Positions 1 to 64,000 of a stretch of 64,000 nucleotides of DNA are shown piece after piece. The DNA lies in assembly GCF_036365525.1 (NCBI RefSeq), contig NW_027140807.1:1116001-1180000 (forward strand), given 5' to 3'. The stretch is from Heterodontus francisci. Taxonomy: Eukaryota. Below the pieces are notes generated by a model. It did not search any database and was not told the origin of the DNA. It saw nothing but the letters and a program-made list of their open reading frames with translations. Within the stretch, counting starts at the first letter, position 1. Every line of letters starts with the position of its first letter. The position numbers and the translations under genes were made by a program.

Positions 1-660
1 TCGCACTGATGTGCTGGGCTCCCTGATCATTGAGGATGGGGATGTTTGTGGGGCCACCTCCTCCAGTTAGTTGTTTAATTGTCTACTGCCATTCACGACT
101 GGATGTCGCAGGACTGCAGAGCTTAGATCTGATCCGTTGGTTATCGGATCGCTTAGTTCTGTCGATCACATGCTGCTTCTGCTGTTTGGCATGCAGATAG
201 TCCTGGGTTGTAGCTTCACCAGGCTGACACCTCATTTTGAGGTATGCCTTGTGCTGCACTTTGCATGCACTCTTCATTGAACCACGTTTGGTCTCCTGGC
301 TTGATGGTCATGATAGAGTGGGGGGATATACCGGACCATGAGGTTACAGATTGTGGTTGAGTACATTTCTGCTGCTGCTGTTGTTCCCACAGCACCTCAT
401 GGATGCCCATTGTTGCATTGCTAGACTTGTTTGAATCTATCCCATTCAGCACGGTGATAGTGCCACACAACACGATGGACGGTATCCTCAATGTGAAGGC
501 GGGACTTCGTCTCCACAAGGACTGTGCGGTGGTCACTCCCACCAATACTGTCATCAGCAGATGGTTATGTGGCAGGCAGATTGGTGAGGATGACGTCAAG
601 TATATTTTCTCCCCTTGTTGGTTCTGTCATCACCTGCCGCAGTCCCAGACTAGCAGCTCG
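1..660 (-). mobile_element. Non-LTR retrotransposon (CR1/L2 group) fragment, endonuclease C-terminus and linker
   Basis: Minus strand reads ...GLRQVMTEPTRGENILDVILTNLP and TIKPGDQTWFNEEC, matching the PTRGxNxLDL motif of LINE apurinic endonucleases; frameshifted. Confidence 0.75.
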
Positions 661-669
661 GTCAGGAGT

Positions 670-3215
670 GGGCTGCAGCGACTGAGGGCAGTGGGATGTA
701 GTGACTGAGGGGAATGAGATGTAGTGACTGAGGAGAGTGGGATGCAGTGAATGTGGGGAGTGGGATGTAGCGACTGAGGGGAGGGGGATACAGTGACTGA
801 GGGGAGTGGGATACAGTGACTGAGGGTAGTGGGATGTAGTGACTGAGGGGAGTGGGGTATAGTGACTGAGGGGAGTGGGATGTAGTGACTGAAGGGAGTG
901 GGATACAGTGACTGAGGGGAGTGGGATGTAGTGACTGAAGGGAGTGGGATGCTGTAATTGAGGGAAGTGGGATGCAGTGACTGATGAGTAGGATGTGGTA
1001 ACTGAGGGGAGTGGGGTACAGTGACTGAGGGGAGTGGGATGACGAGACTGAGGGGAGTAGGATGTAGTGACTGATGGGAGTGGGATACAGTGACTGAGGG
1101 TAGTGGGGTACAGTGACTGAGGGGAGTGGGATGACGAGACTGAGGGGAGTAGGATGTAGTGACTGATGGGAGTGGGATACAGTGACTGAGGGTAGTGGGA
1201 TGTAGTGACTGAGGGGAGTGGGGTACAGTGACTGAGGGGAGTGGGATGTAGTGACTGAAGGGAGTGGGATACAGTGACTGAGGGTAGTGGGATGTAGTGA
1301 CTGAAGGGAGTGGGGTACAGTGACTGAGGGGAGTGGGATGTAGTGACTGAAGGGAGTGGGATACAGTGACTGAGGGTAGTGGGATGTAGTGACTGAGGGG
1401 AGTGGGGTACAGTGACTGAGGGGAGTGGGATGTAGTGACTGAAGGGAGTGGGATACAGTGACTGAGGGTAGTGGGATGTAGTGACTGAAGGGAGTGGGAT
1501 ACAGTGACTGAGGGTAGTGGGATGTAGTGACTGAAGGGAGTGGGGTACAGTGACTGAGGGTAGTGGGATGTAGTGACTGAGGGGAGTGGGGTACAGTGAC
1601 TGAGGGGAGTGGGATGTAGTGACTGAAGGGAGTGGGATACAGTGACTGAGGGGAGTGGGATGTAGTGACTGAAGGGAGTGGGATACAGTGACTGAGGGGA
1701 GTGGGATGTAGTGACTGAAGGGAGTGGGATGCTGTAATTGAGGGAAGTGGGATGCAGTGACTGATGAGTAGGATGTGGTAACTGAGGGGAGTGGGGTACA
1801 GTGACTGAGGGGAGTGGGATGACGAGACTGAGGGGAGTAGGATGTAGTGACTGAGGGGAGTGGGATGTAGTGACTGAGGGTAGTGGGGTACAGTGACTGA
1901 GGGGAGTGGGATGTAGTGACTGAAGGGAGTGGGATGCTGTAATTGAGGGAAGTGGGATGCAGTGACTGATGAGTAGGATGTGGTAACTGAGGGGAGTGGG
2001 GTACAGTGACTGAGGGGAGTGGGATGACGAGACTGAGGGGAGTAGGATGTAGTGACTGATGGGAGTGGGATACAGTGACTGAGGGAAGTGGGATGCAGTG
2101 ACTGATGAGTAGGATGTGGTAACTGAGGGGTGTAGGATGTAGAGATGCGGGGAGTGAGGTGCAGTGAATGAAGGGCATGTTATAGAGTGATTCGGTGGAC
2201 TGGGTGTGGTGACATAGAGAAGTGGGATGCAGTGATTGAGGGTAGTAGGAGCAGTGACTGAGGGGAGTGGGATACAGTGACTGAGGGTAGTGGGATGCAG
2301 TGACTGAGGGGAGTGGGATACAGTGACTGAGGGGAGTGTGATACAGTGACTGAGGGGAGTGTGATACAGTGACTATGGGGAATGGGATACAGTGACTGGG
2401 GGGAGTGGGATACAGTGACTGAGGGGAGTGTGATACAGTGACTGAGGGGAGTGGGAAGCAGTGACTGAGGGGAGTGGCATCCAATGACTGAGTGGGAGTG
2501 GCATCCAGTGACTGAGTGGAGTGGGATCCAGTGACTGAGGGGAATGTGATGCAGTGACTGAGGGGAGTGGGATGCAGTGACTGAGGGGAGGGGGATGCAG
2601 TGACTGAGGGGAGTGGGATACAGTGACTGAGGGGCGTGTGATACAGTGACTGTGGGGAATGGGATACAGTGACTGAGGGGTGTGTGATACTGTGGCTGAG
2701 GGGAGTGTGATACAGTGACTGAGGGGAGTGGGATGCAGTGACTGAGGGGAGGGGGATGCAGTGACTGAGGGGAGTGGGATACAGTGACTGAGGGGCGTGT
2801 GATACAGTGACTGTGGGGAATGGGATACAGTGACTGAGGGGAGTGTGATACAGTGACTGAGGGGTGTGTGATACTGTGGCTGAGGGGAGTGGGATGCAGT
2901 GACTGAGGGGAGTAGGATACAGTGACTGAGGGGAGTGTGATACAGTGACTGAGGGGCGTGGGATACAGAGACTGAAGGAAGTGGGATGCAGTGACTGAGG
3001 GGAATGGGATACAGTGACTGAGGGGTGTGTGATACAGTGACTGTGGGGAATGGGATACAGTGACTGAGGGGTGTGTGATACAGTGGCTGAGGGGAGTGTG
3101 ATACTGTGGCTGAGGGGAGTGTGATACAGTGACAGAGGGGAGTGGGATACAGTGACAGAGGGGACTGGGATACAGTGACTGAGGGGAATGGGATACAGTG
3201 ACTGAGGGGTGTGTG
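670..3215 (+). repeat. 23-bp G-rich minisatellite array (consensus CAGTGACTGAGGGGAGTG[G/T]GATA)
   Basis: Directly visible tandem unit; produces the H/S/P/L-rich ORFs 565..2484, 2180..3226 and 2373..3302. Confidence 0.97.
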
Positions 3216-3324
3216 ATCCCTTCCATTTATCTTCACATCCTCCTCGCTTTCACTTGTCACTTGAACTTTTCCCAGTTCTGATGTAAGGTCACATATTAAC
3301 ATTAAACATCTTTCTGTTACTCAG

Positions 3325-3954
3325 CCACAGACTCTGCACTCACTGACCCGTGTGTAAATCACACAGTCCTGGACCAGCCCTGGAGGAGCAGCGATTGTGA
3401 TGACACTCGGTGCTCCAGCCAGGTGAAGTGTGATGATGGTCTTCACTTCGGATGGTACCGATTTAAAAGGTAATGTAAAGGAACAATTTCAGGGTAATCT
3501 CGTCAATATGGGCAGAATAAGGGATTTCCCCTACCTTCTGGTACTATCTGATGGTACCAGTCTCTCTAACAGTTAATATTTACCATCAGTTCAGGGACTG
3601 ACTCTGTGATTGTTATTTCAGTTCTGGTGGATGGAAGATTCCGGAGACTGCTGTCCCACATCATCACTGCTCCACACATGTTACAAGCTGGTTACAGGGT
3701 ACTGTCAGCCTTTATAATATCAGATTTACATTCACTGTCCAGCACTGTTCACATGGGTTACATTCTTCAATATTTCTAAATTCTCATTTCAGGTTCCCAT
3801 CCCAGCGTGGGAGAGGGGGAAGTAACACGGACAGTTTGTTTACACTGGGGTACAAATCACTGCTACAAGGTCCATGAGATAAAGATCAAAAACTGCAGCA
3901 GTTACTTCGTTTATGAGTTGAAGTCGTTGTTTCGTTGTGCTGCGTATTGTACAG
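3325..3954 (+). CDS. Copy A D8C domain (UMOD/GP2/OIT3-like), three exons
   Basis: Joined: TTDSALTDPCVNHTVLDQPWRSSDCDDTRCSSQVKCDDGLHFGWYRFKSSGGWKIPETAVPHHHCSTHVTSWLQGSHPSVGEGEVTRTVCLHWGTNHCYKVHEIKIKNCSSYFVYELKSLFRCAAYCT. Has the family motifs DPC..LDxPWRS, CD..GWYRF, WLxGxHP, VTRTVC.HW, NC..YFVY, AYCT. Confidence 0.92.
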
Positions 3955-6900
3955 GTACATTGATGTTTCTATATCATTCAGAGGCTGATTCTGGGATATC
4001 CTTTGTCACTCACCGAAATGAGACAGTTTACTCGCTCCCCTCCTTATTGAAAGGGACACAGTGAATAAAGTGTCTGAAACACAAAGTGTACTTCACTGAA
4101 ACTCTAGGGAACTGAACTCTGCTGTCCCTGTCTATCAGGCACTCTGATCCCTGCAGTGTTCATGGCTCACGTCAGGTCCCCACTGCAGTGCTGGATACCT
4201 CACACTCCCTCTCCAGGAAACAATGTTCACGAGGAGTCAGATTGGATAGTCGAGGGTTTGATAAAGATGAAAATCTGACACTGTCTGGACTCGAGTACTA
4301 AATACATGAGCTCTTCGGGTTTCCTCCTCTCCGCCCTCTTCCTTTATTACAGATCCAGAGACTGCCACAACTGAGGAACCCGAGGAACAATCAACTCGAG
4401 AATCCACGAGGGGATCATCGTCTACCCCAGCGGTGTCTGGAACATCAGGTACCCCCCTTGTGGGCCCATTCGAAACAGATTCCACACCCAATGTTACATC
4501 ATAGAAGATCAGTCCTGGAGATCATCCAGTCTCTTACTGAGGGAAGTGGGATGGAGTGACTGAGGGGAGTGGAATGTAGTGACTGAGGGGAGTGGATGGG
4601 GCGACTGAGGGGAGTGGAATGGGGTGACTGAGGGGAGTGGGATGGGGTGACTGAGGGGGAGTGGGATGTAGTGATTGAGGGGAGTGGGATGTAGTGACTG
4701 AGGGGAGTGGGATGTAGAGACTGCGGGGAGTGGCATGCAGTGATTAAGGGGAGTGGGATGATGTAATTGAGGGGATTGGGATGTAGTGAAGGAGGGGAGT
4801 GGGATGAAGTAATTGAGGGGAGTGGGATGCAGTGACAGAGGGGAGTGGGATGCAGTGACGGAGGGGAGTGGGATGATGTAATTGAGGGGAGTGGGATTTA
4901 GTGACTAAGGGGATTGAGAAGATGTGATTGCGGGGAGTGGGATGCAATGACTGAGGGCAGTGACATTTTATGACTGGGGAAAATGTTATGCAGTTCCTGT
5001 GCCAACTGGGATGCGGTGAGTGTGGACAGTGGATTGTCTCACAATGGTTTTCATATAGACTAGCATCTGTGATTTACTGTACTCTAATCTATCCAGTTCG
5101 AGCTTCCTCTCACTCCTGCTCTCCCCCATGTTTCTTTCCCTTTATTACACATCCAGAGACTTCAACAACCTCAAGAACCAAGGAGCAAACAACTCCACAC
5201 TCCATTGAGAAATCACCATCTAACCCAATCGATACTTTCACCTCAGGTGTCAGTTTAGTGTTGATCAAGCAGGACGGGTAGATTCTTACACTGACTGCCT
5301 GATTTGGGTGAATGGAATCTACCGCACAGTAAGAGGCCACTCGGCCCCTCTTGCTACTCCTCTTTATCCAACCTTATCCCTCTTTTCCTTTCTCCTTCAG
5401 GTGTTTAACCAGATTTACCTCAAATTTCATTGCCCTGGACAATTCAGGATTAATTCTACATTCTCACTACACCTTGGTGTACTTGTCCATAGTTCACTGA
5501 AGGCAGCAGCACAGGTAGATCATGTGGTTTGGAAGGTATATGGGATACTTGCCTGTCTTAGCCGAGGCACAGAATATAAGAGCAGGGCGGTTATGATGGA
5601 GCTGTACAAAACACTAGTTAGGCCACAGCTGGAGTACTGAGAACAGTTCTGGGCACCACACTATAGGAAGGATGTGATTGCACTGGAGAGGGTGCAGAGG
5701 AGATTCACCAGGAGGTTGCCTGGGCTGGAGCATTTCAGCTGTTAAGAGAGGCTGGCTAGGCTATGGTTGTTTTCCTTAGAGCAGAGAAGGCTGAGGGGGG
5801 ACCTGATTGAGGTATACAAAATTATAAAGGGCATTGATCGGTTAGATTGGAAGAAACTATTTCCCTTAGCGGAGGGGTCAGTAACCAGGGGGAATAGACT
5901 TAAGATAAAAGGCAAGAGGTTTATAGGCGATTTGAGGAAACAGATTTTCACCCTGAGGGTGGTTGGAATCTGGAACACACTGTCTGAAGAGGTGGTAGAG
6001 GCAGGAACCCTCACAACATTTAATAAGTATGTAGATAAGCACTTGAAACGCCGCAGCATACATGATTACGGGCCAAGTGCTGGAAAATGGGATTAGAATA
6101 GCTACGTGCTTGATGATCGGCATGGACACGATGGGCCGAAGGACCTGTTTCCATGCTGTATAATTGTATGAGTCTAGGGCTGTGACGCACTTTTCAGTAA
6201 AGAGGCTTCCTCTGAAATCACCACTGGATTTACTTGTGACTGTTTTATTTTCTATCCCTCTCTCTCCACCCTCCTCTCCCACTGCCTCTTTCTGCACTTC
6301 CTGTCAGTATCTCTTTTGCTCTCTGTGTATCTTTCTCTTTATATCTCTATATTTGCTCTCTCTCTCTGTCTGCCATTTTCACTTAGTCTCTGTCTATCTC
6401 TATCTGACAATTTCGTTTTCCCTCTGTCTCTCTCTTTATCTCTGTAACTCACTGCTCTCCCCATTTCGCTTCTTCTCTCGCTGTCTGTATCTGTTGCTCT
6501 CACTCTCGGACTCTTTCTTGATCTCTCACATTTTCTATCGCTCTCTTTCTTCTCATTTTTCTCTCCCTCTGTTGCCCTCTTTCACTCTGTCTCCCACTCT
6601 CACTGTCTCTAACTCTCACACGTTATCTCTCACTCACAGTGACTGAGGGCAGTGGGATGCATTGACTGAGGGGAGTGGGATGCATTGACTGAGGGGAGTG
6701 GGATGTAGTGACTAAGGGGAGTGCAATGTAATGGCAGAGGATGGTGGGGTGTAATGACTGAGAAGAGTGGGATAGACTGATGGAGGTGAATGGAATGCAA
6801 TGACTGAGGGGACTGGGATGGAGTGGCTGAGCGGAGTTGTGTGAAAGGTTTGAGGGGAGTGAGTTGTAGTGAATGAGGGGAGTGGAATACTGTGACTGAT

Positions 6901-9900
6901 ATTAGATCCAGAGAGTGAGGGAGAGTGGGAGGCAGTGACGGAGGGGCTTGGGATGCCGTGACTGAGGGCAGTGCGATGGCCTGACTGAGGGAGTGGGATG
7001 TTGTGACTGAGGGAAGTGGGAGTGCGAGTTAGAGCCTGAGAGTAGTGGGATGTAGTGACAGAGGGAGGTGGGATGCAGTGACTGAGGGGAGTGGGATAGA
7101 CTAACGGAGCTGAGTGGGATGGATGTAGTGACCTATGGGAGTGGGATGCGGTGACTGAGGGGAGTGGAATGTAGAGACCGAGGGTTGTGGGTTACACAGG
7201 CTGAGGGGAGTGTAACACAGTGACTGAGGGGAGAGTGATACAGTGACTGAGGGGAGTGGGATACAGTGACTGAGGGGAGTGGGATACAGCGAAAGAGGGG
7301 AGTGGGATACAGCGACTGAGGGGAGTGGGATACAGCGACGGAGGGGCATGGGACACAGCGACTGAGGGGAGTGTGATACAGTGACTGAGTGGAGTGGGAT
7401 ACAGTAATGTCGTGATCAGGATGGAAGATGATGGATTTATAAAGATTGATATCTCACTTTCTCCTGACACTAGTACCATCCTGTTGAAATGTTGTGTTTT
7501 TCTCCATCTCTCACTCTGCAATGTTTCCCTCCCTTTATTACAGAGCCCATGACTTCCCAAACTCAGGAATCCGAGGAACAATCGACTGGAGAATCCACTG
7601 AGGTTTCATCCTCTATCCCAGTGGGCTCTGGAACCCCAGGTATCTGCCGTGCCGGATTATAATTACAGAAAGATGGAATCAGAGACTGGTTACAGCACAG
7701 AAAGAGGCCATTCAGCCCATCGTCACCGTGCCAGCTCTCTGCCAGAGCAATCCACCTACTCGCACTCCTGCCATTTCCCCATCACCCAGCAGATTGTTTC
7801 TCCTATGATAATTTTCCAATTCCCTTTTGAAAGCCTCAATTGAACCTGCCTCCAGCGCACTCACAGGCAGTGCATTCCAGACCCTAACCACTCGCTGTGT
7901 GAAAAGGTTTTCCTGTCTCTGTTGCGACTTTTACCACTCACCTAAAACCGGTGTCCTCTGGTTCTGGATTCTACCACCAATGGGAACAGTTTCTCCCTGT
8001 CAGCTCTGTCCACATCCCTCGCGATTTTGAACACCTCGATCAAATCTTCTCTTAATCTTCTCTTCTCCAGGGAGAACAGCCCCATCTTCTCCAATCTATC
8101 CAAGTAACTGACGTCCCTCATCCTGGGAACCATTCTCGTAAATCATCTCCGCACCCTCTCGAATACCTTAACGTCCTTCCTAAGTATTCACCGCTCTCTG
8201 TCTTGCCACCTTCAATGATTTGTGCACACGTACGCCCAGGTCCCTCTGCCCCTGCACCCCCTTTACAATTGTATCCTTTATTTTATATTGCCTCTCCTCG
8301 TTCGTCCGACCAAAATGAATCACTTCACAATTCTCTGCATTAAATTTCATCTGTCACTTGCCTGCCCATTCCACAGGTCTGTCTATGTCCACTTGAAGTC
8401 CATCACTATCCTTCTCACTGTTCACAATACTTCCAGGTCTTGTGCCCTCCACAACTTTTGAAATTCTGCCCTGTACACACAAATGCAACACATTAATATA
8501 CATCAAGAAAAACAGGGTTCGATCAATATTAAAGAGTAAAACACAGATGCACAGAGAATTAGGAGGGACAGATAACACTGGAGTAGAAAAGAGTAACGTA
8601 TTGGACGGGGACAGTGCAAGAGGGATGGTGATGAGCTGAAAATTCAGTTTAATGTGTGTATATGGATGCACGGAGAGTGGTAAATAAGGTTGTTGAGCTG
8701 CAGGCGCAGATAGCCACGTGGAAATATGCTGTTGTGGCAATAACCGAGTCCTGGTTCCAAGAGAGGCAGGACTGGGTAGTGAATATTCCTGACAAGGTGT
8801 TCAGGAAAGAGAGGGAAGGAAGGAAAGGAGGAGGGGCATCAGTATTGTTTAAGGGGAGAATTACAGTGCTGGAAGAAGATGATGTCGGAGAGGAACCAAG
8901 GATAGAATCCATCAGATTAAAGTGAAACAACGAAAGAAATACCATGACCTTTCTGGGTGTATTTTATAGGCCAACAACTAGTGGGAAAGATATAGATGAA
9001 CAGATTTGCATAGAGCAACCAAGAGATGCAAGAGTTAAAGTGTAGATATATCATTGGGCTATAATTATCTGAATATACTCTGGAATAGTAATAGTGTAAA
9101 CGGCAGAGAGGCACAAGAGTTTCTCGAGTGTGTTCAGGAGAATTTCCTACGTCAGTTTGTTTCAAGTCCAACGAGGAAGGAGGCATTGCTGGATCTGGTT
9201 CTGGGAAATGAGGTTGGACAAGTGAATTAAGGGTCAGCCGGGGAACATTTGGGGACAGTGACCAGCGTATCATGTGGTTTAGGTTGGTAATGGAAAAGGA
9301 CAAGGAGAAATGCGGAGGAAAGATAATTCAGTGAGGGAGAACCAATCTCAATAGAGTGAGAACAGATCTGACCCAAATAATCTGGAATCATATTACAGAT
9401 TCCCACACTGTGACGCCTGAAGTGCTCATTCCAAGAGACGCATCCAGTCTCTTAATGATGGAGTGTGGGGCAATGATAGAGGGCAGTTGGAAAACAGTGA
9501 CAGAGGGGAGTGGGATGAAGTGACTGAAGGGAGTGTGATACAGTGACTGAGGGGATGGGACACAGTTACTGAGGGGAGTGTGATACAGCGACTGAGGAGA
9601 GTGTGATACAGCGACTGAGGGGAGAGTGAATCAGTGACTGAGGGGAGTGTGAAACAGTGACTGAGGGGAGTGTGATACATTGACTGAGGGGAGAGCGATA
9701 CAGTGACTGAGGGGAGTGGGATCGGGCGACTGAGATGAGTGTGATACACTGACTGAGATGAGTGTGATGCAGTGACTGAGGGGAGTGTGATAGAGACAGA
9801 GGGGAGTGTGACGCCGTGACTGAGGGGAGTTTGACACAATAATGTAGTGAACAGATGGAAGACTATGGTTTTATAAAGATTGATATCTGACATTCTCCTG

Positions 9901-12900
9901 ACACTAGTACCATCCTGTTGACCTATTGTGTTATCCTCCATGTCTCACTCTGCAATGTCTCCCTCCCTTTATTACAGAACCCGTGACTTACCAAACTCAG
10001 GAATCTGAGGAACAATCGACTGCAGAATCCACTGAGGGGCCCTCCTCTATCCCAGCGGGCTCTGGAAGCTCAGGTATCTGCCTTGTGGGGTTATCATCGC
10101 AGAATCATGGAATCATAAACCGGTTACAGCACAGAAAGAGGCCGTTCAGACAATCGTCACCGTGCCAGCTCTCTGCCTGAGCAACTCAACTGCTCCCACT
10201 CCTGCAATTTCCCCATCTCCCTGCAGATTGTTTCTCCTGTGATAATTATCCAATTCCCTTTTGAAAGCCTCAATTGAACCTGCCTCCAGCACAGTCTCAG
10301 GCAGTGCATTCCAGATCCTAACCACTCGCTGTGTGAAAAGGTTTTCCTGTCTCTGTTGCTACTTTTACCACTCACTTAAAGCCGGTGCCCTCTGGTTCTG
10401 GATCCTCCCACCAATGGGAGCAATTTCTCCCTGTCTACTCTGTCCACATCCCTCGTGATTTTGAACATCTCGATTAAATCTCTTCTTAATCTTCTCTTCT
10501 CCAGGGACAAGAGCCCCAGCTTCTCCAATGTATCCATGTAACTGACGTCCCTCATCCCAGGAACCATTCTCGTAAATCATTTCCGCACCCTCTCGAATAC
10601 CTTCACATCCTTCCGAACGTATTAACCGCTCTCTGGACCTGTCTTGCCACCTTCAATGATTTGTGCACACGTACGCCCAGGTCCCTCTGCCCCTGCACCC
10701 CCTTTGCAATTGTATCCTTTATTTTATATTGCCTCTCCTCGTTCGTCCGACCAAAATGAATCACTTCACAATTCTCTGCGTTAAGTTTCATCTGCCACTG
10801 TCTGCCAATCCCACCAGCCTGTCTATAACCTCCTGACGTCTATCACTATCCTCCTCACAGTTTACAATACTTCCAGGTTTTGTGTCATCTGCAAATTTTG
10901 AAATTGTGGCATGTACGCCCCAGTCTATGTCATTAATATACACCAGGGAAAACAGGGGTCCGAGCAATATTACAGATCAAAACACAGATGCACAGAGAAT
11001 TAGGAGGGACAGATAACACTGGAGTAGAAAAGAGTAACGTATTAGACAGGGACAGTGTAAGAGGGAAGGTGATGAGCTGTAAATTCAGTTCAATGTGTGT
11101 ATTTATGAGAATGCAATGAGAGTGGTAAAAAAGGTTGTTGAGCTGCAGGCGCAGATAGCCATGTGGAAATATGATGTTGTGTCAATAACAGAGTCCTGGC
11201 TCTAAGAGGGGCAGGACCTGGTAGTGAATATTCCTGACTACAATGTGCTCAGGAAAGGGAGGGATGGAAGGAAAGGAGGAGGGGTATCAGTATTGATAAA
11301 GAGGAACATTACAGTGCTGGAAAGAGATGATGTCGGAGAGGAACCAAGGATAGAATCCATCAGATTAGAATGAAACAAGGAAAGAAATACCATTACCTTT
11401 CTGGGTGTATTCTATAGGCCAACAAGTAGTGGGAAAGATATAGAGGAACAGATTTGCATGGAGCAACCAAGAAGTGCAAGAGTTAAAGTGTAGATATATC
11501 GTTGGGCTTTAGTTATCTGAATATAGACTGGGATAGTAATAGTGTAAAGGGCAGAGAGGGACAAGAATTTCTAGAGTGTGTCCAGAAGGATTCCCTCCGT
11601 CAGTTTGTTTCCAGTCCAACGAGGAAGGAGGCATTGCTGGATCTGGTTCTGGGAAATGTGGTTGGATAAGTGAATTATGGGTCAGTCGGGGAACATTTAG
11701 GGGACAGTGACCATCATATCATGTGGTTTAGGTTGGCAATGGAAAAGGACAATGAGAAATCCGGAGGAAAGATAATTCATTGAGGGAGAACCAATCTCAG
11801 TAGAGTGAGAACAGATCTGACCCAAATAAACTGGAATCATATTATAGACACACATAGTGTGATACCTGACGTGCTCAGTCTCAGTGACCCATCCAGTCTC
11901 TTACTGATGGAGTGTGGGGAAATGACAGGGCAGTGGGATATAATGACCGAGGGGAGTGGGATGTACTGTCTGAGGGGTGAGGGATGTAATGACTGAGGGG
12001 AGAGGGATATAGTGACTGTGGGCAGTGGGATATAGTGAGTGAGGGGAGAGGGATGCAGTGACTGAGGGGAATGGGACATCGTGACTGAGGGGAGTTGGAT
12101 ATAGTGACTGTGGGCAGTGGGACATAGTGATTGAGGGTACTGTGATAAAGTGACTGAGGGGAGTATGATACAGTCACTGAGGGGAGTGGGATGCTGCGAC
12201 TGAGGGCTGTTTTATAGTGTGACTGTGGGGAGTGGGATACAGTGACTGAGAGGAGTGTGATACAGTGACTGAGAGAGTGTGATGCAGTGACTGAGGGGCG
12301 TGTGATGCAGTGACTGAGGGGAGTGTAATACAGCGACTGAGGAGAGTCTGATACAGCGACTGAGGGGAGTGAGATACAGCGACTGGCGTGTGTGTGATAC
12401 AGTGACTGAGGTGAGTGTGATACAGTGAGTGAGGGGAGTGTGATATAGGGACTGAGGTGATTGTGATTGAGTGACTGAGGGGAATGTGATACAGTGACTG
12501 AGGGGAGTGTGATATAGTGACTGGGGTGAGTGTGATGCAGTGACTGAGGGGAGCGTGACGCCGTGACTGAGGGGAGTGTGACACAGTAATGTATTGAACA
12601 GGATGGAAGATTATGGTTTTATAAAGATTGTTATCTGTCATTCTCCTCACACGAGCACCATCCTGTTGACCTGATGTGTGTTTCTCCATGTCTCACTTGG
12701 CAATGTCTCCCTCCCATTATGACAGAACCCGTGACTTCCCAAACTTAGGAATCCGAGGAACAATCGACTAGAGAATCTACTGAGGTTTCATCCTCCACCC
12801 CAGCGGGCTCTGGAAGCTCAGGTACCTGCCTTGTGCGGTTATCATCGCAGAATCATGGAATCAGAGACTGGTTACAGCACAGAAAGAGCCCGTTGAGCCC

Positions 12901-15900
12901 ATCGTCACTGTGACAGCTCGACGCCTGTGCAACTAACCTACTCCCACTCCTGCTATTTCCCCGTCGCACTGCAGATTGTTTCGCCAATGACAATTTTCCA
13001 ATTCCCTTTTGAAAGCCTCAATTGAACCTACCTCCAGCACACTCTCAGGCAGTGCATTTCAGATCCTAACCACACGCTGTGTGAAAAGGTTTTACTGTCT
13101 CTGTTGTAATTTTTACCACTCACCTAAAACCGGTGCCCTCTAGTTCTGGATCCTCCCACCAATGGGACATAGGGGTGTGGGGCATAGTTACTGGGGGAGA
13201 GGGATGTAGTGACTGAGGGGAGAAGGTTGCACTGACCGAGGTGAGTGGGATATAGTGACTGAGGGCAGTGGGACATTGTGACTGAGGGCAGTGGGATATA
13301 GTGAGTGAGGGGAGAGGGATGTAGTGACTGAGGGGAGTGGGACAGAGTGACTTAGGGTAGTGGGATATAGTGAGTGAGGGGAGAAGGATGTAGTGACTGA
13401 GGGGAGTGGGACATAGTGACTTAGGGTAGTGGGATATAGTGAGTGAGGGGAGAAGGATGTAGTGACTGAGGGGAGTGGGACATAGTGACTGAGGGGAGTG
13501 GGATATAGTCATTGAGGGCAGTGGGACATAGTGACTGAAGGCAGTGGGATATAGTGATTGAGGGCACTGGGATGTAGTAACTGAGCGGAGTGGGACGTAG
13601 TGACTGAGGGCCGTGGGATATAGTGACTTAGGGCAGTGGGATGTATTGACTTTGCGGAGTGGGATGTGGTAACTGCGGAGAGTGGGATGTAGTGACTGAG
13701 GTGAGTGGGATACAGTGACTGAGGGGAGTGGGATACAGAGACTGAGGGTAGTATGATGCAGTGTCTGAGGGGAGTGGAATACAGCAACTGAGGGGAGTGT
13801 GATGCAGTCACTGAGGGTAGTGTGATACAGTGTCTGAGGGGAGTATGAAACAGTCACTGAGGGGAGTGTGATGCAGCGACTGAGGGTAGTGAGATACAGT
13901 GTCTGAGGGGAACTTGATACAGTGACTGAGGGTAGTGTGATGCAGTGACAGAGGGGGTGTGATACAGTGAGTGAGGGGAGTGTGATACAGTGACTGAGGG
14001 GAATGTGATACAGTGACTGAGGGGAGTGTGATACAATGACAGAGGAAGTGTGATACAGTGACAGAGTGGAGTCTGACACAGTGAGTGAGGGGAGTGTGAT
14101 ACAGTGACTGAGGGGAGTGTGATGCAGTACAGAGGGAAGTGTGATACTGTGACTGAGCGAGTGTGACACAGTGACTGAGGGGAGTGTGATACAGTGTCTG
14201 AGGGGAGTGTGATACAGTGTCTGAGGGGAGTGCGATACAGTGACTGAGGGGAATGTGATACATGACTGAGGGGAGTGTGATACAGAGTCTGAGGGGAGTA
14301 TGAAACAGTCACTGAGGGGAGTGTGATGCAGCGACTGAGGGTAGTATGATACAGTGTCTGAGGGGAACTTGTTACAGTGACTGAGGTTAGTGTGATGCAG
14401 TGACAGAGGGAGTGTGATACAGTGACAGAGGGGAATGTGATACAGTGAGTGAGGGGAGTGTGATGCAGTGACTGAGGGGAATGTGATACAGTGACTGAGG
14501 GGAGTGTGATACAATGACAGAGGAAGTGTGATACAGTGACAGAGTGGAGTCTGACACAGTGAGTGAGGGGAGTGTGATACAGTGACTAAGGGGAGTGTGA
14601 TGCAGTGACAGAGGGAAGTGTGATACTGTGACTGAACGAGTGTGACACAGTGACTGAGGGGAGTGTGATGGAGTGACTCAAGGACTGTGATACAGTGTCT
14701 GAGGGGAGTAGGATACGGTCACTGAGGGGAGTGGGATGCAGCGACTGAGTGTACTGTGACACCGTGACTGAGGGGAGTATGATACAGTCACTGAGGGGAG
14801 TGGGATGCAGCGAATGAGGGTAGTGTGATCGAGTGACTGTGGGGAGTGGAATACATTGACTGAGAGGAATGTGATATAGTGACTGAGGGAAGTGTGATAC
14901 AGTGACTGAGAGAGTGTGATGCAGTGACTGAGGGGAGTGTGATGCAGTGACTGAGGTGAGTGTGATACAGTGACTGAGGTGAGTGGGATACAGTGAGTGA
15001 GGGGAGTATGATATAGTGACTGAGGTGAGTGTGATGCAGTGACCGCTGGGAGTGTGATGCAGTGACTGCTGGGAGTGTGATACAGTGACTGAGGGGAGTG
15101 TGACGCAGTAATGTAGTGAACAGGATGGAAGATAACGGTTTTATAAAGATTGTTATCTGTCATTCTCCTGACACGAGCACCATCCTGTTGACCTGATGTG
15201 TTTTTCTCCATGTCTCGCTTTGCAATGTCTCCCTCCCTTTAATACAGAACCCGTGACTTCCCAAACTCAGGAATCCGAGGAACAATCGACTAGAGAATCT
15301 ACTGAGGTTTCGTCCTCCACCCCAGCGGGTTCTGGAAGCTCAGGTACCTGTCATGTGGGGTCATCATCGCAGAATCATGGTATCAGTGACTGGTTACAGC
15401 ACAGGAAGAGGCCATTGAGCCCATCATCACCTTGACAGCTCTATGCCTGTGCAACTCATCTACACCCACTCCTGCAATTTCCCCGTCGCACTGCAGATTA
15501 TTTCTCCAATGACAATTTTCCAATTCCCTTTTGAAAGCCTCAATTGAACCTGCCTCCAGCACACTCTCAGGAAGTGCATTTCAGATCCTAACCACTCGCT
15601 GTGTGAAAAGGTTTTCCTGTCTCTGTTGTGACTTTTACCACTCACCTAAAACCGGTGCCCTCCAGTTCTGGATCCTCCCACCAATGGGACTTAGGGGAGT
15701 GGGGCATAGTTAGTGGGGGAGATGGATGTAGTGACTGAGGGGAGAAGGTTGCACTGACCGAGGTGAGTGGGATATAGTGACTGAGGGCAGTGGGGCATAG
15801 TGACTGAGGGCAGTGGGATATAGTGAGTGAGGGGAGAGGGATGTAGTGACTGAGGGGAGTGGGACAGAGTGACTTAGGGTAGTGGGTTATAGTGAGTGAG

Positions 15901-18900
15901 GGGAGAGGGATGTAGTGACTGAGGGGAGTGGGACATAGTGTCTGAGGGGAGTGGGATGTAGTTACTGAGGGCAGCTGGACATAGTGATTGAGGGCAGTGG
16001 GATGTCGTGACTGAGGGGAGTGAGACATAGTGAATGAGGGGAGTGGGATATAGTGAGTGAGGGGAGAGGGATATAGTGACTGAGGGGAGTGGGATATAGT
16101 TACTGAGGGCAGTAGGACATAGTGATTGAGGGCAGTGGGATATAGTCATCGAGGGGTGCGGAACATAGTGACTGAGGGGAGTGGGATATAGTCATTCAGG
16201 GGAGTGGGATATAGTCATTGTGGGCAGTGGGACATAGTGACTGAGGGCAGTGGGACATAGTCACTGAGGTGAGTGGGATATAGTGACTGATGGGATATGG
16301 ATGCAGTGATTGAGGGCAGTGGGAGATAGTCACTGAGCACAGTGGGTCGTAGTGACTGAGGGCAGTGCGATGCAGCGACTGAGGGTAGTGTGATGCAGTG
16401 TCTGAGGGGGATGTGATACAGTGACAGAGGGGAGTGTGATACAGTGACTGAGGGGAGTGCGATAAAGTTACGGAGTGGAGTGTTATACACTAACTGAGGG
16501 GATTGGGATACAGTGACTGAAGGGAGTGTGATACAGTGATTGAGGGGAGTGCGATAAAGTTACGGAGTGGAGTGTTATACACTAACTGAGGGGATTGGGA
16601 TACAGTGACTGAAGGGAGTGTGTTTCAGTGACTGAGGGCTGTGGGATGCAGTGACTGAGGGGAGTAGGATACAGACACAAAGGGGAGTGGGATGCAGCGA
16701 CTGAGGGTAGTGTGATACAGTGACTGAGGGGAGTGTGATACAGTCACTGAGGAGAGGGGAATGCAGCGACTGAGGGGAGTGGTTTACAGTGACTGAAGGG
16801 AGTGTGATACAGTGACTGAGGGGTGTGGGATGCAGTGACAGAGGGGAGTAGGATACAGACACTGAGGGGAGTGGGATGCAGCGACTGAGGGTAGTGTGAT
16901 ACAGTGACTGAGGGGAGTATGATACAGTCACTGAGGAGAGTGGAATGCAGCGACTGAGGGGAGTGGGATAGAGTGACTGAAGGGAGTGTGATACAGTGAC
17001 TGAGGGGTGTGGGATGCAGTGACTGAGGGGAGTAGGATACAGTCACTGAGGGGAGTGGGATGCAGCGACTGAGGGTAGTGTGATACAGTGACTGAGGGGA
17101 GTGTGATACAGTCACTGAGGAGAGGGGAATGCAGCGACTGAGGGGAGTGGTTTACAGTGACTGAAGGGAGTGTGATACAGTGACTGAGGGGTGTGGGATG
17201 CAGTGACTGAGGGGAGTAGGAAACAGTCACTGAGCGGAGTGGGATGCAGCCACTGAGGGTAGTGTGTTACAGTGACTGAGGGGAGTATGATACAGTCACT
17301 GAGGAGAGTGGAATGCAGCGACTGAGGGGAGTGTGATAGAGTGACTGAGGGGAGTGTGATAGAGTGACTGAGGGGAGTGTGATACAGTGACTAAGGGGAG
17401 CATTATACAGTGGCTGAGAGAGTGTGATACGGTGACTGGGGGAGAGTGATACAGTGACTGTGGGGAGTGTGATACACTGTCTGAGGAGAGTGGGATGCAG
17501 TGACTGAGGGGAGTGTGATGCAGTGTCTGAGGAGAGTGTGATACAGTGACTGAGGGGAGTGTGATGCAGTGACTGAGGGGAGTGTGATACAGTGACTGAG
17601 GGGAGTGTGATGCAGTGACTGAGGGGAGTGTGATACAGTGACTGAGGGGAGTGTGATGCAGTGACTGAGGGGAGTGTGATACAGTGACTGAGGGGAGTGT
17701 GATACAGTGACTGAGGGGAGTGTGATGCAGTGACTGAGGGGAGTGTGATACAGTGACTGAGGGGAGTGTGATGCAGTGACTGAGGGGAGTGTGATACAGT
17801 GACTCAGGGAGTGTGATACAGTGATTGAGTGGAGTGCGATAAAGTTACGGAGGGTAGTGTTATACACTGTCTGAGGGGATTGGGATACAGTGACCGAAGG
17901 GAGTGTGATTCAGAGACTGAGGGGAGTGTGATACAGTCACTGAGGGGAGTGGGATGCAGCGACTGAGGAGAGTATTATACAGTGACTGAGGGGAGTGTGA
18001 TACAGTGACTCCGGGAGTGTGATACAGTGATTGAGGGGAGTGCGATAAAGTTACAGAGGGGAATGTGATACAGTGTCTGAGGGTAGTATGATACAGTCAC
18101 TGAGGGGAGTGCGATGCAGCGACTGAGGGGAGTATGATACAGTCACTGAGGAGAGGGGAATGCAGCGACTGAGGGGAGTGGGATACAGTGACTGAAGGGA
18201 GTGTGATACAGAGACTGAGGGGTGTGTGATACAGTGACTGAAGGGAGTGTGATCCAGTGACTGGAGGAGTGTGATACAGTGACTGAGGGGTGTGGGATGC
18301 AGTGACTGAGGGGAGTGCGATGCAGCGACTGAGGGGAGTGTGATACAGTGTCTGAGGGTAGTATGATACAGTCACTGAGGGGTGTGCGATGCAGCGACTG
18401 AGGGGAGTGTGATGCAGTGTCTGAGGGGGATGTGATACAGTGACTGAGGGTAGTGTGATACAGTCACTAAGGGGGATGTGATACAGTGACAGAGGGTAGT
18501 GTGATGCAGTGACTGAGGGGAGTGTGATGCAGTGACTGAGGGGAGTGTGATACAGTCACTGAGGAGAGGGGAATGCAGCGACTGAGGGGAGTGGGATACA
18601 GTGACTGAAGGGAGTGTGATACAGTCACTGAGGGGAGTGCGATGCAGCGACTGAGGGGAGTGTGATGCAGTGTCTGAGGGGAGTGGGATACAGTGACTGA
18701 AGGGAGTGTGATACAGTGACTGAGGGGTGTGGGATGCAGTGACTGAGGGGAGTGGGATACAGTCACTGAGGGGAGTGGGATGCAGCGACTGAGGGTAGTG
18801 TGATGCAGTGACTGAGGGGAGTATGATACAGTCACTGAGGAGAGTGGAATGCAGTGGCTGAGGGGAGTGTGATAGAGTGACTGAGGGGAGTGGGATACAG

Positions 18901-21900
18901 TGACTGAGGTGAGCGTGATACAGTGAAAGAGGGAAGTGGGATACAGTGACTGAGAGAGTGTGATACAGTGACTGAGAGAGTGTGATACAGTGACAGAGGG
19001 AAGTGGGATACAGTGACTGAATGTGTGGGATACAGTGACTGAGGGGTGTGTGATACTGCAACAGCGGGGAGTGCGATACAGTGACTGATAGAGTGTGATA
19101 CAGTGACTGGGGGAGAGTGATACAGTGACTGAGGGGAGTGTGATACACTGACTGAGAGAGTGTGATACAGTGACTGAGGGGAGTGTGATACAGTGACTGG
19201 GGGAGAGTGATACAGTGACTGAGGGGAGTGTGATACACTGACTGAGAGAGTGTGATACAGCGACTGAGGGAAGTGGGATACAGTGACTGAATGTGTGGGA
19301 TACAGTGACTGAGGGGAGTGTGATACAGTGACTGAGGGAAGTGGGATACAGTGACTGAATGTGTGGGATACAGTGACTGATAGAGTGTGATACAGTGACT
19401 GGGGGAGTGTGATACTGCGACAGCGGGGAGTGCGATACAGTGACTGATAGAGTGTGAAACAGTGACTGGGGGAGTGTGATACATTGACTGAGGGGAGTGT
19501 GATACTCTGTCTGAGTAGAGTGGGATGCAGTGACTGAAGCGAATATAATGCAGTGACTGAGTGGAGTGTGATACATTGAATGAGGGGAGTGTGAGACTCT
19601 GTCTGAGGGGAGTGGGATACAGTGAACTGAAGGGAGTGTGATACTGTGACTGGGGGAGTGTGATACAGTGACTGAGGAGAGTGTGATACACTGTCTGAGG
19701 GGAGTGGAGTGCAGTGACTGAAGGGAATATAATGCAGTGACTGAGGGGAGTGTGATACAGTGCCTGAGGGGCGTGTGTTGCAGTGACTGAGGGGAGTGTG
19801 ATACAGTGCCTGAGGGGCGTGTGTTGCAGTGACTGAGGGGAGTGTGATACAGCGACTGAGGAGAGTGTAATGCAGTGACTGAGGGGACTGTGATAGAGAC
19901 TGAGGGCAGCATGATGCTCAAACTCAGGAATCCGAGGAACAATAGACGAGAGAATCTACTGAGGTTTCATCCACTACCCGAGCGGGCTCTGGAAGCTAAG
20001 GTATCTGCTTTGTGGGGTTATCATCGCAGAATCATGGAATCAAAGACTGGTTACGGCACAGAAAGTTTCTGTTCAGCCCATCTTCACTGAGCCAGCTCTC
20101 TGGCAGTGCAACTCACCTACTCCCACTCCTGCCATTTTCCTGTCGCCCTGCAGATTTTTTCTGCCATGACAATTATCCAATTCCCTTTTGAAAGCCTCAA
20201 TTAAACCTGCCTCCAGCACACTCTCATGCAGTGCATTTCAGATCCTAACCACTCACTGTGTGAAAAGGTTTCCCTGTCTCTGTTGTGACTTTTACCACTC
20301 ACCTAAATGCGTTGCTCTCTAGTTCTGGATCCTCCCACCAAGAGGAACAGTTTTTCCCTGACTACTCTGTCCAGTTCCCTCTTGATTATGAACATCTTGC
20401 TCAAATCTCGTCTTAATCGTCTCTTCTCCACGGAGAACAGCCCCAGCTTCTCCGATCTATTCATGTCACTGACGTCCCTCATCCCGGGAACCATTCTGGT
20501 AAATCTTCTCTGCACCCTCTCGAATACCTTAACATCCTTCCTAAGTATTGACCGCTCTCTCGACCTGTCTTGCCACCTTCAATGATTTGTGCACATGTCC
20601 CCCCAGGTCCCTCTGCCCCTGCACCTCCTTTAGAATTGTAGCCTTTATTTTATATTGCCTCTCGTTCGTCCGACCAAAATGAATCACTTCACAATTCTCT
20701 GTGATAAATTTCATTTGCCAGTGTCTGCCCATCCCACCAGCCTGTCTATGACCTCCTGACGTCTATCACTGTCCTCCTCACAGTTCACAATACAACCAGG
20801 TTTTGTGCCATCTGCAGAATTTGAAAGTGTGCCCTGTACGCCCCAGTCTATGTCATTAATATATACATCAGGAAAAACAGTGGTCTGAGCAATATTAGAG
20901 AGCAAAGCACAGATGCACAGAGAATTAGGAGGGACAGATAACACTGGAGTCGATAAGAGTATCGTATTAGACGGGGGCAGTGGAAGAGGAAAGGAGATAA
21001 GCTGTAAATTCAGTTTAATGTGTGTGTATATGGATGCACGGAGAGTGGTAAATAAGGTTGTTGAGCTTCAGGCGCAGATAGCCACGTGGAAATATGATGT
21101 TGTGGCAATAACAGGGTCCTGGCTCTAAGTGGGGCAGGACTGGGTAGTGAATATTCCTGACTACAAGGTGTTCAGGAAAGAGAGGGGAGGAAGGAAAGGA
21201 GGAGGGGTATCAGTATTGATTAAGGGGAACATTGCAGTGCTGTTTTCTTTTCTCTCTCTTGTTCTCACTCATTCCAGATCTCCCTTACTCTTTTCTGTCT
21301 CACTCCTGTCGCCTTCCCTCCTTTTCTCTCATTCCTGCTCTCTGTTGTTCTCTGACTCCACTTTCCCCCTGTCGTTTCGCTGATCACTTTGATAATCTCC
21401 TGAATTTTCTCTGTTAGTTTTTTTTCCTTGTCGGAGTCGTAACTGATTCTGCAGCCGATGATGTCTGGTGTCTCCCCTCGTTAAAGGCTGGTATACATTG
21501 ATTCAGTGTGTCGAGGGAGTTAGATTACATACGAGAGGAGGTTCTGTGTTAAAACACTTCTGTCCACTCATCCAGCGTTCTGAATCCCAGTGAAATTCCT
21601 CTTGTCTTTATTTGATCCTCTCAGACTCGGGGATTCCGTCGACTCCCGAGGAACCTCCCGACTCCCAGCCTGTTTCTGATGATGGTGGGAATATTTCAGA
21701 TTCTCCACATTTCAGGAATATTAAATCCCTCCTCCTGTCTCAGTCTGGCACAAATATATCAGGACCGAGGGCCTCCAAACAGCTGTGTGATCGCTCTGTG
21801 TAGGGAAACCCATCATTCTCACTCTCTCTCTCTGCCTTGTCTGTGCTGTCAGACAAGAGTTGCAGTCACTTGTGTTCAGTCTGAGTGGAATCATTGGGAA

Positions 21901-23456
21901 ACACAGAAACGTAAACGTTCAGAAATTCCTTCAGAAATATCTTTGAGCTTCTATCTCACATCCCTCACTCTCTTACTCTCAGTTTTATCTCTGTCTCTCC
22001 TTTATCTGCCTTTCACACGCATATATAAATATATTTAATTTCTGTAACCGCCTCTCTCCGATTTGGGTCTCAGTTTCTCCAGCTCCCTCTTTCGCCTCAC
22101 TCTGTCTCCCACTCTCTCTGATGTTCTGTCTCCCTGTCTGTCTCTCTGACTCTCACTTTCTCTCTCTCTGTCTCTCTCACAGATGCTCTTTGTCTGTTTC
22201 TCTGTCTTTGTCTTTGTCAGAGGGACAGAGAGCATCAGAGAGAGAGAGAGAGAGTGAGAGTGAGAGACAGAGACAGAGAAAAGGGCAGTGAGACCGGAGT
22301 AAACACGGAATGCAAATGATCTCGGGAGATGGAACAAGAGGCAACGGAGAAGAGAGTGCAGGATAGAGGATGATAACACAGGGAGGGCAGATTAGAGACA
22401 AGACGAGTTGAGATAGAGAGACTAACAGAGACAGATGAACAAACGAGTTTATGACAAACTGGAGGAAAGAGAGTTTAAATTAGAGAGGAGAGATCATTCG
22501 AAATACGTCCCGTGCCCTGTGCTAAACTCTGGGTGTGTTCAACCTGTTGATGTTGTGACTGTTGTGTTTAGATACCAAATACAAGAGGATTAATGTGAAG
22601 ATCACTTCAATGACTGATCTGGATGATGAAACTGCAAAGAGAATCGTTGTGGAGAGGGTGAGAGACTGCACTGTATAGAGGAGAAACACGGGAGACAACA
22701 GATCCTACCTCTCACTGTCTGTATTCACTGAATGGGAACTCCAGGTCATTATTTAAACAGCTCTAATTCCCCTCTGCTTATCTTCTGGTCCCCCAGATCA
22801 GGCTTGTGAGGGGTTGAATGGGCTTCCTCCTGAGCCTGTGTGAAAGGCTCGAGAGCGGGTGAGGGGGCTGAATGGCCTTCTCCTGTTCCTGTGTAAGAAC
22901 TCGAAAGAGGGGCTCAATGGCCTCCTCCTGTTCCTGTGTAACAGATTCGAGGGGATGAATGGCCTCCTCGTTGTACGGTAACCTCTCTCTGATCTTCCCT
23001 CTCACTCTCCCCATTCTCTCTTTATGTCCTTTCTATCTCTGTCTCTTTCTCTGCCTCGCTCACCCACTCTGTATTTCTCTTTCTTTGTCTTTCTTTCTGT
23101 CTGTGTCTGTCTCTCCCTCACTGCATCTCTGACGACCTCTCGCTCTCACGCCATCTGTTTCTCTACCTCTGTCTCAATCCCTGTAGCTCTCCCACCCTCC
23201 CTCTCCATCTCTCCCTCTATCTGAGTATCTTTGCCTCACCCTGTCTCTCACTGTCTTGTCCCCACCCTTTCTCCCGATCTCTGTCTGTATCCTCTCTGTC
23301 TCTTTCTATTCACTCCTCCCCTTGCAGTAATACTCATCGTTTCTCCTCTCTGCGATGCAGATGAAGCACATGTTCCAGGATCAGTGTCCACACACGAAGC
23401 TCGAATTGGATCCAGAAGACGTTCAGTGCTCGGCTAGTGAGCCTGTGGAAGTGTGA
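3325..23456 (+). CDS. Copy A: spliced gene for a uromodulin/GP2-like D8C domain + mucin-like stalk + short C-terminal domain (leader exon not in window; one stalk exon has a stop)
   Basis: Phase-compatible AG/GT exons: 3325-3469, 3622-3698, 3793-3954 (D8C); 4353-4448, 5157-5246, 7544-7639, 9978-10073, 12726-12821 (TAG at 12746), 15248-15343 (stalk); 21625-21684, 22572-22657, 23361-23456 (TGA). Exon chain derived by hand, no transcript evidence. Confidence 0.8.
4353..4448 (+). CDS. Copy A stalk exon 1 (96 nt, phase 1-1)
   Basis: tttattacag|..|gtaccc; DPETATTEEPEEQSTRESTRGSSSTPAVSGTS. Confidence 0.85.
4540..4965 (+). repeat. 23-bp minisatellite array (intronic)
   Basis: Same unit as 670-3215. 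Confidence 0.9.
5157..5246 (+). CDS. Copy A stalk exon 2 (90 nt, shifted acceptor)
   Basis: Ancestral acceptor is tattacac (AG>AC); the next AG (atccag) is in frame. ETSTTSRTKEQTTPHSIEKSPSNPIDTFTS; weak donor gtgtca. Confidence 0.5.
5470..6165 (+). mobile_element. CR1-type LINE 3' fragment (RT C-terminus and tail)
   Basis: LYKTLVRPQLEY..., LFSLEQRRLRGDLIEVYKI...RVVGIWNTL; internal stops. Confidence 0.9.
6637..7405 (+). repeat. 23-bp minisatellite array, preceded by CT-rich low-complexity DNA (about 6250-6635)
   Basis: Visible tandem unit. Confidence 0.9.
7544..7639 (+). CDS. Copy A stalk exon 3 (96 nt)
   Basis: tttattacag|..|gtatct; EPMTSQTQESEEQSTGESTEVSSSIPVGSGTP. Confidence 0.85.
7670..9400. 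mobile_element. CR1 debris cassette: inverted 3' end (about 7670-8500, -) plus endonuclease fragment (about 8640-9400, +)
   Basis: LEKMGLFSLEKRRLREDLIEVFKI on -; NKVVELQAQIATWKYAVVAITESW...GGG on +. Confidence 0.88.
9978..10073 (+). CDS. Copy A stalk exon 4 (96 nt)
   Basis: EPVTYQTQESEEQSTAESTEGPSSIPAGSGSS; AG/GT intact. Confidence 0.85.
10105..11840. mobile_element. Second copy of the same CR1 debris cassette
   Basis: Colinear with 7670-9400. Confidence 0.88.
12726..12821 (+). pseudogene. Copy A stalk exon 5 with in-frame TAG
   Basis: aa ccc gtg act tcc caa act TAG gaa (12746-12748); the equivalent exon of copy B (60688) has CAG. Confidence 0.8.
15248..15343 (+). CDS. Copy A stalk exon 6 (96 nt)
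   Basis: EPVTSQTQESEEQSTRESTEVSSSTPAGSGSS; AG/GT intact. Confidence 0.85.
19919..20000 (+). pseudogene. 5'-truncated stalk pseudo-exon
   Basis: Acceptor lost by fusion to the minisatellite; in-frame TAG and TAA; followed by the same CR1 cassette (about 20030-21240). Confidence 0.8.
20030..21240. mobile_element. CR1 debris cassette (inverted 3' end plus endonuclease fragment)
   Basis: Colinear with 7670-9400 and 10105-11840. Confidence 0.85.
21625..23456 (+). CDS. Copy A terminal exons 21625-21684, 22572-22657, 23361-23456
   Basis: DSGIPSTPEEPPDSQPVSDD / DTKYKRINVKITSMTDLDDETAKRIVVER / MKHMFQDQCPHTKLELDPEDVQCSASEPVEV*. Phases 1-1, 1-0, 0-stop all join; donors gtggga and gtgaga. Confidence 0.72.
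22795..22985 (+). repeat. Short tandem array (about 4 copies of 42-48 bp) resembling the CR1 3' tail motif GGCTGAATGGCCTCCTCCTG
   Basis: Visible repeats of gggctgaatggcc(t/c)cctcctgttcctgtgtaa. Confidence 0.65.
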
Positions 23457-24099
23457 AGGAGTTTGGACATGTCAACAAGCACCCGACACGTGTGATCCAG
23501 TCTCTGTGTGTTTTACATCCTCACTCAATCACTGTACCATCTTATCTTCGCCTTGTTTAACTCAAGGAAATTGTCAGCAAAGGGTTAATCTCCGACTAGA
23601 AGTATGCTAATGTTAAACTGTAATTGGTGTGTCTTTATACTGCAGGGGTGTGGGAGCTTTAAACTATTGCTTTGTTAAATAGAGAAGTACCATCCCATTT
23701 GTATACAGTGACCACTGGTCAGCTGAACCCAGACTAACCTGACAGCTCTGGCCAGTTTCAGGATGAAGTGATCTCAGGTTTAATGAGGGAGTTTCTTTAA
23801 AGATCTACCATTGAGTAGAGGTCCCTAAGCTTCATGGAGCTGTCAGCACTGAGAATTGGGGCAAGGAAAACAGTTCGTCCTTGTCCAAGGAGAACCTCAG
23901 GGTAGATAACATCTTTTAAATTGAGGGTTCATGCAGAATGGGGGATCGGTTGATGCTGAACTTTGCAGAATCAAAATATATTGAAAAGGAAAGCTTTCAT
24001 TGAGTACAAAGCATTTATGTGTGGCATATGTCAAATGTTTAATAACAAAGGAAGGGAGTTGTACTGAGCTCAGGAACCTCATGCTGACAACACTCCATC

Positions 24100-24600
24100 T
24101 CAATAACACCTCTGTGAATGCTTCCATTGTCTCTGCTCTGCCACACTGCTTGTCTAACATCCAATACTGGATGAGCAGCTATTTTCTCCTACTAAATATT
24201 GGGAAGACTGAAGCCAATGTCTGTGGTCCCCGACACAAATGTCATTCTTGGACCACCGACACCATCTCTGGTACCTGTCTGAAACTGATCAAGACAGTTT
24301 TCAGCCTTTGTTGTTGTGTTTGACCCCGAGATGAGTTTCCGACCACATATCCACACCATCACCAAGACTGTCCATTTCCACCTCCACACCATCTCTCGAC
24401 TCCGCCCCTGCTTCAGCTCATCTGCTGCTGAAACCCTCATCCGTGCCTCTGTTACCTCCAGACTGGACTATACCAATACTCTCCTGGCCAACCGCACATC
24501 TTTCACACTTCCTGATCTTATCCTCATACAAACATTTGCTGCCTGTATCTAAACTCACTCCGAACCCTGTTCACCCATAACCCCTGGAACTATTGCCATT
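24100..24600 (+). mobile_element. L2-type LINE fragment
   Basis: LLLNIGKTEA..., SAAETLIRASVTSRLDYTNTLLA, typical of the L2 RT C-terminus. Confidence 0.8.
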
Positions 24601-25169
24601 CACTGACTCCCTGCTCCTCTCCAATTTCCCAATATTAACATCCTGACCAGTCTGTTGAACTGTTGTGAAATGACTCATTGGTCACAGCTCTCTAGTGTAA
24701 CAATGTAAAACGTCTGCAATAAGTGAACATGGCTGTGTATCTTCCATTGATGGACATTCAAACAAGGAGAGCTGCAGCATGGAAAGGCTTTTTAACGTGT
24801 TTGACTTCCTGACCACCCAGTGTGATTGCAAATCTGATTATAAACTGTGTGTTTAAAGTTTTATTGCATTCTCTGTCTGCTAAATATATCTATGAATATT
24901 GAACCTGACCGTCTCAAGAAGCTGATTGATTTTGCTGCAATGGCTTTACCATCTGATCATGGAAATCCAGTTTTTTTTTTGTTCTGGGAGGGAATACTCA
25001 CTGTTAAATGATTGCTGAGTGCTGAGATCAGAAGGGATGTGACTGTACGTGGTGGGACTGCCCAGCATTCCCCAAACCTTGTGCTACTCCATTCTATTCT
25101 GGTCTGTGCTTCCACCCTGGATAATCCAGCTCATTCAAGGCCTGACAGAGGAAAATGAGAAATCCTGAC

Positions 25170-26775
25170 CTTTCAAAAGGCATTTGATACAGTTCCACAC
25201 ATCAGACTTGTGAGCAAACATGTAGCTCTTGGAATGCATAGGACGGTAGCAACATGGATTACGAAATTGGCTGAGTGACAGGAAACAGAGAATAGTGGTT
25301 AATGGATGTTTTTCGGGCTGGAGAAAGGTTTGTAGTGGACTTCCCCAGGGATCAGTGTTGGGACCCTTGCTTTTCCTGATATATATTAATGTCCTAGACC
25401 TCGGTGTACAGGGCACAATTTCAAAATATGCAGATGATACGAAACTTGGAAGCATTGTGAACTGTGAGGAGGATAGTGTAGAACTTCAAAAGGACAAAGA
25501 CAAGTTGGTGGAATGGGCAGACAAGTGACAGATGAGGTTCAATGTGGAGAAATTTGAAGTGATTAATTTTGGTAGCAAGAACATGGAGAGACAATATAGA
25601 ATCGAGGTTACAATTCTAAAGGGAGTGAAGGAGCAGAGAGACCTGTGTGTATCTGTGCATAAGTCATTGAAGATGGCAGGACAGGTTGAGAGAGTGGTTG
25701 ATAAAGCATACACTATCCTGGGCTATATTAATAGGGGCATAGATTACAAGAGCAAGGAAGTTATGTTGAACTCGTATCAGACACCAGTTTGTCCTCAGCT
25801 GGAGTGTTGCCTCCAATTCTGGGTGTTGCACTTGAGAAAAGATGTGAGGGCATTTGAGAGAGTACAGACGAGATTCACAAGAATGGTTCCAGGGTTGAGG
25901 AATTTCAGTTATGAAGATAGATTGGAGAAATTAGGACTGTTTTCCTTGGAGAAGAGAAGGCTGGGAGGTGATTTGAGAGAGCTATTCAAAATCATGAGGG
26001 GCCTGGACAGAGTAGACACTGTTTCCACTCGTGAAAGGATCGAGAGCGAGAGGGCACAGATTTAAAGTATTTGGTAAGAGAAGCAAAAGTGACATGAGGA
26101 AACAAGTTTTCATGCAGTGAGTGGTTAAGCTCTGGAATGCGCTGCCTGAGAACATGGTGGAGGCAGATTCAACTGAAACATTTAAAATAAAATTAGACAG
26201 TTACATGAAATGGAAGAATTTGCAGGGTGACAGGAAGAGGCCGGGTGAGTGGAACTGAGGGAGTTGCTCTTTCAGAGAGCCAGTGGGGAGACGATGGGCC
26301 GAATGGCCTCCTTCGGCATGGTCACAATTCTGTGATTCTTTGATTATTATGAGGAATGTTTGAAGAGGTTGGGCAGATACTCATTGGAGTTTAGAAAAAT
26401 GAGCCACGTAAGATTCTGAGGGGGCTTGACTGTGTAGATGCTGAGTGGATGTTCCTTCTCGTTGGGGAATCTAGAACTAGGCGTAACAATTTCAGAATAA
26501 GGGCCTCTCCCATTTAAGACGGAGATGAGGAGGATATTTTTCTCTCAGAGGATTGTGAGTCTGTGGAACTCCGTTCCCTGGAGAGCAACGGAGGCTGGGT
26601 CATTGAATATATTCAAGCCTGAGTTTGACAGATTTTGATTCTACAAGGGAGTCGGGGTTATAGTGGGCAGAAAGGAAAGTGGAGTTAAAGCTGCAATCAG
26701 ATCAGTCATGAACTTATAGAATGGCTGAGCAGGCTCGAGGGGCCGAATGGCCTACTCCTTGCTCCCATTTCGGAT
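25170..26775 (+). mobile_element. CR1-type LINE (RT core to 3' tail, about 25170-26340) followed by a second CR1 3' fragment
   Basis: SGLPQGSVLGPLLFLIYIN..SKYADDTKL; LFSLEKRRLGGDL; internal stop at the WADK* junction. Confidence 0.92.
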
Positions 26776-26809
26776 AATCTTAATGACTGCCCAATTCAAT
26801 ATCGGGGTA

Positions 26810-28596
26810 ATCTCTGACACTTCCCTTCCCTTCCTCGACTTCTCTGTCTCCATCTCTGGGGATAGGTTGTCTACCAATATCCATTATAAGCCCACTGACT
26901 CCCACAGCTACCTCGACTACACTTCTTCACACCCTACCTCCTGTAAGGACTCCATTCCATTCTCCCAGTTTCTCCGTCTCCGACGCATCTGCTCTGATGA
27001 TGCTACCTTCCATGACGGTGCTTCTGATATGACCTCCTTTTTCCTCAACCGAGGATTTCCCCCCACTGTGGTTGACAGGGCCCTCAACCGTGTCCGACCC
27101 ATTCCCCGCACATCTACCCTCACCCCTTCCCCTCCCTCCCAGAACCGTGACAGGGTTCCCCTTGTCCTCACTTTTCATCCCACCAGCCTCCATATCCAAA
27201 GGATCATCCTCCGCCATTTTCGCCACCTCCAGCGTGATGCCACTACCAGTCGCATCTTCCCCTCCCTTCCCCTGTCAGCATTCCGAAGGGATCGTTCCCT
27301 CCGCGACACCCTGGTCCACTCCTCCATTACCCCCACCACCTCGTCCCCGTCCCAGGGCACCTTCCCTTGCAATCGCAGGAGGTGTAATACCTGCCCATTT
27401 ACCTCCTCTCTCCTCACTATCCCAGGCCCCAAGCACTCCTTTCAGGTGAAGCAGCGATTTACTTGTACTTCTTTCAATGTAGTATACTTTATTCGCTGCT
27501 CACAGTGTGGTCTCCTCTACATTGGGGAGACCAGGCGCAGACTGGGTGACCGCTTTGCGGAACATCTCCGCTCAGTCCGCAAGCAGGACCCTGAGCTTCC
27601 GGTTGCTTGCCATTTCAACACTCCCCTCTGCTCTCATGCTCACATCTCTGTCCTGGGATTGCTGCAGTGTTCCAGTGAACATCAACGCAAGCTCGAGGAA
27701 CAGCATCTCATCTACCGATTAGGCACACTACAGCCTGCCGGACTGAACATTGAGTTCAATAATTTCAGAGCATGACAGCCCCCCACTTTACTTTCATTTT
27801 TCGTCATTTTTAGTTATTTTTTCTTCCTTTTTTTTGCATTCCTTTTTACATTTTTTGCATTTATTTCATTTCATCTTAGTTTGTTCAGTTTGCTTACCCA
27901 CTGTTTTTTTCAGGTTGTTTTTCTTCAGGTTTGCACTTGCTGATGTTCTATATTCAGTATATTCACACCTCATCTGGACTAATGCTTTGTCTTTCAAAAC
28001 ACCATTAACATATTGTTTGCCTTTGCTCTGTGACCTTTTGGTCAGCTATGTGGCCTGGTCCAATCTGCACCTTCTCCTTTGTTATCTCTTGCCCAACCCC
28101 CACCTCACTTGTTTATAATCTGTGACTTTTCTAATATTTGTCAGTTCCGAAGAAGGGTCACTGACCCGAAACGTTAACTCTGCTTCTCTTTCTACAGATG
28201 CTGCCAGACCTGCTGAGTGAATCCACAGGGCGGCACAGTGGCGCAGTGGTTAGCACCGCAGCCTCACAGCTCCAGGGACCCGGGTTCGATTCCGGGTACT
28301 ACCTGTGTGGAGTTTGCAAGTTCTCCCTGTGTCTGCGTGGGTTTTCTCCGGGTGCTCCGGTTTCCTCCCACAAGCCAAAAGACTTGCAGGTTGATAGGTA
28401 AATTGGCCATTATAAATTGTCACTAGTATAGGTAGGTGGTAGGGAAATATAGGGACAGGTGGGGATGTTTGGTAGGAATGTAGGATTAGTATAAATGGGT
28501 GGTTGATGTTCGGCACAGACTCGGTGGGCCGAAGGGCCTGTTTCAGTGCTGTATCTCTAATCTAATCTAATCTAATCCAGCATTTCTTGTTTTTGT
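26810..28596 (+). mobile_element. 5'-truncated Penelope-like element (RT thumb + GIY-YIG endonuclease) with 15-bp target-site duplication
   Basis: LPFLDFSV..HYKPTDSHSYLDYTSSHP..; CNRRRCNTC; NVVYFIRCSQCGLLYIGETRRRLGDRFAEH..GLN, open to 27775. TTCAATATCGGGGTA at 26795-26809 and 28597-28611. Confidence 0.93.
28229..28575 (+). mobile_element. tRNA-derived V-SINE (HE1-like) inserted in the Penelope 3' tail
   Basis: A box TGGCGCAGTGG, B box GGTTCGATTCC, V-domain-like core GTGTGGAGTTTGCA..CTCCGGTTTCCTCCCAC, (TCTAA)n tail; AATCCA on both sides. Confidence 0.88.
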
Positions 28597-29077
28597 TTCA
28601 ATATCGGGGTAGTTAAAGTCTCAAATCATCACATAATTTTTTTCACCCCTCAGTTATTTCTTTACAGCTCTGCTCCTCTATGTCCTTCCTGCTCAATGGC
28701 AGCTGATAAAATACCTGCAAAGTAAAAATGTTTTTCAGAAGATGCTCACAGTCGGAGAACAGTGGACTGTTCATATCAGAGGCACAGATAAGATCTCCCA
28801 CAGGCCACAGGTACACATTCAGCAACATATGCAAACAACAATGAGCAAAGCCAGAGAGCTGGGAGAAGGCTTTTGTCGGCAGGACACACGACACTGTGAG
28901 GCCCCTGAGCAGATATCAATGTCCCTGCTGCTGTGCCCCTGACATTGGGACTGCAATGGATTTGCATTTACAGTCAAGCATTGCCCAGGTTACATTGCAG
29001 AAAGATGAATGAATTCTGCCCACTTGAGGGAGTTATTGAGAGATCCCTCACCCACAACCAACACATTGCACCAATGG

Positions 29078-29250
29078 GAAAATACTGCAGATGCTGGAAC
29101 TCTGAAACACAAACAGAATATTCAGTAGGTCTGGCAGCATCTGTGGAGAGAGAAACAGAGTTAACGTTTCAGCTTGGTCAGCCTTCTTCAGAACGGCAAT
29201 GGTGAGAGATGGAACAGGTCTTAATAAAGTACAGAGGCAGGGAAAGGGAC
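29078..29250 (-). mobile_element. Penelope 3'-tail fragment
   Basis: Reverse complement resembles 28140-28220 (ctgaagaa...gaaacgttaactctg..cagatgctgccagacct). Confidence 0.7.
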
Positions 29251-29259
29251 AAAACAGCA

Positions 29260-31840
29260 ATTTATAATACTCTCGCACCTTTAATGTAATAAAACTTGCC
29301 AAGGCTCTTCACAGGAGCATTATAAACACAATATGAAACTGAGTGACGTAAGGAAAGATTCGGTCAGACAATCAAAAGCTCAGTCAAAGAGGTAAGTTTT
29401 AAGGAGAATTTTAAATTGAAAAGTGAGGTGGAGAGGCGGAGAGGTGTAGCGAAGCAATTCCAGAGCTTAGGCCGCAGGCAACTGAAGGTGTGGCCACCAT
29501 TGGTTGAACAATTAAGGTCGGGGATGCTTAAAGGGCCAGAATTAGAGGAGTGCAGAGATTTCGGAAGGTTGTAGAGGCTGGAGGACGTTACAGCGATAGG
29601 GAGGGCTGTAGGTGCTGGTGGAGGTTACAGAGAGAGGGAGGGATGTAGGAGCTGGTGGAGTTTGAAGAGATAGGGAGTGCTGTTGGAGCTGGTGGATATT
29701 ACAGAGATAGGGAGGGTTGTTGGAGCTGGTGGAGCTTACAGAGATAGGGAGGGTTGTAGAGACTGGTGGAGGTTACAGAGATAGGGAGAGTTGTAGAGAC
29801 TGGTGGAGGTTACAAAGATAGGGAGGGCTGTAGGAGCTGGAGGAGGTTACTGCGATTGGGAGGGTTGTAGAGACTGGTGGAAGTTACAGAGACAGGGAGG
29901 ATTGTTGGAGCTGGTGGAGGTTACAGAGATAGGGAGAGTTGTAGAGACTGGTGGAGATTACAGAGATAGGGAGGGTTGTAGGAGCTGGAGGAGGTTAACG
30001 CGATAGGGAGGGATGTAGAGACTGGTGGAGGTTACAGAGATAGGGAGAGCTGTACGAGCTGGTGCATGTTACAGAGATAGGGAGGGTTGTTGGAGCTGGT
30101 GGAGGTTACAGAGATAGGGAGGGTTGTAGAGACTGGTGGAGATTACAGAGATAGGGAGGATTGTTGGAGCTGGTGGAGGTTACAGAGATAGGGAGGGCTG
30201 TAGGAGCTGGAGGAGGTTAACGCGATTGGGAGGGTTGCAGAGACTGGTGGAGGTTACAGAGATAGGGAGGATTGTTGGAGCTGGTGGAGGTTACAGAGAT
30301 AGGGAGAGTTGTAGAGACTGGTGGAGATTACAGAGATAGGGAGGGTTGTAGGAGCTGGAGGAGGTTAACGCGATAGGGAGGGATGTAGAGACTGGTGGAG
30401 GTTACAGAGATAGGGAGAGCTGTACGAGCTGGTGCATGTTACAGAGATAGGGAGGGTTGTTGGAGCTGGTGGAGGTTACAGAGATAGGGAGGGTTGTAGA
30501 GACTGGTGGAGATTACAGAGATAGGGAGGATTGTTGGAGCTGGTGGAGGTTACAGAGATAGGGAGGGCTGTAGGAGCTGGAGGAGGTTAACGCGATTGGG
30601 AGGGTTGCAGAGACTGGTGGAGGTTACAGAGATAGGGAGGATTGTTGGAGCTGGTGGAGGTTACAGAGATAGGGAGAGTTGTAGAGACTGGTGGAGATTA
30701 CAGAGATAGGGAGGGTTCTAGTAGCTGGAGGAGGTTAACGCGATAGGGAGGGTTGTAGAGACTGGTGGAGGTTACAGAGATTGGGAGAGCTGTACGAGCT
30801 GGTGGATGTTACAGAGATAGGGAGGGTTGTTGGAGCTGGAGGAGGTTAACGCGATAGGGAGTGTTGTAGAGACTGGTGGAGGTTACAGAGATAGGGAGAG
30901 CTGTACGAGCTGGTGGAGGTTACAGAGATAGGGAGGGTTGTAGAGACTGGTGGAGGTTACAGAGATAGGGAGAGTTGTAGAGACTGGTGGTGATTACAGA
31001 GATAAGGAGGATTGTTGGAGCTGGTGGAGGTTACAGAGATAGGGCGGGCTGTCGGAGCTGGAGGAGGTTAACGCGATTGGAAGGGTTGTAGAGACTGGTG
31101 GAGTCTACAGAGATAGGGAGGATTGTTGGAGCTGGTGGAGGTTACAGAGATAGGGAGGGCTGTAGGAGATGAGGAGGTTAACGTGATAGGGAGGGTTGTA
31201 GAGACTGGTGGAGGTTACAGAGATAGGGAGGGCTGTAGGAGCTGGTGGATGTTACATAGATAGGGAGGGCTGTAGGAGCTGAGGAGGTTAACGCAATAGG
31301 GAGGGTTGTAGAGACTGGTGCAGGTTACAGAGATAGGGAGGGCTGTAGAAGGTTAACGCGATAGGGAGGGGAAGGGCCATGGGGGATTTGAGGACAAGGA
31401 CGAGAAACTTAAAATGTGGATGTTGCTTGACTGGGAGGCAATGTAGGGCAGTGAGAGCAGGAGTGACAGGGGATCAGGACTTGGAGCAACTTAAGACACA
31501 GGCAGAAGAGTTTTAGATGACCTCAGGTTTACAGAAATTGGGTGAGCATCAGGACTGCCTTGACATTGTCAAGTCTAGAGCTGACAATGTCTTGAATGAG
31601 GGTTTCAGCCACATTTCAGCTGAAATTGGGGCGCGTTCGGGTGATCTTACAGAGGCGGAAATGTGCAGCGTTAGTGATGGTGCCGACATGAGGTCAGAAG
31701 CGCATCTCGGCGTCAAATGTGGCACCAGGATTTCGAACAGACTGGCTTCAACTCAGACCACTGCCGGGGAGAGAGGTAGAGTCAGTAGTTAAGGAATGGA
31801 GTTTGGAGCGGAAACTGAAAACAGTAGCTTCAGTTATGAG
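29260..31840 (-). mobile_element. L2-type LINE 3' region split by an internal tandem array
   Basis: Flanks 29260-29570 and 31370-31840 read as continuous L2-like sequence, related to 48700-49100 and to the reverse complement of 24100-24600. Confidence 0.7.
29570..31370 (+). repeat. 37-bp minisatellite (GAGACTGGTGGAGGTTACAGAGATAGGGAGGGTTGTA) with a 370-bp higher-order repeat
   Basis: Visible unit; identical ORFs at 30136 and 30506 are offset by 370 = 10 x 37. Confidence 0.93.
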
Positions 31841-33445
31841 GGCAGTACTGAGGGAGTGCTGCACTGTCGTCGGGTCAGTACTGAGAGAGTGCTGTACTGT
31901 CAGAGGGTCAATACTGAGGGAGTGCTGCACTGTCAGAGGGTCTGTACTGAGGGAGTGCTGCACTGTTGGAAGGTCAGTACTGAGGGAGCGCTTCACTCAC
32001 AGAGGGTCAGTACTGAGGGAGTGCTGCACTGTTAGAGGGTCTGGACTGAGGGTGTGCGGCACTGTCGGAGGGTCAGTACTGAGTGAGTGCTGCACTGTGA
32101 CAGGGCCAGTACTGAGGGAGTGCTGCACTGACAGAGGGTCAGTACTGAGTGAGTGCTGCACTGTCAGAGGGGAAAACTGAGGGAGTGCTGCACTGTCGGA
32201 GGGTCAGTACGGAGGGAGTGTTGCACTGTCCGAGGGTCAGTACTGAGTGAGTGCTGCACTGTCAGAGGGGCTAACTGAGGGAGTGCAGCACTGTGCGAGG
32301 GTCAGAACTGAGGGAGTGCTGCACTGTCAGAGGGACAAACTGAGGGAGTGCTGCACTGTTAGAGGGTCAGTACTGAGTGAGTGCTGTACTGTCAGAGGGT
32401 CAGTACTGAGGGAGTGCTGCACTGTCAGTGGATCAGTCCTGATGGAGTGCTGCACTGTGAGAGGAGCAGTACTGAGTGAGTGCTGCACTGTCAAGGGTCA
32501 GTACTGAGTGAGTGCTGTACTGTCAGAGGGTCAGTACTGAGGGAGTGCTGCACTGTCAGAGGGTCAGTACTGAGGGAGTGCTGCACTGTTATTGGGGCAG
32601 TACTGATTGAGTGCTGCACTGTCAGAGGGTCAGTACTGAGGGAGTGCTGCCCTGTCAGAGGAGCAGTACTGAGTTAGTGCTGCACTGTCAGAGGGTCAGT
32701 ACTGAGTGAGTGCTGTACTGTCAGAGGGTCAGTACTGAGGGAGTGCTGCACTGTGAGAGGAGCAGTACTGAGTGAGTGCTGCACTGTCAAGGGTCAGTAC
32801 TGAGGGAGTGCTGCCCTGTCAGAGGAGCAGTACTGAGTGAGTGCTGCACTGTCAGAGGGTCAGTACTGAGGGAGTGCTGCACTGTGAGAGGGTCAGTACT
32901 GAGTGAGTGCTGCACTGTCAAGGGTCAGTACTGAGTGAGTGCTGCACTGTTATTGGGTCAGTACTGAGTGAGTGCTGCACTGTCAAGGGTCAGTACTGAG
33001 TGAGTGCTGCACTGTCAAGGGTCAGTAGTGAGTGAGTGCTGCACTGTTATTGGGTCAGTACTGAGTGAGTGCTGCACTGTCAAGGGTCAGTACTGAGGGA
33101 GTGCTGCACTGTCAGAGGGTCAGTACTGAGGGAGTGCTGCACTGTCAGAGGATCAGTACTGAGGGAGTGCTGCACTGTTATTGGGGCAGTACTGAGTGAG
33201 TGCTGCACAGTCAGAGGGTCAGTACTGAGGGAGTGCTGCCCTGTTAGAGGAGCAGTACTGAGTGAGTGCTGCACTGTCAGAGGGGCAGTACTGAGTGAGT
33301 GCTGCACTGTCAGAGCGGCAGTACTGAGGGAGTGCTGCCCTGTCAGAGGAGCAGTACTGAGGGAGTGCTGCACTGTCAGAGGGGCAGTACTGAGTGAGTG
33401 CTGCACTGTCAGAGCGGCAGTACTGAGTGAGTGTTGCACTGTCAG
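31840..33445 (+). repeat. 33-bp minisatellite (AGTACTGAGGGAGTGCTGCACTGTCAGAGGGTC)
   Basis: Visible unit; gives the (RECCTVRGSVL)n ORFs. Confidence 0.95.
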
Positions 33446-34125
33446 GAGCCCTCTTTCAGATGTGACGTTAAACAGAGACTCCATCCTGCACAGTGGCGCA
33501 GTGGTTAGCACCGCAGCCTCACAGCTCCAGGGACCCGGGTTCGATTCCGGGTACTGCCTGTGTGGAGTTTGCAAGTTCTCCCTGTGTCTGCGTGGGTTTT
33601 CTCCGGGTGCTCCGGTTTCCTCCCACAAGCCAAAAGACTTGCAGGTTGATAGGTAAATTGGCCATTATAAATTGTCACTAGTATAGGTAGGTGGTAGGGA
33701 AATATAGGGACAGGTGGGGATGTTTGTTGGGAATATGGGAATAGTGCAGGATGAGGATAAAATGGGCGGTTGATGTTCGGCACAGACTCGGTGGGCCGAA
33801 GGGCCTGTTTCAGTGCTGTATATCTAATATAAATAATATAAAAAAATCCTCTTACTCCCGTGGATATAAACAGTCCCATTGGACTATTTTGGATAACAGC
33901 AGGGGAGTTCTCCTTGGTGTCCTGGCCAATAATTATCCCTCAATTAACGTCACTAATACAGATTACCTGGTCATTATCACATTGCTGTTTGTGGGAGCTT
34001 GCTGTGGACAAATCAGCTGCCATGATTCTTACATTACAACAGTGACTGCACTGCAGCAAAACAAGCATTTCATTGGCTGTGACGCACTTTGGCAGGTGGT
34101 CGTGAGGGACGATATAAAATAGCCT
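33420..34125 (+). mobile_element. Deu-domain SINE (SacSINE1/AmnSINE-like), interrupted by a V-SINE
   Basis: tctttcagatgtgacgttaaac..., then cagcaggggagttctcc..gtgtcctggccaata..ggtcattatcacattgctgtttgtgggagcttgctg; matched to the Deu-domain core from memory. Confidence 0.7.
33489..33846 (+). mobile_element. tRNA-derived V-SINE (HE1-like)
   Basis: Near-identical to 28229-28575; A-rich tail. Confidence 0.88.
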
Positions 34126-34989
34126 GTCAATAACTCCCTCTTTCTATTTGATATTGAAAGTCCAAGTGAATCGCTGTTTCACCTGGAAGGAGAGTTTGGG
34201 GTCCTGGACGGTTGCTGACATATTGAAGCAATTTATCATGAGAATGATCTGTCTGGGACACTCAGTGTCCATTTATGATCTAATATACACAGCCTATTGC
34301 TCAATACTGACACATTACTGATATGGGAGGTATTTATCCTGTGAATATTTTATGTCAGATACTCAGTGTCCATTAATCTGAGAGGATACAGAGCACATTG
34401 CCCCAATATGATCCAGTACTGATGTCGTGCTAGTCAGATGAGGCTCACAGACTGAGGACAATGGACTGTTTAGATCAGAGGCACAGATAGGATCTCCCGA
34501 AAAGGCACCGGTACATATTCAGGTACATAGGCAAACAAGAGTGAAGACAGCCAGAGAGAGAGAGAGAGAGAGAGGGAGAGAGCTGTGAGAGTCGCTGTGT
34601 TACCAGGAAACGTGACATTGTGAAGTCTCTGCCCAGCTATCAATGGACCAGAGACTGACTGCTGGTCACACCCTAACATTGGGACAGTGATGGGACTGCG
34701 ATGGGCTCTGTATTTAAATTTCAAGTCAAACATTGCCAAGGGTGTATTTCTCGAAGCATTAATCTGTATATCTGAGGGAGTTATTGATAGGCTATTGTCA
34801 AATACTGACCCATTACTGATATGGCTGGGATTAATATCAGAACCATAGCTAGGGGCTGATGGATTCAAACATGGAATTCTGGGAAAGATGGGCACAGCTT
34901 GTTCCAGGATTTCGGAGAGGAAAGGGAGGTTGGAGATGGGATAGTATTTTGTAAGGACAGAAGAGTCAAGGGTTGCTTCTTTTGAAGGA

Positions 34990-36900
34990 GTCATCGAGTC
35001 ATTTACGGCACTGAAGAAGGCCATTCGGACCATCGGGTCCATGCTGGCTCTTCACGGTGCTGTGCAGTCAGTCCACTCCCCTGGCTCGATCCCTGTAGCC
35101 CTGCAAGTCTATTTCTCTCAGGTGGCTATCCGACTATCTCTTGAAGTCATTGATCATCTCCGCTTCCACCATCCTGTGGGCAGTGAGTTCCAGGTCATTA
35201 ACACCCTCAGTGCAAAGAAAGTTCTTCCTCATATTTCCCTGCATCTCTTACCCAAACCTTCAACCTCCTGATTGTACCATTAGTTAATGGGAACCGTTTT
35301 TCCTTGTCTGAGTTATCTGTACCCGCTGCCTTTATTTATGAAGCCCAAGATCCCACATGCTTTCCTAACCAAGCTCTCACTATGTCCTGCCACCTTCAAA
35401 GATGTGTGCACATACACCCCTAGGTCCCTCTGTCCCTGCACACTCTTTACAACTGTGCCATTAAGTATATATTGTCATAATCTTGCACATTTCTGTTAAA
35501 CCTCCTTTGTTCGAAGGAGGACAACCCCAGCTTTTTCAACCTAACCTTGCAAATAAAATCCCCCATCACTGGAACCATTCTGGTAAACCTTCTCTGCACA
35601 CTCTCAAGGAGCCTCACATCTTTCCTGAAGTGTGGTGACCAGAACTGGACACAACTCTCCATTTGGGGCCTAACCAGAGCTTTATAAAGGTTCAGCATAG
35701 CTTCACTGCTTCTGCACCCGATGCCTTTATTTATGAAGCCCAAGATCCCACATGCTTTCCTAACCACTCTCTCACTATGTCCTGCCACCTTCAAAGATGT
35801 GTACACATACACCCCCAGGTCTATCTGTCCCTGCACACTCTTCACAACTTTGTCATTAAGTATATATTGTCTCTCCCTATTCCTTCTGCTAAAATGCATC
35901 ACCTCACACTTGTCAGAATGAAATTCCATTGGTCACCTTTCTGCCCATTCTGCTCGTCTATCCAGGCAGTTCAGATCATCCTCACTGTTTGCTGCACCTC
36001 CAGGTTTGGTGTGGAGAGCAAATTTTGAGATTCTGCTCTGTATTTCAAAATCCAAGTCATTTATATATAGCAGAAAAAGCAGTGGTCCCAGCACTGACCC
36101 ATGGGGGAACACCAGTGACTACCATCCCTCAGTCAAAAAAGCAACCATTTACTACGATTCGCTGTTTCCTGTCCTGACGGCACTTTTTCACCCAAATGAA
36201 CACTGACCCTCTCATCCATGAGCCTCAGTTGTGTTAACCAGCATTTTATGGGGTACCTTGTCAAACGCTTTCTTAAAATCCACATAAACAACATCCACCA
36301 CATTCACTCCATCGACCTTCTCTGTTGCTTCATCAAAGAATTCAATTAGATTAGTCAATAATGTTCAGCCTTTTGAAAATCCATGCTGGCTACCCTTAAT
36401 TAAACTCGAACCTCTCCAACCGTCTATTGATTTTTCTCTGATTATTGTTTCTAGAACCTTACCCATCAGTGATGTTAAACTAAGTGGCCTGTAGTTGCTC
36501 GGACTGTCTTTACACCCTTTCTTGAATATGGATTTGCCACTCTGTCGTCCTCTGGCACCTCCCCCATAACCAGGGAAGATTTGAAGATGACGGCAAGCCC
36601 TTCTTCTATCTCTACCCCCCACTTCCTTTCACAACCTGTGATGCAAGTTATCTGAACCAGGTGACTTATCCACCCAAAGCATAGCCAGCCTTTTTAGTAC
36701 CAGCTCTCAATTGTTATCCTATCCATTGCCTCTACTCTCTCTGCTTCTGCAGATAATTTTCAGCCTCCAGTTCCTTCGGGAACACTGATACAAAGTTCTC
36801 ATTAAGTATATTAGCTTTGCCCTGTGCCTCAAAGCACATATTACTCTCTCCGTCCTTACTTGACCCCTCTTTACCTCTTACTACTCACTTACTATTTACG
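34990..36900 (-). mobile_element. Rearranged CR1-type LINE
   Basis: KKGCKDSPSNYRPLSLTSLMGKVLE..QHGF; LYKALVRPQMESCVQFWSPHFRKD; internal duplication (about 35325 vs 35720). Confidence 0.88.
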
Positions 36901-37089
36901 AGCTGGTAGAAGATCTTTGAGCCCCTTTTATGAATCTCCCTCTCCCCTTTCCACATTGAGGCTGAAATGGGCTTTGTTTGCAACGATTACATCATCCAGG
37001 TCTGATCAGATACTCGGAGCTTTTGTGAACAAATTCCCATCAACCTCAACAAGTTGTGCTATTTCCCCATTTGTCAGTGTTTTACCCCC

Positions 37090-38760
37090 TTCTGATGTTG
37101 TTCAATTTGTTAGTGTTTTTCCCCTGCTGAAGTTGTTGCTGTATTTATTGTTTTTTTCACTGAAGTTGTTGTTGAACTTGTTGGTGTCTTTCCCCAGCTG
37201 AAGTTGCTGCTGCGTTGCTTGATGTACTTCCCTAAAGTTGTTGGTGAAGTTGTTGGTGTTTCCCCTGCTGACGTTGTGAGAATATTAGTTGTTTTCTTTA
37301 CTCCCCCCTTCCCCTAAAGTTGCAGGATTTGTTGGTGATTGCTTCCTGAAGTTGTTGTTGAATTTGTTGGTGTAATTTTCCTGTTGAAGTTGTTGTGATG
37401 TTTGTTTTTATTTCTCCTGAAGAAGTTGTTGAATTTGTTGGTGTCTTTCTGCTCCTGAAGTTGTTGTATTTGTTGTTCTTTTTCCCCCTCCTGAAGTAGT
37501 TGTTGAATTCCCCTGTTCCTCGTGAACATGTTACACTCACCACCCCTCATGACTCAGCTTACACTATAAGTGTATCCCTGAGTGAAATCTCTCTAATGTG
37601 CAGGTAATATCTGCTTCCAGCGTCTCCCTGGGACCCTGTTCCACAGAGTGAACTCCTGCTCATTGAAATAACCTTTCTGCAGGTTCGTTTCCAGGTCAAA
37701 TAATTAAAACATTAAGTAACTATTACAACAAAGAGTATTGTCCCTTTTCCCTCAAGGGAGCTGGAATAGAAAGCGCTGGGTGTTGTGTTACTGTTGTATG
37801 CAGCTCGGATTAGTCCCCTTCTGGAGAAACCATGTTGAGTTCTGTGCATCAAAACTCAGGAAGGATGTCTCAGCCTTGGAAGTAATGACACCAGGTCTAA
37901 AAGGGTTCAATTAGCTTCACAGTTTGCATGGCCTAATGTCATATTCTCTTAAGTATAGGAGATTAAAGGGTGATCTCATTGAAATATTTAGGGCGATTAA
38001 AGGATTCGATGGTGTTAATGGACAGAAACAATTTCCTCTGCTGGGGGAGTCCAGGGCAAGGTGGGGTGGGGCTGTTTAGGAGTGATGTCAGGAAACGCTG
38101 GTTCACACAGCAGGAAGTGGAAATCTGGAACTCTCTCCCTCAAAAAGCTCTACAGATGGGGGTTTGAGGGGGTTAATCAGACATTCCAAAGCAGAGATTG
38201 CTAGATTGATGTTAGGTGAGGGTATTAAATGATATGGAATTCAACAACAACTTCAGGAGAAAAACAACAACATCGAGAAAAAACACCAATAGATTCAACA
38301 GCAACTTTAGCAGGAGACAAACAGGAAAAAATACAAAAACAACTGCACCAGAAAAATAACCCACTAACAAGCTCAGCAATAACTTCAACAGGAGAAAAAT
38401 AAAGTACTAATAAAATCAACAACAACTTCAACAGGAGAAAAACACCAACAAAGTCAACAACAACTTTAGCAGGAGAAAACACCAACAAATTCAACAACAA
38501 CCTGAAGGAAAAAAGCACCAACAAATTCAACAACAAGAAAAACACCAACAAATTCAACAACAACTTCTGCAGGAGTAAACAACAACAAATTCAAAACAAC
38601 AACCTCAACAGGAAAAACACCAAAAATTTCAACAACAACCTCAGCAGGAAAAACAGCAACAAATGCAACAACAACTTCAACAGGAAAAACACCAACAAAG
38701 TCAACAACAACTTCAGCAGGAGAAAAAAACAAAAGAAACAAAAACAACTTCAGCAGGATC
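37090..38760. repeat. CAA/TTG-rich degenerate repeats (about 37090-37520 on -, 38238-38757 on +) flanking a CR1 fragment (about 37740-38235)
   Basis: Repeated aacaacaacttcagcaggagaaaa-like units. Confidence 0.8.
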
Positions 38761-39888
38761 TGCACATTGTCAGTTCGTGGGATCTTGCCTTGTGGAAACT
38801 GGCTGCCACACTTCCTGCATTACAGCAGCGCCTGTACTTCGAAACAGTAGCAAAGAATATGGGAATAGCAAAACATATGAGATTAGCAAAACTGTGAGAT
38901 CTTGGGCTTCATAAATAGAGGCACTGCCTACAAAATATGGGAAGTTATGCTGAATCTTTATAAAGCTCTAGTTAGGCCACAACTGGACAATTGCATCCAG
39001 TTCTGCTCACCACACTTTAGGAAGGAGGTGAGTTTCCTTGAGAGGGTGTAGAGGAGATTTACCACAATGGTTTCGGGGATAGGGGATTTTAATTACAAGG
39101 TTAGGTTGGAAAACCTGGAGAAAATGAGATTGAGTGGAGACCTGATAGAGGTGTACAAGATTGTGACAGGTTTAGATGAGGATCACAAAGGAAAGCTGCT
39201 CCTCACCCAGGAGTCAGTTCCCCAGCTCCACTGTCTAGTCCCACAGTGTTGGTGTTCCTGCTCCTCGCTCCAGCTGCAGGGAATTTACAGCACAGAAACA
39301 GAGCATTCGGCCAGACACGTCCATGCAGGCCTTTTTGATCCACACGAACGTCGTTCCACGCCCTCTTCATCTCGCCCCCAGCCGCATCTCCTTCTGTTCC
39401 TCTCTCCCTCATGTCCTATGCAGCACCCCCCCCCGACCCCCCCGACCCCCGCCACCCCCAGCTTAAATACATCTTGCCTATTCCCCTCAGCCTGTGGTAA
39501 TGAGTTCCACATTCTCCTCACTCTCTGGGTGAAGATGTTTCTCCCGAATTCCCAATTGGATTTATTGGTGACTGTCTTATATTGATGACCCCTCCCCCTT
39601 TTTCTGGACTCGCCCGCAAATGGAAAAAATCTTCTCTACATTTATCTGATCAAAACCCCTTTCATAATCTTAAAGAGCTCTATCAGGTCACTCCTCAGCC
39701 TTCTCTTTTCTGGAGAAAAGAGCCCCAGTCTGTTCAGTCTTTTCCTGATCATTATCACCTCTCAGTTCTGATATCATCCTTGAACATCTTTCTGTGTCTT
39801 CATGTGGAAGACATGTTCACACTGCAACAGATAAACCGAACAGGATACAGAGCTGCAGGCTTTTATCTGAAACAGGTGTTTCTGTTGG

Positions 39889-39927
39889 TGTTTTTGTTGA
39901 ACTGCTCCGTCTCTCTGAGTCACTGTG
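39889..39927 (-). promoter_or_regulatory. Recombination signal sequence with 23-bp spacer
   Basis: Minus strand CACAGTG (39927-39921), 23-nt spacer, ACAAAAACA (39897-39889), directly after the V coding end. Confidence 0.95.
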
Positions 39928-40420
39928 CTGACTCCAGGCACAGAAATACAGGGCCGAGTGATTCTCCCGCAGGCTGGTGGTCTCCAGGTTGAACTGGGAA
40001 CCAGTCGGTCGTTTGGCATTGAAACCCTCCACCATCCCCTCTGAGTTCACACCTGGTGTAGCTGCAGAGTAAAACATCAGCCGCGGCTCCTTCCCCGGGT
40101 CCTGTCTGTACTAGAACATGTAACCGCTACTCTCACCCTCCACATGGCACTCCAGTCCCACTCCCTCCCCAGGAAATCTGGAGACGGCGGTGTGAGTCTG
40201 GTGGACCCTCGCCGAGATCGCGCCTGCGGGAAGAGACCGGGAGAGAAGAAGGTCAGTGAACAGGGACAAACTGGGATGTGAAGAATGAAGGAAGGAGAGA
40301 AAGATACAGAGAAAGAAAATAAGAAAGAGAGCTGTTAACACAAACAATGGGTGTGTGGGGTGGTGGTGAGAATGATCCCTTACTTTGAAATCAGACCATG
40401 AGACTCAATAACAGATACAT
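39928..40420 (-). pseudogene. TRBV: T-cell receptor beta variable segment (TRBV30-like), pseudogene
   Basis: Leader 40420-40384 MYLLLSLMV*FQ|gtaagg; V exon 40223-39928 SAISARVHQTHTAVSRFPGEGVGLECHVEGESSGYMF*YRQDPGKEPRLMFYSAATPGVNSEGMVEGFNAKRPTGSQFNLETTSLRENHSALYFCAWS. Both Cys present; stops at 40393-40391 and 40113-40111. Confidence 0.9.
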
Positions 40421-40894
40421 CTTCCACTGGAAGCTGATCCTGCAATTGGGAAATCAGTGGAAAGAAGAGAGTTGAGTCCTGTGAGAAGCCACATGAAGAC
40501 TCAAGCAAGTGATTGAGGTTTGTCCAACACCTCCCTCCCTGATGGGGATCCCACACCCCTCTCTCTACCATTGGCTGCCAGTAGTTGTCGTTGCATTTGT
40601 TGGTATCGCTCTGCTGCTAAAGTTGTTGTTGTTTTTGTTGTTGTATTTGCTGGTGTTTTTCTCCGACTGAGGTTGTTGAATTTGTTGGTGCTTGAATCTC
40701 CTGCTGATCTGTTGTTGAATTTGTTGGCGTTGTTCTCCTGCTGAGGTAGTTGTTGTGTTTTCCCTGCTGGGGTTTTTGTTGTGTTTTTTGTTTTCTTCCC
40801 TGCTTCAGTTGCTGTTGGAATTTTTTTAATGTTGAGCTTGTTGTTGCATTATTTCGAGGTTTTTTTGCCCCCTGCTGAGGTTATTTTCTCTTTT

Positions 40895-41300
40895 TTAATT
40901 CATTCATGAGATTTTGGGCGACGCTGGTTGAGGCCAGCATTTATTGGCTATCCTTAATCGCCCTTGAGAAGGTGGTGGTGAGCTGCCTTCTTGAACCACT
41001 AGGTCCATGTGGGGTAGGTACACCCACAGTGCTGTTCGGAAGGGTGTTCCAGGATTTTGACCCACGAAAGTGAAGGAACGGTGATATAGTTCCAAGTCAG
41101 GATGGTGTGTGACTTGGAAGGGAACTTGCAGACGGTGATGTTCCCATGCGTCTGCTGCCCTTGTCCTTCTAGTTGGTAGAGCTCATGTGTTTGGACGGTG
41201 CTGTCAAAGGAACCTTGGTGCGTTACTGCAGTACATCTTGTAGCTGGTACAAACTGCTGCCACTGTGCGTCGGTGGCGGAGGGAGTGAATATTTAAGGTG
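40895..41300 (-). mobile_element. Non-LTR retrotransposon 3' end (same family as 43935-44990)
   Basis: Colinear with 43935-44340. Confidence 0.75.
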
Positions 41301-41459
41301 GTGTTTGTTTAATTAGATTCCCCCAGCTGCTGTGGTGGGATTTGAACTCCTGTGCTCTGGATCATTTGGTCGAGGCCTCTGGATTACTAGTCCCTGTAAA
41401 ATAACAGCTGTGCCACCGTACTCCCAGAGACTGGGGTTAGGTGTATTACACAATTCCCA

Positions 41460-41498
41460 AGTTTTTGCCATGTTTCCTTGCATTCTAGTTACACTGTG
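41460..41498 (-). promoter_or_regulatory. Recombination signal sequence with 23-bp spacer
   Basis: Minus strand CACAGTG (41498-41492), 23-nt spacer, GCAAAAACT (41468-41460). Confidence 0.9.
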
Positions 41499-41780
41499 TG
41501 TATCCTTGTGAGCCCCACAGTAGTAAGCGCTGTTGGCTTGGACCCGGGAGCTTTTCAATGACAGAGTGAAAATGTTTGCCTGAGTCTCGTGCTGGGTTTC
41601 AATCCTTTTCCTGTCGTTCAATGAAGAAAGTACACTCTATCTGATCCATTCCATGCAGTCACCAATCTGCAAGTACCAGTCCAAATAACACTCAGTCATG
41701 TTGCCCTCCCCAATGCTTCTGTGGAACGTGGCTTCCTCCACGGGAACCAGGGTTTTGACCACCGGGGACTGGAGAACCAT
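41499..41780 (-). pseudogene. Degenerate antigen-receptor V segment (probably TCR; family uncertain)
   Basis: MVLQSPVVKTLVPVEEATFHRSIGEGNMTECYLDWYLQIGDCMEWIR*SVLSSLNDRKRIETQHETQANIFTLSLKSSRVQANSAYYCGAHKD. First Cys lost, TAG at 41639-41637, WYxQ and AYYC kept. A hydrophobic leader-like stretch (ICLLLIPSLLLLPLS, no ATG) lies at about 41840-41895. Confidence 0.8.
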
Positions 41781-42469
41781 CTAACAAGATTCTTGACACA
41801 GGATCGCAAATCAATGGGGAGAGAACGACAGCGGGTTACAGGGCGGGACAGAGGCAAAAGCAGAAGAGAGGGAATAAGAAGGAGACAAATTATTCTTCTC
41901 CAGTCACGCTGCTACATTCATACTTATATTTGCTCCACAGGTTAAGCCCAATTATAAATCAGATTTATTACATTGATAAAACTATAAATGCACCAAACTC
42001 GGAAGGATGAACACAAACCAATTCAGTCTGCATCTGAGAAAAAAGAAAATTGGTAATGTTTAATGATGATACTCTGTCAGAATAATCCTAACTGCTGTTC
42101 ACATCAAGGAACAGTAAATTATTTCAATTTGGTTGACGAGGAGATTATGTAAGCGATGCATAAAGTAACTATTACAAACATTAATTTCATCAACAATGGG
42201 ACCAAATGGGGATAGTGGTGTTTCCTGTCTTAAAGCTGGAAAGCAGGAATATGGAAAGCAGATCTCAAACTACTTTGAGATTCTTTTCAGAGGAGGAGGC
42301 TCGTTATAAGCAGTGTGATCAAACCGCCCCTGCTGCTGTGGAAACTGCAGATAGGTCAAATAACCAGTGTCACTGGCGTTGTATTCCTTGCAGAGCACCA
42401 TCTGACCACATCATACCAACAAAACCTTAGAGGGGAACAGAGCCGGACAGGGAGAGGCCATCCCGGGGA

Positions 42470-43060
42470 ACCCCACATAGGGAGAAATAAAGAGAGAATG
42501 AGAGAGAGAGAACAACTGGGAGGGAGCAAGGGAGAGGTAGAGTGAGGCAAAGACAGAGAGAGAGAGAGACAGACTGATCAACACAGCCACTGAGAGATGG
42601 AATGATTCAGGGAAAATTAGTTGGAAAGAGAGAGAGAGATTGAGAGAACTAGTGACAGATAGAGAGAATGAGGCAATAGGAGGTGCAGAGACAGACAGGG
42701 AGAGACAGAGACAGAGCGACACAGAGACAGTAAATGAGAGGAGATAGACAGAATTAATTAGAGACAGAGAGACAGAATGAGACTGAGTGCGTGTGAGAGA
42801 GGAATAGAGACAGACAGCAAGAGTAAGAGAGGAAATGAGAGGCGAGAAAGAGAGGGGAAGGAAAGAAGAGAGTGAGATAAAGAGAGAGAATGAGAATGGG
42901 TGCGTGTGTGAGAGACAGAAAAAGCATCAGAGCTGAGAGGAAATGAGAGAAGGAAAGAGAGACAGGGATAAAGAAAGAGAATGAGAGTGAGTGTGTGTGA
43001 GAGAGGAAAGATAACAAGACCAACAGAGACAGAGAAACAGACATGACGAGAGAGAGTAAG
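42470..43060 (+). repeat. GA-rich low-complexity tract
   Basis: Visible (GA)n-like sequence. Confidence 0.85.
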
Positions 43061-43263
43061 GAAACAATTTTACAGAACAATGTAAACGATGTTTTTTATA
43101 ATCAATATTGGTGAAGTCTGATGTGTTTCCTGGTGCTTGCTCGCCCACTGCTGTCCCCCTGGAGGAGAAAACCCCCCAAAAATACAAAAACAACTGCAGC
43201 AGAAAAAAACACTAACAAATTCAACAATAACTTCAACAGTAAAAATAAAAGCACCAATGAAAA

Positions 43264-43535
43264 GGGCGGTACAGTGGCCCAGTTGTTACCACCGCAGCCT
43301 CACAGCTCCAGCGACCCAGGTTCAATTCTGGGTACTGCCTGTGTGGAGTTTGCAAGTTCTTCCTGTGTCTGCGTACTTTCCTCTGGGTGCTCCGGTTTCC
43401 TCCCACATGCCATTATAAATTGCCCGTGGTATAGGTAGGTGGGAGGGAAATACAGGGACAGGTGGGGATGTGGTAGGAATATGGAATGAGTGTAGGATTA
43501 GTATAAATGGGTGGTTGGTGGTCGGCACTGACTTG
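43264..43535 (+). mobile_element. Diverged HE1-like V-SINE
   Basis: Homologous to 28229-28575, with an internal deletion. Confidence 0.8.
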
Positions 43536-43934
43536 TCGACTCAAGCAAGTGATTCAGGTTTGCACAACGCCTCCCTCCCTGATGGGGAACCCACGCCCCT
43601 CTCTCTACCATTGGCTGCCAGTAGTTGCTGTTGCAAATGTTGGTATCATTCTGCTGCTGAGGTTGTTGTTGTATTTGCTGGTGTTTTCCTCCGGCTGAGG
43701 TTGTTGAATTTGTTGGTGTTTGAATCTCCTGCTGATCTGTTGTTGAATTTGTTGGCCTTGTTCTCCTGCTGAGGTAGTTGTTGTGTTGGTTGGTGTTTTC
43801 CCTGCTGAGGTTTTTGTTGTACTTGTTGTTTTCTTCCCTGCTTAAATTGTTGTTCAATTCGGTTTTTGCATGCTGAGGTTGTTGTTGTATTTTTGGTGTT
43901 TTTCTTTCCCTGCTGAGGTTATTTTCTCTTTTTT

Positions 43935-44990
43935 AATTCATTCATGGGATTTTGGGCGATGCTGGTTGAGGTCAGCATTTATTGTCCATCCCTAATTGCC
44001 CCTTCAGAAGGTGGTGGTGAGCTGCCTTCTTGAACCACTGCAGTCCATGTAGTGTAGGTACACCCACAGTGCTGTTAGGAAGGGAGTTTCAGGATTTTGA
44101 CCCACAGTTAGTGAAGGAACAGCCGATATAGTTCCAAGTCACGATGGTGTGTGACTTGGAGGAGAACCTGCAAGTGGTGGTGTTCCCATGCATCTGCTGC
44201 CCTTGTCCTTCGAGGTGGTAGAGGTTGCGGGTTTGGAAGGTGTTGACGGAGGGAGCCTTGGAAATTGCTGCAGTGCATCTTGCAGATGGTACACACTGCT
44301 GACACTGAGCATCAGTGGTGGAGGGAGTGAATGTTTGTAGATGGGGTGCCAATCAAGCGGGCTGCTTTGTCCTGGACGGTGTCGAGCTTCTTGAGTGTTG
44401 TTGGAGCTGCACCCATCCAGGCAAATGGACAGTATTCCATCACACTCCTGACTTGTGCCTTGTAGATGGTTAACAGGCTTTGGGGAGTCAGGAGGTGAGT
44501 TACTGGCTGCAGGATTCCTAGCCTCTGACCTGCTCTTGTAGCCACAGTATTTATATGGCTACTCCAGTTCAGATTCTGTTCAATGGCAATCCCCAGGATG
44601 TTGATAGTGGGGGATTCAGCGATGGTAATGCCATTGAATGTCAAAGGGAGATGGTTATATTCTCTCTTGTTGTAGATGGTCAATGCGTGGCACTTGTGTG
44701 GCACGAATGTTACTTGCCACTTATCAGCCCAAGCCTGGATGTTGTCCAGGTCTTGCTACATCTGAACACAGGCTGCTTCAGAATCTGAGCTGTCACGAAT
44801 GATGCTGAACATTGTGAAGTCATCAGTGAACATCCCCACTCTGAGCTTATGATTGAAGGGAATTTCATTTATGAAGCAGTTGGAGATGGTGGAACAGGAC
44901 GTACCCGGGGATGGCGATAGCGAGGTCTGTGACATTGTCTGTAAGGCATGATTCCCTGAGTATGACTATGTCAGGTTGTTGCTTGACAGC
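43935..44990 (-). mobile_element. Non-LTR retrotransposon (CR1/L2 group) RT C-terminus and 3' end
   Basis: NILGIAIEQNLNWSSHI..LLTIYKAQVRSVMEYC..LDTVQDKAARLI. Confidence 0.85.
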
Positions 44991-45284
44991 TCTCCCAACC
45001 TTGGCACAAGGCCCGAAATGTTTGTAAGGAGGACCGTGCAGATTCAACATGTTGTTGCATCTGCTGCTGTGTTTCACCTGCTGAAGTTGTCTTTGTTGCT
45101 TTTCTCCTCCTGACGCACTTCTTGAATTCTGTTGGTGTTTTTTTCTCCTCCTGACATTGGTTGGTGAGCTTTTTTTTGCCAACGTTGCTTCTGAATTTGT
45201 TGGTGTTTTCCCTCGCTGAGGCTGTTGTTGCATTTGTTGATGCTTTTCGTGCTGAGGTTTTTGTTGCATTTGTTGTATTGCCCA

Positions 45285-45525
45285 GAGGAGGTTACAGAGA
45301 TAAGGAGGGTTGTTGGGCTGGAGGAGGTTACAGTGATAGGGAGTATTGTAGGGGCTGGAGGAGGTTACAGTGATAGGGAGTATTGTAGGGGCTGGAGGAA
45401 GTGACAGAGAGAGGGAGGGATGTAGGGCTCGAGGAAGTTTCAGAGATAGAGAGCATTGTCGGGGCTGGAGGAGGTTACAGAAATAGGGAAGCTTGTCGGG
45501 GGCTGGAGGGGGTTACAGAGACAGG
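45285..45525 (+). repeat. Short array of the 37-bp L2-derived unit
   Basis: ggctggaggaggttacag(a/t)gatagggag repeats. Confidence 0.8.
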
Positions 45526-46389
45526 GATAATTGTCACTGTTCATCGAGTGTACTCAGTGTTAACCCCAGTATCATTCTGGTGAATCTCAGCTGTATCTGG
45601 TCTAAGGCAAACAGCTGCTTGTTGAGGAAGGTGCCCAGACTGTGTGCAATATTCCAGATGTAGTCGAACCAGAGCCTCCTACAACTGTGGCATTACCTCC
45701 AAACCCTTTGTATTGTGGCTTCTTCCATTAATCACACGTTCCATAATGCATGACTGGATGCACGCATACACCAAACACACACTCCCAACTCTCTCTCCCC
45801 CACCCCCTCTCTCTCCTCAGTTTGTTTGACTATGTTGTTAGTTGTGCATCTTTGTCCTTCAGCTGATCGTATCTGTGCCTCTGATATGAAGAGTCTATTG
45901 TTCTCAGTCCTTGACAAACACAATAGCTTCCTGCTTTGTAAAAGTTGACATTATCCTAGTTGACACACGGCACAACATTCAAATCTGTTAGTCCCAGGGA
46001 ATGCAAATATCAAAGCCGGCTCAGAAGTGTTAATGAGTCCATTGTGGGACTGAATGAATATCTGACAACCTGGCATGGACTCAGGGGCACTGACAGAATC
46101 AGCAATCCAGAGAGAATGGAAACTGTGGAAACTATCAAGGACTAGGCGTTGGACATGGGCTGGTTGGAACTGAGATGCACATTCAGACGCCCCTTTTCAC
46201 AGGCAGTGTAACATTGAGTAACAATGTGCTGCAAGGTGATTGTGATTACTGAGGGGACAGTGACATTGTGATTCTGTCACAGGAATATTATCTGGAGCCC
46301 TGGACTGACTGCACTGCCCAATGTGCTAATGATCTAACAGAGAAATGTGGGGACAGACGAATCCTACCCCATCAGAAACAAATCCTAGA

Positions 46390-47080
46390 ATAGTACAACA
46401 GAGGGAGGCCATTCGGCCCATCGAAGGTTTGTCATCTCTTTCGAAAATCAACCCAGTTAATCCAACTCCGCTCTCTTTCACCATTTCCCTCAATTAATTC
46501 CCCTTCAAGTATTGAGCCAATTCCCTTTTTGAATAATACCATTGAATTTCCACCACCCTATCAGACATTGCCCTCCAAATCCAAACCACTCATGATATTA
46601 AAAAACATTTATCCTCATGTCACCTCTGGTACCTTTGCCCATCACATTAAAGCTGTGCCCTCTGGTGATCTATCGAATCTCCCCTTAACCTTCTCTGCTC
46701 TAAGGAGAACGTCCCTTTCTAGCCCAGTCTTTTTACTTGACTGAAATTCCTCACCAACTTCACCATCCGAGCAAATCTCTTCTGCACCCTCTCCAAAGCC
46801 TGCAGGTCTTTCCGAAAGTGTGGTGCCCTGAATTGGGCACAATGTTCCAACAGGGACCGAGCTGGTGTTTTGTACAGGTTTGGCATGACTCCGGGAGTTT
46901 TGTACTTGACCTATCTATTTACAAAGCCCAGACTGCAATATGATTTATTAATCGCTTTCTCAACCTACCCTGCCACCTTTAAATATTCCTGCACAAGCAC
47001 CCCCAGGTCTCTCTGTTCTTGCACCACTTCACAAATTGTATTGTTTCATCTCTCCTCATTCTTGCTGTCAAAATCAAACA
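46390..47080 (-). mobile_element. Old CR1-type LINE 3' fragment
   Basis: Degenerate similarity to the reverse complement of 25600-26340. Confidence 0.7.
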
Positions 47081-47960
47081 TATCAAAGACTAATCCCACC
47101 CATATCTGGGACAAATTACCTGCTTATTATTATTCAGTCAGTCATGACAATGGTCTGCCAGTAACTCTATAAAGTTTACATACAACACTTTTCCTTCCAT
47201 AAAACAACATCCTGGGTGGTTCTTGTATTGAAGTTTATACCTGAAGCCCACTGCTATCTCAATGTTAGCAGGTGAGGAGCAGTCAGTGACTGAGACATTA
47301 ACATCTGGTCAGGGACCCCTCACAATATCCCATGTCCTGAATACTCAAACACTCTCTCACTGAGAAATTTATGTCCTCCTCATTCTGGTTTGTATGTGTT
47401 ACTAACGCTGTATCTGTGCTATTTCGGAGATGGTATCACTGTCGCTGATGTGAGGATTTCCTTGTTCTCATTCTGTGACTATATTCTGAAAAACAGAATC
47501 ATTTACTTTAACCCCAACGACCTCAGGGAGGAAAATGGATGTCTGATCATTTGTCTCTCTGGAACATCTTGTTTCTCTGCCCCCTCTCATCATCCCCCCA
47601 ATACTGACCCACTACTGATAAGAGAGGCATGTCTCCTGTGAATATTCTCTCCCTAATACTTAGTGTCTATGAAATATCAAATATACACAGCCAACTGGCA
47701 AATACTAACTTTAATATTCAGAGTCCCAGCCCCAGGCTCCAATCTCCCTACACCCTTCCTGTTGGGTAACTGAAGACAAGTTATGTTGCAACAACAAAGC
47801 TCCGTGGGTTAGCATGGTCCCAGGAGAAATATTAATTTGGTTTATTATGGCAGCTACTTTAACCAAAAGGCCTTCGTTTGCATAGATTATGTAATGTCAT
47901 TCATCATTACTAAATGTTAATATTTCAGCCAACCAGCACTGCAGTCAATCCGTCGTGGTG

Positions 47961-48090
47961 TATATAGGGGTTGGAGCTGTCACTGAGACTGACACTGTTC
48001 ACAGCAGAGTGGACCCGAGACTGAGGAGCAAGCAGCTGGAACTGAACCCACTGCATCTCCCACCCAGCGACATCTACTTTGGAGACTTTG
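47961..48090 (+). promoter_or_regulatory. Putative TATA promoter and non-coding first exon of copy B
   Basis: TATATAG at 47961; ATG-free stretch ending at the strong donor TTTG|GTAAGC (48091). The leader exon at 48541 is preceded by a polypyrimidine-CAG acceptor, implying an upstream exon. Confidence 0.5.
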
Positions 48091-48555
48091 GTAAGCAGTC
48101 GGGTATGGGAGGACTGTTAGAAAAAGCAAAGGAGTTTGTCACTTGCTAGGTGTTGACCCAGGGGGAGTGTGTCCTGCTTTTCCTGAAACAACATCATCCT
48201 CAGTAATAACCTTTGTCAGAAATTCAAAGAGGTTTGTTTCAGGGATGCAGGAGACAGACCTGGAGGAGAGAGTCAGGAACACATGTGGTTTATTCATAAA
48301 AGCTTTGGAGAGTGGAAAGGGTGAAGGATTGGAGTCAAGTTCCTGATGTTTAACAAGAACATGTAGCTGAGCTCACCTCTGTCTGTAAGAGCCCCAGTGA
48401 GAGAGAGATAATTAGATGGAGCTCACCTCTCTAAAACAGATATACTGACGAACTCCTCGGCAACTCCCTATTTAATATTCCCTCCAATTGCACGATTCCT
48501 TTAGCTCTCTCAAATGTTTGTCTTGTGTTTCCCTTTCCAGGATCTCACCAGTAAG

Positions 48556-48589
48556 ATGTGGACTCTGCTGATCATTCTGGGTTACCTGA
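48556..48589 (+). CDS. Copy B signal-peptide exon
   Basis: aagATGtgg; MWTLLIILGYL + a|gtgagt; joins in phase 1 to ITDSTLTDPC. Confidence 0.85.
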
Positions 48590-51500
48590 GTGAGTAACTT
48601 TCATTCTCGACAAAGTTCACCCCCAGTACAACTAGAACAAGCTGTGTTTATTCAAACCGTTACATAGAATAATCTCCCAAGATGTTGCACAGAAATCTGA
48701 TTGAAGAAATGTCTGACACGGCAGGGAAGGAGATGACTGGAGGGCTGACTGTTAGTTTAAAAGAGCAGACGGAGGTGGAGAGGCAGAAAGGTTTAGGAGG
48801 CTGGACATCTTGAAGCCACATCAGACACTGCTGGAGGAAAGGGAGTGGAGGGAAGTTCTACAGGAGGCTTGGGTCAGAGAAACAGAGAGTTGGTGAAGAT
48901 TACAGAAATGAGGTGGGAGAGGGTGGAGAGGTCATGAAAGAATTTGAACAGGAAGATGGAAGTTGTACATCAAAGGCGTTTGCAGCTGTGAACCAATGTG
49001 GGTCAGAGAGCACATGTGTGATGTGTGACTTAAACTTTCTGCAAGATAACATACAACAGCAGTGTGTTGGAGGAGACCTGACTTCTGGAAAGTGGAAGCT
49101 GGGAGGCTGGTCAGGAGTGGATTAGAAGATTTGACTGTCTAGAAGGTAGAGGGTTTTTGGTAGAGGATTGGCTGAGGCAAAATCAGTGATGGTGGATATT
49201 ACGGAGGTTGTAATTGGATGTCCTTGTGATGAGGAGGCTACAGGGAAGGAAGCTGGGCACAGTCGGAAGCTGATGAGAAATTGGAGAGGGACAAGATAGA
49301 TTCTCGGGATACCCTAGAGGTAACAGTGCTGGAGTGGGTAGGGAAGACACTGCAGGAGATTCTCTGGCTGAGACTAGACTGGGTTGAGTGGAAATAGGCC
49401 AGAGCAGTTCCACCCAGCTGGACATGGAAGGAGTGGTGTTGGCAGAGGGTAGTGTGGTGAATTGTGTCAAAGACTGCCGACAATTCGAGAAGGATGATCT
49501 GAAACAGTATTGCTGACTTGGCTCTTGCAGCTTCACTGCTGCTCAAACCCTTTACGAGTTATTTGGTAACTCTAGACTTGACTATTCCAAAGACCTCCTG
49601 GCTGATCTCTCACATTCCACCTTCCGTTCATTGAGGTCATCCAGTATGATACTGCCCAAGTCCCGTTCACTTTCATCTCCGTGCTCACTGACCTACACTG
49701 GCTCCCGTTTAAGCAAGGCCTGGATTTCAATATTCTCACAATCGTTTCCAGATCCTTCTATCACCTCGCCGTTCCCTACCGCTGACAGAATCTCCAACCC
49801 CACAACCCTGGAGATCTCTGCGCTCCTCTAATTCAGGCCTCTTGAATATTCCCGATTCGAATCCCTTCCACCATTGGCAGCTGTGCCTTCACCTGCCGAG
49901 GCTTAACGCCATGGAATTCTATCCCTCAACTTCTCCGTCTCTCCACCTCTCTTTCATCCTTTCAGACACTCCATAAAACCTACCTCTTTGACAGAGCATT
50001 TGGCCACCTGCCCGACCAGCTGCTTCTGTGGATCGGTGTCAGTTCGGGATGGTAACACACCGATGAAGTGCTTTGGGACATTTTATTACATCAAAGGCAC
50101 TACAGAAATGCAGGTTGTTGTTGGTTTTGAGACTACACGTTCCCTCTCCAGGACCCACCAGTCACACTGGGTCGTTTGTGCTCCACCTGGCAGTTCTCGC
50201 TCCTCCTCCACTTTACATTTTTCCTACTGGGATGAAGTGAAGCTGAGATATTTACTGCTTTCTGTTACCTGAGAGCTGGTGGTTAATCTAGAATAGGGAG
50301 GACTGTCTGTGAGCAGTGAGTTAGAAGGGGAGGCTGAGCTGGGAAACAGATGGAAACCCAGTTTAGAGAAGGAGGACATTTTCCAGCTTCAATCTGGGGG
50401 GTTTTGACCAGGGCGGAGGGTGAAACTGAGACTATTGGTATTTCGGGAGGGTACAAGGCGCTGTGCAACATTAACTGCACTTTATATTAACATTAAACAT
50501 CTTTCTGTCACTCAGTCACAGACTCCACACTCACTGACCCGTGTGTAAATCACACAGTCCTGGACCAGCCCTGGAGGAGCATCGATTGTACTGGGACTGA
50601 GTGCTCCGGTCAGGTGAAATGCGATGATAATCTTGCTCAAGGATGGTACAGATTTAAAAGGTAATGTAAAGGAACAAATTCTGGGTAAATCAGTTAATGA
50701 GGGAGGAGTAAGGGATTTCCCCCAGTTTCTGGTACTCTCTGCTGGTACCAGTCTCTCTAAAATTTAATATTTACCATCAGTTCAGGGGCTGACTCTGTGA
50801 TTATTGTTTCAGTTCTGGTGGATGGAAGATTCCGGAGACTGCTGTCCCAGATTTTCACTGCTCTACACATGTTACAGGCTGGTTACAGGGTAATTTCAGC
50901 CTTTATAATATCAGATTTATATTCACTGTTCAGCACTGTTCACATGGGTTACAGTCTTCAATATTTATAAACTCTCATTTCAGGTTCCCATCCCAGCGTG
51001 GAACAGGGGGAAGTAACGAGGACAGTTTGTTTATACTGGCGTGGAAATCCCTGCCACAAGGTCCATGAGATAAAGATCAAAAACTGCAGCAGTTACTTCG
51101 TTTATGATCTGAAGTCGTCGTTTTATTGCGCTGCATATTGTACAGGTACATTGATGCTTCTATATCATCCAGAGGGTGATTCTGGGATGTCCCGTGTCAC
51201 CCACAGAAATGAGACTGTTTACTCACTCCCCTCCTTATTGTTAGGGACACAGTGAATAAAGGATCTGAAACACAAAGTGTACTTCACTGAAACTCTAGGG
51301 AACTGAACCAGACTCTGCTGTCTCTGTCCATCAGACACTCTGATCCTTGCAGTGTTCATGGCTCACGTCAGGTCCCCACTACAGTGCTGGATACCTCACA
51401 CTCCCTCTCCAGGAAACAATGTTGACGAGGAGTAGGATTGGATAGACGAGGCTTTGATAAAGATGAAAATTTGACATTGTCTGGACTCGAGTACTAAATA

Positions 51501-54500
51501 CACGAGCTCTTCGGGTTTTCTCCACTCTGCCCTCTTCCTTTATTACAGATCCAGAGACTGCCGCAGCTGAGGAACCCGAGGAACAAACAACTCGAGAATC
51601 CACCAGGGGATCATCGTCTACCCCAGCGGTGTCTGGAACATCAGGTATCCCCCTTGTGGGGTCCATTCGAAACAGATTCCACACCCAATGTTACATCATA
51701 GAAGATCAGTCCTGGAGATCATCCAGTCTCTTACTGAGGGAGTGAGATGGAGTGACTGCGGGAAGTGGGATGGAGTGACTGAGGGGAGTGGGATGGGGTG
51801 ACTGAGGGAAGTGGGATGGAGTGACTGAGGTGAGTGGGATGGGGTGACTGAGGGGAGTGGGATGTGTTGACTGAGGGGACTGGGATGCAGTGACTAAGGA
51901 GAGTGGGATGATGCAATTGAGGGGAGTGGAATACAGAGACTGAGGGGAGTGGGATGTCGTGACTGAGGGGAGTGGGATGCACTGACTGAGAGAAGTGGGA
52001 TGCACTGACTGAGAGGAGTGGGATGCACTGACTGAGGAGAGTGGGATGCAGTGACTGAGGGGAATGGGATGCAGTAATTGAGGGGAGTGGGATGTAGTGA
52101 CGGAGGAGAGTGGGATGTAGAGGCTGAGAGGATTGGGATGCAGTGACTGGGGAGTGGAATGCACTGATTGAGGGGTGTGGGATGCAGTGACTGAGGGGAG
52201 TGGGCTGCAGTGACTGAGCGGAGTGGCATGCACTGATTGAGGGGAGTGGGATGCACTGATTGAGGGGAGTGGGATGCAGTGACTGAGAGGAGTGGGATGC
52301 AGTGGCTGAGGGGAGTGGGATGGGGTGACTGAGGGGAGTGGGATGTGGTGATTGAGGGCAGTGGGTTGCAGTGACTGAGGGGAGTGGGATGCAGTGACTG
52401 AGGGGAGTGGGATGATGTAATTGAGCGGAGTGGGATGCAGTAATTCAGGGGAGCGCGATGTAGAGACTGAGGGGAGTGGAATGCACTGACTGAGGGGTGT
52501 GGGATGCAGTGACGGAGGGGAGTGGGATGATGTAATTGAGGGGAGTGGTATTTAGTGACTAAGGGGATTGAGAAGATGTGATTGCGGGGAGTGGGATGCA
52601 ATGACTGAGGGCAGTGACATTTTATGACTGGGGAAAATGTAATGCAGTTCCTGTGCCAACTGGGATGCGGTGAGTGTGGACAGTGGATTGTCTCACAATG
52701 GTTTTTATATACACTAGCATCTGTGATTTACTGTACTCTAATCTATCCAGTTCGAGCTTTCTCTCACTCCTTCTCTCCCCCATGTTTCTCTTCCTTTATT
52801 ACACATCCAGAGACTTCAACAACTGCAAGAACCAAGGAGCAAACAACTCCACACTCCATTGAGAAATCACCATCTAACCCAATCGATATTTTCACCTCAG
52901 GTGTCAGTATTGTGTTGATCAATCAGGACGGGTTGACTCTTGCACTGACTGCCTGATTTGGGTGAATGGAATCTACCGCACAGGAAGAGGCCACTCGGCC
53001 CCTCTTGCTACTCCTCTTCATCCAACCTTATCCTTCTTTTCCTTTCTCCCTCAGGTGTTTAACCAGATATACCTTAGATTTCATTGCCCTGGACAATTCA
53101 GGATTAATTCTACATTCTCACTACACCTTGATGTACTTGTCCATAGTTCACTGAAGGCAGCAGCACAGGTAGATCATGTGGTTTGGAAGGCATATGGGAT
53201 ACTTGCCTGTCTTAGCCGAGGCACAGAATATAAGAGCAGGGCGGTTATGATGGAGCTGTACAAAACGCTAGTTTGGCCACAGCTGGAGTACTGAGAACAG
53301 TTCTGGGCACCACACTAAAGGAAGGATGTGATTGCACTGGAGAGGGTGCAGAGGAGATTCACCAGGAGGTTGCCTGGGCTGGAGCATTTCAGCTGTGAAG
53401 AGAGGCTGGATAGGCTATGGTTGTTTTCCTTAGAGCAGAGAAGGCTGAGGGGGGACCTGATTGAGGTATACAAAATTATGCGGGGCATTGATTTGTTAGA
53501 TTGGAAGAAACTATTTCCCTTAGCGGAGGGGTCAGTAACCAGGGGGAATAGACTTAAGATAAAAGGCAAGAGGTTTATAGGGGATTTGAGGAAACAGATT
53601 TTCACCCTGAGGGTGGTTGGAATCTGGAACACACTGTCTGAAGAGGAGGTAGAGGCAGGAACCCTCACAACATTTAATAAGTATTTAGATAAGCACTTGA
53701 AACGCCGCAGCATACATGATTACGGGCCAAGTGCTGGAAAATGGGATTAGAATAGCTCCATGCTTGATGATCGGCATGGACACGATGGGCCGAAGGGCCT
53801 GTTTCCATGCTGGATAATTGTATGAGTCTAGGGCTGTGACGCACTTTTGAGTAAAGAGGCTTCCTCTGAAATCACCACTGGATTTACTTGTGACTGTTTT
53901 ATTTTCTATCCCTCTCCCTCCACCCTCCTCTCCCACTGCCTCTTTCTGCACTTACTGTCAGTATCTCTTTTGCTCTCCGTGTATCTTTCTCTTTATATCT
54001 CTATATTTGCTCTCTCTCTCTCTGCCATTTTCACTCAGTCTCTGTCGATCTCTATCTGACAATTTTGTTTTCCCTCTGTCTCTCTCTTTATCTCTGTAAC
54101 TCACTGCTCTCCCCCTTTCGCTTCTTCTCTCGCTGTCTGTATCTGTTGCTCTCACTCTCGGACTCTTTCTTGATCTCTCACATTTTCTATCGTTCTCTTT
54201 CTTCTCATTTTTCTCTCCCTCTGTTGCCCTCTTTCACTCTGTCTCCCACTCTCACTGTCTCTAACTCTCACACATTATCTCTCACTCACAGTGACTGAGG
54301 GCAGTGGGATGCATTGACTGAGGGGAGTGGGATGCATTGACTGAGGGGAGTGGGATGTAGTGACTAAGGGGAGTGCAATGTAATGGCAGAGGATGGTGGG
54401 GTGTAGTGACTGAGAAGAGTGGGATAGACTGATGGAGGTGAATGGAATGCAATGACTGAGGGGACTGGGATGGAGTGGCTGAGCGGAGTTGTGTGAAAGG

Positions 54501-57500
54501 TTTGAGGGGAGTGGGTTGCAGTGAATGAGGGGAGTGGAATACTGTGGAATGAGGGGAGTGGAATACTGTGACTGATATTAGATCCAGAGAGTGAGGGAGA
54601 GTGGGAGGCAGTGACGGAGGGGCTTGGGATTCCGTGACTGAGGGCAGTGCGATGGCCTGACTGAGGGAGTGGGATGTTGTGACTGAGGGAAGTGGGAGTG
54701 CGAGTTAGAGCCTGAGAGTAGTGGGATGTAGTGACAGAGGGAGGTGGGATGCAGTGACTGAGGGGAGTGGGATAGACTAACGGAGCTGAGTGGGATGTAG
54801 TGACCTATGGGAGTGGGATGCGGTGACTGAGGGGAGTGGAATGTAGAGACCGAGGGTTGTGGGTTACACAGGCTGAGGGGAGTGTAATACAGTGACTGAG
54901 GGGAGTGTGATACAGTGACTGAGGGGAGTGGGATACAGTGACTGAGGGGAGTGGGATACAGCGACTGAGGGGAGTAGGATACAGCGACTGAGGGGGAGTG
55001 GGATACATCGAGTAAGGGGCATGGGACACAGCGACTGAGGGGAGTGGGATACAGTGACTGAGGGGAGTGGGATACAGTAATGTAGTGATCAGGATGGAAG
55101 ATGATGGATTTATAAAGATTGATATCTCACTTTCTCCTGACACTAGTACCATCCTGTTGAAATGTTGTGTTTTTCTCCATCTCTCACTCTGCAATGTTTC
55201 CCTCCCTTTCTAACAGAGCCCATGACTTCCCAAACTCAGGAATCTGAGGAACAATCGACTGGGGAATCCACTGAGGTTTCATCCTCTATCCCAGTGGGCT
55301 CTGGAACCCCAGGTATCTGCCGTGCCGGATTATAATTACAGAATGATGGAATCAGAGACTGGTTACAGCACAGAAAGAGGCCATTCAGCCCATCGTCACC
55401 GTGCCAGCTCTCTGCCAGTGCAATCCACCTACTCCCACTTCTGCCATTTCCCCATCACCCTGCAGATTGTTTCTCCTATGATAATTTTCCAATTCCCTTT
55501 TGAAAGCCTCAATTGAACCTGCCTCCAGTGCACTCTCAGGCAGTGCATTCCAGACCCTAACCACTCGCTGTGTGAAAAGATTTTCCTGTCTCTGTTGCTA
55601 CTTTTACCAATCACCTAAAACCGGTGTCCTCTGGTTCTGGATTCTCCCACCAATGGGAACAGTTTCTCCCTGTCTGCTCTGTCCACATCCCTCGTGATTT
55701 TGAAAACCTCGATCAAATCTTCTCTTAATCTTCTCTTCTCCAGGGAGAACAGCCCCATCTTCTCCAATCTATCCAAGTAACTGACGTCCCTCATCCTGGG
55801 AAACATTCTTGTAAATCATCTCCGCACCCTCTCGAATACCTTAACATCCTTTCTAAGTATTAACCGCTCTCTCGACCTGTCTTGCCACCTTCAATGATCT
55901 GTGCACATGTGCCCCCAGGTCCCTCTGCCCCTGCACCCCTTTACAATTGTATCCTTTATTTTATATTGCCTCTCCTCCTTCTTCCGACCAAAATGCATCA
56001 CTTCACAATTCTCTGCATTAAATTTCATCTGCCACTTGCCTGCCCATTCCACAGGTCTGCTTAAGTCCACTTGAAGTCCATCACTATCCTTCTCACTGTT
56101 CACAACACTTCCAGGTCTTGTGCCCTCCACAAATAAGGTTGTTGAGCTGCAGGCGCAGATAGCCACGTGGAAATATGCTGTTGTGGCAATAACCGAGTCC
56201 TGGTTCTAAGAGAGGCAGGACTGGGTAGTGAATATTCCTGACTACAAGGTGTTCAGGAAAGAGAGGGGAGGAAGGAAAGGAGGAGGGGCATCAGTATTGT
56301 TTAAGGGGAGAATTACAGTGCTGGAAGGAGTTGATGTCGCAGAGGAACCAAGGATAGAATCCATCAGATTAAAGTGAAACAACGAAAGAAATACCATGAC
56401 CTTTCTGGGTGTATGTTCTAGGCCAACAACTAGTGGGAAAGATATAGATGAACAGATTTGCATAGAGCAACCAAGAGATGCAAGAGTTAAAGTGTAGATA
56501 TATCATTGGGCAATAATTATCTGAATATAGTCTGGAATAGTAATAGTGTAAAGGGCACAGAGGGACAAGAGTTTCTCGAATATGTTAAGGAGAATTTCCT
56601 ACGTCAGTTTGTTTCCAGTCCAACGAGGAAGGAGGCATTGTTGGATCTGATTCTGGGAAATGAGGTTGGACAAGTGAATTAAGGGTCAGCCGGGGAACAT
56701 TTGGGGACAGTGACCAGCGTATCATATGGTTTAGGTTGGCAATGGAAAGTGACAAGGAGAAATCCAGAGGAAAGATAATTCATTGAGGGAGAACCAATCT
56801 CAATGGAGTGAGAACAGATCTGACCCAAATAAACTGGAATCATATTACAGAGTCCCACACTGTGATGCCTGAAGTGCTCATTCCAAGAGACGCATCCAGT
56901 CTCTTAATGATGGAGTGTGGGGCAATGATAGAGGGCAGTTGGAAAACAGTGACTGAGGGGAGAGGGATCTCGTGACTGAGGGGGGCGGGGTGGGATGCAG
57001 TGACCGAGGGGATTGGGATGCAGTGACTGAGGGCAGCGGGACATAGTGACTGAGGGCAGTGGGACATAGTGACTGAGGGCAGTGAGATTTAGTGACTGAA
57101 GGGAGTGTGATGTATTGACTGTGCGCATTGGGATACAGTGACTGAGGAGATTGGGATACAGTGTCTGAGGAGATTGGGATACAGTGTCTGAGGGGAGTGT
57201 GATGCAGCAACTGAGGGGAGTGTGATACAGTCAATGAGGGGAGAGCGATACAGTGACTGAGGGAACGGTGATACAGTTACTGAGGGAAGTGTGATACACT
57301 GACTGAGGGAAGAGCGATACAGTGAGAAAGGGGAGTGTGATACAGGGACTGAGGGAGTGTGACATAGTGACTGAGGGGAGAATGATACAGCGACTGAGGG
57401 GAGAGTGATACAGCGACTATGGCAGTGTGATACAGTGACTGAGGGGAGTGTGATACAGGGACTGAGGGGAGTGGAATACAGTGACTGAAGGGAGTGTGAT

Positions 57501-60500
57501 ACAGTGACTGAGGGGATGGGACACAGTGACTGAGGGGAGTGTGATGCAGCGACTGAGGAGAGTGTGATACAGCGACTGAGGGGCGTGTGATTCAGTGACT
57601 GAGGGGAGTGTGGAACAGTGACTGAGAGGAGTGTGATACATTGACTGAGGGGAGTGCGATACAGTGACTGAGGGGAGTGGGATCGGGCGACTGAGATGAC
57701 TGTGATACAGTGACTGAGATGAGTGTGATGCAGTGACTGAGGGGAGTGTGATAGAGACAGAGGGGAGTGTGACGCCGTGACTGAGGGGAGTTTGACACAA
57801 TAATGTAGGGAACAGATGGAAGACTATGGTTTTATAAAGATTGATATCTGACATTCTCCTGACACTAGTACCATCCTGTTGACCTATTGTGTTATCCTCC
57901 ATGTCTCACTCTGCAATGTCTCCCTCCCTTTATTACAGAACCCGTGACTTACCAAACTCAGGAATCCGAGGAACAATCGACTGCAGAATCCACTGAGGGG
58001 CCCTCCTCTATCCCAGCGGGCTCTGGAAGCTCAGGTATCTGCCTTGTGGGGTTATCATCGCAGAATCATGGAATCATAAACCGGTTACAGCACAGAAAGA
58101 GGCCGTTCAGACAATCGTCACCGTGCCAGCTCTCTGCCTGAGCAACTCAACTACTCCCACTCCTGCCATTTGGCCATCTCCCTGCAGATTGTTTCTCCTG
58201 TGATAATTATCCAATTCCCTTTTGAAAGCCTCAATTGAACCTGCCTCCAGCACAGTCTCAGGCAGTGCATTCCAGACCCTAACCACTCGCTGTGTGAAAA
58301 GATTTCCCTGTCTCTGTTGCTACTTTTACCACTCACTTAAAGCCGGTGCCCTCTGGTTCTGGATCCTCCCACCAATGGGAACAATTTCTCCCTGTCTACT
58401 CTGTCCACATCCCTCGTGATTTTGAACATCTCGATTAAATCTCTTCTTAATCTTCTCTTCTCCAGGGACAAGAGCCCCAGCTTCTCCAATGTATCCATGT
58501 AACTGACGTCCCTCATCCCAGGAACCATTCTCGTAAATCATTTCCGCACCCTCTCGAATACCTTCACATCCTTCCGAACGTATTAACCGCTCTCTGGACC
58601 TGTCTTGCCACCTTCAATGATTTGTGCACACGTACGCCCAGGTCCCTCTGCCCCTGCACCCCCTTTGCAATTGTATCCTTTATTTTATATTGCCTCTCCT
58701 CGTTCGTCCGACCAAAATGAATCACTTCACAATTCTCTGCGTTAAGTTTCATCTGCCACTGTCTGCCAATCCCACCAGCCTGTCTATAACCTCCTGACGT
58801 CTATCACTATCCTCCTCACAGTTTACAATACTTCCAGGTTTTGTGTCATCTGCAAATTTTGAAATTGTGGCATGTACGCCCCAGTCTATGTCATTAATAT
58901 ACATCAGGGAAAACAGGGGTCCGAGCAATATTACAGATCAAAACACAGATGCACAGAGAATTAGGAGGAACAGATAACACTGGAGTAGAAAAGAGTAACG
59001 TATTAGACAGGGACAGTGTAAGAGGGAAGGTGATGAGCTGTAAATTCAGTTCAATGTGTGTGTATATGAGAATGCAATGAGAGTGGTAAAAAAGGTTGTT
59101 GAGCTGCAGGCGCAGATAGCCATGTGGAAATATGATGTTGTGGCAATAACAGAGTCCTGGCTCTAAGAGGGGCAGGACCTGGTAGTGAATATTCCTGACT
59201 ACAAGGTGCTCAGGAAAGGGAGGGATGGAAGGAAAGGAGGAGGGATATCAGTATTGATAAAGAGGAACATTACAGTGCTGGAAAGAGATGATGTCGGAGA
59301 GGAACCAAGGATAGAATCCATCAGATTAGAATGAAACAAGGAAAGAAATACCATTACCTTTCTGGGTGTATTCTATAGGCCAACAAGTAGTGGGAAAGAT
59401 ATAGAGGAACAGATTTGCATGGAGCAACCAAGAAGTGCAAGAGTTAAAGTGTAGATATATCGTTGGGCTTTAGTTATCTGAATATAGACTGGGATAGTAA
59501 TAGTGTAAAGGGCAGAGAGGGACAAGAATTTCTAGAGTGTGTCCAGAAGTATTCCCTCCGTCAGTTTGTTTCCAGTCCAACGAGGAAGGAGGCATTACTG
59601 GATCTGGTTCTGGGAAATGTGGTTGGATAAGTGAATTATGGGTCAGTCGGGGAACATTTAGGGGACAGTGACCATCATATCATGTGGTTTAGGTTGGCAA
59701 TGGAAAAGGATAATGAGAAATCCGGAGGAAAGATAATTCATTGAGGGAGAACCAATCTCAGTAGAGTGAGAACAGATCTGACCCAAATAAACTGGAATCA
59801 TATTATAGACACACATAGTGTGATACCTGACGTGCTCAGTCTCAGTGACCCATCCAGTCTCTTACTGATGGAGTGTGGGGAAATGACAGAGGGCAGTGGG
59901 ATATAATGACCGAGGGGAGTGGGATGTACTGTCTCAGGGGTGAAGGATGTAATACTGAGGGGAGAGGGATATAGTGACTGTGGGCAGTGGGATATAGTGA
60001 GTGAGGGGAGAGGGATGCAGTGACTGAGGGGAATGGGACATCGTGACTGAGGGGAGTTGGATATAGTGACTGTGGGCAGTGGGACATAGTGATTGAGGGT
60101 ACTGTGATAAAGTGACTGAGGGGAGTATGATACAGTCACTGAGGGGAGTGGGATGCTGCGACTGAGGGCTGTTTGATAGTGTGACTATGGGGAGTGGGAT
60201 ACAGTGACTGAGAGGAGTGTGATACAGTGACTGAGAGAGTGTGATGCAGTGACTGAGGGGCGTGTGATGCAGTGACTGAGGGGAGTGTAATACAGCGACT
60301 GAGGAGAGTCTGATACAGCGACTGAGGGGAGTGAGATACAGCGACTGGCGTGTGTGTGATACAGTGACTGAGGTGAGTGTGATACAGTGAGTGAGGGGAG
60401 TGTGATATAGGGACTGAGGTGATTGTGATAGAGTGACTGAGGGGAATGTGATACAGTGACTGAGGGGAGTGTGATATAGTGACTGAGGTGAGTGTGATGC

Positions 60501-62209
60501 AGTGACTGAGGGGAGCGTGACGCCGTGACTGAGGGGAGTGTGACACAGTAATGTATTGAACAGGATGGAAGATTATGGATTTGTAAAGATTGTTATCTGT
60601 CATTCTCCTGACACGAGCACCATCCTGTTGACCTGATGTGTGTTTCTCCATGTCTCACTTGGCAATGTCTCCCTCCCTTTATGACAGAACCCGTGACTTC
60701 CCAAACTCAGGAATCCGAGGAACAATCGACTAGAGAATCTACTGAGGTTTCATCCTCCACCCCAGCGGGCTCTGGAAGCTCAGGTACCTGCCTTGTGGGG
60801 TTATCATCGCAGAATCATGGAATCAGAGACTGGTTACAGCACAGAAAGAGCCCGTAGAGCCCATCGTCACTGTGACAGCTCGATGCCTGTGCAACTAACC
60901 TACTCCCACTCCTGCTATTTCCCCGTCGCACTGCAGATTGTTTCGCCAATGACAATTTTCCAATTCCCTTTTGAAAGCCTCAATTGAACCTACCTCCAGC
61001 ACACTCTCAGGCAGTGCATTTCAGATCCTAACCACACGCTGTGTGAAAAGGTTTTACTGTCTCTGTTGTAATTTTTACCACTCACCTAAAACCGGTGCCC
61101 TCTAGTTCTGGATCCTCCCACCAATGGGACTTAGGGCTGTGGGATATAGTGAGTGAGGGGAGAGGGATGTAGTGACTGAGGGGAGTGGGACATAGTGACT
61201 TAGGGTAGTGGGATATAGTGAGTGAGGGGAGAAGGATGTAGTGACTGAGGGGAGTGGGACATAGTGACTGAGGGGAGTGGGATGTAGTTACTGAGGGCAG
61301 TAGGACATAGTGATTGAGGGCAGTGGGAAATAGTCATCGAGGTGTGCGGAACATAGTGACTGAGGGCAGTGGAATATAATGAATGAGGACAGTGGGACAT
61401 ATTGTCTGAGGGCAGAGGGATATAGTCATTGTGGGGAGTGGGATATAGTCATTGGGGGCAGTGGGACATAGTCACTGAGGGCAGTGGGACATAGTGACTG
61501 AGGTCAGTGGGATATAGTCATTGAGGGGAGTGGGATATAGTCATTGAGGGCAGTGGGACATAGTCACTGAGGTGAGTGTGATATAGTGACTGATGGGATA
61601 GGTATGCAGTGATTGAGGGCAGTGGGATATAGTGACTGAGGGCAGTGGTATGTATTCACTGCACGGAGTGGGATGTGGTAGCTGCGGAGAGTGGGATGCA
61701 GTGACTGAGGTGAGTGGGATACAGTGACTGAGGGGAGTGGGATACAGCGACTGAGGGTAGTATGATACAGTGACTGAGGGGAGTGTGACACAGTGTCTGA
61801 GGGGAGTATGATACAGTCACTGAGGGGAGTGTGATGCAGCGACTGAGGGTAGTGTGATCCAGTGACAGAGGGAGTGTGAAACAGTGACAGAGGGGAGTGT
61901 GATGCAGTGACTGAGGGGAGTGTGATGGAGACTGAGGGGAGCGTGACGCCGTGACTGAGGGGAGTGTGACATAGTAATGTAGTGAACAGGATGGAAGATA
62001 ATGGTTTTATAAAGATTGTTATCTGTCATTCTCCTCACACGAGCACCATCCTGTTGACCTGATGTGTTTTTCTCCATGTCTCACTTTGCAATGTCTCCCT
62101 CCATTTATAACAGAACCCGTGACTTCCAAAACTCAGGAATCCGAGGAACAATCGACCAGAGAATCTACTGAGGTTTCATCCTCCACCCCAGCGGGCTCCG
62201 GAAGCTCAG
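48556..62209 (+). CDS. Copy B: spliced D8C-mucin gene, 3' end beyond the window
   Basis: Leader 48556-48589; D8C 50516-50660, 50813-50889, 50984-51145; stalk 51549-51644, 52811-52900, 55217-55312, 57939-58034, 60688-60783, 62114-62209. All open and phase-compatible. Confidence 0.85.
48660..50120. mobile_element. L2-type LINE fragments in opposite orientations (about 48660-49535 on -, 49540-50120 on +) within an intron of copy B
   Basis: ILLELSAVFDTIHH on -; TSRLDYS/LADL and LTDLHWLP on +. Confidence 0.75.
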
Positions 62210-64000
62210 GTACCTGTCTTGTGGGGTCATCATCGCAGAATCATGGTATCAGAGACTGGTTACAGCACAGGAAGAGGCCATTGAGCCCATCGTCACCGTG
62301 ACAGCTCTATGCCTGTGCAACTCACCTACTGCCACTCGGGCCATTTCCCCGTCGCACTGCAGATTGTTTCTCCTATGACAATTTTCCAATTCTCTTTTGA
62401 AAGCCTCAATTAAACCTGCCTCCAGCACACTCTCAGGCAGTGCATTTCAGATCCTAACCACACGCTGTGTGAAAAGATTTTCCTGTCTCTGTTGTGACAT
62501 TTACCACTAACCTAAAACCGGTGCCCTCCAGTTCTGGATCCTCGCACCAATGGGACTCAGGGGAGTGGGACATAGTTACTGAGGAGAGAGGGATGCATTG
62601 ACTGAGGGGAGAAGGTTGCACTGACCGAGGGGAGTGGGATATAGTGACTGAGGGAAGTGGGACATAGTGACTGAGGGCAGTGGGATATAGTGAGTGAGGG
62701 GAGAGTGATGTAGTGACTGAGGGAAGTGGGACATAGTGACTGAGGGGAGTGGGATGTAGTGACTGAGGGAAGTTGGACATAGTGATTGAGGGCAGTGGGA
62801 TGTAGTGACTGAGGGGAGTGAGACATAGTGAATGAGGGGAGAGGGATATAGTGACTGTGGGGAGTGGGACAAAGTGACTGAGGGGTGTGGGATATAGTTA
62901 TTGAGGGCAGTAGGACATAGTGATTGAGCGCAGTGGGATATAGTCAGTGAGGGGCGAGGGATATAGTGACTGAGGGGAGTGGGACATAGTGACTGAGGAC
63001 AGTGGGACATAGTGACTGAGGGCTGTGGGATATAGTGACTGAGGGGATTGGGATATAGTCATTCAGGGCAGTGGGACACAGTGACTGAGTGCAATGGTAC
63101 ATAGTGACTGAGGGCAGAGGGACATAGTGACTGAGGTGAGTGGGACATAGTCACTGAGGTGAGTGGGATATAGTCATTGAGGACAGTGGGACATAGTGAC
63201 TGAGGGCAGTGGGATACAGTGAGTGAGGGGAGAGGGATATAGTGACTGTGGGGAGTGGGACAAAGTGACAGAGGGGAGTTGGATTTAGTTACTGAGGGCA
63301 GTAGGACATAGTGATTGCGCGCAGTGGGATATAGTCATTGAGGGGCGAGGGATATAGTGACTGAGGGGAGTGGGATATAGTCATTGAGGGCAGTGGGACA
63401 CAGTGACTGAGGGCAATGGTACATAGTAACTGAGGGCAGTGGGACATCGTGACTGAGGTGAGTGGGACATAGTCACTGAGGTGAGTGGGATATAGTCATT
63501 GAGGACAGTGGGACATAGTGACTGAGGGCAGTGGGACATAGTGACTGAGGGAAGTGTGATATAGTGACTGAGGGCATTAGGACATAGTGACTGAGGGGAG
63601 TGGGATATAGTCATTGAGGGCAGTGGGACATAGTGACTGAAGGCAGTGGGATATAGTGACTGAGGGCTGTGGGACATAGTGATTGAGGGGAGTGGGACAC
63701 AGTCACTGAGGTGAGTGGGATATAGTGACTGATGGGAGAGGGATGCAGTGATTGAGGGCAGTGGGATGTAGTAACTGAGCGGAGTGGGACGTAGTGACTG
63801 AGGGCCGTGGGATATAGTGACTTAGGGCAGTGGGATGCATTGACTTTGCGGAGTGGGATGTGGTAACTGCGGAGAGTGGGATGTAGTGACTGAGGTGAGT
63901 GGGATACAGTGACTGAGGGGAGTGGGATACAGAGACTGAGGGTAGTATGATACAGTGTCTGAGGGGAGTGGGATACAGCAACTGAGGGGAGTGTGATACA
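50484..64000 (+). repeat. Segmental duplicate of the region starting at about 3293 (exons, CR1 cassettes and 23-bp arrays at about 51735, 54290, 56940, 59880, 61130, 62560)
   Basis: Colinear, often near-identical, e.g. 4970-6646 vs 52624-54298 and 9926-11840 vs 57887-59800. Confidence 0.95.
50516..51145 (+). CDS. Copy B D8C domain, three exons
   Basis: ITDSTLTDPCVNHTVLDQPWRSIDCTGTECSGQVKCDDNLAQGWYRFKSSGGWKIPETAVPDFHCSTHVTGWLQGSHPSVEQGEVTRTVCLYWRGNPCHKVHEIKIKNCSSYFVYDLKSSFYCAAYCT; exon lengths 145/77/162, identical to copy A. Confidence 0.92.

What the first reader, a model, noticed from the sequence alone, without database searches (positions are those of the whole stretch)
3325..62209. Tandem family of secreted, ZP-less D8C 'decoy module'-mucin genes interleaved with TCR V segments
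Seen: two paralogues 47.2 kb apart with signal peptide, D8C, S/T/E/P stalk and a ~60-aa tail, no ZP module and no TM/GPI segment in the reconstructed chain; RSS-bearing TCR V pseudogenes lie between them on the opposite strand. Established: in uromodulin and GP2 the D8C/D10C module is attached to a polymerising ZP module and acts as a glycan decoy for the bacterial adhesin FimH; tetrapod TRB loci contain interspersed trypsinogen genes. Inference: a stand-alone, duplicated decoy or pattern-binding protein on a variable-length mucin stalk, expanded together with or within an elasmobranch TCR V cluster. I do not recognise this architecture as a named gene.
Basis: partly seen in the sequence, partly recalled or inferred. 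Interest (0 to 1): 0.88.

Follow-up and report, generated by a model that had tools for sequence, protein, structure and literature searches.

The report
Shark ZP-less D10C stalk genes
Two tandem copies of a real, spliced shark gene encode a secreted protein with a uromodulin/GP2-type D10C head, an acidic Ser/Thr stalk and a small conserved tail but no filament-forming ZP module; the family occurs across sharks and rays, has no name or study, and here lies among T-cell-receptor V pseudogenes.

Summary
The observation largely holds. A block of at least 13 kb (3293 to about 15.7 kb) recurs at 50484-64000, offset 47.2-48.0 kb, at 84-99% identity. Each copy has three exons for a true D10C/D8C domain, followed by 96-nt phase-1 Ser/Thr/Glu exons, each embedded in a unit of exon, transposon fragment and 23-nt satellite. 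Only copy B has its signal-peptide exon in the window (48556-48589). Only copy A has its tail exons and stop codon there (21625-23456). All exon borders are AG/GT.

Spliced RNA contigs show the signal-peptide-to-D10C and D10C-to-stalk joints, though mostly from 90-95% identical paralogues. RefSeq-predicted relatives in five shark and five ray genera share this architecture. Pfam finds only D8C in them: no EGF and no ZP. Their C-terminal ends are not hydrophobic, so no anchor is evident.

Two V pseudogenes with 23-RSS, one TRBV-like, lie between the copies on the minus strand.

Function is inferred, not shown. The head lacks the β-hairpin of the GP2/UMOD decoy module and the UMOD N275 sequon, but keeps the GP2 N65-type sequon.

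The scan's first readers noted similar genes in V arrays on other pieces of this genome. I rate it a new variant of a known kind, of moderate-to-high interest.

The parts
3325..3469 (+). Gene A, D10C exon 1 (TDSALTDPCVNHT...; carries the GP2 N65-type sequon)
   Evidence: AG/GT borders. 47/47 identical to module 2 of the H. francisci paralogue P0175.
3622..3698 (+). Gene A, D10C exon 2
   Evidence: AG/GT borders. 25/25 identical to P0175 module 2.
3793..3954 (+). Gene A, D10C exon 3
   Evidence: Pfam D8C_UMOD 31.4 bits, profile positions 34-87 of 88. GP2 7p6r E 1.3e-6.
4353..4448 (+). Gene A, stalk exon S1 (96 nt, phase 1-1)
5157..5246 (+). Gene A, stalk exon S2 (90 nt)
   Evidence: 100% identical to P0017 residues 198-227. 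AG/GT borders.
7544..7639 (+). Gene A, cassette stalk exon A3
9978..10073 (+). Gene A, cassette stalk exon A4
12726..12821 (+). Cassette exon A5 with an in-frame TAG (its B counterpart is intact); presumably skipped or dead
15248..15379 (+). Gene A, last cassette exon A6. Usual donor after 15343. A second phase-1 donor (CATG|GTATCA) after 15379 is the one used in the RefSeq paralogue P0009.
   Evidence: 97.7% identical to P0009 residues 349-392. Borders.
19905..20000 (+). Broken cassette exon A7 (no acceptor, two stops)
21625..21684 (+). Gene A, tail exon T1
   Evidence: 21/21 identical to P0009 residues 393-413. AG/GT borders.
22572..22657 (+). Gene A, tail exon T2 (TKYKRINVKITSMTDLDDETAKRIVVER)
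   Evidence: Identical in paralogues P0174 and P0175.
23361..23456 (+). Gene A, tail exon T3 with stop codon TGA; hydrophilic end, no anchor signal
   Evidence: Identical to the C-terminus of P0174.
39928..40420 (-). TRBV-like V pseudogene. TGA in the leader and TAG at the conserved Trp. 23-RSS: CACAGTG, 23 nt, ACAAAAACA.
   Evidence: Best PDB matches are TCR beta chains, E 1e-7 to 3e-11. Pfam V-set 24.6 bits.
41499..41780 (-). Second V pseudogene. Stops, no Cys23, FR3 weakly VH-like. 23-RSS: CACAGTG, 23 nt, GCAAAAACT.
48556..48589 (+). Gene B, signal-peptide exon (MWTLLIILGYL + A|GTGAGT)
   Evidence: Unique best match in the window. RNA contig joint 48589>50516, GT..AG. Identical to the N-terminus of P0174.
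50516..50660 (+). Gene B, D10C exon 1
50813..50889 (+). Gene B, D10C exon 2
   Evidence: RNA joint 50660>50813 in three runs. Borders.
50984..51145 (+). Gene B, D10C exon 3
   Evidence: Pfam D8C_UMOD 26.0 bits for the exon alone. RNA joint 51145>51549.
51549..51644 (+). Gene B, stalk exon S1
52811..52900 (+). Gene B, stalk exon S2
55217..55312 (+). Gene B, cassette exon B3
57939..58034 (+). Gene B, cassette exon B4
60688..60783 (+). Gene B, cassette exon B5 (intact)
62114..62245 (+). Gene B, cassette exon B6 (usual donor after 62209, second donor after 62245). The tail exons lie beyond the window.

Best explanation
The window, most likely from horn shark (Heterodontus francisci) or a very close relative, holds two tandem copies of a protein-coding gene. 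The gene belongs to a family found across sharks and rays.

Architecture (shown): a short signal peptide, then one or more D10C (D8C) domains of the uromodulin/GP2 fold. Next comes an acidic Ser/Thr-rich disordered stalk built from a variable number of 96-nt phase-1 exons. Each stalk exon sits in a duplicated unit of exon, transposon fragment and 23-nt satellite. The protein ends in a conserved C-terminal unit of about 55 aa (strand-like segment, helix, strand-like segment, two conserved Cys) and a stop codon. There is no EGF domain, no ZP module, no transmembrane segment and no GPI signal.

Copy B is a single-D10C gene whose 3' end lies outside the window. Copy A is complete at its 3' end. 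It is probably the second-module-onwards part of a two-D10C gene whose 5' end lies upstream of the window.

Mechanism (inferred): the protein is secreted as a soluble, heavily O-glycosylated and/or phosphorylated glycoprotein. The stalk holds out the D10C head. The head acts in mucosal or secretory defence by presenting an N-glycan (GP2 N65-type sequon DPCVNHT) or by binding a ligand. Without a ZP module it cannot polymerise as uromodulin and GP2 do.

The family grows by unequal recombination at three levels: stalk cassettes, D10C modules and whole units of about 48 kb. The neighbouring V pseudogenes probably ride along in those units.
For: - Domain: Pfam D8C_UMOD on single exons and PDB GP2/UMOD matches.
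- Fold: an AlphaFold2 model of the closest complete paralogue, P0009, has two D10C domains at pLDDT about 90. One superposes on GP2 7p6r with Z 19.4, rmsd 1.7 Å over 123 residues.
- Gene structure: all 24 exon borders are AG/GT and the phases are consistent through to TGA.
- Signal-peptide exon: unique in the window. Its N-terminus is helical in the model.
- Splicing: RNA contigs carry GT..AG joints 48589>50516, 50660>50813 and 51145>51549. They also carry exon 3>exon 1 'goes back' joints, as expected from multi-D10C paralogues.
- Family: 617 library hits in all. Complete RefSeq models with the same order of parts exist in 10 elasmobranch genera. Pfam finds only D8C in 10 of them.
- Tail: the tail profile hits only elasmobranch proteins among the 162 then fetched.
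- Anchor: no member has a hydrophobic C-terminus.
- Paralogues: H. francisci proteins P0174 and P0175 are identical to B's signal peptide, to A's exons 1-2 and to A's tail.
- Stalk: the model is disordered over residues 269-412.
- Cassette growth.
Against: - Function is untested. The β-hairpin half of the decoy module is absent, the UMOD N275 sequon is lost, and the N65-type sequon is present in only 30 of 86 family modules.
- No RNA contig matched copy B exactly over exon 1. All contigs differ at 50619, so expression of these two particular copies is not shown. The tissue is unknown.
- Copy A has a TAG-bearing cassette exon and a broken one, and no signal-peptide exon in the window.
- Stalk exons diverge as fast as their flanks (10.4% against 11.4-11.5%), so sequence-level constraint on the stalk is weak.
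- Several RefSeq paralogue models contain transposon-derived exons or intron read-through, so they are imperfect support.
Confidence: 0.65

Rival explanations
1. These two copies are decaying pseudogene copies within a degenerate part of the array. The family is functional elsewhere, but A and B make no protein.
For: - Both V segments of the unit are pseudogenes.
- A5 carries a TAG and A7 is broken.
- A has no signal-peptide exon in the window.
- Every RNA contig over B exon 1 differs from B at 50619. Most laid contigs are only 90-95% alike.
- D10C dN/dS between A and B is 0.61.
Against: - All D10C, S1, S2, A3, A4, A6 and tail exons of A are open with intact AG/GT sites, as are all ten exons of B.
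- A5 can be skipped in frame, because cassettes are symmetrical phase 1-1.
- 18 contigs of run X1 are at least 99% alike to the stretch.
- The RNA may come from another individual.
Confidence: 0.2
2. The stalk is not a mucin-like O-glycan carrier. It is an acidic secretory phosphoprotein region (Ser-x-Glu sites for the Golgi kinase FAM20C). The protein would then serve a structural or mineral/ion-binding role rather than host defence.
For: - Each cassette exon has two S-x-E motifs.
- Net charge is acidic and Pro is only 6-10%, which is low for a classical PTS mucin domain.
Against: - Ser+Thr is 39-48%, with runs such as SSSTP that suit O-glycosylation.
- The head is homologous to the antibacterial GP2/UMOD/omcin heads (PMC11415648).
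- There is no direct evidence either way.
Confidence: 0.12
3. An ordinary uromodulin/GP2-like gene whose EGF and ZP exons were simply missed.
For: D10C is otherwise known mainly together with ZP modules: UMOD, GP2, OIT3 and the teleost omcins (PMC8930769, PMC11415648).
Against: - Gene A runs in frame into three tail exons and a TGA.
- Complete RefSeq relatives in 10 genera end the same way and have no ZP or EGF Pfam hit.
- tblastn of paralogues finds no further coding matches in the window.
Confidence: 0.02
4. The two copies are uncollapsed haplotypes or an assembly artefact, not a tandem duplication.
For: The downstream parts are 97-99% identical.
Against: - Both copies lie on one sequence with different flanks: satellite upstream of A, transposons and a signal-peptide exon upstream of B.
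- Exon 1 and intron 1 differ by 15-16%.
- Further distinct paralogues exist on at least four other H. francisci contigs.
- RNA contigs show several variants.
Confidence: 0.02

Closest known systems
[quoted passage not shown]
   Same: Homologous D10C/D8C domain: 39-45% identity, Z 19.4, rmsd 1.7 Å to GP2 7p6r for the paralogue model. The GP2 N65-type sequon sits at the same place (DPCQNYT against DPCVNHT). Both are secreted-pathway proteins.
   Different: No β-hairpin before D10C, no EGF IV, no ZP module and no GPI anchor, so no ZP-type filament. The UMOD N275 sequon is absent. Two canonical Cys positions are replaced and two new Cys lie in the first loop. Instead there is an exon-cassette acidic Ser/Thr stalk and a novel tail of about 55 aa.
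Teleost omcins (zebrafish omc1-15; PMC11415648)
   Same: Lineage-specific, tandemly amplified gene clusters encoding proteins with several D10C domains. In zebrafish omc5 is induced by E. coli and protects against infection.
   Different: Omcins keep EGF IV, the ZP module and a predicted GPI anchor, and were described as teleost-specific. The shark and ray family has none of these and has its own stalk and tail.
Secreted and membrane mucins (for example the MUC1 SEA region)
   Same: Disordered Ser/Thr-rich stalk of variable length. One RefSeq relative is auto-named 'mucin-5AC-like'.
   Different: The stalk is encoded by many separate 96-nt exons rather than one large repeat exon. Pro content is low, and there are no VWD, CK or SEA domains. 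The tail's match to the MUC1 SEA fragment is at chance level (Z 2.5).
Trypsinogen genes embedded in tetrapod TRB loci
   Same: Non-immune-receptor secretory genes interspersed among TRBV segments.
   Different: A different gene family. Here the secretory gene and the V segment appear to be parts of one repeated unit of about 48 kb. That rests on the scan's unverified notes for other windows; this window shows only one V-bearing interval.

Membership tests
UMOD/GP2/OIT3-like D8C (D10C) domain, Pfam PF23283 | Significant match to the D8C_UMOD profile | tested here: met
   Exon 3 of A alone scores 31.4 bits (cut-off 27). Exon 3 of B alone scores 26.0. Full-length paralogues score 42-255 bits.
UMOD/GP2/OIT3-like D8C (D10C) domain, Pfam PF23283 | D10C fold | tested here: met
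   Model of paralogue P0009 against GP2 7p6r: Foldseek E 4e-14, VIA Z 19.4, rmsd 1.7 Å over 123 residues. Not modelled for the window's own joined chain.
UMOD/GP2/OIT3-like D8C (D10C) domain, Pfam PF23283 | Ten conserved cysteines with C1-C8, C2-C9, C3-C6, C4-C10, C5-C7 pairing (PMC8930769) | tested here: inconclusive
   Ten Cys are present in A and B. By eye against the UMOD sequence recalled from memory, the C3 and C7 positions are Ala and Tyr, and two extra Cys lie in the WRSSDC..C loop. Connectivity was not determined.
GP2/UMOD bipartite decoy module | β-hairpin preceding D10C that forms the glycan groove | tested here: not met
   Only about 7 residues (ITDSxLT) lie between the signal peptide, or the previous module, and DPC.
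GP2/UMOD bipartite decoy module | High-mannose N-glycan site (GP2 N65 or UMOD N275) | tested here: inconclusive
   The N65-type sequon DPCVNHT is present in A and B. The N275 position reads WLQGSHP, with no sequon (PMC8930769). In the family, 30 of 86 modules keep the first and 13 of 98 the second. Glycan type is not testable here.
ZP-module polymer proteins (UMOD, GP2, OIT3, omcins) | EGF IV + ZP-N/ZP-C module and a membrane anchor or cleavage site | tested here: not met
   No ZP or EGF Pfam hit in 10 family members. Gene A ends at TGA after the tail. No hydrophobic C-terminus.
Teleost omcin cluster | Tandem cluster of multi-D10C genes | tested here: met
   Two copies in the window. At least five further H. 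francisci paralogues on four other contigs. Family members carry 1-5 D10C domains.
Classical mucins | Pro/Thr/Ser-rich tandem repeats, usually in one large exon, with VWD/CK or SEA domains | tested here: not met
   Ser+Thr is 39-48% but Pro only 6-10%. The stalk is encoded by separate 96-nt exons. No such Pfam domains.
TCR V gene segments | V-set domain with leader intron and a 23-RSS after YxC | tested here: met
   V1: V-set 24.6 bits, TCR beta chains as best PDB matches, CACAGTG-23-ACAAAAACA. V2: 23-RSS present, V-like FR3 only weakly matched. Both have stops, so both are pseudogenes.

The most novel reading that the evidence does not exclude
The D10C-stalk genes and TRBV segments are amplified together as one unit of about 48 kb. 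The D10C genes would then form a rapidly diversifying, secreted recognition or decoy family specific to sharks and rays. Its heads would be reshuffled by recombination between modules. Its expansion would be physically, and perhaps regulatorily, coupled to the TCR beta V array. This would be an innate partner family living inside an adaptive-receptor locus.
Probability: 0.2. Interest if true: 0.8.

Novelty: new variant of a known kind. Interest (0 to 1): 0.6.

Why it matters
D10C is the part of uromodulin and GP2 that captures fimbriated bacteria. Until now it has been studied mounted on a polymerising ZP module.

Sharks and rays have a large, old family that uses the same head in a different way. 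It predates the shark-ray split. The protein is soluble, sits on a stalk that lengthens by exon cassettes, and has its own conserved tail. This asks what the D10C head does by itself and offers natural material for testing it.

The locus also shows in clean form how a mucin-like region can grow by unequal recombination at intronic satellites. And it adds a second example, after trypsinogens, of secretory genes nested in TCR beta V arrays.

On the practical side, several RefSeq models of the family contain transposon exons or intron read-through and need correcting.

Tried and rejected
Synteny of relatives with TCR V segments in other species could therefore not be checked.
All searches were exon by exon by reference. 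Full-length reasoning rests on RefSeq paralogues.
- Complex prediction on two copies of the tail (P0009 residues 410-472) gave 'no answer' (score 0.01). It is evidence neither for nor against self-association.
- ESM Atlas on the tail: best score 0.79, uninformative.
- VIA-align wide search: the tail region 413-470 gave only chance-level matches at Z 2.4-2.8 (dodecins, ribosomal proteins, MUC1 SEA fragment). No fold was assigned.
- Pfam on the tail exons and on the stalk exons: nothing.
- Word-based search with the tail found only H. francisci paralogues.
- Positive selection on the D10C head is not supported. dN/dS is 0.61, and intron 1 is as diverged as exon 1 (14.5% against 15.9%).
- A short D10C-only isoform by read-through of intron 3 (another first-reader note): no RNA contig covers 51200-51535.
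- Literature searches returned nothing relevant on sharks: D8C+shark; D10C/uromodulin-like/elasmobranch; GP2-like+shark; uromodulin/elasmobranch/TCR beta; H. francisci genome+TCR.
- A first repeat finder was swamped by the 23-nt satellite. A masked self-BLAST replaced it.

Full report
**What is in the window.** The sequence is vertebrate and rich in transposon debris. About a quarter of it (about 16 kb in 13 arrays) is a G-rich 23-nt satellite, always in one orientation.

With satellites masked, a self-comparison shows one large direct duplication:

| Copy A | Copy B | Identity |
|---|---|---|
| 3293-4535 | 50484-51732 | 90.8% |
| 4963-6635 | 52617-54287 | 96.8% |
| 7406-8454 | 55079-56132 | 95.9% |
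| 9831-11922 | 57792-59883 | 99.0% |
| 12588-13174 | 60550-61136 | 98.5% |

The offset drifts from 47.2 to 48.0 kb because the satellite arrays differ in length. Inside each copy a unit of about 0.6-2 kb recurs four to five times at 86-93% identity.

**The D10C head.** Three exons in each copy have canonical AG/GT borders and phases 1/2/1/1. They encode about 127 residues:
- A: 3325-3469, 3622-3698, 3793-3954
- B: 50516-50660, 50813-50889, 50984-51145

Exon 3 of A alone passes Pfam's gathering score for D8C_UMOD (31.4 bits, profile positions 34-87 of 88). Exon 3 of B alone scores 26.0. Exon 3 of A aligns end to end with GP2 (7p6r, E 1.3e-6) and uromodulin. This is far beyond chance.

**Relatives.** An exhaustive HMMER search with exon 3 returned 617 proteins. 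The closest are RefSeq predictions from Heterodontus francisci (74-91% identity). Others come from Mustelus, Chiloscyllium, Hemiscyllium, Scyliorhinus, Carcharodon, Pristiophorus, Hypanus, Hemitrygon, Mobula, Leucoraja and Rhinoraja. They are named 'uncharacterized', 'GP2-like', 'uromodulin-like' or 'mucin-5AC-like'.

Complete models such as P0009, P0174, P0057 and P0093 share one plan. It is a short signal peptide, one to five D10C domains, a Ser/Thr/Glu-rich stretch, and a conserved C-terminal segment.

Pfam finds only D8C in ten of them, with no EGF and no ZP. None has a hydrophobic C-terminus. A profile of the C-terminal segment hits ten cluster representatives, all from sharks or rays. 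The architecture therefore predates the shark-ray split.

**Gene models in the window.** Laying the paralogues on the window with tblastn located the remaining exons.

The stalk consists of S1 (96 nt), S2 (90 nt) and cassette exons of 96 nt, all phase 1-1. Each has a polypyrimidine tract, a CAG acceptor and a GTAYCTG donor.

Copy A:
- A3, A4 and A6 are intact.
- A5 has an in-frame TAG. Its counterpart B5 is intact.
- A7 has lost its acceptor and carries stops.
- A6 and B6 have a second phase-1 donor 36 nt further on (CATG|GTATCA). This is the donor used in the RefSeq model P0009.
- Three tail exons follow: 21625-21684, 22572-22657 and 23361-23456. They are 100%, 87% and about 97% identical to P0009, and identical to P0174 over T2-T3. 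They end in TGA.
- Phase bookkeeping is consistent from exon 1 to the stop.
- Gene A therefore ends without EGF, ZP or anchor.

Copy B:
- A scan of every ATG in the window found one outstanding signal-peptide exon at 48556-48589 (MWTLLIILGYL, then A|GTGAGT). It scores 52 against 24 for the runner-up. It is identical to the N-terminus of P0174.
- B runs off the window after B6, so its tail is not visible.

Copy A has no such exon in the window. Upstream of its exon 1 lie a 2.5-kb satellite and transposon sequence.

That step is left out.

**Copy A is probably a second module.** A's exons 1 and 2 are 47/47 and 25/25 identical to the second D10C module of the H. francisci paralogue P0175. A's exon 3 is module-2-like in all three two-module paralogues examined. 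So A most likely has a first module and a signal-peptide exon upstream of the window.

B is preceded directly by the signal-peptide exon. Its exon 1 is nearer to module 1 of P0009 (41 against 35 of 47). Its exons 2-3 are nearer to module 2.

This fits the divergence profile between A and B:

| Region | Divergence A vs B |
|---|---|
| exon 1 | 15.9% |
| intron 1 | 14.5% |
| exon 2 | 6.5% |
| intron 2 | 7.4% |
| exon 3 | 10.5% |
| intron 3 | 7.5% |
| S1 to intron 5 | 2-4% |
| further downstream | about 1% |

Introns are as diverged as exons, and D10C dN/dS is 0.61. The 'hyper-divergent head' is therefore a mosaic history, not exon-specific positive selection. The cause would be recombination or conversion between modules and copies. 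The chimera reading of B is plausible but not proven, because the comparison with P0174 is ambiguous (42 against 41).

**Expression.** The only runs holding words of the stretch were three runs of one sample, flagged 'RNA? (a guess)'. Their contigs carry joints at exactly the predicted borders:
- 48589>50516, GT..AG
- 50660>50813, in all three runs
- 51145>51549, in two runs

They leave introns 51200-51535 uncovered, so the contigs are spliced RNA. 'Goes back 602' joints from exon 3 to exon 1 are what transcripts of multi-D10C paralogues would give.

Most contigs are 90-95% alike. At 50619 every contig differs from B. The splice pattern and family expression are therefore shown. Expression of A or B specifically is not, and the tissue is unknown.

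**Structure.** An AlphaFold2 model of P0009, built on a 28-sequence alignment, gives:
- two D10C domains at pLDDT about 90
- a disordered stalk over residues 269-412
- a tail (413-467) at pLDDT 63-83, with one helix (431-449) between two extended segments

The D10C domain matches the GP2 decoy-module crystal structure (Foldseek E 4e-14; VIA Z 19.4, rmsd 1.7 Å over 123 residues) and uromodulin. The tail finds only chance-level matches (Z no higher than 2.8).

**Comparison with the decoy mechanism.** In GP2 and UMOD the decoy module is a β-hairpin plus D10C. [quoted passage not shown]

In the shark genes:
- Only about seven residues precede DPC, so there is no hairpin.
- The position matching N275 (from the UMOD sequence as I recall it) reads WLQGSHP, with no sequon.
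- Both copies keep a sequon at the N65-equivalent place (DPCVNHT).
- Across 38 elasmobranch proteins, 30 of 86 modules keep the N65-type sequon and 13 of 98 the N275-type.

Glycan presentation is therefore possible but not a conserved hallmark.

The stalk exons have 39-48% Ser+Thr, 6-10% Pro, net negative charge and two S-x-E motifs per cassette. O-glycosylation is likely. Phosphorylation of the FAM20C type is an alternative or an addition.

Cassette exons diverge as fast as their flanks (10.4% against 11.4-11.5%). This suits a region constrained in composition, frame and splice sites rather than in sequence.

**The V segments.** Two V pseudogenes lie on the minus strand between the copies.
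- V1 (39928-40420) has a leader with TGA, a TAG at the conserved Trp, the motif YFCAWSQ, and a canonical 23-RSS (CACAGTG, 23 nt, ACAAAAACA). Its FR2-FR3 best matches TCR beta chains (E down to 3e-11), with Pfam V-set at 24.6 bits.
- V2 (41499-41780) has stops, lacks Cys23, ends in YYCGA plus a 23-RSS, and has a weakly VH-like FR3 (E 0.02).

Only one V-bearing interval is inside the window. Co-amplification of V and the D10C gene therefore cannot be shown here.

First-reader notes from other windows and other pieces of this genome report the same pairing and a unit of about 48-49 kb. Those notes are unverified leads.

**Comparison with known families.** The closest characterised relatives are GP2 and UMOD, and the teleost omcins. 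Omcins have five D10C domains, EGF IV, a ZP module and a GPI anchor. They form a 15-gene cluster in zebrafish and protect against bacteria (PMC11415648).

The shark and ray family shares the head and the habit of tandem expansion. It fails the ZP, EGF, anchor and β-hairpin tests. It should not be filed as a uromodulin/GP2 orthologue, an omcin or a classical mucin. It is a new architecture within the D10C superfamily. It is present in databases only as automatic predictions. Several of those contain transposon-derived exons or intron read-through (P0017, P0175, P0176).

Five literature searches found no paper on it. The library excludes most subscription journals.

**Limits.**
- The tail self-association test gave no answer.
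- The species assignment to Heterodontus francisci rests on identical or near-identical paralogue segments and is an inference.

Noticed in passing
window 665-3209, 4536-4962, 6636-7405, 9494-9830, 11927-12587, 13233-15103, 15716-19895, 51733-52616, 54289-55078, 56998-57791, 59884-60549, 61139-61969, 62622-63998: A 23-nt G-rich satellite (roughly GGGAGTGGGATGNAGTGACTGAG) fills the introns of both genes. It totals about 16 kb, a quarter of the window. It always has its G-rich strand on the coding strand, which gives a strong positive GC skew. It probably drives the unequal recombination that multiplies the stalk cassettes.
   Followed up: partly
window 50516-50812 versus 3325-3621: Exon 1 and intron 1 differ by 15-16% between the copies, but the rest differs by 1-10%. 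B's exon 1 is nearer to module 1 and its exons 2-3 nearer to module 2 of two-module paralogues. B may be a one-module chimera made by recombination between tandem D10C modules.
   Followed up: partly
window 3955-4069 and 51146-51258: Read-through of the exon 3 donor gives a conserved open tail of about 36 aa ending in TGAATAAA (stop overlapping a poly(A) signal) in both copies. No RNA contig covers 51200-51535 of this intron in the three runs laid.
   Followed up: partly
window 20307-20585, 9926-10180, 590-673: RefSeq models of H. francisci paralogues (P0175, P0176, P0017) include sequence that matches transposon or intron ORFs of this window. These are a transposon-antisense ORF, read-through of the A4 donor, and an ATG just before the satellite. 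They look like annotation artefacts.
   Followed up: partly
P0174 (H. francisci, 360 aa) versus window exons: This RefSeq model joins S1 directly to tail exon T2, skipping all cassette exons and T1. If real, stalk length is set by alternative splicing as well as by gene structure.
   Followed up: no
window 26747-27775 (+): A 342-aa ORF with a weak GIY-YIG match (21.3 bits). By my reading it is the endonuclease end of a Penelope-like retroelement. Other long ORFs at 25-45 kb look like LINE debris and have no Pfam hit.
   Followed up: partly
window 29567-31349 and 31838-33445: Two further satellites, with periods 37/370 nt and 16/33 nt, lie between gene A and the V pseudogenes.
   Followed up: no
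window 41499-41780 (-): The second V pseudogene has an FR3 more like antibody heavy-chain V than TCR beta (E 0.02 only), yet it carries a 23-RSS. It may belong to a different V lineage from the TRBV-like neighbour.
   Followed up: partly
window 40498-41294 and 43538-44336: An 0.8-kb direct repeat (84.7% identity) lies between the two V pseudogenes and is repeated 3 kb further on. Its content was not identified.
   Followed up: no
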